From Klebsormidium nitens (Eukaryota; Plantae; Klebsormidiophyceae), in the NCBI GenBank assembly GCA_000708835.1, contig DF236973.1, forward strand, positions 1-64,000: a stretch of 64,000 nt of DNA, written 5' to 3'. How positions within the stretch are numbered: the stretch's first letter is position 1; each line of letters opens with the position of its first letter. The translations under genes and the position numbers were made by a program. Positions 1-64,000 of the stretch are shown here, in pieces. The notes under the pieces are model-generated. The model ran no database searches, was not told the DNA's origin, and was given only the letters and a program-made list of their open reading frames with translations.

Positions 1-1712
1 GGACGGGACCCCCCAGTACACTGTTGCCTGTGTTGTTGCCCCAGGCAGCAGGCCTACGAGGCGCCAACCGGGCAACATTCAGCCGTTGTTGCTCTCAGGT
101 CTAAGGGCTACGCTCCTGCCCGGGTCCTCTGGCCGACCGTTCAAGAAAGATTGGGGGTGGAATGCGCAAGGGACCTTGTTGCCATGTGTCAGTCATCCGT
201 ACAGTCGGGCAACATTTGCATTCAATCGAAACCGTTCGTGTAGGCAGGTGACTTGGGAGCAACACAGCGACAACGGGGCCCTTTGCTTTCACTCTATGGG
301 CAGTCGAGAGGGAGTCTACGGGTGTAGGCTTTCGTTATCTTGTTGCCTTTTTCCCTGGCAAAAGGGCAAAAAGGGCAACAATAGAAACGGGGCCTAGAAT
401 GTAACAGACTGGCGCAGACTGCAATTAAATAAGCAACATTGCAACCCCTGGAAGCAACGGACAGGCCCCGTTTCCAACAAAGGCAACACGCCGAACGCGG
501 CGCGCGGGCGCGCTGCAACAGAAGCTATGAGCAACAGACAATATCATATCGCAACAGGGCTATACGTATATGCTTAGGCGTGTTGCTCTTATGATTCTTC
601 CAAACCTACCGGTCATCATGCCCAAGGCAACAAAGCAACAAGGCCTTTCGGAGCCTGGGCCCGCCTGACTTGCGGAGTGGGTTCGGTGGCATGCTCGGGA
701 AGGCCTTGGAACAGCAGAGGTGGGCAGTTCGCTGGTCGGAAACCTCGAAGCCGTCATCGACATTTCCAACCGCCATCGACCGGCGCGCCGGACCGTCAAT
801 TATTCTGACCGGCGCCGTCCGATCGCACGAGTCTCGCCGATCGAACGGTAGATTAGAATTTTGCGATTATCGATGAAATTCAAGCACGGCGATCTTGACG
901 GGTTTTACCCCGCTGTTAAAGGGTTAACCTATCTAGGGACATCCAGATTCCATGGTATCTCCGGGTCAAAAAAACCGAGCTAAAAAGAGCTTTGGAAGTT
1001 TGAAACGCCTTTTCAAAAAGGTGCAAAAGGGTATTTTCTAAGCTTTTCTTTGTTTTAATCGTTAGTGGTTTGTCTGCACCATACAAGCAATCTATGTATA
1101 TTACAAATAGAGAATGGTTCATAAGGGCTCGGGGCTCCTTTTTGCTTAAAATAGATATGACGTTTTCAGTTTGCCTTCCTTGCAAACGGCCATTGCTCTG
1201 CAATGGCCAGGCCGGCAACAAACTACTCAATCCACTCCTAGGAAGCAATCTGCCGAAAGAACCTTGTATGTTCACCCACCACACATGTGCGACGCATGGT
1301 ATATTCGGTTGCAACTAAACACCATCCTCTCCCTAACATATCACCAGTATTTGTAGTATGAGTATATATGATAGCTGCCAGCCGGCCGCCCTGTCAATGT
1401 CAAAATTAGGCTGCCTACGCATATTGCGCTGTGCGCTGAATCGTCGTCGGCACGGCCAATCCACTGCAAATGTGTCCCGCAATCAAGGTAGGTAAATAGA
1501 TTAGCACCATGCGTGATGTACTCTGGTTCCAACTTGGACGCGCGGGCCGTAGTCACGTGGACTATAGGCTTCCCCTGGCAGACCGTGCTAGGAAACTGCT
1601 ACACTTGTCCCGGGGATTATGCAGACTAGCAGATTGTCGAAACTCGGAATTTGCAATCAACTCGCGAGCGGCGATCTCGGAAGGAATGGAGTCCACGATC
1701 AAAAGGAGGGGT

Positions 1713-4700
1713 TCAGAATGAAGCCGTTCCTGTAACGTACAAGCTCGCAGCAAACACTATGTCCCGCTTGATAGCGGCTGACGCAGCCTCCATCTTCTGA
1801 TACAAGCTCGAATTTCCAATCAAGCGCGCCGCGTTCTTGGTCTCCCTACACGTCTCGTCTAGCCTGACAATACACCGCACGATCGATCCTTCGGGAACGT
1901 CGGTCAGGGCGCAAATGTCGGAAAAGGGCGTCCCCTGCGAAAATCCACTTCCCATCACTCAGAACGGTCTCAATATCTTGTGGACATGAATGAAGCTTCA
2001 ATACTGGAACAGTGTAAAGCAGACAGCCCAGTTGATATTCGTAAGTTGCCACTAACTCTCAAACCCAAAAGCCTTCCTCGGCCGGTACTTCAGCCAGTTT
2101 CGACAAAGATCTTGCGTATCCAGCCAACTTTTGAGTGGTTCGTTGGCAATCCGACGGCCAGATACTCGGCTCGCTACTGAGCGAGAGAGACATCAAGAAC
2201 CAAACAACGTCACAGACAGCTCGCTCGGAGCTTGCTTCAAGAAGCGTCCGCAGAAACCGTCGTTTCGGACGCCTCACCTGCGCCCACTCGTACACGACCT
2301 CCATGAGCCCGAAATTGAGCGCTCCCTTGAGGTAATCGTCCGGCACGATGGGCAGCCCGTGGTCCGCCTGGATTTTGCCCAAGTGCAGCGCCGTCGCCGC
2401 CAGCCTGCAGCCAGCCGCAAAACGGATGGTCGGACAGGCACGTGGCAGGAATGTGCAAGCAAAATAACTGAAATTCTTCCGGTAGGAAGAAAATCTGCTC
2501 GGGTTGGGCAGACTAGGCGGCATCTCGCAGGATTCTGTAGGTAGCGTTCTTTGAAGCAACTGGCCGATCTCTCGGACACTTGATAGACGAGAGAAAGTGT
2601 GGTTCAAAGTCCGGTCGGATAGAGCCGAGGGTTTGAAGATTCGACACGGTGACTTTCAAAAAAACCAAGAACCCAACTGCCCACTCAGAAAGGAGTAGAG
2701 ACCAGATCTTCCGCGTTTTTCCGATTTGATGACATAGAAACCCAACCTAAGGAGTTTTTGGTTCTTTACCAAGGCTAGCTAGTCCTGGTTGGTAGCTGTC
2801 AGAGCAGGCTGCTCGGAATCTGCATAAACTCTGCAAACGACACCTGTAAGAACAACGCGCGCACCTGTCGCGCGCGGCCGCAAGCGTGGCCGTCAGCTCC
2901 GGTTCGCTTGCGCTTTTGTCCTGGAACACGAAGGCGCTCAAAAGGGCGACCGCCTCGGCGGGTTCCAAGTCGTCCAGCTGATTGTCCAGGATCATCTCCG
3001 CCGCTATTAACTCGTCCCCACTGTTGACCTCGCACGCTACTCGGCCTTTTATCTGCACCACGCGCTCGGCGTCGAGGTAGCCCAGCTGCTGCAGGACCGC
3101 CACCTGGCGAACAGGAACCGAAGAGGAGTTCTGAGGAGGGGCGAGCGGGTTCAGAAAAGTTCCGAAGGTTTACCCAAATTCAGACTGGATGTCCGAGCTG
3201 CTGAATAAATCACTCTCCGCACGCAGCAATGGTAGTTGAGTGGATCCCGGCATTTCACTAAGACCATGTGCTCCAACGGCCGCCTCTCGGACGCCAAACC
3301 GGTACCGGAAGGTACCGCTTCTCCGCCTTGGGCTTCGAAGAGCTTGAGGTCCTGAGGCCTTACTGCTTGACCACATAAATACAGAACGCTCATGACCATG
3401 TTAATCCAAAGCTTGACCCCATGCTAACGGGACCGTGAACCCGTCTACTTCGCGGATCACCGGCTGCTCGAAGTCGCACATCTGCTGCATCTTCGCTCAG
3501 ACGCAACGACGTTTCCGCCCCTCCAGAACTACTCAAAGACAACCCTCAAGCCAACCAACTCTGAAAGCGCTCACCCGGTGCCCGGTTGGCTGTTGAAGTC
3601 CTTACAAAGCATGGCTGGGACGCTGCCCCGAGCGCCTTCGGAGAGGGAGTCCAAGAAAAACACTCATGAATAGAAACTTTTAGGGTTCGGCGCTCACCCG
3701 CTGTTCAAAGTCTGGCATTTGCTGCAGGTTGTCGTCGCTGAGCTCGTGCTTGAGGTGGCGCACCCGCTCGCGCAGCAGCGCGTGCTGCCGGTACTCCCGG
3801 TAGTGACGTGGCACCACGGGACACGTGGCGCACGGATTGCCCGCCAGCGCGGCCAGGAGCGCCCCGCGCTGCGCGTACAGCTCCGCCGCGTCGAGGCTCG
3901 CCATCTTGAGTTCTGTGCACGGGAAATCGCATCGCCACGTCAGCATGTTAATCCAGATGCGACCGGGAGCTGCAGGCCTCATTGTTCTGACTGTATTGAT
4001 GGTGTCAACTAGACTGGCAGTTCGAACGTGAGGCGACGTCAGAGCGAACCAAAGAAAAAGCAAGAGCGGCAGACCGTAGACTCTTCCTCGAATCGATGAG
4101 CGATTTAGCGCGTCAATTGCCGATGTCTGAGACTCCAGTACCCCAGGTTTGATGGACTTCCGCAGGGGTTAAGGTGGTCCGACATTTGTAAAAAGACGGG
4201 TCAAAGCTCTGCAAAGGTTGTAACCGAAACCCGCACACAAGCAAGAAGAGAGCAGGTTTTTCAATATCAAACGGGACCTCGTCCTGAGTGCTGCCTTCGT
4301 GTCAAACACGACAAGAGGTCACAGATAACCGGAGCGTGCTTACCCCGGGGCTCCACTTCTGGGAGCGGCTCTCCTGCCAGCTCTGCCTCCGCCAGCTGCA
4401 GCCGCTGCACTGCTGCGCCGACCGCCCCCGCCTCCGGCCCCGCTTCGCTCTCCAAGATGCGTCCCACTTCCACACGCACCTTTTCGGTAAAAGCAACGAG
4501 AGAAGGAAGCTTTTATCAGGTCGACTACACATCGCTCTGCACCCTTTAGGACACTAAGGAAAGAGGACTTCCTCTTCTTCGCATATAACACATTAGGGGC
4601 ACGTAAGTTCTGTTTCGCAAGGTCACGACTTTGTGTCCTCGTAACTTTACATTAACACTATGAAACTCCGGTGCTTGATCAGAACCAATCAAAGAGTGCA

Positions 4701-7700
4701 GAAGCACGCAGCACTACTTTCGCTAGTACTGGTCGCCAAAAACGCCAACCCGGGGCACAGTGTTTCCGCTCACCTTGTCCCGCCCGATCGCCACGATATC
4801 CGATGCCCGCACTTCCGCAACGAAGTAACCGGTCCCCGAATTCTCGCCATGGTACGGCAGTGGCAGTTTCACAACCCCGGGGGCGTCGGCACTGCGCGCC
4901 CCGAGCTTGCCACGTGTCACGCCGTAGTCGAGTCCGCCTAGGTTGTCCCGCGCGCGTTTCCCGACCAGCATTCCTGCCCCGGGGTCCGCTTCTCGTGGCC
5001 GGGGGGTCGGTGACGGGGCAACCGAGGGGGGGGTTTGGGAAGAAGGGGGCAGCGGGCCGCGGTGCAAACCTAGCACTAAGTAAGATGGCAACGAGGGGGT
5101 GGCGCCTGAAGAGGGGGGGCGCGACGGGGCTTCCCTAAGTACCATTCCCAAGGTTGGAGGATGGTCCTGCGAAATATTGAGAAGAAGTTTGCGTCAAAGT
5201 CACTTAAAAGCCGGAGAAGTGATGGAGGCGGAAAGTAGAAATTCGAGTACGTTCTTGAGTGCTAAGAATGGATGGTGACTCAATGGCTTGTCACGGTGGA
5301 CTGGCTATCCGGGCCTCCACACGCGAAGCAAACCTTTATCGCGATGTATAAAAGAACGTCCAACCTGCTTTGATTCCCGCTCTAGATGCGAGATACACAG
5401 AAAGGAAGCGATAGACCCATTCTATGCCCCGCACAAGGTGACGTGTCCTCACCGGCGTTTTGACCATGATGAGTCTGCCTGACGTCATCAGTGCCTGTCC
5501 TCCCCGCGAGCCCAGCACGGCGTCCGTCAGCTCGGCTGTCAAGTCCTCCACCTGGCGCGCGTACTCGTAGTACGCCGCAATGGTCGGGTCGCCCAAAATA
5601 CACCTGCATCAGTACTTACTTTAGGCGACCAAAAGGAGAGGTTTGCGAGAGCTGGTCCGAAGGAGGGGCTGGAGCGGTTGAGGCACGGTCAAGGGCCAAC
5701 TGGTTCACGTCCATACCGCAACGGATTCATTGCCAAGAAAAAGGGCGAAGGATGTTTGGGAATTCCGGAGTTTGACCGACTGCAAGTAGTCTCTAAGCGA
5801 CCACAGTTGGTGATTCATACCCCACCAGCTTCTAGGAAGCAAGTTGCTGTCAAAAACCGAAGCTCCCACGACCGCGGGTAAGACCGTCACCCCAGGATCG
5901 ACCTCGTCCGAATCTGCAGTAGACGGCTCGACGAGCCTGAGAGAAGATTTCTTTCTGGCGCTCTACGGTAAAGGAGGGGGCCTGTGCTCAACCTGGAGGA
6001 CGTATTAAGCTCATAAAAAATATGCAGTGGGCGCCACCCACGTGGCAGCGCACTTACTCGATGTTGAGCTGATTGGCCGCGAGCGACGCCTCGTGCTGGC
6101 GCAGCTGCTGCTGCGTCTGGGGCAGCGCGCGCTGTGCGTGGAACTCGGCGAAGCTGCGCTTCAGCATGTCTTCCACCTAGCACAGAAACCAGCCAAAGGA
6201 TGAAGTGTTGCAGGCAGCAGCTCACGCCTTCTGTAGGTCACACAAGGGCTTTCTGTAGCGTCCACAACTGCCTTCTGTAGCTTACACGAAGACAACGGAG
6301 TTGTTTGCACCCGTTTGCACCCATGTTTCTATCGAATTCACATCAAAATGAACAAAAGAAGCTTTTCACTCCGTTTGCAGAATCAACCGCAATGGCCTCG
6401 TTGCCCTATCACGCGCTTCCGATATTCTGAAAGCGCTCCTATGGTGCCGGATAGCTCCCGTTTCGACCCTCCAAATCACCAAGCGACCGTCTCAGAGTCC
6501 TCACCCTTCAAACGACACACGTGATCAACGAGGGATCCCTCACCTTGAGGTCCTCGACTCGCAGCAGGTTGAGGATCATGTTGTACGTCAGCCGGAACTG
6601 GCTCTCCAGCCGCGTCGGCTGCCCCGTCAGCAAAGTGCGCAGCGCCGCCTCTTCGGGGATCTCGTCCCAGCACATGAGAAGTACCGTGCCGACCTGCAGT
6701 GTTCGCCCACCAGTGAGAGTGCGCCACGTGGCAGAGCTAGGGTGCGTGTGTCTTGAAGGGCACCGTGCGGACTCATAATAGCCCACCGACACGACGTTGT
6801 GCGTGCTTTTGACTTCCACGCTAGCGCATCGGGCGCGCCCACCTCCTTGTGCCGCATCGCTTGCCAGCCTAGAACAAGAATGGAGGCCAGCTTCTCAAAT
6901 AATACCTTCTGTCAGTAAAAGACTTCGCTTGGGCTGATGCCCTGCAAGACGTTAAGTCCCCATCAACATATCCAACGTACTCTTTTCGATGATCCAACAA
7001 CTATTGAGGAAGTGATCAAAGGCAAGCCGACCGCCATGTCGCGGCCGCCGTGGCCGGGAATCTTCCCCGGGCGCTTCCTTACCTTGTCGAGGCCGCGCCT
7101 GCCGGCCCGCCCGGCCATCTGCGTGTACTCCCCGGGCAGCAGCGTCCGGAAGTTCTTGCCGTCGTGCTTGCGGACGCTGTGGAACGCAACCTGGGCGAGC
7201 AAAGGAACAGAATAACATGCATGAAAGAGAGCCAGCGAAGGCTGTCAATGTCAGAGCCCTGCGTACAAATCGGAGCTGTCAAGGCATCCCTGCTGCAAAG
7301 TCCGCCCCACAGGAGACGACAGAACAATGAAGGTTGCGAGTCGACCCGCGCTTGCAGCATGCCGTTCTGACGACGGAAAATTGCCGCGTCATTCCGAACC
7401 CCCGAAAGCGCAGATAAGGCGTCGTTTTACTCAAAAACTAGCCGCGTCAAAATTCTGTCGAAAGCAGCCGACACCTCAGAGGTGCCCCAACTTTCCAAGA
7501 CAGACCCTTCACCCACGGATCATCTGACTTAGGGCAAAAGCGACATCTGCTACATGACGCAGCGCTAATTGCCTCACCGTCCGTGCGGGCGCGTTGACGC
7601 CCATGGCGAAGGTCTCGGTGGAGAAGAGCAGCTTGAGCAGGCCGCGGCAGAAGAGCAGCTCCACCACCTCCTTCACGATCGGCAGCAGCCCCGCGTGGTG

Positions 7701-10700
7701 GCACCCGATGCCGCGCTGCAGCAGCTCCTGGATGCGCAGCACCTGCGAATGATGATGCGTTTAAGCAGATGAGTCCTTCTGGCTTTGTTACAGGGGAGTT
7801 CAATGGTCTGTGCACACGTAGTTGTTAATCTTCGTGCGTTGTGCTGTCTGCTGATGCCGCGTTGCAATAGCTCCTGGATGCGCAGCACCTGCAAAAGAGA
7901 CAATATGTTTGTCGGAAAGATAAGTTTGCCGAAGTGGGGTTTTCTCTTCTTACAAGGAGAGAAACGTTTGGGCTTTTCGAACCCTGTTAAGCGCTGACTT
8001 CAATGCATGTTGGTTTCCTGATGCCGTGCTGCAGCGGCTCCTGGATGCGCAGCGTCTGCAAGATGGAAAGATAAGTTCGCCGAAGTAATCCTTCTCCACA
8101 CTTAAGAAGAGAATGTTTCGATTCTGTTGGTTCCACTGCGCGTTGGTTTCAATGTAGGTCATCTTCCTGAAGCCGCGCTGCAGCAGCTCCTGGATGCGCA
8201 GAACCTGCGAAAGGATAGATTGATCTGCAAGGCGAGCTGCCGAGTCGAATTGCCCCATAAGATTCTCAACGTACAAAGAGAACTTCCATTGCGGACAGAA
8301 GGGCTTCCTGGCAGACCGAAGCCCTTTCAAGTCCAAGTATCGACCTTTTCGAAATCATTGAGAGCGCTTCAGAAAATGGAGAGCGAACAAGCTCGGGGCA
8401 CAGAAAATCGGACTTGCGCGCATAACCATAAGAACTTCCCTCAGAGCTCTGCATGAATCGTCCGAACCTAACTCGCCCTTACCTGCGGCAGCTTCCGGTC
8501 CGAGCCTTTGAGCCGCGAGAACGCCTTGTCGCAAAACCGGTGGATCTCGCTCTTCTCCGCGGACGCCGTCAAGTCCAGCGCGGTCAGTCCATCCGCCGAC
8601 GAATCACACCGCGCTTTCGAAAAGCAGAATACGACGAGCGGCAGCAGCGACTTCTTCCGCAGAACTTCCACCATCGTATACCACTGCGACGTCTCCGCTT
8701 TCCACCCCCCTCCGGTCCCCCCGCCTCCGCCCCCCCTCCCATGCCCCCCGCTCGAACTTTGCCCCCCCCCTCGCCGGCCCCCTCCGGCAGCCCCCCCCCT
8801 ACCACGAGCGGCGCCGGCCTGGCCCCCGCGTTGGCCGCCACCGCCCCCCCGGCCGTCTCCTGAACGCATTTTTGTAGGGATTATCAGGTCGAAGGGTTCT
8901 AGTCTAAACAGCCGAGAATCGGAGCCGAGCGAAACAACAGATGTAGATAGAACAGAGAGGCTTCCGAGCCAGAATGCGAGTGTCCCCTTACCCTGTACTT
9001 CGTATACGTTGATGTCAAGTTGTTGCTAACCACCAACCTCCAAATGAAAACCCGTTAAGACGGAACCAACTAGCGCCGAGCTTCCAATGAGCATCACAGC
9101 ATAAGCGAAAAGTACGACTTGGTTCCACCCACCCCCAGGCGGTTTAGGAGCGTTTTTGGCTTTGTGGGCGGCTTGAGCGGTGCGGACCCCCGACGGGAGG
9201 AACGTGTCCTTCTCGCAGATCTTGTGCAGCTCGCCCGCGTAGTACAGGTTGTGCTCCAGGGGCACGGGCCGCTTGAGCGTGCTGCGGAAACAGAGGGCAA
9301 CGGTCAGTTGGGACCATCAAAACGGAAACTGGGTTTGTGGTTTGAAAGGTTAGTGCTTTCCATTGGACGACCAGTCAACCTAAGATGGGTGCTAGTCCAA
9401 ATAGCAGACGGCAGGGTGGCCCGCAACACCGGATCAGGCGAGTGCAAGCGGGGTCCCAAGTTGCTTGAGAGCATCCGTTTGTGGTTTGAAAGGATCGTGC
9501 TTGCATTGAAAGACCAGTGATCCTAAGATGGGTGCTTGCTAGTCCGAAAAGTAGACGGGCGGGGTAGCCCGCGGTAACGAATCAGGCGGGTGCGAGCGAG
9601 GTTCCCCGTTGTTCCGAGAGCATCGGTCTGTTGCTCCGTTACTCTAAGACTCCTGCGGTCGCTTGGAACATGCTAAGAACGCGAAATACATCCCGCAGCG
9701 AGCAAGTTGAGACTTGCAACCTTGCCACAGTGGTTGTCTTCAGACCCGATCTTCGAGCTCTTCGAAAATTCAGCACTACGGTTTGAAGCTAGACTCATCC
9801 TTCAACGGTCAGCACTATGATTGACACTAACGCCCTCGCTCACAACTCAGCACTAGTTGTTTTAATCCAACGCCCTCCTTAGAATTCAGGACTTTCAGCG
9901 AGACGAAGACCAAGGCCGTGCCGCCCACCTGGTGACGTAGATGTGTTTGCGCTTGGTCCTGCCGATCCAGTTGGCGAACTCGAAGGTGTTGGGCACGGTG
10001 GCGGAGAGCAGCACCAGGTTCACGTGCGCGGGCAGCATGATGATTACCTCCTCCCACACCACGCCGCGCTCCACGTCGTTCACGTAGTGCACCTCGTCGA
10101 AAATCACCTGGGAAAAGTTTCTCGTAACCTGTCTTTATCGTCGTAACCTGTTTTTGGTGAAACGGATAAAACGGTGCTGACAGTCTCGGCTTGCAGGTAA
10201 AGGGGGTCTGGGAGTACGACCACATCTACGTCGTTCACGTCGTGCACCTCGTCGTAAATCACCTGCGGGGTAAACAAGCAAGAAACTATTCTGAAGGTTG
10301 GTTTGGAGGTTGTTGAGCAGCTGGGTTTTGAAGCATGCGGGGGGTTTGAAAGTGGTACAGCCATTCTTGCACAGTGCACCTCGTCGACATTCACCTACGG
10401 GGAGGATTGGCACAGTCTCGAAGTTTCAAAGTAGGTTGTTCCGAAGCTGAGTTTATGAGTTCTGAAGAGACAGGATCACCATCTCTGGGGTGTTCACGCC
10501 TTGCACCTAGTTGATGATTATCTGAGAAACCGTCGGCTTACAATAAGTCTCAAGCCTGTATCACTTCACGGAATTCGACGATGACGGGCAAGGTTTTTGC
10601 ATTTCGCTTGCGTATGCAAAACTTGCAAGAGTACGACTACAGTGCTCTCCAAATCGATCAACAAGATATCCACCCGAGAAGTGCCCGTTCGCCCGTCCCA

Positions 10701-13700
10701 ATGCGGTCGGCCTCCTTCCAGAATCCGTCGCCGGGTTGTTGTCGGATAAATTCTGCATCCTCGCGTTAGAAGACCGGTTGTCATGTGCTCTTGACCAATC
10801 TCCGCGGACACTCACCCACTCGACGTCCCGGATGAGGTCAGCTCCCTTGTAGAGCATGGACCGCAGGATCTCGGTGGTCATGATGAGGCACGGCGCCTCG
10901 GGGCGGATGCTGACGTCACCCGTGAGCAGGCCGACGTCAAAGGTGGAGCTGAAGTCGCGGAACTTCTGGTTGCTGATCGTCTTGATGGGGCTCGTGTAGA
11001 TGGCGCGCGTGCAGTGCTGCGGGGAGATCCGAGGGCCGGGATTTGGCCACGTGGCACGCTCACAGAGGTTCGCAAGAAAGCAGGAGAGAAACTTCGTTAA
11101 GACTTGTGCGGACCCGATGAAGCTCAGCCGGTCTGAAGATAACACGCAGAAGCCTAGGTCTAGTTTTGGTTACACCAACCACTACTGAAAGCGCTGCTTC
11201 GAAGAAATCAACTCGGACCCTTTACTGAGATCTGTCCCTGAACCCGTCAACTACACCTTCACGTTTCGGCCTCTGCTTGCAGCTATCATGACGATCCGTA
11301 TCTGCTTCGGAGTGAGGCTGCGACAGTCAAACGTCCGTACTCTTACCTTGGTCGCTAACGCGAATGCATATTCGGCCACCACAGTCTTGCCGGCCGACGT
11401 GTGGGCCGCAACAAAGACGGACTCGTTCCGTTCCAAGTGGACGATAGCCTGCAACGCAAACGAAGGGCGTACTCTTGTTGCTCAAACTGCATCTGACCAG
11501 ATGTCGCTCTGGGAGCTTCTCGCTGAACGAGTCCCTGAGTGGCTTGCCGCGCATGCCACACTTCGAGAGGTAATTTCAGAGCTTGTCGTTCCACAGCCAA
11601 CCCTCGCTTTGGGTTTCCCTTTGCAGCCTCAGTTACCGAAACAAAGCGTCTGAAATTCAATGTCTCGGAGAGAGCAGGCGAGAGTGCAAAGATGCTCTTT
11701 ACGATTGCGCAAGGGGAGTAGGGCGCACGTGAGAAATTGGTGAATCATTCTCGGCTGCGGATGTCGGGCGCTCACCTCTTTCTGGAAGACGTCCAGCTCG
11801 AAGGGGTACGAGTGCGCCATCTCCGGAACCAGCGTCGCAAACTGCTCCTGTAACCGCGGGATGCGGTCCATCACCGCCCACACCTGCAGACACGGTTAAG
11901 CGCGGGTTAATCGAAACTAGTTGGCTAAAAATGGGTTAAGCGGAGCAGCTTGACTACGGAGCAAGTGGACGCAATCCATCGCCGCCCGCACCTGCGGGCA
12001 CGAGTGGCCGCGGGTCAGTCGGAGACGGGTTAGCTGGGGAGCCTGGTTAGCGGAAAACGGGTTCAAGCTTGGTGTTACTCACCAGTTGGCGGAGAAATTA
12101 TCAGGAACGGGTGAGTCGGATCCGCGAAATATGCAAACAATGGCTGCGGCCAGGTGCATTTGGCGCGTGCCAATGCGCAAAACAAGATTCCGGATTGTCT
12201 GCCTAAGGTTGGAGGATTCTGCACCTGACCACTAAGCATTGATCCGATTTGAGGCCCCTTCTATGGCTTTCCTCCCCAATCCGGCCCGATTACATTGCAC
12301 GAAGAAGAGGAGCTCGACTGAGCAGGTAGTACTCTTCCCTGCGACGCCCGCTTCCCTTGCGCCAGGTCCCTGTTCATCTATGCAGGAGCTCTTTCAAACT
12401 GCGAATAGTACGTTTAACAGTTCACCCAAGTCTGTTCCCTTACCATCAAACAGTCCGGTCTGTACACAACGCACATTCTGCTCCTGGAACAAACAATACA
12501 AAAGCTGGAGAATGGGCTCCTACCTCCTCATCCGCTTCTTTGTGCCGTTTGCGATAGTCCGCCCGCACGCCCTTCTTCCCCTTCTCCGTCGGCCACCACT
12601 GGTCCGAGTCCCCGCCCGCCAGCAGAGCCTCCACCGCATCGGCGGCCTCCACTGGGGGGCCATCGGCAGGAGCAGCTGTGGAAACGACAGCCCGGGGTTA
12701 TCTACCGGACGCTAAACGTCGAAACTAAGGTTGCGTGTCGACCGAAAACCTACTTGGCCTCCAGTGTTGCCTTTGTAGCACCGACAGGTAGGAGGTACGG
12801 GTCTTTTCAAGCCAATTACCGGTATGTACCTTGAGTTAGCACGTGGATATGAAAAGCCATCCAATTGGCTAAGAAAGCTTTTTGAAGCTTTCGGTCGACA
12901 CGCACCCTAACTCCAGATTGGTTAGGAACTCATAGAGCGATGTTTGCATCGGCGGAGTATCGGCAAAGGCGAATGAGGGAATAGCACCCGGGGGTTATCT
13001 ACCGGACATTCAACCTCTAAAAAAGGTTGCCAAACTGGACAGACCCTCTTACAGCCCTGTATACGAAACTTGAATGAGGAGCAGGTTAAGAGGCAGGCTG
13101 CGATTCCAACCGGTCAAGGTATGTCCGCCTCCCCACTTGCCTCAGAGAACTCTCCGATCTGTGATCGAACAGGAAAGGGGAAGCACTGGTGTGAGCACCT
13201 CTTGTCAAAGGCTAAGGAAACGACAAATCACCGCTGCAATATCAAGTGCCGTAAAAACGCAAACGCTCCGCTTACGTTGCTCCTGCGCCGGCACGGTCTT
13301 TGGCGAGCGCTGGCCCTCCTCGGACTCTTCCTCGCTGGCGGCCTCCTCTTCTAGTTCTTCCATCCCGGAGAACAGGTCGTCATAGCTCAGCATCTGCGTC
13401 TGGAATACGCAGCACGAAAATTGTCAGCGACAGATCACTGAAGGAGAGGCAGTGCCATCTCGTTTCGGTGCCCTCCTACAGCGTTCAAAGTGGAGCAGGT
13501 TTCATCCAGTCTCCCTGGCAGCTCTTCAAAGTAGCGTTCTTTCCGTTCCCTCCGAATGTGCATGGTGTTGTGACTTGGCGTTCCCAGTTCGATGCAGTTC
13601 AATATTGATCCAAGCACCACTTTGAGGTATAACTTATGCGGCTTACCCTCACAATACAGTGCGAGAGAAATACACATAGTTGATGCAACCCGCGACTCTC

Positions 13701-16324
13701 TAGTAGGGACGACGCTGAACTTCTGTAACACAGTCTTATAGAATCATAAGAGGTCACAAGCTGGGGGCCGCAGTAGACCCCTTGATTAAGCTCCTCGAAC
13801 GAACTTGCGAGCTCCCAGATACCTTCTGTAATTCTGCCTCTCAAAAAGTTTGAGGTCAGATACGAGCACTACGACAACTTATTCCCTCACCTGAACCTTC
13901 GTGACTTCAGCAGCATCCACCACCTGCAACAGGTCCGGCGGCGTCTCTTTCGCTTTCGGGGGGGTCACTTCCTTGACTGGCGCCTTGGGGGTGATGGGGA
14001 AAGCGAGCCCCCTAGGCAGTCCCGGGGCGACTGTTTGGAAAGGACCCCCCTGGAACAGTTCGTGGAGCCACGTGCCGTCAACTGCCCCCTTGGGAAGGGG
14101 TCGAAGCACCCCCCCGTCAACAGCGTTAGAAAGATCGAACCCCCCCGGAAGAAAAGGGTGGTTGCGGGTGCTGCCGCGCACAAAGTCCTCTGGCAGACCA
14201 GGGCGGCGCAGGAGGGAGGAGGAGCTGACTGCGTCAACGGAGGGGTCTTCCAGGGGGACCTGAAGGAGTGGGATTGGAACCCCTGTTACGATCCAGATAC
14301 TTCCGTGGATCGGCAAAACTAATGTTACAAAGGCCAGGGGAATCGAGTGAGAAACGGGAAAGGAAAAGAAATGGAAGCCAGTAGAGCATGGGCTTCAGAC
14401 TGGTGTACAAGGCAATCAGCAGAAGTGACGATTGCATGTGCAAGCAAATGTTGTCGTTTTTATTAATTGTCACCTAGATCAGGCTGCTTGAAGAGGTAGT
14501 CGAGTTGAGAAGGTATTGGAGTCGATCTTAAAAATGTGGTTTGAAACCAACTGTACTGCCCAAGAAACACCTCACGGTTCGACTTCGAATCAATTACTGG
14601 AATAGTGGTTGAGAAGGAATTGCGTGAAGGACTGGACATGAGGGCCTGGGGCGAATTATAGAGCTCCTGAGTTTGTGACCAGTTCGACTACTAAGGGAAG
14701 CACGAAGGAAACCAAACGAGTGGGAGATCACATCCCGGCTGTAATTGACTCCATGGCGCCGATGAAGGCTTCTGGAAGCGATCGCACACTCCCCAGATCT
14801 GAGACTCCCACCAGTGCCACCGCTGAGCCCAACACAAGTAAGTAGGAAGATTGTTGCTCCTTCAACCTCGCACCAGTGAGCTTTTTCGCACCGACAGGCC
14901 ACATCAAAAGTCCACTCCCCCACCTCACGAAATGCTAAATCTTCATCGCCAATCTCCAACACCCTATCGTCTTCCGTTCCCTGAGCTGTCTGCCGAGGCC
15001 CCCCCCACACCGGTTCAAGCGCAGTGGTGGGGGTAGTGGGCCCCAGTAACGCCATGCTGCCCCGCCAGTCGACCTCCCAATGTGCTCCCTCCCCCGATGC
15101 ATCGTTGCTCAATGCCACCAACAGCGCCTCTTCCTCCACTCGCTTGCACAGGGCCTCCACACTTGGTTCTGGCAACAGGGGCTCCTGGGGGAAACCACGG
15201 GGCCTTGTTTGGACGTCAGATTGACTTGGTGTGAGATTGATACTCATCTGGCAGTTCTGCATGGGCGTTGAAGTTTTCAAAAGATCGACTCATTTCGGGA
15301 CACGACAGAAGTACATCTACAGTAGCATGGGCTGGCGATGATAGCGCCTTGTACATGTTGGAGATCAGAACATCCATCTACTGAGACGATGTATTGACGA
15401 CAATACGATGGTGGTGGGCAAAGAATACGAATTCAGAGGAATGAAAGTAAGCGGAGAGTAAGAGTAGCGGAAAGTGTGGTGGCGCATGAGTAGCTAAGCC
15501 AATGATACAGAAGGAACGGCGACAGAGGAGACGACACAGAATGAGTAGGATTGGTGAGAAGGAGTGGTGGTGGTGGCGATCATAAGAAAGGCCTTCAAGA
15601 TGGTGTTAGAAAGGCTCACAGGAATCCATGGCAGGAGAGGCGACTCTGCATTTGGGCGTGCCACGGGCGGTAGCCCATGCACCACCAGGTTTCCGCTGTA
15701 CCCCCCCAGGGACAGCTCAAAAGGAAGCCGGCCGCCTGCACTCGGTGGGAGGTAGATTTCAGGCGGCGGGAGAAAGGTATCAAGTGCAAAAATCAACTTA
15801 AGGGGAAACTTTGAATCTTCAGCAGGGGGCTAAGAGAAGAGGGCGCCGCAACTATTCGCCTCAGGCGGTGGGAGAAAATTTGGGTGCAGCAAGCAACTTC
15901 AACCGGAGAGTGTGAATCTTCAGCAATGAAGAGTAGGTAAGGGAGCACTGCACCTGTCTCCATGGCCCCTGGGTGCGGGTGTGGTGTTGGTCAATCAATG
16001 CAGGAAAGCAGCATTGCGTCAGCAAGTGGCACTGCGATGGTGCAGGAGACAGTTGAGTCTGCCGCTCCTCATTTTGTGGGGGCTCTGATGAGGGGATCCT
16101 ACGCCTGTTTGCGGAATTTACACAGCTCAGCTGCTCACGACATGCTGAAGAGCTAGTCAGAAGCCTTGCATGGTTTTGCAATCTGCTGATCAACTTCCTG
16201 CAGGTGTGGCAAAATCTGGGGGACTTGACACCGCGCGCGCCAACGCGTTTAAAACCGTCTTTGACCCTAAGTAAGAAGTTCGAGTTGCGGCCGCGCCCGC
16301 CGCATGTTCGGACTCACCGTCCAT
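1713..16324 (-). CDS. SKI2: SKI2-type DExH-box RNA helicase (cytoplasmic exosome cofactor), about 20+ exons
   Basis: Spliced minus-strand exons give [39 protein letters not shown] (motif I), [35 protein letters not shown] (motif II), LLSATVPN (motif III), [37 protein letters not shown] (motif VI) and a C-terminal DSHCT-like [44 protein letters not shown]. Junction-checked exons include 1713-1934, 2278-2404, 2865-3103, 7578-7742, 9929-10107 and 15620-15735. There is an RGG-rich insert near 8700-8860. The start is ambiguous between ATG 16324 (MD|G, strong GTGAGT donor) and ATG 15963 (MET|G). Not all internal exon borders were verified. Confidence 0.93.
7708..8210 (-). repeat. Four tandem copies (~150-bp period) of a SKI2 3' splice site plus exon start; three are intronic decoys
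   Basis: CAG|GTGCTGCGCATCCAGGAGCTGCTGCAGCGCGGC at the true exon (first base 7742) recurs at 7888, 8055 and 8204. Shared spacer sequence GAAAGATAAGTT(T/C)GCCGAAGT lies at ~7916 and ~8066. Confidence 0.9.
9333..9624. repeat. Degenerate 144-bp tandem duplication within a SKI2 intron
   Basis: GTTTGTGGTTTGAAAGG..CCTAAGATGGGTGCT..GAGAGCATC starts at 9333 and again at 9477. Confidence 0.85.
10077..10398 (-). repeat. Degenerate intronic duplicates of the DEVH-motif exon start of SKI2
   Basis: The true exon start at 10107 ([11 protein letters not shown]) is echoed at 10262 ([14 protein letters not shown] acceptor) and 10394 (VNVDEVH, TAG acceptor). Confidence 0.85.
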
Positions 16325-17325
16325 CGCGCTAAGGGCGGCCGCGAGAGCTCATAGGATGACGTCGCAGTTCCCGGAGTGAATGCTACTTGACGCCGCACGC
16401 GTCGATGGTCAGTCCCATCATCTCTGATGACCGTCGATTATGGAGAAGGAGTCAGGACCACCTTAAGACCGTACATTTCAATATGTTGACATATCTTCGT
16501 ACGGTTCAGCCGGGCAGATTGCAGCTTTGACACAGGACAAGCTCCTTGAAATACGACATATGTATACAGCCCACAACGGCTGTGTCAATGCTCCGTGAAG
16601 TTGAGCGCGTCGGAGACTACCCCGATTGCGTTCCCCCTGCCCTAGTTGCCCAACATGTGTATCATCGACGGATCACAATCAGACAAATCTCGCATCGACG
16701 GCCAGAGAAGACAGGAACTGATGGCATGTGCATTAAATGTCAGTGTGCACAGTGCTCTGACTGCTTTCACGTGACCCGCGTGCCCATTGGAACAACCGTC
16801 GTGGAAACATGGCCGGAACGGCCAGGGGGGATGGATCTGAATTCTGCACCGGGACGATGGCGGCACCTCATGAATGCAGCCAGCTCCAGTTCCAGGCATG
16901 TACCAAGCTGTCCAAACCACATAAAGCCCAGGCTCTTCATGGTGGACTCTGACAAGCCCAAGAAGTGGTGCTGATGCTGCTGCTGGATTCGCATTTGTAG
17001 GGCACCTTGCCAGGTTCAGTTTACCTTCAAACTTCGCTCTATTGCATTGGTGGCAGGTGCTTTAGAGAGCCCCAAATGTGCATGTACTAGCCCTGCTGTG
17101 GATCCATATGCCTCTGGAGTTTGTAGCTCCTTCGCTGAGGACCCTTTTGATGCTCCTGTTGATATCCCACATTGATATCTTTCGAGTGAGCTCACTTCTC
17201 ATCATTCAGGAAACAAACCTCTTTGGCTAAGTGGGAGAAGAGTCTGATTTGGAGCTGCTTGGCATATCTCAGCTCTAGGACGCTGGTTTCTGCGCTGTGC
17301 GCTGACCTCAGCTCGCACGCGCACC

Positions 17326-20300
17326 ATGGCGCCCAACTCCGAACCACAGGGCGTTCCCTTGGGGAACTACAAGGAGTCGCCGAATGCTGGCCTCGATGAT
17401 CCCCTGATCCTCAAGGTTGGCTACCCGCCAAAGAGGACGTTCAAGGAGGAGGTCACAGAATTTGTGGAGCAGGTCCACCCCCTGAAGAAGTACCAGAAGA
17501 AGGGACGAAGGTTGTCGCAGCAGGACAAGCTCAAGCTGGCGGCATTCTATGTCGCGCCCTGGCTGGAGTGGGTCACGTCGTACAAGCTGGAGTATCTGCG
17601 TGGGGATATCGTCGGCGGACTCACGATTGCAGTGATGGCTGTGCCCCAGGTGCGTGTGTAATGCTGGCACATAGTAAAAGCTGCGCGTATTCTAGTGCAC
17701 CAGATTCTTTGCAATCACGACTTGGCTTGTCTTCTAAAGTTTCTACTTGGGAATTTGGAGCTGGCCACTCGTCTCGGATTCCATGAGTTGCTCAGAGCTT
17801 GATGTAGATTGATGTGCAGTGATCTCAGAGCAAGGGCTAGATGTAACTTACTAGCTTACACTTCTCGCTACTACTCGTTGTTGTGCTTGTGCTTGTGCTT
17901 GTGCTCAAGCCCCTTTTGGCAGAGCACAGTTCATGACTCAAGGCATCTGAACCTGACCCCTTTCTGCCACGCTTAAAAGCATGCCCTTGGATTCGCTTTC
18001 TGCACACATAAGTAGTGAGACCTTGTTTCTGTCTACTGCAGGATCTAGCCTATGCTGCACTGGCGAAGTTGCCGCCCGTCAACGGACTCTGTAAGTGCTT
18101 TGCATCTCTACTCACATCAGCATTCACAAGCTTTGTACCTTGTACCTCTAACGCCTTGCAGTCTCGGGTTTCTTACATCTTATTTGAAACTCAAGAATTT
18201 CAAAACAGCACCTTCAATGGGCGCCTGGTCAATTATGATAAGCAAAGAGGTCTTGAGTCACATCATTACTATCCCCCCTATGGGACCTCAAAGGTCAACC
18301 AAGTACCGCGCCTGGAGCTTCAGTTCAGGAGGGACCTTTCTGCACTTGGCTTCTCTTATGACCTCTTCATCAAGAAGGGGGCCTGCTGTCTAAACATAAA
18401 CCTTCTGAACTTCCCTCTCAGACAGTTGAGGTTCATTCAAAAGATCACCTGGAATTCTAGCTGTGGTGTACTTGTGAATCTGGTCTGTAAGTCATCCTGG
18501 TCGTTTTTTTGTGGGTACAATTGCCGACACGCATCCAGCCTTTCCCAACCCCCAGCACCAGTGCATCATGCACCCCACACCCCAACTCTTCCCCCCTTCC
18601 TGGAGTTGCTAAACTAAACTGTTTTCCCCCCTCTTGCAGACACCAGTGTGTACCCCCCCCTCATCTACGCATGGTTTGGCAGTTCCCGCCACATTGCGGT
18701 GGGGCCTGTGGCTGTGGTGTCTCTCCTAGTGGGGAGTCTTCTGCCCAAGAGGATCGATCCCAAGGCCTTCCCCACTCAGTACCTGGAACTGAGCTTCCTT
18801 AACACATTCTTCGTCGGGATCATCCAAACAGCCCTGGGCTTTCTCCAGTAAGTGTTTTGCTTGTTGGAACAAGTGGCTTAGTAGAGAGCACATGTCAAAA
18901 TGTTGGTCGTGGTGATGGAAAGGGACTGCTGAGGGGTCCTGAACAAGATTGCTGTGGAAATTGTTCCTTTCAAGTGAGAACTTGAATTTATCTGCATGTG
19001 TTTCTGATAGCACTTCGTGCGGCTAATCACCACAGTTCGTTAGAAGGTTTTCTCGGAACATCTCGACTAAAAGTCAGAGCTTGCTTTTCCCAAATTCCTG
19101 CCTAGTGAGACACTTCTTTCTGCTCCAGATAGGTCATTCAATTTTCTGGATAAGGCCACTGGTTTTCCAACTTTTGAGAGCCTGCCTTTGAAACCCTGCC
19201 TATTGAGACACGCGTTGTCTACCCCAGATAGGGCACTCATGCCGCTGAGACGGGTCACTGATTTTCCACTTTTCCAGGCAGGTATTTCGATACCTTCAAA
19301 GTTTTCAGTCACAGTGCATCCTCCTTGCTTCAAGGGTTTCTAGTTCACTGGCAGAACTTAGCGAATACTGGCTTCGAATCTCCCTCTCTTTGACGGACGT
19401 ACCTTCCTCGTCGTCGAACATTTCTCCTCGTTGAACTTGTCACCATAGCTTTCAACTCTCAGATGCCTTCGGTTCACTCACTAAACTTCCTTACTAATGC
19501 ATCTCTCAGGCTGGGTTTCGTCATCGAGTTCCTGAGCCACTCTACGATCGTCGGTTTCATGGCGGGCGCAGCAGTGACGATCGGAATGTCGCAGCTGAAG
19601 AACTGGTTCGGCTACGTCACGTTTACCAACAAGACCAACATCCAGTCCGTGATTGGCTCTATCGCGGATCACCCGGAGCAGTTCAACTGGCAGACCTTCT
19701 GCATCGGCCTCACCTTTTTGGTCCTCATCCTGTTCTTCAAGCAAGTGGTACGGAGTCTGCTTTCGCCTGCTTTTTCCCTTTCGATTTCATCTTTAAATTC
19801 GGCTTGCCTTACATTCAACGTCACATCATTTGTCAGACGTTGGTACTTGTCCGACTGCTGTGTGGATGTTTGTAGTCCGGATGGTGAAGCTCTTCTCTGT
19901 GGGTTTGATCCCATTCAATTCCCCCAAAAGAACCCTCTGCTAAAGCGAACAAAATGTCGGTCCTTTGGAAGCTTTTTCTTTTCAAAAAGGGACAACTTCT
20001 CTTGGGTATCCAGGTCCTATCATACATGCCTGCAAAAGCGTCATACACCAACAGGCCATTTTCCTCGCTGGCCTGGTTTCGCACCTTGATATCGTCGTTT
20101 GAATACCCTTCCATTACGTATGACACTTTGGATCCGTTCTTGCAGGGTACCCGGTTCCGCCCCCTCTGGTGGATCTCCCCATTGGGCCCTCTGGTTTCTG
20201 TCATCGCATCGATCCTGTTTGTCTACCTCACGCGTGTGGACAAGGACGGCGTACGCATTGTGAGTGTTTGCCCCTATGCTAGATTGACATATTCCCAGGT

Positions 20301-23300
20301 CTGGCACCTTCAAGTAGTTCCTCGAAGATGTTTAGTATGCAGGTTCGTTGATATTGCAGGAACGATGCGAAAGTAGTGTGCCAAAATTAGCCTGCCAATC
20401 TGGCTTAAGATTCTGAAGAGCAAAGTTTTTGGCAGCATGGTGAAGCTGAGTAGAGTCGTCACTTGCCCAATGAACGTGTTGTCGGTTTGATTGCATTTAC
20501 ATACGCTTCGCTGTTCAGCTCGGCGGATCGTAGTGTGACAAGCGACAATTCCATGCTCTTTTTGTGGCTGACTTTTGGATCAACCGGACTCCTGCGAAAG
20601 GGTAAAAAACAAAAGTAGATAAAAACAGGTCTCTTCTTTCAAAGATACAACGCTTCTACTAATCATCATGCACCCACCCTGACCAAAGCACTTTTCCGGA
20701 CACCCGCAAATGGTATCGTTTCAAACGCTTTCAGGTCAAGAAGGTTCCGACGGGCATGCCTCCCTCGTCCGTCCACCGGCTTCACTTCGGCGACACAAGC
20801 AAGGTTTTCGCTGACGCCCTCATCTGCGCATTTATCGCCCTCACGGAGGCCATCTCGATCGGCACCACTTTTGCCACCAAGAACGGCTACCACATCAACG
20901 GGAACCAGGAGGTGAGTCGATCTCATCGCCGCCCTTTCGTCTGGCGTGTATTTTTGTCTGTTCATAGCAGCTGCGGCTCAGGTGTTCATCAATAACTTGT
21001 TCAAACCACACGAATCATTGTAATCTGAGGTTTTACCATTAACTTCGCATCGTGTCTGGACTTGGTCCGGACCGAATGGCTCGGTTTCCTGTAAGCGAAT
21101 ATCTTGTGCGCGGCTATCTTGTGCCTTTCCTGCTTCGGAGTTGTCTGCTGGCAAATGTTCGTTCCTTTATGTTTCTTGACTGAGTCCCTCTCCGTGCAGG
21201 GGTAAACGACAACCTTCTCCTTAAAAATTCTAGGTTGCGACCTACGTCTATCTGACCGAGTCGCTCCTGCTTGCAGATGTTCGCTTTCGGCCTCAGCAAT
21301 CTCGTCGCCTCCATAACCTCCGGCTACGTTGCAACAGGTATGTCGACCCGGCTCTTACATATTTCCACGTTCGTTCGCAATTTGATGACAACTCTGGGAC
21401 CACCGCTCTGGATATTCCAATATGCGCAGTTGGTTCTACCACCCACTTGGTGCTCAGTAGCTGCGCAGATGGCACCTAGGCTTCCCGCCAATTGCCTTCT
21501 TATCCATTAGTCCGAGATAACTCTTCTCCGCTGAAAAGGTCGAGTGCTTTCTTTTGTTTTCCTTCCATCGTTTTGGTCTTTCCTATCCCTGAGGGTGTAC
21601 TGTTTCTCATACGACCAGTCCCGGCTGGAAAGCTACTGGATGCAATGTGTCAAGATATACTTTATAGCTCCCTGAAATAGCAGTAATATATTTCACCCTA
21701 GAAAAGCTGTTTATACCGACGCCTAGCCCCCTACTTGCAGGCTCCTTCTCGCGGTCCTCGGTGAACAACTACTGCGGCTCCAACACGCAGCTGACCGGTG
21801 TCATCATGCCCGCGTTCATTATCCTGGTCATCCTGTGCATTACGCCCTCCTTCTACTACCTGCCTCAGGTCAGCTGCAGTCAAGCACTTGCACCATTTGG
21901 CCGCCAATCGCAAGTTCACAATAGACAAGTCAAAGTCCTGTTGTCAAAGTCCTGTACATTGCACCGCATGCAAACACATGCACGAGCTGGGGATGAAGCG
22001 TTCCAAGCGTTTCGTAAGATTCTGGACAGGAAATTCTACCGCACTGCAAACGGTTGGTTTCTGGCCTCCACTTTCACCGATGTTGCGTTCCATCCAACAT
22101 ACCCGGCTGCAAGATACTGTTCTGCATGATGCTCTCGTCATCGTTGACTCCCTTTTGGTCACTTTCCTCCGCTTGCTTGGGTCGTCCATGCATTACATCT
22201 GCGGCACGGTTGGGACATTTGGCATGATTCGGACCCTCTGCATCCTTCGACGAATCTTTGATGAATTTTGGACTTAGCCGGAGGCGAGCAGCCATACATT
22301 TGAGCGCGGGAGGCTCTAACCAGATTCATAGGTCTTAATTGATATATCGTCTGACTAAGCGCCCCGGGGGACGAGTAGGGTTGGGTCGGGAGTTGAGGTG
22401 GGTACGGGTGTGTAGAGAATGTAGTTGTTGGTTTAGATTTCTTAGGCCCCCGAGCACTAACTTAGTCAACAGTGTTTCTCTCAACATGAAACCGAGAAGT
22501 AAGTACAAGAAATTCTACGACAGCGGTTCTTACACTGCTTCATACTCGCCACGTGGCAGCTTCTCAACCCTGACGCTTTGCCTGCAGTGCGTCCTGTCCG
22601 TGATCATCATCAGCGCCCTGTTTGGGCTCTTCGACTACAAGGCGGCGTGGCTCATTTGGAAGACGGACAAGCTCGACTTCTGCTGCCTGCTGGGCGCCTT
22701 CTTCGGTGTCGTCTTCAAGTCGGTCGAGATCGGCATCCTCATCGCCGTCGCCATCTCCGTGGCCAAGCTCATCTTCCAAGTCACTCGGCCCCACACAGGT
22801 AAGCTCTTTTCAGCTTATCTCAAACTCTTTCTCCCTGTTGCTACTCAACAAAAGTCCACGATATTCAGGAAGGTTGTCTTGACATCTTGAGAGTGAGGTA
22901 GGGATCAATGGAACTCTCCCACGGCCACCGTCTGCCGGTCCACGCTGCAGAATTTAAGGCTCACCTTCCTTGCTGTTCGGCTTTTGCGTCCGTGCCGTTC
23001 AGTCTTCGCGTCCGTTCTCGTTCCCATATTCTGACGCTAGTTCACAACCCCTCCTCACCCCCCCGGTCATCGCTCCTCGTGCAGCCATCCTGGGGCGCAT
23101 TCCTGGGACCACGATCTACCGGTCCACAGTACAGTACCCCGAGGCGTCTGCTCCGAGCGGCATCCTCATCTGGCGTATCGACGCGCCCATTTATTTTGCC
23201 AACGCGCGCTACCTCAAGTCGCAAGCTCTGCGCCTTGTAGACAATCAGACCGCCGATGAGGAGGAGGCCGGCTTAAAGTCGAACCGCCTGCAGTTCTTTG

Positions 23301-23874
23301 TCATGGACTTGGGCCCCGTTCTGAACGTCGACGTTTCGGCGGCGCTGATCCTGGGGGAGCTCCACCGGGATTTGCTCAAGCGGGGGGTGCGGGTGAGTGG
23401 GCTTCGACCCCCTGGAATCATGCCTAGGATTCCGTGTTGCCTGAACGTGCATTAAGTAACACAATGTAAGAGGCAGGCTGAACAATAAACAAGTCGATAC
23501 AATGCTTTTTAATTCATATTGCTGAATGTTTGAAAACGTTCCATATCGGTTCAGGAGGTAGTCAAAACGGTTGGGCAGAGCTTTCCGAGGGCGTGTGCAT
23601 TCTAACAATGCCTGCAAGTCGTTAAGATGCGTAGACTCAGCCCGCCCCTTTTGTCAGGCCGTAAAACGTGCGAGTTCTGGTTGTTGCTAACCCTCGTGTT
23701 CCTCCCTCGCAGTTGGTGCTCTCCAACCCGAACACGAGCACACTGTACCGTTTGGACGGGACGGGCGTCCTAGACGCGGTGGGCCGGGACTGGGTCTTTG
23801 TCCGGACGCACGAGGCGGTCAAGGTTTGCCAGGCCCTGGTCGATAGCAACGGTGATACACGGCATGCGCAGTAA
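17326..23874 (+). CDS. SULTR: H+/sulfate transporter, SULTR/SLC26 family with C-terminal STAS domain (659 aa, 11 exons)
   Basis: Exons 17326-17649, 18042-18090, 18640-18847, 19510-19747, 20146-20259, 20735-20911, 21277-21337, 21741-21868, 22588-22798, 23085-23392, 23713-23874 are all GT-AG and sum to 1980 nt in frame. Signature segments are [77 protein letters not shown] and the STAS region GILIWRIDAPIYFANA..VMDLGPVLNVDVSA. Confidence 0.95.
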
Positions 23875-25098
23875 GCGGTAAAGATGTTGGTTGCAATCCC
23901 AGAGTAAAACTTTATTGCGTCGAGACGGGCGCAGGTGCAGTTGTGGGCGGCTTGGGTGCCGCCTTGTAATTCGTAAAAGAGGAAGCGGGACGGATCTCGG
24001 GGAAGCTTCGTTTGGGGGATCCCTCTCGTGAGGTACGATTGAATAGATGTTCGGACGTTGTGTGTCTCATCCTAGTCCGGATTTGCAAATGTGTCTCTAC
24101 GAATTAAGAGTCGTGTAGATGCTACGAACACAACACGGACTGAGCTCCATAGGAGCAAGAAGCAGACGAGATCTGCTTTAGTACGTGATGATTTCAAAAC
24201 AAGCCAAGATTCAGTCTGCCGACCAGCCTGTACATGCTACCTGAACATTGGCAATCCAGTTGAAAAATTTCGAGTTGTTTCTCCTGAATCCTACAGCCAA
24301 AATTGCCGGCCAGTCAGGAACACGCCTGACGATACTTAGCGGCATCATCCTTCTTTTATGGAAATGATCCAAATTACTTTCTAATCACATTTGCAGTTCG
24401 TCTTTCTGCACTCCACGCAAGAAAACTTTTGTCCTTCGCGTGAAGTTGCGCATGCACTGAGCGGCATCATGGCATGGAAATTTAAATCAGGAGGGCATCC
24501 GGTCGATCTTGACATGGTGTTAATATGCATATCAGTAGTCGAGTCATTTAGGTCACAAAAGGGCCGGTGCGTTTATATGGCCCGGCCATGCACACATGTG
24601 CGGCCGGCCCGCGCAATCATGCATATGCAACTTATATCAGGCCACATTTAATTAAGAACACGTGCTAGTGCCGGCACATGCACTTCGTACAGATATTAGC
24701 TCAGTGCGCTGCATGAAGCCGTGGCTTCTAGGTTGATATTAATCAACCATCCATGTGAGATCGCTCATTCCGACAGCACATAACTTGAAGCTGACCGCGC
24801 GGCATAAGCTCGCAATGGCTGGCCCGGGCCCAAGCAACGAAGCTACAAAGTTGCTCTGGTCGAGCCGGCCGGACCTCAGCATGCCGCGCTTGGTTGAAGT
24901 GGTGCAGCAACAATCTGGATTCATCAGCTTAGCGCGATGTGGCGGGCTCAAAATAGGAATGGTCTGACTAAGAGCGATGGGTCGGCATGCGGTCGACCGG
25001 GCTTGACCTTTGTACCTGCGGCTTGCAACTAACCTCTTGAACCATGCCGGGCTTTTTGAGGGATACTTCTGTCGACAGTTTTAAGTCCTGCTTCTCCG

Positions 25099-28000
25099 TC
25101 ACCTGGGCACATACTTGAACTCTTCGCCTTTAAGCCAAAGCTGGTCGTCCTCCACCTCGTTGAAATATACACTCCAGATTTCCCACTTTTGCCCGGGTAT
25201 ATTTGTGTCATATAAGTGACTGTCGATGTCGTCAGCTACGTCCGAGCCGGCCACACGCCACACGTCTGGATTAAGACTCGCCACGTCGTCTGCAAGTACG
25301 GCTCTGTGTTTGTGAACCGGCAAGATTGAAAGGGGATTGGTTAAGACAAGACTGAAAGAATGTAACGGAAGACCTCCTTTCAGGGGAGACCTTACGGACT
25401 CTGAAATGAAATCAAATGCAGCAAATGGCGCTCCTGATGTGGAATTTCAAAACTCCAAGGTCAGACTACTCCAACCGCTCGATGATTCTTCAGATGGAAA
25501 GGAAGGAAAGAAGGAAACACTTACTCAGAGCAGATCAAATATTGGAGGTAAAGAGAGGACCGAAACAAAAAGCAAAGAAAAGGCAGTGAAATAAAGGAAA
25601 GAGCAAGCAATTGTAGGTAACTAGAAGCAAACCTGATTGATCCTCGCAGTCTCTTAAAAATCCAAAGGGAGTCCTTGATTCTCCATCCATTCAACCGAGG
25701 AACGCACGCCACATGGGTATGACACCAATCGGTTCCTACAGGCTCTTGCGAGAACGTACTCTCTCGAGGAAGCGGTCTCACCTCCTATGAACAACTCCTT
25801 TCTAAAAGTGGCGGGGCAAAGCCCCGACGTGCGCACGGGCAAGTCCCAAGCGCACCGCAGCGTCTGGCCCAGCAACCCGTGTGGGTGGTCGAACCGGCTC
25901 GCGTCGTGCAGCGTAACGGTCACCTCTCGGCCCGGCTTGACCGTTACGGCCACCGTCACCTGCCCCGTCCGCAGGAGGACCTCCTCGTAAAACGGGCCGT
26001 CTGATGACGCCAGGTGACGTCGGATAAGCGGGGCGGGTCTAGAACTGCCTAGTTTACCCTCCGAGTCGCTGCTGTTCAAAGCTAGGGCTACACTGTTGCT
26101 TAAAGATTCCGGGCTTGACTCACTGCTATAAAGGGACGGATCTATGCTAACTATTTCTAGCGGGCCACTCATCACAACGGAAGGCGACATGCTTTGGCCT
26201 TTTCTCCTATCCTGCGCCGAAGTACCGTCTGACTTGAAACTTTCAACATCTTCTGTCGCCCCTAAAAGCCGCCTCCTTTCCGCCGTTTTAAACAAGGTTA
26301 TCAACTTCCTATACTCATCTAGTCTACCTTCCTTAGGCCCCTCAACCACCTCCCGTTCGCCTAAAAGTGGTTCCTTAACCCCGGTCTTGTGATCCGCAAC
26401 AATCCTCACCCCCCGCCATCGAACCGCCACCTTCGTAAACGCGTAGCTGTCCGCACTGCTTATAACGCCGTTCACCTGCAACTCCCGGTCCGCGTAAACC
26501 CCGTAAACCCCCGGCTTAACCCGCTGCGTCTCCGGTACTAACCCTCCGGAGTGAACCTCGACCCCGTGAAACGTAACCACCCGATCCGCCGACCAGTGGG
26601 CGACAAACTCCTGGGGGGTTTTCACACCCCCCCCGCCATACAGCTCGCTGTCGAGGTGGTAAGACGCCCCGAACGGGTCGGGCGTCAGCGGCGCAACTCC
26701 CGCCGGCTTCTCCAGCGGATCAATTAAATACTTGCTTGTGAAACGGGTTCCGTTCCGCCGTTCGTTTTCCGCTTGCGTCGCGGCGAAGAGCAGCCGGAAC
26801 TGCGCCGCGACGTTGTCCCACGACCAGTGGCGCGCGAAGCGCGCGGCGTTGCGGCCGAGCTTTTCCCGCAGCGGGGGGGACTTGAGCAGTGACAAAAATG
26901 CCCCCTGGATGCGGGAGTCGTCCTCGAAGGGGACCACCAGGCCGCGCTCATCGGTCAGGACCTCAATCGCAAATCTGCGGCGAGAAAAGAATAGGGGACT
27001 TGGAATAGAGGACAGTAGTTCTAGGGATACGAATTGTGGGGCGGGCATGAGGACTGCGAAACCGGAGATAAGATCATGCAAAACCAAGAACTTCTGAGAG
27101 TCAGGGCCGAATCCAAATAACTTTAGTCGGGTAGGGGTTTTCCAATCAGGGGTAGTAAAGATCATGGGACTGTGTAAGGTTCTATGGGACCGGTTCAAAG
27201 GGTTGGAGGTTGACCCACGGGCCAAACATTTGGCTTGAAATACTGACTTCTTTCGATCGAGATTATACCAATGGTGCAGATACACGGATTGTCCATCTGT
27301 CACACCTCCGTTTGGCTCGACTGTCGCTCAACCTGTGTTCAGTCAATCTGGTTACTTCAAGAAAAGCGTCGCCTTCGAAGACTCCTTGCCATTCAGAGAC
27401 ACGCGGCTTCACACCAGGGTTTGAACGGGCAGATCTAGCTGAAAGCGAAGACAGGATATCGGCCTGAGCAATAACACACGTGGACAGTTTTGCGAGGAGG
27501 TCTTGGTTCACTACTCAGGTCACTTTTGCTCGTCGTGGAAACAAGTGGGGGGTTGTGCCTTCGATTCCCGCTTCTTTCGTCCTGGAAGCGTTTAAAACCA
27601 CCGTTCACAAATCGGAGCAGCCACTATCCAACAATCTGCCAATTCTTCATGCACGCGTGTAGTAAAGATTTTGACCCCTGATTCATCCAATTTGATATCA
27701 AAACCAGGCCACAACTCTACCCACCGTTTGGAGTGCTTGACGGCCACTGAACCGCGGAGTTTCAATCTTCGTCTAACGAATAAGCACTCAGCATCATCTT
27801 CTTTCAGAAAAGCCCTCAAGAACGTTCTTGGCCCACGAAAAATCTCATCAATACGGAGATTGGCTTAAGCTTTGCGATAATGCGTACCTATACGAAGTCG
27901 CCACAATCGCACAGCCGTGCGCCATTGCCTGGAGCAGCGCCCCCGAGGTCGCGGCGACCTCTTCGTACATCGACGCGTACACGTCTGACAGGCCGAGCCA

Positions 28001-30514
28001 CTTGCTGATGTCCGACTGGCTGACGTACTCGCTGTGCCACGTGATGTAGGGCCGAACCTGCGCAGGACAGATGGAAGCGTACGTCTCTTCAGTTTAGCAT
28101 TACTGATCTTTAGCAACAGTAAGCTCCCCACACCAGAGTTGAAACCTAACCCAGAACAAAACCTGCTCCACACCCGTACCCATCCCAAACCCCCAGACTA
28201 ACCCAATCCATCCCGGGCGGGTTAGCTTACTATTGCTTAAGCCTACTGTTGCCAATGTCAAGATTGTTGAAAGTGTCTCGGTGGTGGCTTAGCAGAATAG
28301 AATTTGACGAGGGCGGGGATTCTGATGGTTTCAGTATGTACTTAGTCCACCTGGATACATGCGCCAATACCCGGCGAGTATTCTCCGGATAGTTGCGGCC
28401 CGACTCGACACGCATCTCTGTTTGGATTCGAATCGGAGCATGGAGTGGGATATACTTCAGACGTAGTTGGAGTAAGCGATGGCAGGGGGAGATGTTCACA
28501 GAAGCAAAATAACATTTTACAGCATTGACACAGAGGTTCCTACATCTTTAATCTCTTCGACATCGTCACGACCATGTTTGACGCACCCAATCAACGGGAA
28601 GACTCTTGAAGTGAATTGTTCGCTGAACGGAAGAAGACCCGTTCCTCTGAAGCCCACTCAATCAACGTCGAAAGTGTGCATGAGCCCAGTCACGCACAAC
28701 CCAGGGGCCTCTTCGGAGGTGCCTGGCCTTGTGTGCCAATGAACTTTTACGGCACCAGATAAACTCACAAATCCGCTTCCTGGTTTCAAAGATTACGGGT
28801 TTGGTATTTGCTCACCCCGAGCGCCGTAGCCTCTTCAAGCAGGGCCGGCATGGTGTGCTGCTCCACGTTCTTGCTGTGCTCCATGCCCAGAATCAGCAGC
28901 GCCACCTTCCGCTTGCCCCCCATTTGGTCCAGAATCTCCCGCAGGTTCCGCACAATGCGCTGGAAGCCCTTGTTCTTATGGATAAGCCCGTGACTCATTA
29001 TGAGAAGCGGCCGGTCCTGATGCCCCGCTGGCAACGACATGAGGTGCTCCAGAGTAGCGACGTCGGGGGGATCGTTTCGGGAGAGAATAGGGGGGGGCTG
29101 GAGGGTGCGGGCTCGTTGGGGCGAGCTGGGAGGGTCCACTCCATGGGGGACGAAGAAGACCTGAACGGGAGAAGAAGAAAGTGTGGAGGACTGAAAAGCG
29201 CAGAAAAAGATTTGAGGGAGGTGACTTTGGCAATACTTGGTATCGGACGTATGACTTCAATCAAATGAGCAAGTTGAATAAGGGTATAAGGCACTGCACG
29301 TACTTCTGGAATACTAACATCCGGTATGCCTCAGTACTTGATGCAATGAACAGCACCCATCTACACATAGAACGCCAGCCCGCGCAGACCTCATTCTTTG
29401 GTAGATGCCATCAATTTGTATATAAGGGCACAAGGATTTGCCCTGGAGCACCAAATAAACAGTTGTTTCTGAGTTGACAACTTCGTACGCCGCAGCAATA
29501 AGCCAGAAGTTGGCTCCTGTCAAGCGGTAGCTCTCTACTTGTGGAGCAGGCTCTTCGTCGCTCTCAACAAGCTCAGATTCCAATCTTCAAACCCTGTCTT
29601 CAATTGCTGCAAAACCCACTATCATGACTGGTAGCAACAGGAAGCAAAGAGAAAACCCCCCTGCCAGCTCTTACCTTTGCCTCTGGTACTCCGTACGCTG
29701 TCACCAGGCTGTGGTACCCATGCCAGCTCAGCGCCACAATCGCACTCGAGTGATCGACCAAATGCCGCACGAAGCCCTTCTCCTCAATGTGGGGGTACGC
29801 AAACGGGGAATGGCACACGAGCACCGATTGCAGGTCCCCAATTGGAAGGGCTAACTTCCGCTGGCCTGCGACCACCCAGCGCACGAGGTCCAGCATCTGC
29901 CACTTATGCCACACGATGCCAAATTCGACTTGGGTCAACATATGCGTGAATGGGAGGAAGCTTTTCGGGAGGCCCCCCAGGGCAACCCCTTCTTCCCGTG
30001 ACTTTTGCAGCAGCCCGGCTGCCTTCTCCTGGTGGTTCAAAATCCACCTCGACGTGTTCCAGAAGCTCATGCCTGGTTGGACCGTATCTTTCACGATCTT
30101 CCCGACGACAAAGTGGGGATCGTACCCCGTCATGTCGTCGGTGTCGTCGAGCGCCAGCACCGAGTAGTGGCACTGGAAGTCAGGGGACAGATTGCTCTGC
30201 ACGCGGAGGGTGGCATTCAAGAAGAGCTGCGTGAATTGAGCTATCCCGCACTTCCGCGGGGGGTAAGTGCTGATGACTAGGATGTGACAGGGGCTCCCGG
30301 GGGGGGTTTCTAGCGAGAGCTGGAGCTGGGTGCCCTGCTGAGAAAGGTTTTTGATGGAAGAAACATGGACCTTGGGCTGGAGGGTGAATTTGAGAAGGAA
30401 GCACAAGATGACGAAGAGGATGAGAACCGTGCGCCACGAACAAGGGTCCTTGGCTTTGCGTTTGCGCCTGGGGCTGAGAAGCCCCGCGCGATGTGGAGCC
30501 GGGGCGAAGGCCAT
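25099..30514 (-). CDS. Type II membrane GT4 (GT-B fold) glycosyltransferase with C-terminal VWD/root-cap-like domain (~912 aa, 5 exons)
   Basis: Exons 29675-30514, 28816-29160, 27888-28057, 25782-26974, 25099-25289 sum to 2739 nt in frame. A basic N-tail is followed by hydrophobic VLILFVILCFLL. GT4-type motifs are ILVISTYPPRKCGIAQFT, FFVPHGV, SHGLIHKNKG, SGALLQAMAHGCAIVAT, GLVVPFED and WSWDNVA. The C-terminal region contains PHGLLGQT. The last intron is inferred; the long exon could instead read through to a stop at 25654. Confidence 0.82.
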
Positions 30515-31569
30515 CGTTTCAAAGCGAGGGGTGTTGTCTCGAAGAATGAATGCGGGGAATGCACCTCAATTCCATCTGAATTGCTTGTGTTGGTCCTGGA
30601 GGGGCACCAAAACGGTCCTGTTCCCTCCTTTCCCCAAGAATGGACGACGGACGTATGGACTATGGACGTATGGACGTATGGACCATGTTGAATGGCAAGA
30701 TTCAACTTGAACTCGGAATGAATCTTGGCGAAACCCTAATCTTCTGGATCCTCCTCACGTGGCCTTATTTTCGTATGGATTTTGTCACGCAAGGCCGTCC
30801 CGGCACCCGTCCGCCGTTTCTCTAGCCTGGCTCGACCCATCGGCAGAGCAAAAACAGTATGCCGTCGTTTGGACCGTCTTTTAACGCTGAGAATTCTGCG
30901 TCAAAATGATAAAGAATCATACGACATATCCTGACGTGCGCAAACTGATATTCCGCATTAACGGCTGGTTAAAACTGGGGTTTCAACCGGGTTACCAGCC
31001 GGGACAACAGCCGGTTACCACGCCTGGGCGGTTTACCCTCTGCCGAGACTTTCAAATTCTGAAGATACCGATAGTCTACAAGTACCGGTATTAGAAGGTA
31101 CAGTTGGGTACAGAGCTCTCGGTCAGAGCTCTGCTTTCCAGCTTCAACAGAAGGCCGCATCACTGCAATCAGGCTCGAGAGAAGAGATCGTTGGCGCCGT
31201 AAATCTCCGTTTTCCAAGTACCTAGGTATTCGAAGCTGTAGACTGTAGCTTCCCGTAGCTTCCCGTAGCTTCCCACGAGCTGGAAGTCGTGGCGAATGAT
31301 GGCAGATGCTGGGGGGTCGCTCTTCCCGCTGTTCCCGTCGGGGCAGCAAAGGGTAAGCTTCTTGTTCTGTTTTGTGCATGTAGTGATCATTGGGGCTCAT
31401 TGGGCGCAGCCCTGATGAGGACATGCCAGCTATTTGTATATCATAAACCAAGCTTCTTTTTGATGCAATCAGGAGAAGTGATGAAATGCTGTTCAGTTTC
31501 TGCTTTTCCAACTTACTTTGTGTGCTGCCAGTCTGGTTGCTTAGTTCGCCAATAAGCGGGCTTGCTGCT

Positions 31570-34500
31570 ATGGCAGAAAAGGAGGTATGTTTGACCCACA
31601 TCGACATTTACATCTCCTCAGCTTTACTAAAGCTTGTCTCCAACTAGTTTGCACTCATCATTGGAACAGTTTGCTGTCAAGTTGTTCAAATGTTCACCTT
31701 TTGTATATGTATAGAATGCTGCTGCGCTAGCGAACGCAGGGTACCTAGCCACTGCTACTTTTGTCACCGCGATCTTTGATTTATGTTCTTATGAATGCTG
31801 CCCAAATCAGTGACCTTGAAAGAAGCACAAAGTTCCAAATCAAAGAGACAAACGGTGGTATGACAATTGAGCATCATTGTCTGTCTTGCAGATCAACACC
31901 AGCAGCACCGGGGCAGCAGCCACAGACTGGCTTGTCAACACCAGTTTCGCTGAAGAGCTGCTGCCAGCGTCAGCCCCCGTGCCCCAGGTCTTTGCAGCAG
32001 CGCAACTCTTAGAGTCATCAGATGAGGAAGCCTCTCCCAAGGAGGGTGAAACAAGTAGACGTCAGGCTGCGTCAATTGATCAGGCGGAGGTGCCAGCTGA
32101 CCCTGGTGTTATCCGCAGGAAAGATGATGAAGCCAGGGGACGTGCGGAAGGCAGATTAGACAATGAAGCCGAGCATGATTTTCGGAAGGAAGGCGCCGGG
32201 CCAAGTGACCAGCACAGAGAGGGTCGATCACGGCACAAGCGGAGGAGAAAGCATAGGAGCCGAGAGAGGGACGGCAGTGCGTCAGACGAAAGTCGGGAGC
32301 GGAGGCATCGGAAGCGGCGGAAAGAGCGGGAGAAGGAGAAAGAGAAGGCCAAGGCTGAGGCTGCATCCCTGGAGCGCTTGCGAGTCCCTGCTGGGACGGA
32401 CAGGAAGGCAGCGGTTAAGACCTGGGTGGAGGAGGCGCCGCTGACGTCGGAGTACTATTTCGACACAAAAGGCGATCGGGATAACCTGGCGTTTGGCTCA
32501 CTGTACAGGTCAGACATTTTGCTCCGCTCACCTGGTGATTGAGAAATTGTCCTGTAGAGGAAGCTGTGTCCGCCATTCGGATCAGGTCATGGGAAGGTAT
32601 TTCTGTGTTTGAAATTGTCTTCCATTTATCAAAGCTTCGTTTCTTTAGACTTCTTTGGATGTCTGTGGTTGCCAACTGAAATGGTGTCCTTTGACCTGCA
32701 TCTCGTTGGTCAAACTTTTTGGAGGTATGTTATCACCGCTTGCAAACGTCCTTCCTTCTTACTAAAAGCAATCGACCATAATCGACCATCTACAGATTGG
32801 ATGTGGCCCGATATCATCGACAACCCAGCCAGTTCGTAGAAAGTGTTGGCTCCAAGCGTGGGCGTTTCAGTGGTCTGCAGGAGCCGGAAGAGGTAAGGGA
32901 AGCAGGAGAACACGATGGGTTTCCTTGTCTCCCCTGCTGTCTGAAAACAGCGTTTTCTTGAGTTTCTACTTTGAGAGACGCTTGAGGAGATTCGAAATTG
33001 CCTCTGAGCGCTCTGTTGTTTTGGTCCTGGGTCCAACAGTTTGCGGGTTTAGGTCAACGTCGATTCGAGTGGTTGAAGTGAGTCTCTTGTCTGTAAGAAC
33101 GCCGACGACTGCGCTGCTCAGAATGTTGAGTACCTGGTCCGAGTTAGTTTTGCAAGCAACGGCAGAAGGCCAATCAGACGGCCAATCAAGAGCCACCCTG
33201 TACGTCACGAACTATAGTTGAAAAGCCCTCATTTCTGCTTACATCAAAGGGCCCGAATATGATGCGGATCGCTACATATTAGAGCCAGAATCACTTGTCC
33301 AGACTCGCTTTCGGTTGCTAAGGAGAGGTACCGACAGATGACCACATAAGCCGTTATTACCTGATTAGGTCTTGCCCCGTCAATGGTTTAGTTGCTCGAA
33401 CATTTCCTGATCGTTTCCTGCAGGATGCGTCCGCTCAGGGGGTAGGCGAGAAGCGATACTGGGGCCCGGGGCATGCCCTCAAGGAGAAAAGCAAGAAGCT
33501 CAAGAGGTGAGGGCCGGCAGGTTGTGCTCGCAGATGGGATGGATGGAATAGAAAAATGGGCCTTGGCTGCTTGACCATTGACCTCGTGACATCCTATGGA
33601 TTCCCGTGATATGTTAGGGGTCTTACTCAATAATTGCTATTTCGAGAAGTAGAACGGACATTCGCACGGAGTCCATGGTAAATCTCAGGGCCTGGGAGAA
33701 ATATTATCTCCTATGTTATTCATCCTTACCAGAGGAAAGTCGCGTGCGTATAAAAAGGCTCGGAACTGTCTGCAAATGGCTGTCGGAGCTGGAACTTGCC
33801 AGCGAACAGCTCTACAGAGGTCGAGGTTTTCAAGGGGACTTTGGTGGACGAAGTCACGTTCTGAGCCACCCTATAGTTGAGTTCCAATTTAAGTGAGGCT
33901 CATGCCCGAAAAACGTCTCTTTGAAGTATATGGCGCTCGATGACACCACAGGTCTTCTCGGCTTCTCCAGAGCCGATTGCACAGGTTGTCTTCTTTGCGC
34001 CAGCTTTTAACCCGGCGCGTCGCTCTCTTCTTGCTGTCTCTGCGTTATTCTGACAATCCCCCCTCTCTGTTCAGGGTCAAAGCCACCCCCAGGCCCGGAG
34101 GACGCCCCTCCACTCCTCCGGGGGGCTACATTCCCCTCTTGGAGACCCCCCTGCCAGAGTCAAATGCGGACGAGGGCCCTGTCGAGGAGGGGGAGAGCTT
34201 TGAGGACAGTCTGCTGCGACGTACTCGGGATTTCAACGAGCTGACCCGGACAAGGCCTCAGGAGCTGCAGGGGTGGCTCGACTTTGCCGCGTTCCAGGAC
34301 GAGTTTGTCAAAATAGGGCGCAAGCGGGAGGCGGTGCAGGCGCTGGACAAGAAACTGGCCATCTACGAGAAGGTGAGCGGGGCTCGCACTGCTGGTCATG
34401 AGGTGTGTGCATCTCTTATCTGTGAAATGGTTCTTTAAATTATCGGTGTACGGCTTTGGTTTGTTTAGACGGGTGTAACAAGCTTACAAGGGAGTCTTGA

Positions 34501-37500
34501 TCAGAGATCGTTTCAGCAATATATTCTCGGTTAACGTGCTCAAAAATGCTCCTTGTCATTTCATGAGATTGCCAGTAGTACTGAAAATCTCAAGTTCAGT
34601 TGCCCTTCTCCAGTCACTGACAACCTATCGTCCTTCTCCTTGTCGTCTTTTGACTCAAGCGCCTTGACCACGTATCTGTGCTCACATTAGTTCGTCAGAG
34701 CGCCCTTACTTTAGTTCGTCAAAGTGTCGTGAGCGCAACTTCAGACTTCGCCCATCGTTGAACTTTCTCCAGGCAAGCGCTCGCCTACTCGAGATGACTT
34801 CTCTATCTTTCCACTGCAGGCGCCTGATCACCACCTCTACAGGGACGAACTTTTTCTTGCTTATCACCCGGCCTTGACGCAGCGTCCTGTTGCAAATTTC
34901 CTATTTTCGCTACAGCCTCCCAAGCGCAACTTCAGGTTTTTCCCCTTCTCATACCTCTTCTCTCAAGCGCTCGCCTCTTTTATTGAGAGTTCACTGACCT
35001 TTCTATCTTTCCCCTGCAGGCGCTCGATTATCACCCCGACAGTGACGAGCTCCTTTTGGCTTACCTGACGGCCTCGGCATAGTTTCCTAATCCTTCCTTC
35101 TTTTCGCCACGTCTCCCGAGCGCGGCTTCCGTTTGCCATCTTGACAACTCCAAACAAGCGCTTGCCTTCTCGATCTGATTCCCGCTGGCGTTGTACCTCT
35201 CGCCTGCAGGCGCTTGATCATCACCCCGACAGCGACGAGCTCCTGTTGGCTTACCTCACGGCCTCGGCCCAGCGCGACGACGCGCCGACGCTGCAGGCCA
35301 AGTGGGCCAAAGTCTTGGAACGGCTCTCGGGGAGCTGTCTGCTGTGGCGGGAATACATCCGGCTGCGCAAGGGCCAATACTCGAGCTTCTCGGTGTCGGA
35401 CGTGCGGGGAGTGTACGCGCAGGCACGTGCCGCGCTCGCGCAAGAACGGAACAGGGTCCGGCGAGAAGGGGCGGGAGAGGACAAGGTGAGGGGCATACGA
35501 CTTTGCAACGCAAGATTCCTGGTTTTTGTAGCAGGCGCTCACGCTCCTGAATCTGCTTCCGCTTCGTTGTCTCTCCTTTCGACCTTGTTTGTGATCGGAG
35601 CGTAAGAGGCCAGCAAGCTTTGAATGGACGGACCTCACGGGCGCAAAGGTGTGGGTTAGCATGGGAAAGAAGGAACAGGGTGCCGTCGTTGCTTGAGTTA
35701 GGTGTTCGCTGTGAAAGTACACAGTTGCCTGCTTGCAATGCCTTTCCATAAATGCACGACCATTGACGAGTTAACAATAGACCTGTTTGTTGCTCGAGAA
35801 CATTCACGAACCACAGGGTTCGGATCAAAAGCAACGTGCTCATTGTGCTGAATGAGATTTTCCGGTGCGCAGGTCGGTCAAGTCGAGCGGGATCTAGTGC
35901 GCATCTTCCTGGACGCATGCCTTTTTGAATGGCAGACGGGGCACCACGAACTGGCCGTCGGCCTCCTGCAAGCCCAAGCCGAGTACTCGGTGTTCGGCCC
36001 CCGGATACAGGCCAGCGAGAGCAGCAAGCAGACGCTGTTCCAGCGGTTCTGGGATTCGGAAGCCCCCCGGATCGGGGAAAGCGGCGGGGTTGGCTGGGGC
36101 ACGTGGCTCGCCAAAGAGGAAGAACGGCTGCAGAACTGGGGCGGGGGGGTTGGCGAAGAGGAAGAGGAAGAGGAGGAGAAGGGGGGTTGGTCTGGGTGGC
36201 AGGATTTGAAAGAAATAGGGGGGCCGGGGGCTGAAAGTGACTCCGAGGGGGGGAGGGAATCCGAGGGGGAGGAGGAGGGTTCTGAGGGGGCGGCGATTGA
36301 GGAAGAAAGCGACGAGGCGCTTCTGAAGAGGCTGGGCATCAACCTCGATGCGGCCGATGCCGTGGACGCAGCAAGTGTTGACACATGGCGCAAGTGGGCC
36401 GTCGAGGAGGAGACACGTGGCGAGCAGCAGTGGCTCCCAGTGCGGCCGAAAGAGGGGGAGCTTTCCGACGGCGGAGGAACGGACGGCGAGCTGCAGCGGA
36501 CGGTGCTCTTCGACGACGTACAGCCGTTTCTGTTTTCGCTGGAAACTGACGCTGCGGGGGTGGAGCTTTTGGCCGGGTTTGGGGGATTCTGCGAAGCGCC
36601 CATACCCCTGCTGAGCACTTCAAACGACGCTCAGTTGACGGGGTCACGGGAGGTCATAACAGGCAGTTTACGGGACCACCTCATAAGAGCGACAGCGGAA
36701 GAAGAAAAAGCTGAAGTCAGCTTTACGTCAGCAGCAGATGCAGTGCCTGAGGTTGGGCAGACCGAGCTTAGACCTGCCAAAGGGGGAGAGGTCCTGGTCA
36801 ACCTCGTAGGGGGCCCCGTCTGGCTGGACCAGGACCCCCCCCGAAGGCGGCAGTTCGCAGCCAACCTACTGCTCCAGGCCTCAGGGGCTTTCCCTGCGTC
36901 AGCGCCAATTGCACGAGCCCTGCTGGCGGTGACGTCAGCCGGTGACGTCAGCGGGAAGGAGGCACGTGGCCTTGCGAAAGCGCTTCTGAAGGGGCGACGA
37001 GAGGACCTCACGTTGTGGGGGGCGTATGCAGAACTAGAGGCGGCAGCCGGAAACGTCGGCGCGGCTCGGAAGGTGTTCGGAACGGCGCTTGGGTCCGTAT
37101 CCGCACTTCAACCTGATGCGCGGGATAAGGCGCCGGAGCTGTTTCTGAGTTTTGCCGAAATGGAGTTGCGACTGGACAGAGCAACGGACGGCCAGGATGA
37201 AGCGAGGGGGGAAAACAACGGTCACATTGGCAGCGGCCGCCGGGCGGCGCTGCATATTCTGGCGTGCTTTGGCGAGGGGGAGGCGTTCAAGCCTGCGGAG
37301 GCTGGCGTCGTACCCCCGTCAAGAATACTGAAGGTGAGGCTTCGCGAAGTGGCCTGGATTACCTAGCTCGCAGTCTCCATCTCGCTTGGTAAATCCAACT
37401 CAGTTGCTTTACAAAGCTTGGATGGGTGTGCTGCTGTCAGACAGCGTTCGTCAATGATATATGAAGCCTTCCGGTGTGTTACAGGCGAATTGCTTCCTGG

Positions 37501-38953
37501 CACAGCAAAATCAGCCAAAATGGGGAAACATCTTTGTCGCATCAAGCAGCGCCGTTCTCCTTCGGTCCACAAGTGCAAAAACGACGGCCAATCCATTCTT
37601 AGGTCTCCATGTTCGGCGAACTGTGAGATTCAGATTTTGGGAGATGATGATCGACGAACATGAGACTTACCGATTGCGTGATGACCACCCACTGTCGGAC
37701 GTCATATGTTAAGGATAGTGACGCGCCCAGCGATTCTGTTGCAGGCCAAGAACGGCTACCGAGACAAACTGCAACAGATTCGCGCCAACACCCTCCGCCA
37801 CCCGCTGACCGACGCTGACGTGGCAACAGTAGCGTGCGCCGCACTTTTCGAGGACCTCTCGGGTGGCGACTGGCAAGCGGCCGCCGCCACCTACGAGGAC
37901 GCCCTCAACCTAGGATTGCCCGGGAAGCGCGCCAAGAGCCCCCAGTACGAAAAATTAGTCCAACGGTATATACAAACCCTGGCGCAAACCCCCGCTAAAC
38001 CCGCCCGGCAGCGGCAGGCGGTCCTCCGGGGCCTGGCGACATTCCCGAAAAACCCGGAGCTGTTGAGTGCGCTCGTGCGGGGCGAGGCGCACCAGGCGCT
38101 CGCGAACCGGCTGCGGCGCTACTTTGACACGGAGGGCGCAAAGGCGCCATCGACGGTTGGGTGGCTGTTCGCGCTGGCTTGCGAGATGGGCCGCCCAGGT
38201 GCGGCGGCGCGCATCCGGAGCCTCTTCGAAAGGTGGGTTTGTTTGCGTGCGTGGGAACTTTCGGTCAGCCACTTGTTGTGCAGCTGGTTTCGGGGCACTG
38301 GTCTTTGATTCTTCTTATTACTAAGTGCTTCTGAAGGCTACTGGAATGGGAAAGCGAATGGCAGATCGAATCTTTGCAGGATGATATCTTGCACGCAAAG
38401 GGGGCCGGATCTCATGTAGCACAGATGTTGAGAATCTGAGTCGCACAGGCTTGCCTCCTTATGCTGCTGATCTCCTTAAATGGTAGTTCGTGACTGCTGT
38501 CTGATAACCTCCACCAGTCGTCGAAAGCCTGCTTTATGCCACCGTTGGCCGAGTGACGTTGCCCGAAGACATCTGAGAAGTTTTTGAACAACACAGTCGA
38601 GAATTGAGACAATTGTGCGTGATCCTTTGTGCAGAGCGTTATCGACGCATGAGACAAGCCAGTCGGTCGTCCTGTGGCGAGCCTACTTGGCGTACGAAGT
38701 GGAAGCGCTCAAGCAGCCGTCCCGACCGTCCGATCGTCCGGATGCTGCGCGAAGAGTCTTTTTCCGGGCGTTGCATGCGTGCCCTTGGGCAAAGACGCTG
38801 TGGCTAGACGGGTTCAAGCGCCTGACGGAAGCGGGGGCGCTGACAGGGAAGGAGCTCGGCGACCTGTGCGAGACGATGATAGAAAAGGAAATGAGAATCA
38901 GGACGGACATCTACGAGATCTTACTGCAGGAGACAGAAGCAGAGAACTTATGA
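31570..38953 (+). CDS. NRDE2: NRDE2-like protein (HAT-repeat nuclear RNA surveillance/splicing factor), ~1217 aa, 9 exons
   Basis: Exons 31570-31584, 31892-32508, 32796-32892, 33424-33506, 34075-34372, 35210-35485, 35873-37333, 37745-38232, 38635-38953 sum to 3654 nt in frame. The N-terminus is basic and low-complexity. Characteristic segments are YYFDTKGDRDNLAFGSLYRLDVARY, RYWGPGHAL..KKLKR, RTRDFNELTR..LQGWLDFAAFQD, FEWQTGHHELAVGLLQAQAEY, FWDSEAPRIGE and C-terminal RVFFRALHACPWAKTLWLDGF..EKEMRIRTD. Confidence 0.9.
34790..35280 (+). repeat. Three tandem copies (~190-200 bp) of an NRDE2 acceptor plus exon start; two are intronic decoys
   Basis: CTGCAG|GCGC..GAT.A..ACC... occurs with the AG ending at 34819, 35019 and 35209 (true exon). 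The middle copy translates ALDYHPDSDELLLAYLTASA* versus the true ALDHHPDSDELLLAYLTASAQ. Confidence 0.9.
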
Positions 38954-39343
38954 AACGAAAGCTGCCGCCTTTTATTATGAGATCACCGCGAATTACTGCA
39001 GCGCTTTGCATCCGATTTCACTAGCGTCTCCAACGAAATGGCGGAACTGATTTAACGTGATCATGTACTGAATGTAGCTAAGCGGTGAAGTCTTTCAGGA
39101 GAAAGTGATTCAGCCCTGAATGTCTCACGGATCAAAAGGGTTTGAAGGGGAGTAATCCATGCTTCTTGTTAGCAGACAGCCATTGAAGAGGGCCAAATTC
39201 TGAGATGATAGTTAACGGGTTGCTATATACTACCTGAACTTCAAAAGAGGCGCTGCTGATAGGTAGGTCATGTATTCTAGCTGAAACTGCAAGGAAGAAA
39301 TTCAGCCCAATGAGCTAGATCTATTTTGCAACCGCATATAATA

Positions 39344-39650
39344 AAAGTCGCCGTTTGCAAATTGTCGAGACGTTCTGCCGGTCTCACATGTCCGCGTCTC
39401 TTCAAGAGCTACTACTATATATGCAGCGCAGGATATAGTATATACTGCACTTCCCTGCAAGCTTCCGTGGTCTTAGCGTGATTGGCGTCCAACAATAATA
39501 CAAAGTCGCCTTTTGCAATTTTTCGAGACGTTGATATCTGCCGGTCTACATGTCCGTCTCTTCAAGAAGCTGCTATGTAGCGCAGGACTTATCCTATACT
39601 GAACTTTTCGAGCAAGCTTCCATGGTCGTGGCGTGCTTGGCGTCCAACAA
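39344..39650. repeat. Degenerate 158-bp tandem duplication between NRDE2 and the array
   Basis: AAAGTCGCC..TTGCAA..TCGAGACGTT..ACATGTCCG..CTCTTCAAGA..GCAAGCTTCC..TTGGCGTCCAACAA starts at 39344 and again at 39502. Confidence 0.85.
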
Positions 39651-40427
39651 GTGCTCGGATCCCGGAGTCCTCAGCACGCGGCCGCGCCCGCCCCAGCTAT
39701 GGATAATGGCCGCAATTTGATGACGAAATGATTGCGCCAGCTACCTTCCAGGTGGAGGCATAAGATTGGTTCAAAGTTGGGCGACTCGAGCTCAAAGATT
39801 CCAACTTCCGCCTTGCTTGTGGCCCGTGAAAGACGGGCATCACAGGTAGGCGGTAGACTCAGCCTGGGTGCGGCCGTTCCACTAGTTGGCCGGCAACTGG
39901 AAGACCGGAGATCTGTACCGAGCAACATTGGGCTGAGTCACTCTCTAATCATTGCTGGCCTTGACTCACGAGGGCCGAGTCACCCGCAGCATCATGAGCA
40001 TGCATGTGGGATCACCCAGCTTGCAAAGCAGCAAGGCGGCATTGAACCAGCCACATTGCGCGACCAGAGTTGTGAAAGACTACCGGTATAGGCAATTGAA
40101 GGTGCTTCATTGAAACCCTGAAGGGTGGCGCCGATTGGCTTGGATGACAATCAACAGCAGGGTTCTTTAAATGCTGGCTGAGTCGGCTTCGTTGCTCCTC
40201 ACCAACTCTTTTGAGCTCCACCCATAATCCGTTTGCAGTGCGTAGCAGCTGCGCCAGGGGCATTGACCGCTGCTCTGCATTCCACAAGGCAATCTTCACT
40301 TATTGGCTGCACGGCACCAGCGCGGATAAAGACGTCTGCTCTTGCAAAGCACAACGCTGCTCGTCGTTCTGTTCCGCAGTGTCAGGCAACTAGTGAAAAA
40401 TAGCGGGCGTTATTGCAGCGCTATGCA

Positions 40428-43400
40428 ATGGTGGCTTTCAACAACAACGTGGCGTTTGTGCTGCTGGCATTGCTCGCATTGTATGGGGCCAAGCCGGCGC
40501 AGGGGCAATCTCCTGTGTCACTGTCATGCCCTCCCGGGTATCTGGTGCAAGCTGCCCGTAACGTCCCAACGTAAGCATTTATAATGCAAAAGTATGTTGC
40601 TTGAATTTCAGAGCTGCAGGTTTCAATTGCCCTCTTCTTCGCAAAGTCATTTGCCGCAGTAAGTTTATGCAGATTTGGCTCTAGTGGCAGAACTTGAATC
40701 TACTCCTCCAAGTTTTTACATGGGTATTCTATGTGCCTTTTCAACAGTGCACAGACCATATTTCGGGTCACAGGCGCCACCCCAATGCCGCAGGTTCACG
40801 CCATATTCAGGAATGCTGTAGAGTGCCAATCTCTGAACACAATTCAAAGAAGTGAGACTCCTGGGTTAGGAGGCATTGGTGTGTTGAGCTTTGAGACAAT
40901 GGCATGCAGTGTGTGCAGGTCTTTGGCAAGCTACTCACTTTCTTTTCTTGCTCTTTCAAAGGTATACATGCACGACCGACCCCTGTTATGAGAACCCTTG
41001 TGGTCCTGGTGAGTACGCTCTGATGCTTCCACTTCGTTGTTTTTGGGAATAAGCAAGCATCCCCTATCCCGCTTAAGTCAAACCAGCATACTGCAGACAC
41101 GGTATTATTAAGATAGAGCTGGTGAAGATAATGCAGGAACGAAACCCCTCAGAACGAATGCCTGCACTGACCAGCACTGAGCAGACCTTAGGCTGCTTCG
41201 ATCCTGCTTTCACCAGGCTGCTTTTGTCTGAGCTGCAAACACAATTTCTCTCTGACGCCGCTGAATTGGGGGTGCTCTGAGGTGCCTCTGCCATCGCACA
41301 CTTAAAGTGCAGTCAAGCTTGCAAGGAGTTTGCGTTGTGTGCTGCAAAGGGATTCCCTCCATCAATCTGTCTGGTTAAAGAAAAGTCGTTGCTCAAACAT
41401 TCTCCTTCTCATCCTGCAACAAGCAATGCCTGCTCTTGGTTGCAGGTAACACCTGCGACTACTTTCAGAACGTTTTTGGAGTGATTGCAAACTGTACGGT
41501 GTGCAATCCTCCCTACACGCGGAGCGCCTATGTCATTGGCTTTCCGTATTTAGTGCCCACAGGGGTCTGCTACTTGCCCGGTGAGTTGCGACAAGCTGGA
41601 TTCACCGCTCCGGCAACCCGTTAGGCTTGCAATCTGCTCAAATGGGCACCACACTTGTGCATATAACGAGGCTGAATTGACAGCAGTCTCTTTCCTGTCA
41701 ACTCCCACATTGAGTGGCCAGTACCATGATGGAAATCTTCAGCACTTCCCCAAGAGGTTCTTCGGGAAAGCCTTCAGTACCTTAAAGAAAGGGTCTTGGT
41801 CGTAGGGAAAGTGCTGGCTCTCACTCTACCTGAAGTGAAGAGGACTTAAATACTTGGGATCTGTCTTTGCAGGCCAAGACGTATGCAACCCCAACCCCTG
41901 CCAGAATGGTGGCGTTTGCTCTTACAGAACAGACGGTTCAGGACAGCCCGTGACTGACGAGCAAGGGACCAAGTTTGTTTTCCAGTGCAACTGTAGCAGC
42001 ACTGGCAAGACTGGGCGAACTTGTACCGACGAGTGAGCCCCTCCCTTATAAGAGAACTCGGCAGGCTTGATTCTGCAGGCCCTTCATAACTTCAATCCAT
42101 CATCTGAGGCCTTTTTCATGCATCTTCCAGCTTGGCAAAGCTTGAATCTAGCTGCGAGGTTAGCATGAATCTGGACCAGCTAACCTGCCGATGACCCACG
42201 TCAGCGATGTCCGCTGTGCTGGCAAACCAGCGTGTGCAACCAAATCCGCTTGAAGAGCAATGGCACCTTCAGTAGTTCATTTATTGTTCGAGGGCATCTT
42301 GCTTTCAGTAATCTGTCGACTTTTCTAGACATCTGAGGCGTTAATATCCAGAAAGAGGAGGCACCCAAAACGGGCTGCTTTCAGGTCTTTATACTGCACT
42401 GCTTTGGTGTTTATCAATCTGAGCCTGGACTAACTCGTTGCTCGCAACAAACCGCATGGCCCCGCTCTTGGTCACAAAGGAATCGTACGAAAATTGTTTT
42501 CACTCCTGGCCGCCTCGATGTTTGATCAACTGGCTTTAATTCCTCAGCATAACAAACCCTCTGACGTCCATTTGGGCTTCCTTGGCAGACAATCGTTCCC
42601 CCCTAACAACTGTGTCTCCTCCTCCTCAGGATTGTCCAGACTCCCAGACCGACTGCTACCGTCAACGGCGTTTCGGGACCACTTGCGTTTCCCGGTGAGG
42701 CGCTCTGACCCCTCCACCTCGTTCAACGTTGAGATAGGCTTAGTCCTGCTCTGGCGAATCATGAGGCAGTCGCTCTTGGGAGAAATTGCTCAAGATTGAG
42801 AAAGTCTTGTGGTCGATTCATCCACGTCGAAAGTCAGCTCACCGCGTTTCCGCTCCAGCAGGACCGAATTACTGTTGTCTTTGCGCAACTCATTTTGCTG
42901 CAGTCACTTCTCGTGAGACGCTTGCTTGCTTATTTGGCTTCCCCCAGAAGTACCGCCTGCTTGCTTCAAGCATCGCCTTAAGTCTGGTTGAACCTTAGAG
43001 CGAGATTTTGTCGCAAGTCTGTTAAGGCAAAGAAATCCATTGGTTTCACAACGGGACGATGTCTCAGATCCAGCCTTTAGACATCAACAAGATAAGCAAC
43101 ATCTGTCCCATCATAAGGTACGGCAGAGCACATAGGGTAGTTCGTTACTCATGAAGGCCAGCGGCAGCTAACCCACCTCGGGTTGGTGGTGAACCACTGG
43201 TGGTAACGGGCTGGTTAGTTGCTGGTCTTTCGTTCAAAAAGCAGCTCAAGGTCGTACCCAGGATTGTAACAAGGCTACAGCTCGGTCTTGTCCCCGCTAA
43301 CTAGACACGTGGCTGGTTATCCAGCCTGGTTAGTCGCAAAACCCCCCGCAGCTGACCGTCTGAACCCTCCACTCCTTACAGCCGGGGTCTGCGGTGGTAC

Positions 43401-45984
43401 TTCGATCGGGTGCATTTACGCTGACGGGAACCATTATCTTTGCTGCACTGGAACCGCGAGCGGTACCGGGTTTTCCGAGTGCGGTCCCCTTGGTCCCGAC
43501 GGTGTACCCGTCTGCCCTGGCGAGACTTTCACGCCGACTCCCAACGATTACCCCCCGCCGGTTCCGGCGCCAACTCCTCAGCCCGAGGTTCCACTGCCAA
43601 CCGGTGATCAGGGTAAGCGCCACGTCAAGGGTGTTTGTATTGTGCCGACATTCAAGATTTTTGGGGCGTCTACTTCAACTGACTCACTGCTTCTTATTGA
43701 TGATCTGGAGAACGTGTTGTAATCTCCACGGACTTCCGAAGTGTTGTTTCAGTCTTTCTTGTCAGACTGTCAGCCGCTTCTGAACGGCATGTCTTCGAGC
43801 GAAACGGTGCCGCTCTCCGTACTCTGCTTCTGCTCTTGGCCGTCCGTAACCCTTTATTTACACCGTATATTCCGCTTGCATTTTGACACCTTAGAGCTTG
43901 ACCTGGAGAGCCTAGGACCTTAATGTCAATCAATGAGTTCTGCTTGGTTCATGCCCTGTGAAAGCATTGTCGTTCTGAAGTCGAGAACGGTCCTTTGTGC
44001 GTCATCTCGTGCTGTCCGCTTGATGCCGGGGCGATGAAAGAGAGGTCGACCCTTCCGCCCCTTCGAAGGAAATGCTCGCTCGAAGACGTCTGCTCTCATG
44101 AGCTTCTGATCTCTTCCTTTTCAGGGGTTTGCGGCAGCGGACCCGCGGCTGACTTCCCCTTTCGCTGCTGGTTCAACAACGACCCCCAGGGCCGCTACGT
44201 GTGCTGCGACGCGGGAGGCTGCAACGGCTTCAATCCTGGCCTCGGGACGCCGCGCTGCAGAGACAACGGCTACGTGCCGCCCAACAACGGAGTGGGCGGG
44301 CCGACCCCCCCGAGCACTCCCCCGAGCACTCCCCCCAGCACTCCCCCCAGCGGAGATCAGGGTACGTGAAAACCAGCGACCAGTCTCTTCCGGGTTGTGT
44401 TGGTCCCAGGTGCCGTTGATTGTGTCAGAATCGACTAATGCCCAGATCGCAATGAGGTAGCTTCTGAATGCGAGAAGCAGAGGTTGGTTATGATCCTGGA
44501 GTACGCCAGTCACGCGCAAGCAGGAAGTAGGCTTTCAAGCAGGTAGCAAATTAGTCGGACTAGCGCCCGGCCCTGCTAGATGTATTTTGGCACGGGCTCT
44601 GAGGCTGCCCAAAGGGCTCGTAGGCGTCCAGTCCTTCTGCAAAGTTTTGGCCTTTGATCACTTTGTTTCTGGTTTCTTTCCTCTCTGCTCCAGGGAGCAG
44701 AAGCGCCCTTGTGGCAGACTTTTTACGACGTGGACGCCACCCTCGCTCGGGTCAGCGGCGCCCTGTTCAAGAAAGCCTCATCTTGACTGATGCCAGTTCG
44801 TCGTTTTCCGTCAGGAGTTTGCGGGGGCGGGGCTGCGTCTGACTTCCCGACGCGCTGCTATTTCAACAACGACCCGCTTGGGCGTTACGTGTGCTGCGAC
44901 GGGCAGGGCTGCGACGGCTTCAACGCCGACAACCTGACGCCGCACTGCAAAAACTTCGGCTACGTGCCGCCCAACAACGGACTGAGCGGGCCGACCCCCC
45001 CGAGCACTCCCCCGAGCGGTCCCCCCAGCGGTCCTCCCAGCGGCTCTCAGGGTAAGCCACGTGTCCTGCACTTGGAGGTCCGGCCTCGGTCTGAGCGGTC
45101 CTGGTCTTCCGGTTACTTCCGGTAACTCGCCGAGCACATCTAGACACGGACCTAAGAGTCGATTGCTCACTTGAATACACTTTAGTCCCAATGAAAGCCG
45201 TGCCGGTTTTTTCAAGTGTTCTCAAAAGGGATCACGTACGAGCCCCATCTTACCAGAGACATTGGCGACCTTCGAGCACTGCCGCAAGCCCAGACTCGCA
45301 GCCCTAAGATCTGCATCCAAGCCTTCGTCTTTCATTAAAGTCAGGTTACTCTCTTTTCTTTGACTTTTTTGAGGATTGCGTTTTAAATCTGAACACACGA
45401 CCTGATCGAGGCAAGTCATCGGCTGCGTGGGCAGGCAAACGCTTGCTTTGCGGATTATTTCGACCCTCGGCTACTTGTGTCTAGAGGCCAGGCGTCGGAA
45501 ACGATTTCCTTTGAACCCCAGGAAAACGAAAGAGCGACCGTTTCAGCACTTTGAAATAGCAAACTTTGTGACGAGCGTCTTCCTTTCCCGTCTTAAACAA
45601 GTAGCCGGGAACGCTTTCTCGATAAAGAACGTGGCCGAGATCGTTCAGCGCAAGACTACAAAGTTCCGTTTGGTTCCGCGTGCTAGGCCACCGAGGTCGC
45701 TGCCTGCGAAATCGCATCCCTTACGAAGACCCGAACACGCAGTGCGCGCATCCATATTTGCATTACGCTCTTCGACTCACAGCTGCCTTGATTTCGTACC
45801 CTCTGCAGGCGTGTGCGGAACGGGTGGTGCCACAGACTTCCCGGTGCGCTGCTGGTTCAACAGCGACCCCCAGGGCCGCTACGTGTGCTGCGACAACGAC
45901 GGGTGCAACGGGTTCAACCCACCGGATTACTCGTTCCCCCGCTGCAAGACCAACGGTTATGTGCCCCCTGGGTTCGGAGTCTAG
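40428..45984 (+). CDS. Secreted EGF-like + tandem six-Cys (knottin-like) module protein, array copy 1 (476 aa, 9 exons)
   Basis: Exons 40428-40570, 40962-41008, 41446-41580, 41873-42032, 42630-42694, 43382-43612, 44125-44361, 44815-45051, 45809-45984 are all GT-AG and sum to 1431 nt in frame. Signal peptide MVAFNNNVAFVLLALLALYGAKPAQG. EGF-like domain CNPNPCQNGGVC..CNC..TGRTC. Four C-C-CC-C-C modules with PSTP linkers. The exon structure is replicated in two paralogs. Confidence 0.9.
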
Positions 45985-46871
45985 TCAACTGGTCAACGAC
46001 GTTCCTATCACACGCATCCTAAAGTTTTGCACCGTGTTCCGCTGGTTAGTGCGTGCAACTTCGAAACAGTAGCTATTTATTGTCGAGGGCCCCCTTACCA
46101 CTATTATATGGTTCGCTTTTGGTAGCCCGGCTGGTCCGACTTACGATATGTAGAGACCCTTATAAGTGCGGAATAGGTGGAGGTGTTCAACCAGAACAAC
46201 CAAGGCACACCCGGAATAAGGCCAGCTTATGAAACCTTAACGAGTCGTTTCTTGGCATAAAGGAATCTTTTACAAGTTCAAGTACCTAGATTGCTGTCTT
46301 TCAACAGATAGGCAAATGGACTCGTGATCCTTGATCCAACGTCGAATGCGAGAATCCGAGTTGTCGTAGTTATCAGTGTCCCATGTACCTAGAGTATTGA
46401 TGACGCAATCATCTGAAAGAGGGGTGTCCAGCTTAGAAGTCCATCATTTAACCCACCAACACTGACACAATACCCGGAGTCACATTAGACAGCTAACTTG
46501 GCAAGGTGCAGAATTCTTTAAAAGCCTCTTTGTCATATATCGCACTGTTGCTTAACGATCGTGTTGCTTGACACAACGCCATCATCACATGCAATCAAAA
46601 CAGAAGTCACTGCAATTTGCACTTCCTCATGCTCGTCAAGCAAAGATATCTAGGATTAGCACTTCTGATCACACGTCTAACACAGACAATGCATGGTGCT
46701 ACTTGTTTGCCCTTGCCTCGTCCCCAATGGGGACTCCTAGGTAACTTCCCGAAGTTGAGTTACATAAGTGTAATTTAGGTACTTCTTACATTTTAGATGA
46801 TGTGCTAGTTTCGGATTAGTCAATTGCCAGGGAGTTGCAACTCTTAAAACTCTTAAAGCAATGCGTAATTT

Positions 46872-47445
46872 GCCAAACCAACTCAATGTTAAAAAGCAAG
46901 TGCAACATGAGCATCTCACACGACCGGAAGCGGCGGCCGTGAAAACTTGACAATGGCCTCGCACTTTGATAGTGCTCTGTACTCGTGCGGCCCTTTTGAG
47001 GTTTAAAGCTCTGGAAGGGCTTGGAAGCTAGCACGCGGGTCTTCCTGGCTATGACTACAAAGCAGCAAAGGAATAATGGCGGCAGGTCTTGATAACGAAA
47101 TGGGGCCTCCCTTTTCGATTTGAACTTGAACCTTCAAGGTCAAAGCTCAACGACGTGCCACGTTGGCGGGTGGTAAAGGAATTAGCCAATAGTCTCTCGA
47201 ATAAAGGTTTAGCCTTACCGCGAAGCTGCAGTGACATACCGGTACCAATACAACAATACAACAACAACAATATACAAAGCATGGCGTTGGCCAAGCCAAC
47301 TCAATGTCAGAAAGTGAGTGCCATGCAGCACCTCAAATGTCAATAATACGACCAGAAGCGGCGGCTGTGAAGAGATCCCCACGGCCGACGAAACCTGACA
47401 ACGCCAATGGCCTCGCACCTAATGTGCTCTGAATTGCTCGTGCGG
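46872..47445. repeat. Degenerate ~120-150 bp direct repeat in the copy 1-copy 2 spacer
   Basis: GCCAA(A/G)CCAACTCAATGT..CGACC(G/A)GAAGCGGCGGC..CAATGGCCTCGCAC..CTCGTGCGGC at ~46872-46990 and ~47289-47445. Confidence 0.7.
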
Positions 47446-47762
47446 CTCTGTGATGGATAGCTCTGGCCTGGCTGCGCTGCAAGCTAGCTGACCGAGACGC
47501 GCTGCCTATAGTATCGCAGCAGCCGTGATGCCTCCTCGATCTCCAATCTGGCACAGGGAGGCACTGCATGATTGCGCCAACTACCTTCCAGGTGGAGGCA
47601 TTGGATTGGTTCAAAAAGCTCGACGACTCGAGCTGAAGATTCCGCCCAGTGAAAGACCGCATGACAGTAGGCGGTAGGCACAGCCGGGGGCTGCGGCCGC
47701 CCCAATTTGAGATACAACGAGAGACCGGAGATCTGTACCGAGCAATGGGCTAAGTCACTGAG

Positions 47763-48531
47763 GCAAAAGGGACAATCTACACTATTATATTAGTGTCTCC
47801 GGTCGATCTGTCAGAGTAAATACTCTCACAGGGCGTCAATCTGTGCAGGCATTGGCTAATGGTCTGACATGTGTCAGAGTGATCTGTTTGCTTGGATGCG
47901 GGAGTCCTCTTTGACCGGGCACCGGCATGGTACCGAGCTACTTCCCTTGGGACCTCTCAGTTTCCCGGTGACACGGCATACTGCACACTGCACAGTCACT
48001 GCCTTTTCACTCACAGTCACAGTCACAGTCACAGTCTAGGTACCTCTTAAAGTGTCCAGTGTCAAGACTCAAGACCCACAGCATGAGTTACAGTTGGTTT
48101 TCGGCAGGTAAAAAAGCGCCGCAGCTTACGGTCACAATTAAGGTTTAAGGTGTCTCAGTCTCAGTCACAGTTACAGTCTCAACCACAGTCACAGTCACGT
48201 CAATCATAAAACAAAGTTAACAGTCACAGTCACCCGATAACAGTCTCAACCACAGTCACAGTGTCAATCATAAAACAAAGTTAACAGTCACAGTCACCCT
48301 ATAACCCTATTAGGTAGCTTGAAAAGATTCAAACCTGATTGACACAGAAAGATGTGGCGGTCGTCTAGCTACCCGGCCAGCGATAGCAAGTGCCCAGATG
48401 ACCGCTGTGCAGGTGTGGTACCTACCGGCCAGCTTCATAGATTTGTTCATTTATGGTCGCGGCACGGGAGGGTGTTAACACCGAAGATTTTCCGGAGACA
48501 CTAATATTATAGTGTACTTTGTCCTACTTGC
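47763..48531. mobile_element. Non-autonomous Mutator-like (MULE) element, 769 bp, ~40-bp TIRs, 9-bp TSD
   Basis: TSD GTCACTGAG at 47754-47762 and 48532-48540. TIRs 47763-47802 and 48492-48531 match at 34/40. The interior has (CACAGT)n and a ~60-bp direct repeat (48173-48235, 48240-48299). The element is absent at the homologous site upstream of copy 1. Confidence 0.8.
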
Positions 48532-48989
48532 GTCACTGAGCCTCGAGGCCCAGGTGAATCATAGAGTCATAGGTAGAGTGACTAGAGTCACCCGCAGCAT
48601 CATGACTCCATGAGCATCATGGGGCATAAGAAACGGGATCACCTTGCAAAGTCGCAGGTGGCAGGCCGCAGCACTGTTGCGCCAGCAGTCTCAGTTGATA
48701 TGTATGAGCACTACAGTTGGAAAAAGGAAAGGCGCTCCACTAGAATCCTGGAGGGTAGCGCCAATTGGCTTGAATGATGTCAAATTGTCAATCCACAGAT
48801 AGTGTCCTTTGAGTAGCAGGTGCGCGCCAGGGTTGATCACTGCTGCATTCCACAAGACAGTCTTCACTCATTGGCTGCAAGGCTTAAGCACGTCTCCTCT
48901 TGCAAAGCACAGCATTGCACGTCCGTCTTTCTTTCCCACAGTATCAGGCACCTAGTGAATCATAGCTGAGGTCATTGCAGCAGACCGCA

Positions 48990-51900
48990 ATGGTGGCTTT
49001 CAACAACAACGTGGTCTTTGTGCTGCTGGCATTTATGCTCGTATTGCATGGGGCTCAGCTGGCGCAGGGGCAGGCTGCTGAGGTGTCACTGTCATGCCCC
49101 GTCGGATATCTGGTGCAAGCTGCCCGTAATGTCCCAACGTAAGTGCCATTTCTTGAGGCAAAGATATGTTGCTTGAAGATTAGAGCTGCAGGTCTCACTT
49201 CCACTTCTCCTCTACAGATCAATGTGCCGCACTCGATTCTGCAGACTTAAGTTGGCTCTAGTGGCAGAATTTTGATTGCCAGTTAATGCTCCAGGATTCC
49301 ACATGGGCATTGCCTAAGTACCTTTAAACAGTGCAACGACCATTGTTTTGGGCTACAGGCCACCCCCATGCCTCGGGTTCAAGCCACATTCACGACTGCC
49401 ATAGACTCATAAACTGCTAACCTCTGTAACCAATCTCCGCCCACACTCCAGAAAGCCAAACTCAATTAGAAAGAATCAGAGTTTTGAGGTTTGCGACGTC
49501 AATGCCGTGCACTGTGTGCAGGTCTTTGGCAAGCTACTGACTTTCATTTCTTGCTCTTTGAAGGTATTTTTGCACGACCGACCCCTGTTATGAGAACCCT
49601 TGTGGTCCTGATGAGTGCGCTCTGATGCTTCCACCTATTGGAAAATCAAGCAAGCATCCTTGTCGTCAAACCCGCAAACTGCCAACGAGGTCTAAGCTTA
49701 CTGTGAAGCTGGTGAAGATACTGCATGAATTGAACTTCTCAGAATGAATGCCCGTGACCAGCACTCAGCAGACCCTTAGACTGCTTTTATCCTGCCCTCA
49801 CAAGGCTGCTTTTATCTGAGCTGCAAGCACACTCCTTTCTGGCGTGGCTAGATGTGGGGGTAATCTGAAATGCCTTTCCTATCATCCTTGAGTACAGTCA
49901 TGCTTGCAAATGGTTTGCCTTCTTTGCTGCAAATGAACTCCCACCCACAATCAGTCTGGTTGGAACTCAGCATTCTACTCAACATCCTGCAACAAGCAAT
50001 GCCTGCTCTTGGTTTGCAGGTAACCCCTGCGACAACTTTCGATACAGTTTTGGAGTGACTTCCAACTGTACGGCGTGTAATCCTCCCTACAAGAGGGGCA
50101 CCTATATCATCGGTTTCCCGGACATAGTGCCCCTTGGGGTCTGCTACTTGCCCGGTAAGTTGCGGGACATCAGGTTCAAAGCTTCATAGCCCGCTAGGCT
50201 TGCAAAAAATTGCTCAAAAGGGCACCACAATTGTGCACATACGGAGGCTGAACTGACAGAATGGATGGATGGAGAACAGGGACTCCCGGCGGGCTCCCTA
50301 CTGGACCCCCTTCCAGCATAATCCTTCGATCGACGGTCAAGATTGATGGTTTTGATCAACCTCGACCGTTGATCAAAAGGGGTTATAGCTAGGAGGGGTA
50401 TCTAAATATCGGCTTGGGAGTCCATGTTCTCCCTCCTTCCGTTCTGACAGTAGTCCTTTTTCTGTCGACTCAAATATGGATCGGCCAATACCATAACGGA
50501 AATCTTACAGCCTTCCCCTAAGAGGTTCTTCAGGAAAGCCTTCAGTACCTTAAGGAAAGGGTCTTGGGTAGTAGGGCTGGGTCTCACTCAAACCCCAGAC
50601 CCTTGAACTGAAGAGGATTTTCATATACATTCACACTTGGGGTCGTTCTGCGCAGGCCAAGACGCATGCAACCCCAACCCTTGCCAGAATGGTGGCGTTT
50701 GCTCCTACAGAACGGACGGTTCAGGGCAGCCCGTGACTGACGAGCAAGGGACCAGGTTTCTTCTAGGGTTTTGCAACTGTAGCAGCACTGGCAAGACAGG
50801 GCGGTTCTGCGCCGACGAGTGAGCCCCCTTAACAGGCTTGTGTTTGCAAGCCTTTCAAGAGTTCAATTGACGAAGTGCGTTTCTATCATGCATCTTTCAG
50901 CTGAGCAAAGTCTGGACTAGCTAACCGTTCGAAGACCGACAACAGCGGTATCCGTTGTGCTGGCAAACAGAGGTGTTTCACCAGAATCGCTCGTTGACGA
51001 GCAATGGCACCTCAGATAGTTCAAGGGTTTTCTGAAGGCATCTTGCTTTCGTGGTCTATAAGCAGTCGACTTTTGCTGGCATCTGAGGCGTTGATATGCA
51101 GAGAGAAGAGGCATCAAACGGGCTGGTTTTAGATCCCAGTACCTCACAGCTGGTTGTGTACTGGACAAACCTTTAGTCGAGCTTGGACTAACCCTTTGCT
51201 CGAAACAACCGCATGCCCTCTCTCTCGGTTACAGAGGACTCGTACAGATTTCTTCCACTGCCGGCCACCTCGTAACCGCGTTGGGCAATCAATTGGCTGC
51301 ACGTTTAAAGTTCCTCAGCACAACACTCGTCTGATATTGTCCGGTTGGGCTTCCTTGGCCGTGAATCTTCCCTTCAAAAACATGTCTCCTCCTCCTCAGG
51401 AATGTGGAGGCTCCCATACCGACTGCCACCGTCAACGGCGTTTCCGGACCACTTGCGGTGGCAGCAAGTGAGGCGCTTTGAGAAGTTCAAACTGTTTACT
51501 TTCGTAGGACATGTAACTTTGGCTAGCAAAGGGTGGAGGCACCCACTCGTGGTTGCTAGCTCAACTTTGAAAGTGTTTTACGGTCAGTTCGTCCTAGTCA
51601 AAGAACAGCGTTTTCTTACCACGGGTTCAGACAACATAATTCTAGCACGTCTAATTTGCTGCCGCAACTCGTTCTGTTGCCTTCGCTTCTCGCGAGACGC
51701 TTGCTGGATCATTTGGCCCCCGAAGAGTGCCGCCTGAGTGCTTCAACAATCAAGCGGAACTGCAGGTTCCACAAAGAGACGGTATCAGCTCAGATCCGCT
51801 CTTTGGACATCAACGATATGGTCTTATGTCAGAGCGCACAAGGTACTTTTGTGCCCATGAAGGGCGAGCGAGAGAATCTCGCAGCTAACTCACCGGGTTT

Positions 51901-54813
51901 TAAAACCACTGGTCCAAATACGGGCTGATTAGATGCTGGTTTCAACATCGAAAGGCAGGTTCGAACGATAACCAGAGTCGTAACAAAGCTACAGCCCGGT
52001 TGTGTCCCCGTTAACCAGACACGTGGCTGGCTATTCAGCCTGGTTAGTCGCAAAACCCCTCGTAGCTGACCATCTGAAGCTTCGAAATTCCACTCCCTGC
52101 AGCCGGAGCCATGCTCTGCGGCCAAGCTTTTGCGATCGGCTGCCTTTACCCTGACGGGAAGCACTACACTTGCTGCACCGGTGCCGTGAAGGGTTTCGGG
52201 CTCTCCGAGTGCGGTCCTGTTGGTCCGGACGGAGTACCCATCTGCCCTAGGGAGGGTTTCACGCCGACCCCCAATGATTTTCCCCCGCAGACTCCGCCGC
52301 CGACTCCGCAGCCCGAGGTTCCACTGCCAACCGGCGATCAAGGTAAGCGCCACGTTGAGGGTATTATTGTTGCGCCGATCTCCAGCGGATCCAACGGATC
52401 TGGGAGTTTAGGCGTCGACCCTTGACTGTTTGACTGCTGTGATCTGGAAGACGTGTTCATGAGTACTCCGTAAATTGCACGAGCTTCCGAAGTGCGGTCG
52501 CTTATTGTCTTTTCTTGTTAGACGGTCAGCCGCTCCTCATTGTCATCCCTTCGAGCGAAACGGTGCCGCTCTACCTACAGCTCTTTTGCCCTTGGCCGTC
52601 CAATCCTTTACTCACACAACCTATACCGCTGGCATTTTGACATCTTAGCGCTTGACCAGGATGAGCCTAGAACCTTAATTTGAATCATTAAGTTCGGATC
52701 AGTTCACGTCCAGTGGAATTAGCGTTTCTGTGCTAAACTCATCGCTTGTGCGTCATCTTGTGTTGTCCGCTCCATTCCTGATCCTACGAATCCGACGAAA
52801 GGGAGGTCATCTCTCCGCCCTTCTGGTAGAGCCCAACTAACGCTGGCTCGAAGACGTCCGCTCTCCATGAGTTTCGGATCTCTTAATTTTCAGGGGTTTG
52901 CGGCAGCGGACCCGCGTCTGACTTTCCCTTCCGCTGCTGGTTCAACAACGACCCCCAGGGCCGATACGTTTGCTGCGATCGGGAGGGCTGCAACGGCTTC
53001 AATCCTGGCCTCGGGACGCCGCGCTGCAGAAACAACGGCTACGTGCCGCCCAACAACGGAGTGAGCGGGCCAACCCCCCCAAGCACTCCCCCGAGCAGTC
53101 CCCCCAGCGGAGATCAGGGTGCGTTGATCCTACCGACCCAGTCTCTTCCGGGTTTAGTCTCGCCTGACTGCCCTTGACTCTATTCGTGCACGCTTGACTG
53201 TTTCCAAAGCTAAAGAGGGACATCTACTGTCTTAGCTCTTGCAACGAGCTAGCTCGTGAATGTTGCGAGCCTTACGTTGGTGATAAATTTGAGATGCTTC
53301 AGTATTGTGTCACGGAAGGTGGTTGATTTTCGAGCCTTGTCGAGCGGGTGGCAAGATTTCGAGTATCGTTCTGCCCTGCGAGACGTACTTTCGCACAACT
53401 CTCTTGTCTTCACAGAGGGCTTGCAGACGTCCCATTTTTCTACAAGGTTTCTGGTCTTCAATCGATCCTTCTCTGGTCGACTCCCTTCTGCTCAAGGGCA
53501 GCCGAAGGCTGTTTGGGAAACTTCTTCACGTTAACGCCTCTCTCGCTCGAGATCAGCACCCTCTTCGAAACAACTCACTTCAACTCATACCAATCCTTCC
53601 CCTCCGTCAGGCGTTTGCGGCGGCGGGGCCGCGTCTGACTTCCCGACGCGCTGTTATTTCAACAACGACCCGCTTGGGCGTTACGTGTGCTGCGACGGGC
53701 AGGGTTGCGACGGCTTCAACGCCGACAATCTCACTCCGCACTGCAGAAACAACGGCTATGTGCCGCCCAACAACGGGCTGAGCGGGCCAACTCCCCCGAG
53801 CGGCTCTCAGGGTAAGCCACGTGTCCCGCATTTGGAAACTCCGATAGCAGTGTGAGCGGTCCTGGTCCTTTCGGCTACTTCCCGAGCACGAGTCAGACGA
53901 CCCGGGCTCAACCGTTGGTTTCTCGTTGAAAATACTGATCTCCGGTGAAAGCAGTGGCGGTCCGTCGGGTGATCTCGGGCAATTATTCACGGTATAAAGC
54001 GCCCCTTTTTAATAGGGACCTAGTAGTTCTCGAGCATCCTGCCAAGCCTTCGTCATTCGTTAGGGTCAGGTTGACTTTTTGAGGATGGCATTTCAGAATT
54101 GGACATACGACGGCGGAGAAATACGTCATCATTTGCATGGGCAAACGCTTGCTTCGCGGGATCCTTCGATCGTCGGCCGCTTCTTGCCCTTGGAGACCAG
54201 GCGTCGAGACCAATCTCCGTAAAAACACCACGGACGAAGAAGCTACCGTGTCAGCATTTCAAAAGAGCAGAGCTTGTGACGACCGTCCTCGCCTCCCTGG
54301 CCAAGCCTTTGTTGAGAAGTGCCTGCAGAAACAGATTTCTCCATTTCCAAGGAGCTTCAAGGAGCTTCAACGTTTCAACTGCCAGTCCTCGTTACCTTGG
54401 TCGAGCGCCGTTTCTGACTCTCTTCCCTCCTTGAAGACGCTTTTTCCGAAGAAGAACGTGGTCGAGATCATCCAACGCAACAGTACGAAACCGTCCAATT
54501 CCAGCGTCGCAGCGTGCTAGGCCGCCGAAGTCCCTGCATGCAACAACTATCCAATTACAAGACCCGAACACGCAGTGTGTGCATCCACTTTCAAACAATT
54601 TCCAATTCACAACTGCTTGTTTTCGTATCCTTTGCAGGCGTATGTGGAACGGGTAGTGCCACAGATTTTCCGGTGCGCTGCTGGTTCAACAGCGACCCCC
54701 AGGGCCGCTACGTGTGCTGCGACAACGACAGGTGCAACGGGTTCAATCCGCCTGATTTCTCGTTCCCCCGCTGCAAGACCAACGGCTATGTGCCTCCTGG
54801 CTTCGGGATCTAG
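48990..54813 (+). CDS. Secreted EGF-like + six-Cys module protein, array copy 2 (467 aa if normally spliced; exon-2 donor mutated, possibly pseudogenising)
   Basis: Exons 48990-49138, 49564-49610, 50020-50154, 50656-50818, 51400-51467, 52103-52342, 52894-53118, 53611-53811, 54638-54813 sum to 1404 nt in frame with no internal stops. The intron after exon 2 begins ATGAGT (49611), whereas copies 1 and 3 have GTGAGT. Confidence 0.8.
50257..50446. mobile_element. Fold-back MITE (~190 bp) in intron 3 of array copy 2
   Basis: The ends CAGAATGGATGGATGGAGAACAGGGACTCCC and the reverse complement of GGGAGTCCATGTTCTCCCTCCTTCCGTTCTG match at 27/31. Internal arms are also inverted. CTGACAG is duplicated at 50253-50259 and 50444-50450, and the homologous copy 1 site has a single TTGACAG and no insert. 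Exact TSD length is ambiguous. Confidence 0.7.
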
Positions 54814-55921
54814 TGGATGACGGTCTAATCACACGCCATCAAAGTTTTGTACCGTGTTTCGCTGGTTAAAAGTGCGTGCAAATGAGGAATAGCAGCTATT
54901 TAACGTTGAGGCTCCCTAACCAGAACTAGACGGTTCGTTTTTGGCAGCACGGTCCGAGTAAAGCATTGGCATAGTAAGAGACTAGGTGCGTCGCGGCTTC
55001 AAGCAGAACAATCAGAGCACCCCCCGAGTTAAACGGACCAAGTTATTGAAATCTTATTTATGTGTACTGTCGCTTGGCGTTAGGAAATGTTCGACAGAAT
55101 GATTGTAGTTGCAGGCCTTTGAAGCGGAACACCTAGATATGCATGAACTGTTAGTCCTTGAAAGGAGGGTGAGGAAGACGGGGTTGTAATAAATCCTTAC
55201 GCGAGTCTTGTCGGACGCAATTTTTAGATTACCGGTGTCCAACTTAGCTTAATCGCCAAACCCACCAACACGTGCAGACAATTCGCAGAGTCACATTAGG
55301 CAGTCGCAGCTAGATAGCCTGGCAACGTGCAATTTTTCCGACATCGATTTCATGGCGGCATGCCAACTAATTAACGCCGTTTCAAAGAAGTTGCGTTGCA
55401 CTCTATTAGTAACGACCATCATTGAATGCATTTTGTTGAACACATTATTGGATGCACACTTTTGCTATGGACTGAGTGACAATAGTATTCCTTTAAAACA
55501 AACGCGATGGTGCTATGTGCCCTTGCCTGAGTCCTGTGTGGAACTCAAAACAGGTGAATCTTTGTGTAAGTACGCGGTTACTTCGTCAGGCTTACTTCAG
55601 ATGTGCAGTTATAATCAGGTGGCCACTTTTGCCAGGAACTTTCAAGACGATTGACATCTGATAAATGCCATCTCATAAATGCTTCGACGGGGCACTGCTT
55701 TGAACCACTTTAGGTATGAATACCTGGGGTGAGCTCAGTGTAGCCTGTCAGCCTGTAGCCTGTCACCAACGCCAGCTTCCAGCTAGGTAGATCGTAATTG
55801 GGGTTGGTTGTCACGGGGTTGTCACGAGTCCGGTCTCGCCGCTGCACTGCTGTGACGGTGGCGGCCACAGTGCGGTGTGGACTCTGGAGTCAGCGAAAAT
55901 TGCGGAGATGGGAGAGCGGAC

Positions 55922-56193
55922 CAGTGATTGCCACCAACTTTGGCCGGCGCCGGCAATCTACCGGCCACCCTTCGTTCCTGCCGGCTGAGTGTAAGTTTCT
56001 ACCGGCTTCCCCCAAGTCCCCGGATCCATTTAGCCGGGTATCTGGACAGTCTCTCAGCTAATCTCAGCCGGTACCCGGTCAAACACGCCGGTTTTTCAGC
56101 CGGAGCCCAGCCGGCTGAGTGCCTTCGGCACCGGTTAGACCCTCGCTCCAGCCGGCTAGGTCCACACACAACACCGGTTCGTGGCAATCACTG
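55922..56193. mobile_element. hAT-like MITE, 272 bp, 13-bp perfect TIR, 8-bp TSD
   Basis: TIR CAGTGATTGCCAC at 55922-55934 and its reverse complement GTGGCAATCACTG at 56181-56193. TSD GAGCGGAC at 55914-55921 and 56194-56201. The interior is dense in CCGG motifs. An 8-bp TSD with a CAG terminus is typical of hAT elements. Confidence 0.85.
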
Positions 56194-56402
56194 GAGCGGA
56201 CTGGATCCAGGCCCCGGGGGAGCTACCGCCCTCCTGAATGGAGTGACAAAACGGTGGGCGGTACCCCGTACCGAGCATTCTCAGGTTAAGTCTGGGTTGA
56301 GTCACCCTCTAATCATTATGGCCGAGCCCATGTGGCCACGCACACGTACGAGTCACTCGACCGAGGGCCGAGTCACGTCATCGGGATCACCTTGCTAGTA
56401 CC

Positions 56403-56790
56403 GTACTGATATAAATAAAGTTTAATACCTATAAGGCATTGTGACCTATAAGGTACTGTATTGTGTAAGAGGACTGTACTTTTAATGATTGCGCGGTCGT
56501 ACCCCGCGCTGCGCGGTGCGTACCCGCGAAGCAGCCGGGCCTACCCTGGGACATTAGGGTCTCGCAAGCAACCGGGTGACAAGAAGGCCCTCCCTCTGAC
56601 ATTAGGGTCTCGCAAGCAGCCGGGTGACAACCGGGCACTTCCCAGTAACATTAGGGTCTGTCGGTCACATTACCCTAGGTTTTTAGTGTTTGCCCGGGGC
56701 CTCACATGCACAGTATTCCTCTACGGTTGAAAACGAATTCCTTATAGGGAATGTACCTTATATGTATTAAACTTTATGGTTATCGGTACT
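56403..56790. mobile_element. Probable fold-back/MITE-like insertion (~390 bp) upstream of array copy 3
   Basis: Imperfect ~50-bp inverted arms: 56403-56453 GTACTGATATAAATAAAGTTTAATACCTATAAGG versus the reverse complement of 56740-56790. There are internal tandem copies of ACATTAGGGTCTCGCAAGCA(A/G)CCGGGTGACAA. No clear TSD was found. Confidence 0.55.
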
Positions 56791-57197
56791 GAGCACTCAT
56801 GAGCACATCGCGATAAAGTTGGTGGCAAGCACTGGCAATTAGCAGTCTCGCCTGTACCGGTATTGTACACTTCTTTCCTCAACAGTCAAGGCTCGTGCAG
56901 TGCTGATTGAAAATCTATCTCAATGATGAAGGTTGAGACACCGTCTAGCTGGCATTGTATGAGTTGTTCTGCGGCAAGGACGCTGCTGAACCGGCCCTGG
57001 GCTTCAGTGTCTCATCAAGCGCTGGTTGGTCCTTTGAAAAGCACGCACTGAAGGACCTTATACGCCATTGGCATTGCATATCACACACCACCGGCAGAGC
57101 GGGCTGGGACGTCAGTCCTCTTGCAGCAGAAAACGCAGCTTTCCTCGTCTTTCCTTCCCGCATCTGGAAATATTGTGCAGTGGCGCAGCTGTGCGCA

Positions 57198-60100
57198 ATG
57201 GCGGCTTTCCGTAACAATGTGGTGTTTATGCTGCTGGCATTGCTCGCACTGCAGTCTGGGACGCAGCCTGCGCAGGGGCAACCTTCCGGTGTGACAAAGT
57301 CATGCCCTCCCGGATATCTGGTGCAGAGCAATCGTGGGGGACCCGGGTAAGCACTTTTGACGCAGGCGAAATTATGATTGGGAGCTGAACTCACCGGCAT
57401 TTCTCCCCTGCAAAGCTGGCAACTCTTGTATGGATAGAGGTCAGGTTTCAGTCATCCCGCAGTGACTAGATTGACATGGAATGTCTGTCTGGGCAGTGCG
57501 CTGACTTTGACGGAGGAACCAGATTGAGCTGACATGTGCCTCATAGCTCACCTTCGAGAAACATGTGCATACTTTCTCAGACTATCTTGGATTAAACTCT
57601 GACGCTTGCCAGAGACTCAAGGGTCTACTGCACCACCGCAAGGAGCTTGGTTTAGATGGTGCCATAAAGCATTCTTATCCGGGTCCTGATTTATAATGAG
57701 CTTTGTCCTTGACAGGTCCTTCTGTACTCCTGATCCTTGTGTTGGGAACCCTTGTGGTCCTGGTGAGTATGTTTAATGTTCCTTTCTTGCCTTAGAACCG
57801 TCAGCAAGTTTACTTTACCATCCAGCCATTCTCACCGCAGCATCCTCAATGAGTCATGAATAAGCTTTCAAGCTGGTGGCAACTCAAAAGAAGACCTCAC
57901 AACAGGAGTGTTTATGGTCAGGGCTGTACAATTGTCGATTGTTCAGACTTTTAGCAGCTTTTAGTTTTGCAAACAGCTGCTTGAGTTTAGCAACATACAA
58001 GCATTTTCATTTGCTTCCTTTCTCTATCTGGCAAATATTTGTGGGTGGACTGATGAGACCTTGTCACAACATATACATGCAGTCAATGTTGAAAGTTCTT
58101 GTCTCCCAGTTCAGATAGACTCCCTCCATTCCAAACTATATGATTGAAGAGAAGAAGCACCCTTCACTTGACCTTCTTAGAAATGACCTTAATGTGTTTG
58201 CCTGCTCTTGTCTGCAGGTAACACATGCAGTATCCAGGGGTCATTTAATGGACCAGTTCCTGATTGTGGTTGCAACCCTCCGTACAAGAGCGGCGTTATT
58301 CCAGGTCAATTCAACTACAGAGTCTGCTACATCCCTGGTAAGTGAAGGGCCGCCAAAGGGCACTGATTTGACTCGTTCCTGAGAAGCGCCAAAGTTGCTG
58401 TTTAGTGGATACAAGGGTTCAAATGATTGGGGCTAGGAAACTCCTCTAAAAGCGCTTACTTGAGGAGTTGTTGCAAAGGCGGCCTGGTCTTTTCACTGGA
58501 CTGCGAAGGAAGAATTTGATCTTGATTGGTTGAGATATGACCCTGCGGCATGGTTAATCAACCTACATTGTGCTCCAATGAAAAAGCCAGGTCTTTCTGC
58601 CTTGCATTTCAGTATCATGATGCTCTTTTCGTGGATTCAATCTATTTGCTTTTTCTGCTCAAAGATCTTCATCGAGTGCCGTAAACCTCAATTCGAATGT
58701 CCTCACTAAATCTCAAGAATACTACAATGGTCTCAAAGTATCTGTTTTAAGGTAAGTTATCCCTTTCTTGGAACTTGCAAAAGCTGGACAACGTTACCGA
58801 GACTTAGGTGTTGTTCAACCAAGTATCACATAAATGGCTGGTTAAACCACTCATTGTCAATCCTGCTGAGATAGTGATGACTACCGTTTTGCCAATTGGG
58901 GCGTCGCTCCTGTTTGCGAATCGTGCTGCTTCACGACTGGTCTTCACCCAAGACTGATACGGAAGCCTATTACCAGCACTTCTCTAAGTCTCCCTGGTTA
59001 ACCCGACCAAGGTTAACCATGCTCATTACTGGTCGTTCCTTGCATGTCCAAGTAACACCTGTGCTGTTCATGTCTGCGCAGGCCAAGACGCTTGCAATCC
59101 CAACCCGTGCCAGAACGGGGGCACATGCATCTACAGGCAGGGCCCTCTGGGTGAACCCCTGACAGACGACCAAGGAACTAGATACGCTGCCCGATGCGAT
59201 TGCGGCCCCACTGGGTTTACGGGACCGACCTGCAGCGACCCGTGAGTCAATCTTTCATAAGCAAGGTTGACAATGTGCAGGGTTCTCTCACGTGATCCGG
59301 GTTCATTAGACTCGGCCTTGCATGCGTCGGGCTTGGAAATATCAAGGCTTGTGTATTTATCTGAAATTCTGGTCAGATGAATGCAAAAGCGTCGCTGATG
59401 ACCTCCAGCAGAGAACTTTGTCGTGCTGACGACCCGAGCCTAGGCTAGAAGCGCTCATGCGAAGCGCACTGCCAGCTCGAGTACTGGGGATCGGTTGAAA
59501 CGCTAGCGTCACAGGAAGCTCTCGATGCTTCTAGAGTTTTGTCATCTGTGCAAGTCAAACCCTGTGTAAGGATTTCAAAGCGACGAAGGGGAGCCGTCAG
59601 AAGGGACTGAATTTGAGTCCAAAACGGTGCTTTTTCGAAGTTCTGCATGGTATCCAATCAGACAATCAGTGGAACATCGGCACACCCTTTCGCTCGATAT
59701 TGTGTATGGATTTCTGTTCCTCCTTTCTTGGTCACGGACTCTTTTAACCACTTCGTCGTTCAGGCCCGCTACCACTTGCGATGCACTGGCCGAATGACTT
59801 GGTATCTTCTCATCGCCCTTACCAAGAACTTCTGTCAGGCTCTCTGCGTACCAAGAGTGTTATGCCAAACGCTGTTTCTCCCTGTCTGCAGGTTCCGGGA
59901 AAGCCCCCCTGTGATTGCTACTGTAAACGGCGTGTCGGGCCCACTTGCGAGGGCATTGCTGGGTGAGGCGCTCTAACTCATCCAACAACGAGGATAAACA
60001 AATGCTCGCTTTCAAACCGAAGCTGTCACCGAAGCTGTCAGGAAACACACTCACTGCTTCTGACACTTCTTACCCTGAGGAGGTTGCTTGAAAGTGACCC

Positions 60101-63042
60101 GAGTCCTTTGCTTTGTCACATCCGAAACGATTGGAGGAGTCTACGTCCTCAAAGGACTTCAAACATACGCGCTCTCATGCGCCCGAATCGATTGGTTCTG
60201 CGCTCTGATTGATTGCGATGGCTTCCGATGCGAGTGCCGGTCGCCTGTTTGCATCGGCACCCTCGAGCTCACTTTCTGACTTTGTCAAGCATCGGCCAAG
60301 GCTCGGTTGCACTTGTTGAGAAGGAGTCTAAGACATCTTGTCGAGAGGAAAGCCCCGAAGAGTTGGGGCGCGCTTGGATATGCTGGTGCCCACAACCATG
60401 GTTTCTCCATTGTCCTGTAGTGAATCGTCGATACCAGAAACGGCATCATTCGGAATCCTGACACGAGGCAAAGGGCGCTTACTGAGCATTGTCGGTTGAG
60501 AGCAAGCCAGGACGTTTTGCAGCTGACCCTTCGCCTCGTTGCCATGCAGAATTCATCTGCGGCTCGAATAGCCTCCCGCCGATTCCCTGCCTTTACGCGA
60601 GCGGGAAGCAGTTCATCTGCTGTGCCGGATCCGAGTGCGGTCCCATTGGCCCAGACGGAAACACCCCCATCTGCCCCGGCGAGGGGTTCACCCCGTCCCC
60701 CAATAACTACCCGGCGCCAACTTCGCCGACTCCTCAGCCCCCTCCACCGGGCAGTCAGGGTAAGCGCGCTGTTGAGTAATTGTACCAAGCTAGACTGTCA
60801 GGACGTTAGGGGGCGTTATCGTCGATCTGATTCACTGTTTCTGTTGCAAAACTTAGAAGACGCGTCTTGGGGCATTTGTGGGACCTGCACAAGCGTTCAG
60901 ATTGTTGTCGTTACTTCTCAGCTTGTCAGCCGTGTTTTCCTTGGACAAAACGGTTCCGGTTCCGTCGACGTCCTTTGATCTTGCTCTTGGCCGTCCGCAG
61001 CCCTCCGCTCACGCGATGGAGTCGGCTCGCTCTATTGCTCTACCTTGGGGCGTGACCATGACCCGAAAAGCCTGCTTCTGCCCTAATCTGGTCCGTTGTT
61101 CTTGATCGCAGACCTGCGAGGAAGGCTTGTTACAGTTCATTTGTATCAAAAGAACGTTCGTTTGTTCCCGTTTGCTGTCCGCTTGATGCCGACGCGAGGG
61201 GAAGGAGGTCGTTCCTTTCTGACGACCGTATCATAAACGCACGCCATCCTTCGAACTTTCCTCTTCGCTTCGTCGCATGATACTTCAACGCCCTTCATCA
61301 CACATATTCATTTCCGTCAGGAGTCTGCGGAACCGGGGACGCCTCGCCGTTTCCCAACCGCTGCTATTTCAACAACGACCCCCAGGGACGGTACGTGTGC
61401 TGCGACAACCAGGGCTGCGACGGTTTCAACGCCGATAATCTGACGCCGCACTGTAAGAACAACGGCTACGTGCCGCCAAACAACGGGCTCAGCGGGCCGA
61501 CTCCCCCGAGCACCCCCCCGAGCACTCCTCCGACCGGAGACCAGGGTACGTGGAAATCACCGACCAGTGTTTTCTCTGATGCGATCTGTTGCACGTATTT
61601 GTGCAAGCTTGTCTGGTAAAGAAAGCTGGAGTGAAGCGCTGCACCTCTGTTCCGCGTGCGCAATGAAAAGCTTGCAAATGCTGCGGGCGGAAAGGTAATG
61701 AGAATTTCGAAGCGCATTGTCTGCCCCGAAAGGACTTGGAAGTTCGAGCCTCGTCAAGCCGATATGGCTAGCATTCTGCCCCGCTCATGTAAGGCGTGCG
61801 TCTGCAGCAGGCAGTCCTTCCGCAAGGCTCCAGGAAACTGTTACCCTTTCGCTTGGGGATCAAGGAGGACTCGTTTACATTGATGGTTGTTCCAATCGAT
61901 CCAATCTTTACGTTCTTCACAACCGCCCGGTTTGACACATGCCAATTCTTCCCATCTGTCAGGCGTCTGCGGAAGCGGCGCAGCCGGCGCTTTCCCCACG
62001 CGCTGCTATTTCAACAACGACCCTCAGGGCCGCTACGTGTGCTGCGACGGGCAGGGCTGCGACGGCTTCAACGCCGACAACCTGACGCCGCACTGCAAAA
62101 ACTTCGGCTACGTGCCGCCCAACAACGGACTTAGCGGGCCGCCCCCCCCGAGCACTCCCCCGAGCGGTCCCCCGAGCGGCTCTCAAGGTAAGCCACGATT
62201 CTTGCTTGGACAAAACTTGCATATCATCTGAGCACGACTCTCAGGCGGAACGCACAGGGACCTCGAAATGAGTGACGCTAGCCCTCCGGTCGACTTTTCG
62301 GGCGACGTTCCGAGCCGCTCTTGACGTGAGAAGGGCGCGAGCGCTCTCCCGAGCACGTGGCAGCTCGGAGGCTGAACAAGGCGGCGTGACGCACTCCTTA
62401 ATAGGAATGGGTTCAGCTCGTTCCTGGCGTTTCGTGCAGCGGCTCCATCTATCGGTGATTGACTGCTAATGTAGGAAAAGGTTGTCAAAGAGCTTGCAGA
62501 GTGTCGGATCCTTGACCTTTTGACAGTTTGGAAATTCGCGATTGAATGCATCATGACAGCGATCAAATCTCAGAAGAGAGTAAGTTGCCGATTATGGCAT
62601 ACTTGGGCGAGCATCTGTCTAGTCAGCACGACCATCAGACCAGTTTTTCTCGACGTGCATTGCCCAAACACTCATGGCGCAAGCTCAGGGTCGAAGTGCG
62701 TAAAAGGTGAACGGCTCAAAAGCACATCAAATCCTAAAGCCCCGGAGCAAATGTGGGCTCCGGGGGCCCACATTTGTTGCTCCATGAATCGAGTCGGCTG
62801 ATACCATACTTGGAAGTCAAGAGCGTGGGTCCCTTGAGCCCCAATCCCATGTATCTTACGGTGCAGGCGTCTGCGGCACGGGTGGTGCCACCGACTTCCC
62901 GGTGCGCTGCTGGTTCAACAGCGACCCCCAGGGGCGTTACGTGTGCTGCGACAACGACGGATGCAACGGGTTCAACCCACCTGACTTCTCGTTCCCTCGC
63001 TGCAAGACCAACGGATATGTGCCCCCTGGGTTCGGTGTCTAG
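57198..63042 (+). CDS. Secreted EGF-like + six-Cys module protein, array copy 3 (469 aa, 9 exons)
   Basis: Exons 57198-57346, 57716-57762, 58218-58337, 59082-59241, 59892-59962, 60523-60759, 61321-61545, 61963-62187, 62867-63042 are all GT-AG and sum to 1410 nt in frame. Signal peptide MAAFRNNVVFMLLALLALQSGTQPAQG. Same phases and Cys pattern as copy 1. Confidence 0.9.
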
Positions 63043-64000
63043 TAACTGAGAGTCTATTTCGTAGACCAGATTCTTAGAAGTATGTCGCCCTTAGAACCGC
63101 GTGCAGATCAGAGAATATCGGCTATTTATTGCAATGGCCTTAATTCTGGCAAGCGTTTTTGGCATCCTGGTCCAAGTTAAGCAGGCTTCGAACTTCGTGG
63201 TCCTCAGGTACTAGGTTGAGGTGTTCAAGCAAAAGAACGAAAGCTACCGTAAATACACTGACCGAATCGTAGAACAGTAAGAGTCATTGCTTGGCATCAC
63301 GAAACCGGTAGACAAAGTCGGGCAGCTCACAATCCTTTTGATCAAGACACGCAGATATGCATGGACTCTCTCTGAAAGGAGGTGAGAGAGACCAAGTTTT
63401 GTAGTTCCAAGTGTCCCCGCAGCCTTTAGGTAGAACAGGGTCGATCAGCCCAAAGGTTGGCCATGACCCACTAACACGCGTGCATACTCGAGGTAACATT
63501 TGGTAGCTAGCCTGGCAAGGCGACCTTTAGTGAAGTTTCTTCAAATTACAAGTCGTCGGCCATCGCAAAGCCGTTTTGTCAATGTTGCATACTTCCTACG
63601 ACCTCCAAAAGTTGCCTGCGCAGCTCGGGCTTTCATGCAACTTGCAAAAGCCGTGACTGGATACGTGAGTCTTGCTTACCTGTCCCGTAGTTCCTGCTCC
63701 AAGACTTGGTGGGTATTCCATCAGCAAATCAGGATCATTTGAACGAATCAAAAATTACTCGTTCTGATATATGAAATGCCATGAGCGACTCTAGCTCTTA
63801 CTTTCTTCAGAGAACAATCGATTTGGATTGGGGAAATGTCGTCCGTGACTCGGAGCTTGATGGAACTAACGTCTTGCTCGATCCGACTAGGTATCAATCC
63901 TGCACTTGGGACCGCATGGATCATGCGGCTGCACGCACCTAGAGTGCACATGGGTCGATTCGAGGACTCTAGCTTCGAGCTATCCGCCATGTACAAGTTG

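What the first reader, a model, noticed from the sequence alone, without database searches (positions are those of the whole stretch)
40428..63042. Tandem array of three unrecognised secreted EGF + multi-knottin-like proteins
Seen in sequence: three 9-exon paralogs (476, 467 and 469 aa) share intron phases. Each encodes a signal peptide, a CPPGY..C half-EGF, two EGF-like domains, a conserved linker and four six-Cys modules separated by P/S/T-rich spacers. I see no transmembrane segment, GPI-type tail or catalytic domain. Established knowledge: in land plants, EGF domains occur mainly in membrane proteins (WAKs, S-domain receptor kinases, vacuolar sorting receptors). Soluble EGF plus tandem cystine-knot architectures are more typical of animal matrix or adhesive proteins. 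Inference: this is a lineage-specific, rapidly evolving extracellular family, such as a multivalent glycan-binding or wall/mucilage adhesion protein, or a defence polyprotein. The array may continue beyond the window.
Basis: partly seen in the sequence, partly recalled or inferred. Interest (0 to 1): 0.85.

Follow-up and report, generated by a model that had tools for sequence, protein, structure and literature searches.

The report
Secreted algal EGF plus six-cysteine-module proteins
Three neighbouring genes of the land-dwelling green alga Klebsormidium nitens encode secreted proteins with two EGF domains and four copies of a small six-cysteine domain that matches no described family; it is probably a wall- or sugar-binding tag, but that is untested.

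Summary
The window is the first 64 kb of Klebsormidium nitens scaffold DF236973.1. It carries three tandem 9-exon paralogs on the + strand with identical intron phases. Each encodes a signal peptide, a Cys-closed hairpin, two EGF-like domains, a conserved linker and four C-C-CC-C-C modules separated by Pro/Ser/Thr spacers. No transmembrane segment, GPI-type tail or enzyme domain was found.

- Copy 3 is 460 aa, not 469.
- Copy 2 has a G>A change at the first base of intron 2, so its 467-aa model needs an AT-AG intron. The public model skips exon 2, giving 447 aa and an odd number of cysteines.
- The array stops at three copies.
- The canonical modules are the most conserved part (dN/dS 0.02-0.2), not fast-evolving.

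All three genes are already annotated as hypothetical proteins. No paper names them.

A profile of the module found only 28 representative proteins among 1.84 billion. Every named one is from K. nitens, and related K. subtile transcripts turned up in a separate search. The module folds confidently (pLDDT 90) but matches nothing in Pfam or among solved structures.

The same module sits on unrelated secreted proteins, usually behind a phase-1 intron. This scan has already reported the module on other DNA of this genome. The most likely role is a multivalent wall or glycan binder. That is inferred, not shown.

The parts
40428..45984 (+). Copy 1 gene (KFL_000240050 by position), 476 aa. Exons: 40428-40570, 40962-41008, 41446-41580, 41873-42032, 42630-42694, 43382-43612, 44125-44361, 44815-45051, 45809-45984.
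   Evidence: Model built. All introns are GT-AG. A 476-aa public gene call covers the same span.
48990..54813 (+). Copy 2 gene (KFL_000240060, GAQ79076.1). The 9-exon form gives 467 aa. Exons: 48990-49138, 49564-49610, 50020-50154, 50656-50818, 51400-51467, 52103-52342, 52894-53118, 53611-53811, 54638-54813. The public form (447 aa) uses exon 1 = 48990-49125 and skips exon 2.
57198..63042 (+). Copy 3 gene (KFL_000240070, GAQ79077.1), 460 aa. Exons: 57198-57346, 57716-57762, 58218-58337, 59082-59241, 59892-59962, 60550-60759, 61321-61545, 61963-62187, 62867-63042.
   Evidence: The model is identical to P0034.
49611..49616 (+). Defective donor of copy 2 intron 2. It reads ATGAGT where copies 1 and 3 have GTGAGT.
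40428..40508 (+). Signal-peptide-like N-terminus of copy 1 (about 27 residues ending AQG|Q). The equivalents are 48990-49073 in copy 2 and 57198-57281 in copy 3.
   Evidence: Hydropathy scan and family alignment. No SignalP run was available.
40509..41580 (+). Copy 1 exons 1b-3: the Cys-closed 'SCPPGY...C' hairpin plus EGF-like domain 1, which is split over three exons.
   Evidence: Conserved Cys columns. AlphaFold model with pLDDT 87. Model residues 28-78 align to fibrillin cbEGF at Z 2.9.
41873..42032 (+). Copy 1 exon 4: EGF-like domain 2 (CNPNPCQNGG.C ... C.C...G..C). The equivalents are 50656-50818 and 59082-59241.
   Evidence: Pfam EGF at 17.3 bits, below the 21.5 cut-off. Fold match to Notch1 EGF12 at Z 5.3, rmsd 1.4 A over 39 residues. 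Foldseek hits to Notch EGF arrays.
42630..42694 (+). Copy 1 exon 5: conserved linker (..ATVNGVSGPLA..). The equivalents are 51400-51467 and 59892-59962.
43382..43612 (+). Copy 1 exon 6: divergent six-Cys module 1 plus a Pro-rich spacer, on a phase 1-1 exon. The equivalents are 52103-52342 and 60550-60759.
44125..44361 (+). Copy 1 exon 7: canonical module 2 plus a (PPST)n spacer, phase 1-1. The equivalents are 52894-53118 and 61321-61545.
   Evidence: This module is the first row of the alignment used for the pLDDT 89.6 model.
44815..45051 (+). Copy 1 exon 8: canonical module 3 plus spacer, phase 1-1. The equivalents are 53611-53811 and 61963-62187.
   Evidence: dN/dS is 0.05-0.09.
45809..45984 (+). 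Copy 1 exon 9: C-terminal module 4 and the stop codon. The equivalents are 54638-54813 and 62867-63042.
   Evidence: dN/dS is 0.02-0.08 at dS 0.35-0.67.

Best explanation
Shown:
- These are three real tandem paralogs of a Klebsormidium-restricted gene family.
- Each encodes an acidic, cysteine-rich protein with a signal-peptide-like N-terminus.
- The N-terminal head has a hairpin and two EGF-fold domains, followed by a short conserved linker.
- Four copies of a ~55-residue, well-folding six-cysteine beta module follow, joined by Pro/Ser/Thr spacers.
- Each module-plus-spacer unit is one symmetric phase 1-1 exon.
- The same module is attached to unrelated secreted proteins of this alga.

Inferred:
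- The module is a small disulfide-locked binding domain for a cell-wall or matrix polymer, most likely a glycan.
- It would be used the way fungi use CBM1 and plants use hevein. As a single copy it would tether other proteins to the wall.
- Here, four copies on flexible and probably hydroxyproline-O-glycosylated spacers would make a multivalent binder.
- Such a binder could cross-link wall or mucilage polymers, or stick cells to each other or to a substrate. The EGF head would be a second interaction surface.
- Copy 2 carries a splice-donor defect and may be partly disabled.
For: Gene reality:
- The models have canonical splice sites and shared phases.
- They match the public gene spans.
- dN/dS is 0.25-0.29 overall, and 0.02-0.09 in modules 3-4 at dS 0.35-0.78.
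- K. subtile Trinity transcripts and an intronless Logan contig are colinear across the exon junctions.

Secretion: there is an N-terminal hydrophobic segment, 38 Cys (an even number), and no other transmembrane-like or tail segment.

EGF: structural matches are almost exclusively EGF domains.

The module as an autonomous domain:
- pLDDT is 89.6.
- Six Cys are invariant or nearly so, and six positions are at least 90% aromatic.

The module as a portable tag:
- The profile hits only 28 representative proteins. These include proteins with LDL-receptor-A repeats (28.6 bits, above the 24.1 cut-off), a DUF7933-like domain, unrecognised heads, and stand-alone module proteins.
- The phase-1 intron just upstream of the module is shared in unrelated genes.

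Spacers: they vary by 12-nt PPST units, as glycosylated linkers do.

Position-specific conservation of modules 1-4 across copies argues that each position is functionally kept.

PMC6362431 reports that hevein-type lectin domains are absent from Klebsormidiophyceae, so that niche is open.
Against: - No binding, localisation or expression data exist for these three genes.
- No similarity, in sequence or fold, to any known carbohydrate-binding module.
None of my 28 hits is an obvious enzyme.
- The spacers lack classical extensin SPPPP repeats.
Confidence: 0.45

Rival explanations
1. The modules mediate protein-protein contacts rather than glycan binding. The proteins would then be self-assembling or receptor-binding matrix scaffolds, or cell-cell recognition molecules, as with animal EGF-repeat matrix proteins.
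For: The EGF head matches Notch, Delta and fibrillin-type EGF domains, which are protein-interaction modules. Modules keep position-specific identity. The family is old, since copy 3 split off before the K. nitens / K. subtile divergence.
Against: The module also occurs alone or behind very different heads. That fits a generic anchor better than a specific partner. No partner is known.
Confidence: 0.2
2. Defence polyprotein. The precursor would be cut in the spacers to release four knottin-like antimicrobial or protease-inhibitor peptides.
For: The Cys pattern is C-C-CC-C-C, and tandem repeats sit in one precursor. Multi-domain precursors of this type are known in plants (own knowledge).
Against: No dibasic or other conserved cleavage motif lies in the spacers. 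The only conserved spacer end, G-[DS]-Q-G, coincides with the CAG|G splice consensus. Spacer length is variable. No solved knottin matched the model. The mature proteins are acidic (pI 4.4-4.7), unlike most antimicrobial peptides. The module is also a single C-terminal tail on larger proteins.
Confidence: 0.1
3. The genes are decaying or non-functional duplicates, with no present function.
For: Copy 2 has a +1 G>A donor mutation. Its public model loses three cysteines. No direct RNA evidence was obtained here.
Against: All reading frames are open, and purifying selection is strong at substantial dS. Orthologous transcripts are expressed in K. subtile. Copies 1 and 3 have fully canonical splice sites.
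Confidence: 0.05

Closest known systems
Animal-type tandem EGF domains (Notch / Delta / fibrillin / Del-1)
   Same: The head has two six-Cys EGF-fold domains. EGF2 superposes on Notch1 EGF12 at rmsd 1.4 A over 39 residues with 36% identity. The top Foldseek hits are Notch1 EGF 4-7 and EGF 20-24. The proteins are extracellular and soluble.
   Different: There are only two EGF domains. EGF1 is split over three exons and has a long insert and an extra N-terminal Cys-closed hairpin. The Pfam score is below the gathering threshold for the window's copies. No calcium-binding consensus is visible. The proteins sit in a streptophyte alga and are followed by an unrelated module array.
Small disulfide-rich carbohydrate-binding modules on Pro/Ser/Thr linkers (fungal CBM1, plant hevein/CBM18)
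   Same: This is a functional analogy only. The module is a small Cys-stabilised beta domain with several conserved aromatic residues. It is joined by P/S/T-rich spacers, occurs in one to several copies, and is appended to many different secreted proteins.
   Different: No sequence or fold similarity was found. The Cys number and spacing differ. Binding is untested. Hevein domains are reported absent from Klebsormidiophyceae (PMC6362431).
Knottins / inhibitor cystine knots
   Same: The six-Cys pattern is C-C-CC-C-C, and the module is all-beta and small.
   Different: The module is ~55 residues with 11-12-residue loops, longer than typical knottins. No solved knottin matched the model. Knot connectivity could not be examined.
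Other Klebsormidium nitens proteins carrying the same module (e.g. KFL_000730070, KFL_000420110, KFL_001800060/070, KFL_005790050, KFL_000620300/310, KFL_002360050, KFL_000010510)
   Same: They share the module family (E down to 1e-31 per module). KFL_000730070, KFL_000420110 and KFL_001800060/070 also share the head, linker and module architecture.
   Different: They differ in module number (1-5), head domains and spacers. The three genes here form the only array I saw with four modules per gene in tandem.
Chimeric hydroxyproline-rich glycoproteins of green algae and plants (pherophorins, extensin / AGP chimeras)
   Same: They are secreted, with globular Cys-containing domains joined by Pro/Ser/Thr-rich segments that are likely O-glycosylated.
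   Different: There are no Ser-Pro(3-5) extensin repeats and no pherophorin domain. The spacers are short, 10-25 residues.

Membership tests
EGF-like domain (Pfam PF00008 / EGF fold) | Six conserved cysteines with C1-C2-C3 ... C4-x-C5 ... C6 spacing | tested here: met
   Invariant Cys columns are present in both EGF-like regions across 16 family members.
EGF-like domain (Pfam PF00008 / EGF fold) | Score above the Pfam gathering threshold | tested here: not met
   The window copies score 17.0-17.3 bits against a cut-off of 21.5. A paralog head, P0044, reaches 24.5 bits.
EGF-like domain (Pfam PF00008 / EGF fold) | Three-dimensional similarity to solved EGF domains | tested here: met
   The pLDDT 87 model gives Z 5.3 and rmsd 1.4 A over 39 of 39 residues to Notch1 EGF12. 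Nearly all 50 listed rows are EGF domains. Foldseek probability is 0.9-0.99 to Notch EGF arrays.
Knottin / inhibitor cystine knot | Disulfide connectivity I-IV, II-V, III-VI, with one bridge threading the ring | not testable with these tools
   Model coordinates are not exposed. All six Cys are invariant or nearly so, so no covariation signal exists.
Knottin / inhibitor cystine knot | Structural similarity to a solved knottin | tested here: not met
   Foldseek against PDB gave no hit with E below 7. VIA-align gave no chain with Z >= 2 among 48,161.
Hevein / CBM18 chitin-binding domain | Match to the Pfam or PDB hevein profile | tested here: not met
   No Pfam hit for any of the 78 modules at E <= 5. 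No PDB sequence hit at E <= 10.
Extensin-type HRGP | Repeated Ser-Pro(3-5) motifs | tested here: not met
   The spacers consist of 5-6 [ST]PP units per protein.
Klebsormidium six-cysteine module family (undescribed; noted earlier by this scan) | Significant match to the module profile, with the six Cys and the F..RC[WY]FN.DP.GRYVCC core | tested here: met
   All 12 modules of the window align. The profile retrieves 28 representative proteins, with per-module E values of 1e-12 to 1e-31.
GPI-anchored or transmembrane surface protein | C-terminal hydrophobic tail or an internal transmembrane helix | tested here: not met
   The proteins end ...NGYVPPGFGV. The only strongly hydrophobic 19-residue window is the N-terminal one. 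A borderline patch in copy 2 lies inside module 1.

The most novel reading that the evidence does not exclude
The six-cysteine module is a new, Klebsormidiophyceae-specific carbohydrate-binding module family with a fold not yet seen in solved structures. It spread through the secretome by shuffling of a symmetric phase 1-1 exon, as animal extracellular modules did. It fills the role that hevein-type domains play elsewhere. On this reading, the EGF-4xmodule proteins are multivalent wall or mucilage cross-linkers that help this early land-dwelling alga hold its filaments and biofilms together.
Probability: 0.3. Interest if true: 0.7.

Novelty: new variant of a known kind. Interest (0 to 1): 0.5.

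Why it matters
Klebsormidium is a key model for how green algae adapted to land, and extracellular matrix and adhesion proteins are central to that step. Here a lineage-specific, confidently folding domain with no known relatives has multiplied and been attached to many secreted proteins. It is often bounded by a phase-1 intron, and in this array each unit is a symmetric phase 1-1 exon, the exon type that built animal extracellular proteins. This is a plant-lineage example of modular matrix-protein evolution that can be tested directly.

If the module binds a wall polymer, it would define a new carbohydrate-binding family and give a useful probe for charophyte walls.

The practical gains today are modest:
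- corrected gene models, namely a copy 3 length of 460 aa and the broken donor in copy 2;
- a defined domain profile;
- the finding that the family is under purifying selection rather than fast-evolving.

Tried and rejected
I therefore did not use read laying and did not try another route.
- Joined spliced models: they were not sent to any search, fold or look-up tool. Searches were done exon by exon by reference, or with public proteins returned by the searches (P0001, P0034 and others). Exons were joined only inside local scripts, for translation, alignment, dN/dS and a tree.
- Copy 1 full-length protein: it has no reference id, so it was never searched or folded as a whole.
- Module searches that found nothing usable: Pfam on exons and on all 78 modules; PDB sequence profile; Foldseek against PDB; VIA-align wide; ESM Atlas by shape (the best TM-score, normalised to the query, was 0.44 over 33 residues); Atlas by features.
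- Literature: searches for the gene, protein and UniProt ids, for run ids, and for Klebsormidium with EGF, cysteine-rich, secretome or extensin terms found no description of the family.
- FAS1-like reading of the P0002 head: rejected, because Pfam gave no support.
- Array continuing past 64 kb: rejected.
- Gene conversion as the sole cause of the near-identical last module: rejected, because dS there is 0.35-0.67 while dN is 0.007-0.03.
- The 'type 2' C-terminal tail module of other Klebsormidium proteins: only weakly related (hhalign probability 67%, E 5e-5 over 27 columns). It is left as possible distant kin.
- Complex prediction: not used, because no specific protein pair is claimed to bind.


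Full report
**Where this is.** The window matches the first 64 kb of scaffold DF236973.1 of Klebsormidium nitens assembly GCA_000708835.1. Window coordinates equal record coordinates: the fetched locus overlaps the window base for base. Earlier scan notes had named the organism. I confirmed it through the accessions of the encoded proteins.

**Checking the observation.** I rebuilt the three gene models from the sequence, using paralog conservation and splice sites.
- Copies 1 and 2 align at 72-75% nucleotide identity, introns included. Copy 3 aligns with them only in exons, which marks the exon borders.
- Each copy has nine exons on the + strand, and the phases are identical in all three.
- Copy 1 is 476 aa (40428-45984).
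- My copy 3 model is identical to GAQ79077.1 / KFL_000240070.
- The public annotation calls genes over exactly these three spans, with products of 476, 447 and 460 aa.
- tblastn finds no other copy in the window or in the next 10 kb. The next two genes lie on the minus strand. One is a 548-aa protein without Pfam hits and the other is an ABC transporter. The array therefore has three members.

The donor of intron 2 reads CCTG|ATGAGT in copy 2, against CCTG|GTGAGT in copies 1 and 3.
- The 467-aa model therefore needs an AT-AG intron.
- By exact spliced alignment, I showed that the public 447-aa model (GAQ79076.1) uses an inner GT donor in exon 1 (exon 1 = 48990-49125) and joins straight to exon 3.
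- That model drops 20 residues with three cysteines, leaving 35 Cys. The nine-exon models all have 38.
- Joining the normal end of exon 1 directly to exon 3 puts a TAA stop codon immediately after the junction.
- A weak cryptic GT six bases upstream of the lost donor would keep the frame and all cysteines.
- Only RNA reads can say which form is made.

**Evidence that the genes are real.**
- All other introns are GT-AG with good consensus.
- dN/dS is 0.25-0.29 over the whole gene at dS 0.31-0.90.
- K. subtile Trinity transcripts (EukProt EP00243, P0035 and P0045) are colinear with the models across the junctions of exons 1-6, including exon 2.
- A Logan contig from run SRR9008758 carries an uninterrupted 510-codon ORF. 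It aligns to copy 1 residues 8-322 in one piece at 42% identity, as a spliced mRNA would.
- This is indirect support. It is not direct evidence that these three loci are expressed.

**Architecture of the head.**
- The first ~27 residues form the only strongly hydrophobic stretch and end in AQG|Q. There is no hydrophobic tail and no internal transmembrane-like segment. The mature proteins are acidic, with pI 4.4-4.7.
- Residues ~28-184 contain 14 conserved cysteines.
- An AlphaFold model of this region, built on a 16-sequence family alignment, has mean pLDDT 87.
- Its second domain superposes on Notch1 EGF12 (Z 5.3, rmsd 1.4 A, 39 of 39 residues, 36% identity).
- Its first domain aligns with fibrillin cbEGF domains (Z 2.9).
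- Almost every listed structural match is an EGF domain. The top Foldseek matches are Notch1 EGF arrays.
- Pfam EGF scores for the window's copies are below threshold (17 bits against 21.5). A paralog's head passes.
The 'half' is an extra Cys-closed hairpin in front of EGF1.

**The four modules.**
- Each canonical module-plus-spacer unit is one exon with phase 1 at both ends.
- The consensus is VCG.G.A..FP.RC.FNNDPQGRYVCCD..GC.GFN.....P.C..NGYVPP. Six cysteines are invariant or nearly so, and six positions are at least 90% aromatic.
- Module 1 is a divergent variant, 26-33% identical to the others.
- Modules keep their position-specific identity across copies: module 4 at 91-96% and module 3 at 89-96%. 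Module 2 of copy 3 resembles the module 3 type.
- Modules 3 and 4 are the most constrained part of the gene, with dN/dS 0.02-0.09 at dS 0.35-0.78. Exons 1, 3, 5 and 6 evolve faster, at 0.26-0.59. The family is therefore not 'rapidly evolving' in its modules.
- The spacers are built of [ST]PP units and vary in length by 12-nt PPST repeats.

**What the module is.**
- A profile of the 12 modules was scored against 1.84 billion representative proteins. It found only 28 at E <= 0.001.
- Every hit whose cluster I looked up and found named is from K. nitens. The rest come from unnamed metagenome or run assemblies. K. subtile transcript proteins turned up in the separate full-length search.
- A 78-sequence module alignment gave a confident model, with pLDDT 89.6 and four short strands.
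- Nothing matched it. I tried Pfam on every member, the PDB by sequence, Foldseek against PDB, VIA-align against 48,161 chains (none with Z >= 2), the ESM Atlas by shape and by features.
- Small domains score low on these scales, so this does not prove a new fold. It does show that there is no detectable link to knottins, hevein or any described family.

**The module is a portable unit.**
- In K. nitens it follows EGF heads of several kinds, LDL-receptor-A repeats (P0016, 28.6 bits against a cut-off of 24.1), a DUF7933-like domain (P0013, sub-threshold) and unrecognised heads (P0002, P0014). It also occurs as stand-alone one- to three-module proteins.
- Exact spliced alignment of three of these unrelated genes shows a phase-1 intron at or within 12 residues of the module start. 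That is what exon shuffling of a phase 1-1 exon predicts.
- A second kind of C-terminal six-Cys tail in some of these proteins is at best a distant relative (hhalign probability 67%).

**History of the array.** In a maximum-likelihood tree, copy 3 branches off before the group that holds copies 1 and 2, KFL_000730070 and the K. subtile transcripts (support 96/96). Copies 1 and 2 are a recent pair (100/100). The array is therefore old and has been retained.

**Most likely function (inferred).** I read the module as an extracellular binding tag for a wall or matrix polymer, and these proteins as four-valent binders or cross-linkers with an EGF head. The reasons are:
- the domain is small, disulfide-locked and rich in aromatic residues;
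- it hangs on P/S/T spacers;
- it occurs in one to five copies;
- it is attached to many different secreted proteins;
- it is strongly conserved while the spacers drift.

The same pattern is seen with fungal CBM1 and plant hevein domains (own knowledge). PMC6362431 reports that Klebsormidiophyceae lack hevein domains.

**Rival readings.**
- The modules make protein-protein contacts instead of binding glycans.
- The precursor is a processed defence polyprotein. This is less likely: there is no cleavage motif, the proteins are acidic, no knottin matched, and the module also occurs as a single tail on larger proteins.
- The genes are decaying. This is unlikely except perhaps for copy 2.

**Relation to earlier work.**
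- No paper names these genes or describes the family.
- UniProt labels them only 'EGF-like domain-containing protein'.
- This scan has already reported the same module on other DNA of this genome, including a note on this very stretch. One note (s1-261812) says a xylanase carries such modules. I could not test that here, and no obvious enzyme was among my 28 hits.

Joined spliced models were not sent to any search or fold tool. Copy 1's full-length protein has no reference and was not searched as a whole. RNA read mapping was not possible. No stretch was treated as human-like.

Noticed in passing
window 49611-49616: Copy 2 has a +1 G>A change in the donor of intron 2 (ATGAGT). The public protein GAQ79076.1 skips exon 2 by using an inner donor at 49125|49126, and so loses three cysteines.
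   Followed up: yes
window 35852-37366 (+): A long ORF with a strong NRDE-2 domain match (Pfam PF08424, E 1e-38) lies upstream of the array. It is probably one exon of an RNA-interference or nuclear RNA surveillance factor gene.
   Followed up: no
window 19463-20089 (+): An ORF matches the sulfate permease family (PF00916, E 1e-22). It is probably an exon of a SULTR-type transporter gene.
   Followed up: no
window 48173-48305 and 56550-56659: Intergenic tandem repeats lie just upstream of copies 2 and 3. One has a 64-nt unit (2 copies, 94% match) and the other a 48-nt unit (2.3 copies).
   Followed up: no
window 61321-61545 vs 61963-62187: Module 2 of copy 3 is 87% identical to the module 3 type but only 71-75% identical to module 2 of copies 1 and 2. 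This suggests an old intragenic exon duplication or conversion in one lineage.
   Followed up: partly
L003 (Logan SRR9008758 contig, 1622 nt): An intronless contig encodes a 510-aa protein with the same head, linker and module architecture, but ending in a different 'type 2' six-Cys tail. Copy 1 residues 8-322 align to it at 42% identity. The source organism is unknown.
   Followed up: partly
L006-L008 (K. nitens DF237185.1, DF236950.1, DF236970.1): Unrelated module-bearing genes (P0002, P0016, P0013) have a phase-1 intron at or just before the module start. P0002 and P0013 also have an extra intron inside one module.
   Followed up: yes
P0035 / P0045 (K. subtile transcripts): The K. subtile relatives have three modules where the K. 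nitens genes have four. Module number therefore changes between species, as symmetric phase 1-1 exons allow.
   Followed up: partly

What the first reader, a model, noticed from the sequence alone, without database searches (positions are those of the whole stretch)
44125..63042. Novel ~45-aa six-cysteine module repeated nine times, each on its own phase-1 exon
Seen in sequence: the pattern C-x11-C-x11-CC-x4-C-x11/12-C with consensus GVCG.G.A..FP.RC(W/Y)FN(N/S)DP(Q/L)GRYVCCD..GC(N/D)GFN......P.C..NGYVPP occurs in exons 7, 8 and 9 of all three genes. Exon 6 is a diverged relative (C-x6-C-x9-CC-x11-C-x10-C in copy 1). All these exons begin in phase 1, which allows exon shuffling. Established knowledge: the C-C-CC-C-C order is that of inhibitor-cystine-knot and hevein-like folds, and conserved surface aromatics typify carbohydrate-binding modules. 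Inference: this is an undescribed knottin-like lectin or binding domain whose loops are longer than those of hevein or CBM1.
Basis: partly seen in the sequence, partly recalled or inferred. Interest (0 to 1): 0.8.

Follow-up and report, generated by a model that had tools for sequence, protein, structure and literature searches.

The report
Klebsormidium-only six-cysteine module on secreted proteins
Three neighbouring, strongly transcribed genes of the land-dwelling green alga Klebsormidium nitens each end in three copies of a small disulfide-rich module that matches no described protein family or solved fold. The genus attaches this module, exon by exon, to the tails of several unrelated secreted proteins, most likely as a binding or anchoring unit.

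Summary
Nine modules with the spacing C-x11-C-x11-CC-x4-C-x11/12-C lie on the + strand, three in each of three tandem nine-exon genes (CDS 40428-45984, 48990-54813, 57198-63042). Genes 2 and 3 are KFL_000240060 and KFL_000240070 of Klebsormidium nitens.

- **Exons.** Each module has its own exon, entered in phase 1 (cag|GG GTx TGC). The two inner module exons also leave in phase 1. For gene 1, spliced transcript contigs from four studies confirm every junction.
- **Selection.** dN/dS between same-position modules is 0.02-0.22.
- **Known families.** No Pfam family matches any of 40 module copies, and no PDB sequence matches. A confident AlphaFold model (pLDDT 87.6) finds no solved fold.
- **Distribution.** A profile search of 1.84 billion proteins gave 28 hits. 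All real ones are from K. nitens, K. subtile, or unnamed metagenome and transcript contigs.
- **Position.** The module sits at the extreme C-terminus, in 1-4 copies behind Pro/Ser/Thr linkers, on proteins with EGF-like, LDL-receptor-A or other heads.
- **Relatives.** Exon 6 encodes a diverged relative (hhalign 92%).

The knottin or lectin reading is neither shown nor refuted, because disulfide pairing could not be read. My best reading is an extracellular binding or anchoring module, which is an inference. The scan has noted such Klebsormidium modules before on other DNA (s1-313246, s1-290849).

The parts
40428..45984 (+). Gene 1 coding region. Nine exons: 40428-40570, 40962-41008, 41446-41580, 41873-42032, 42630-42694, 43382-43612, 44125-44361, 44815-45051, 45809-45984. 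476 codons. Intron phases 2,1,1,2,1,1,1,1.
   Evidence: GT..AG joints in transcript contigs of runs X1, X5, X6, X12. Frames and phases checked exon by exon.
43382..43612 (+). Gene 1 exon 6: diverged six-Cys module (C-x6-C-x9-CC-x11-C-x10-C) plus Pro-rich linker. 231 nt, phase 1-1.
   Evidence: hhalign to the 45-aa module: probability 92%, E 5.8e-7.
44125..44361 (+). Gene 1 exon 7: module 1 plus (S/T)PP linker. 237 nt, phase 1-1.
44815..45051 (+). Gene 1 exon 8: module 2 plus linker. 237 nt, phase 1-1.
45809..45984 (+). Gene 1 exon 9 (coding part): module 3 with the x12 last loop, then the stop codon. The protein ends directly after the module.
48990..54813 (+). Gene 2 coding region = KFL_000240060 (GAQ79076.1, P0005, 447 aa).
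   Evidence: The deposited protein maps exactly on the window. Identity of the record.
52103..52342 (+). Gene 2 exon 6: diverged module plus linker. 240 nt, phase 1-1.
52894..53118 (+). Gene 2 exon 7: module 1 plus linker. 225 nt.
53611..53811 (+). Gene 2 exon 8: module 2 plus short linker. 201 nt.
54638..54813 (+). Gene 2 exon 9: module 3 and stop codon.
57198..63042 (+). Gene 3 coding region = KFL_000240070 (GAQ79077.1, P0033, 460 aa).
60550..60759 (+). Gene 3 exon 6: diverged module with a short CC-x4-C loop, plus linker. 210 nt, phase 1-1.
61321..61545 (+). Gene 3 exon 7: module 1. By sequence it belongs to the 'module 2' clade, so it is an exon duplication or conversion.
   Evidence: Tree (SH-aLRT 95).
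61963..62187 (+). Gene 3 exon 8: module 2 plus linker.
62867..63042 (+). Gene 3 exon 9: module 3 and stop codon.

Best explanation
The three genes are tandem paralogues encoding secreted, multi-domain extracellular glycoproteins of Klebsormidium nitens. Each has a signal peptide, an N-terminal Cys-rich region, one EGF-like domain, a diverged six-Cys module, and three 45-55-residue six-Cys modules that end the protein. (S/T)PP-rich linkers separate the modules. The module is a genus-restricted, disulfide-stabilised small domain, mainly four short beta-strands in the model. It was spread by duplication and shuffling of symmetric phase 1-1 exons. Shown here: the module is real, spliced, highly transcribed, under purifying selection, C-terminal, and present on unrelated secreted proteins. 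Inferred: it works as a ligand-binding or anchoring unit. The repeated copies on stiff, probably Hyp-O-glycosylated linkers would bind a cell-wall or matrix polymer, most likely a polysaccharide, multivalently. That would tether or cross-link the N-terminal domains in the wall, as carbohydrate-binding modules do.
For: - Pattern, exon boundaries and phases.
- Spliced transcripts from four studies.
- Purifying selection, dN/dS 0.02-0.22 between same-position modules.
- Hydrophobic N-terminus with an A-x-G/A cleavage-type motif, and no hydrophobic C-tail.
- Only 28 hits in 1.84e9 proteins. All genuine ones are Klebsormidium or unnamed environmental contigs.
- At least 15 annotated K. nitens genes, plus K. 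subtile transcripts.
- Heads differ between carriers: Cys-rich plus EGF-like, LDL-receptor-A (27.9 bits, above cut-off), weak DUF7933, and unassigned.
- Module arrays end the protein, with 0-1 residues following, in nearly all full-length models.
- Invariant or near-invariant aromatic and polar residues (F10, Y24, F35, R13, N17, D19, R23, D28, and an aromatic, usually Tyr, at position 50 of the G-Y-V-P-P motif) across 40 copies.
- Confident model, with all five models at pLDDT 77-88.
Against: - No binding assay, localisation or ligand is known.
- No structural or sequence similarity to any known carbohydrate-binding module.
- None of the type-A carriers I found is a recognisable enzyme, so the analogy with CBM tags on enzymes is indirect.
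- One carrier (P0015) has the module at the N-terminus.
Confidence: 0.5

Rival explanations
1. The module is a protein-protein interaction or self-assembly unit. It would build or cross-link an extracellular glycoprotein network, or mediate cell-cell or filament-substrate adhesion, as EGF-type modules do in animal matrix proteins. It would not bind carbohydrate.
For: The module co-occurs with EGF-like and LDL-receptor-A domains, which are typical protein-binding modules. It forms tandem arrays on extended linkers. It sits on phase 1-1 exons, as in animal matrix proteins.
Against: No partner is known. The strictly C-terminal position and variable copy number (1-4) on different heads look more like a generic tag than a specific partner interface.
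Confidence: 0.2
2. The modules are defence molecules: knottin-like antimicrobial peptides or multi-headed protease inhibitors, displayed on or released from a precursor.
For: The Cys order is C-C-CC-C-C. The shortest exon-6 variants (C-x7-C-x9-CC-x3/4-C-x11-C) approach the spacing I recall for plant knottin-type peptides. That recollection was not tested.
Against: - There are no dibasic or other processing sites at module borders.
- All loops are highly conserved with low dN/dS, unlike the fast-evolving reactive loops of inhibitors and toxins.
- No knottin or inhibitor appears among the fold matches.
- The modules are tails of large multi-domain proteins.
Confidence: 0.1
3. It is a very diverged member of an existing family (hevein/CBM18, CBM1, CBM14, X8/CBM43, PAC/Ole e 1, granulin) that the profile and fold searches missed.
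For: Small disulfide-rich domains are hard to detect by sequence and by fold comparison. The tools themselves warn that a missing match does not prove a new fold.
Against: None of 40 copies gives any such Pfam hit, even at E<=10. The PDB profile search is empty at E<=10. Cys number and spacing differ from those families as I recall them. A published survey found no hevein homologues in Klebsormidiophyceae (PMC6362431).
Confidence: 0.07

Closest known systems
Other six-Cys modules of Klebsormidium: the exon-6 type in these same genes, and the ~40-residue C-terminal type in KFL_000010510, KFL_000210210 and others. Also noted by this scan as s1-290849 and s1-313246.
   Same: Same C-C-CC-C-C order, a Pro two residues before the last Cys, an aromatic after it, an extracellular C-terminal position and the same linkers. 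hhalign gives 92% (45-aa vs exon-6 type) and 80% (exon-6 type vs C-terminal type).
   Different: Loop lengths differ: x11/x11/x4/x11-12 here, against x6-7/x9/x3-11/x10-11 and x10/x9/x5/x10. Direct comparison of the 45-aa and C-terminal types is weak (21%). The link therefore runs through the exon-6 type and rests on small alignments.
Hevein domain / CBM18 (Pfam PF00187)
   Same: A small disulfide-rich extracellular module with a CC doublet and conserved aromatics, often tandem and fused to other secreted domains. It is a plausible functional analogue.
   Different: Hevein has eight Cys and much shorter loops (from memory). No Pfam hit and no fold hit. Reported absent from Klebsormidiophyceae (PMC6362431).
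Inhibitor cystine knot (knottin) peptides
   Same: Six Cys in the order C-C-CC-C-C.
   Different: Loops 1 and 2, at 11 residues each, exceed the usual knottin range. The module is part of large proteins and is not a free peptide. No knottin appears among the structural matches. The knot topology could not be tested.
Chimeric hydroxyproline-rich glycoproteins of green algae and plants (for example volvocine pherophorins, or PAC-domain proteins, PMC7177597)
   Same: Secreted proteins in which globular Cys-containing domains alternate with (S/T)P-rich stretches, which are expected to be hydroxylated and O-glycosylated. They belong to the wall or matrix.
   Different: The globular domain here is unrelated by sequence: there is no Pollen_Ole_e_1 or pherophorin Pfam hit. 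Glycosylation of the linkers is inferred, not shown.
Animal extracellular-matrix modules spread by phase 1-1 exon shuffling (EGF, LDL-receptor class A)
   Same: One module per symmetric phase-1 exon, tandem duplication, and recombination with EGF-like and LDLa domains.
   Different: A different lineage (streptophyte alga) and a different, unnamed module. Some carriers have the module sharing an exon with neighbouring sequence, or split by an intron in the deposited models.

Membership tests
Hevein / chitin-binding type 1 (CBM18, PF00187) | Match to the family profile | tested here: not met
   No Pfam family at E<=10 for the window ORFs, nor for 40 module copies scanned singly.
Hevein / chitin-binding type 1 (CBM18, PF00187) | Eight Cys in about 40 residues with short loops (definition recalled from memory) | tested here: not met
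   Six Cys with spacing x11, x11, 0, x4, x11-12.
Hevein / chitin-binding type 1 (CBM18, PF00187) | Hevein fold | tested here: not met
   No hevein chain among the Foldseek or VIA-align results for two models. Small domains score poorly, so this is weak evidence.
Inhibitor cystine knot (knottin) | Disulfides C1-C4, C2-C5, C3-C6, with the third threading the ring | not testable with these tools
   Structure prediction returns no coordinates, so pairing could not be read.
Inhibitor cystine knot (knottin) | Structural similarity to solved knottins | tested here: not met
   No match with Z>=2 among 48,161 representative chains. The Foldseek best E is 3.3 and that match is not a knottin.
Klebsormidium six-Cys module superfamily (unnamed) | Six Cys in register with the exon-6 and C-terminal module types, in profile-profile comparison | tested here: met
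   A2 vs A3: probability 92%, E 5.8e-7, all six Cys aligned. A3 vs A4: 80%. The direct A2 vs A4 comparison gives only 21%.
Carbohydrate-binding module (functional class) | Demonstrated binding to a carbohydrate | not testable with these tools
   Needs expression and binding assays.
Hydroxyproline-rich chimeric wall glycoprotein | Signal peptide plus (S/T)P-rich stretches | tested here: met
   Hydrophobic N-termini and TPPS/GPPS repeats of 10-25 residues follow modules 1 and 2. Hydroxylation and glycosylation were not tested.

The most novel reading that the evidence does not exclude
The module is the founding member of a new fold class of carbohydrate-binding modules, a new CBM family. It would be specific to Klebsormidium and would tether diverse secreted proteins to a wall polymer of this desiccation-tolerant terrestrial alga, for example callose. 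It would have been assembled by animal-style phase 1-1 exon shuffling together with EGF and LDLa domains.
Probability: 0.3. Interest if true: 0.65.

Novelty: new variant of a known kind. Interest (0 to 1): 0.5.

Why it matters
Klebsormidium is a key model for how green algae moved onto land, and its wall and extracellular matrix proteins are almost unstudied. This is a highly expressed family of at least 15 genes, deposited only as 'hypothetical' or 'EGF-like domain-containing' proteins. Its dominant domain has no Pfam entry and no solved or predicted structural neighbour. If it is a wall-binding tag, it would define a new carbohydrate-binding family and give a handle for localising and purifying algal wall proteins. 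It is also a clean case outside animals of domain spread by symmetric phase-1 exons combined with EGF-like and LDL-receptor-A modules. If it is only a structural spacer, it remains a lineage-specific curiosity.

Tried and rejected
- **Bacterial hit P0028.** This 4233-aa Pyrinomonadaceae LamG-like protein (E 6.6e-5) is spurious. Its five matched stretches hold a single Cys each and cover only profile positions 6-35.
- **ESM Atlas.** The feature search gave no usable hit. The Atlas fold search gave only TM<=0.43 to unrelated proteins.
- **Word search with the C-terminal ~40-residue module.** P0018 residues 338-390 found only itself. This is a sensitivity limit, not evidence of absence.
- **First word search with one module exon.** It found only four ORF fragments, because of the length window.
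- **FAS1 guess for KFL_002360050.** I suspected a fasciclin domain in its N-terminus. Pfam does not support this, so I dropped it.
- **Odd joint 45031->45807.** This joint carries six extra letters in two runs. I read it as a 12-nt length difference in the repeated linker, either a strain variant or an assembly collapse, and not as alternative splicing. I did not follow it up.
- **Literature.** No paper in the library names these genes. Searches on Klebsormidium with cysteine-rich, EGF-like or HRGP terms gave nothing on this module.
- **Complex prediction.** Not used, because no specific protein pair is claimed to bind.
- **Gene 1 protein.** The joined gene 1 protein was not assembled or searched, and its exons were handled one by one by reference. 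For genes 2 and 3 I used the deposited proteins returned by the search tools (P0005, P0033).
Full report
**1. What is in the sequence**

A six-frame pattern scan of the whole window finds exactly nine copies of C-x11-C-x11-CC-x4-C-x11/12-C. All are on the + strand, in three groups of three. A self-comparison shows three tandem paralogous units at about 40.2-46.1, 48.8-54.9 and 57.2-63.05 kb. They are 72-93% identical in the exons and much less alike elsewhere.

Every module exon opens with an acceptor cag followed by GG GTx TGC, so a Gly codon is split after its first base. The first two module exons of each gene close with CAG G|gt. They are therefore symmetric phase 1-1 exons of 201-237 nt. 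The third module exon runs into the stop codon right after the motif G-Y-V-P-P-G-F-G-(V/I). The finding's start (44125) is the first base of gene 1 exon 7. Its end (63042) is the last base of the gene 3 stop codon.

**2. Organism and gene models**

The profile search returned a 447-aa protein (P0005) that maps letter for letter onto gene 2. It is GAQ79076.1, hypothetical protein KFL_000240060 of Klebsormidium nitens, which UniProt names 'EGF-like domain-containing protein'. Gene 3 is GAQ79077.1, KFL_000240070 (P0033). Earlier notes of this scan had already named the alga, and this check confirms it.

**3. Transcription and splicing**

I laid contigs of four runs from four different studies on 40300-46100.

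- They cover the predicted exons at word depth 100-800 and the introns at about 5.
- They carry eight GT..AG joints.
- Together these define nine exons of gene 1: 40428-40570, 40962-41008, 41446-41580, 41873-42032, 42630-42694, 43382-43612, 44125-44361, 44815-45051 and 45809 onward.
- Checked exon by exon, the frames are open, the coding length is 476 codons and the intron phases are 2,1,1,2,1,1,1,1.

The runs are labelled 'RNA?' only as a guess. Exon-only coverage with canonical joints shows that they are spliced transcripts.

**4. Selection**

Nei-Gojobori dN/dS between modules at the same position in different paralogues is 0.02-0.08 for module 3, 0.08-0.11 for module 2, and 0.22 for module 1 of genes 1 and 2. 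Synonymous divergence in these comparisons is 0.18-0.85. The modules are therefore conserved coding sequence.

In a tree of 40 modules, copies group by position rather than by gene. The exception is gene 3 module 1, which falls inside the module 2 clade (SH-aLRT 95). This points to an exon duplication or conversion within that gene.

**5. Is it a known family?**

- Pfam gives nothing at E<=10 for the window ORFs, for ten full-length carriers, or for 40 module copies scanned singly.
- A profile search of all PDB sequences is empty at E<=10.
- AlphaFold2 on a 14-sequence alignment gave pLDDT 82.6, with two of five models agreeing.
- On a 40-sequence alignment it gave pLDDT 87.6, with all five models between 77 and 88. 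The model has a short helix and four short strands, and the strands contain Cys2, Cys3-4, Cys5 and Cys6.
- Neither model has a neighbour in the PDB. Foldseek's best E-values are 9.3 and 3.3. VIA-align found no chain with Z>=2 among 48,161 representatives. The ESM Atlas gave TM<=0.43.

The tools warn that small domains score poorly. I therefore read this as 'no support for knottin, hevein or CBM', not as proof of a new fold. Coordinates are not released, so the disulfide pairing that would decide the knottin question could not be read.

A published survey of plant lectin families found no hevein homologues in Klebsormidiophyceae (PMC6362431).

**6. Distribution**

A profile of 14 modules searched against 1.84 billion representative proteins gave 28 hits at E<=0.001. 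Of the ten I looked up by cluster, seven are K. nitens proteins, two are unnamed JGI-metagenome or Logan contigs, and one is a bacterial LamG-like protein. The rest of the 28 I did not trace to an organism. The bacterial hit is spurious, because its matched stretches each contain one Cys.

A second, word-based search with the three-module tail listed 14 annotated K. nitens genes, including both annotated genes of this window. It also listed three Trinity transcripts of Klebsormidium subtile. With KFL_000240050-type gene 1 not retrieved, K. nitens has at least 15 annotated carriers. A 103-kb metagenome contig (L001) carries an orthologous three-module array with the same phase-1 acceptors.

**7. 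Architecture of the carriers**

- In nearly all full-length models the module array ends the protein, with 0-1 residues following.
- Copy number is 1 to 4.
- Linkers are (S/T)PP or GPP repeats ending in G-(D/S)-Q-G.
- Heads differ between carriers:
  - a Cys-rich region plus an EGF-like domain, as in the window genes and many paralogues;
  - LDL-receptor class A repeats in KFL_000010510 (27.9 bits, above the Pfam cut-off);
  - a weak DUF7933 match in KFL_000210210;
  - an unassigned domain plus EGF-like in KFL_002360050;
  - other Cys-rich repeats in KFL_008230020, where the module is N-terminal.
- In genomic loci of these unrelated carriers the module again starts at a phase-1 acceptor splitting a Gly codon (L004, L007). 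Some deposited models place an intron inside the module or merge it with neighbouring sequence.

**8. Relatives within the genus**

Exon 6 of the window genes encodes a six-Cys module with shorter first loops. hhalign aligns it to the 45-aa module with all six Cys in register (probability 92%, E 5.8e-7). A third, roughly 40-residue type closes KFL_000010510, KFL_000210210 and several environmental proteins. It aligns to the exon-6 type at 80%, but only at 21% to the 45-aa type directly. I read these three as one superfamily, with the caveat that the alignments are small and Cys-rich.

Earlier notes of this scan describe such modules on other DNA of the same genome: s1-313246 (a ~45-aa module on three unrelated secreted domains), s1-290849 (a 36-residue module, three per protein), s1-324373 and s1-267583. 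I could not compare sequences with those notes.

**9. How it most likely works**

Shown:
- It is secretory-type. It has an N-terminal hydrophobic leader, and no transmembrane or GPI-type tail.
- It is abundant as spliced mRNA.
- It is conserved.
- It is modular.
- It is C-terminal.
- It is recombined with different extracellular heads.

Inferred: the module is a binding or anchoring unit. A small, rigid, disulfide-locked domain with invariant aromatics and polar residues (F10, Y24, F35, R13, N17, D19, R23, D28, and an aromatic, usually Tyr, at position 50) behaves like a carbohydrate-binding or wall-anchoring tag when it is repeated on extended linkers at the end of otherwise unrelated secreted proteins.

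By established knowledge of plant and algal hydroxyproline-rich glycoproteins, the (S/T)PP linkers are expected to be hydroxylated and O-glycosylated, which would make stiff spacers. I put about 0.5 on this reading. A protein-protein or self-assembly role gets about 0.2, a defence role (antimicrobial or inhibitor) about 0.1, and a missed known family under 0.1.

**10. Novelty and score**

The genes are deposited but uncharacterised, and no paper in the library mentions them. The module is an undescribed family, apparently restricted to Klebsormidium. Its kind, however, is familiar: a disulfide-rich, shuffled extracellular module on chimeric wall glycoproteins. I rate it a new variant of a known kind, with interest 0.5. 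It is real and cleanly documented, and the combination of phase 1-1 exon shuffling with EGF-like and LDLa domains in a streptophyte alga is noteworthy. Against that, its function is untested, and the scan has already met the module family elsewhere in this genome.

Noticed in passing
window 49565-49609 (gene 2), compared with 40962-41008 (gene 1) and 57723-57761 (gene 3): The deposited model of KFL_000240060 (GAQ79076.1) skips a conserved 47-nt exon 2 (peptide ...CTTDPCYENPCGP). This exon is spliced into gene 1 transcripts and is present in the deposited gene 3 protein. The model keeps frame by using shifted splice sites, so it is probably mis-annotated.
   Followed up: partly
window 40428-45984: Gene 1 is fully supported by transcript contigs, but neither protein search retrieved it among annotated K. 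nitens proteins. It may be unannotated or modelled differently in the deposited annotation.
   Followed up: no
window 45031-45051 / 45807: Contigs of two runs (X5, X6) join 45031 to 45807 with six extra letters. This fits a 12-nt shorter copy of the repeated SGPP linker, either a strain variant or an assembly collapse, and not a second splice form.
   Followed up: no
window 41873-42032, 50658-50819, 59084-59239: Each gene has one EGF-like exon (C-N-P-N-P-C-Q-N-G-G-x-C...). It scores below the Pfam gathering threshold (17.5 bits against 21.5). EGF-like and LDL-receptor-A modules are unusual in the green lineage.
   Followed up: partly
window 61321-61545: Gene 3 exon 7 is closer to the exon 8 type of all three genes (83-85% DNA identity) than to exon 7 of genes 1 and 2. 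This indicates exon-level duplication or gene conversion after the gene triplication.
   Followed up: partly
window 39338-39650, 34795-35268, 9333-9631, 48156-48305: Short local tandem duplications (72-89% identity) appear in the self-comparison, along with a TG/GT-type simple repeat near 48000.
   Followed up: no
L004 (K. nitens DF236950.1) 5942-6319: In KFL_000010510 the 45-aa module and the ~40-residue C-terminal module share one terminal exon behind LDL-receptor-A repeats. The two module types therefore travel together in some genes.
   Followed up: partly
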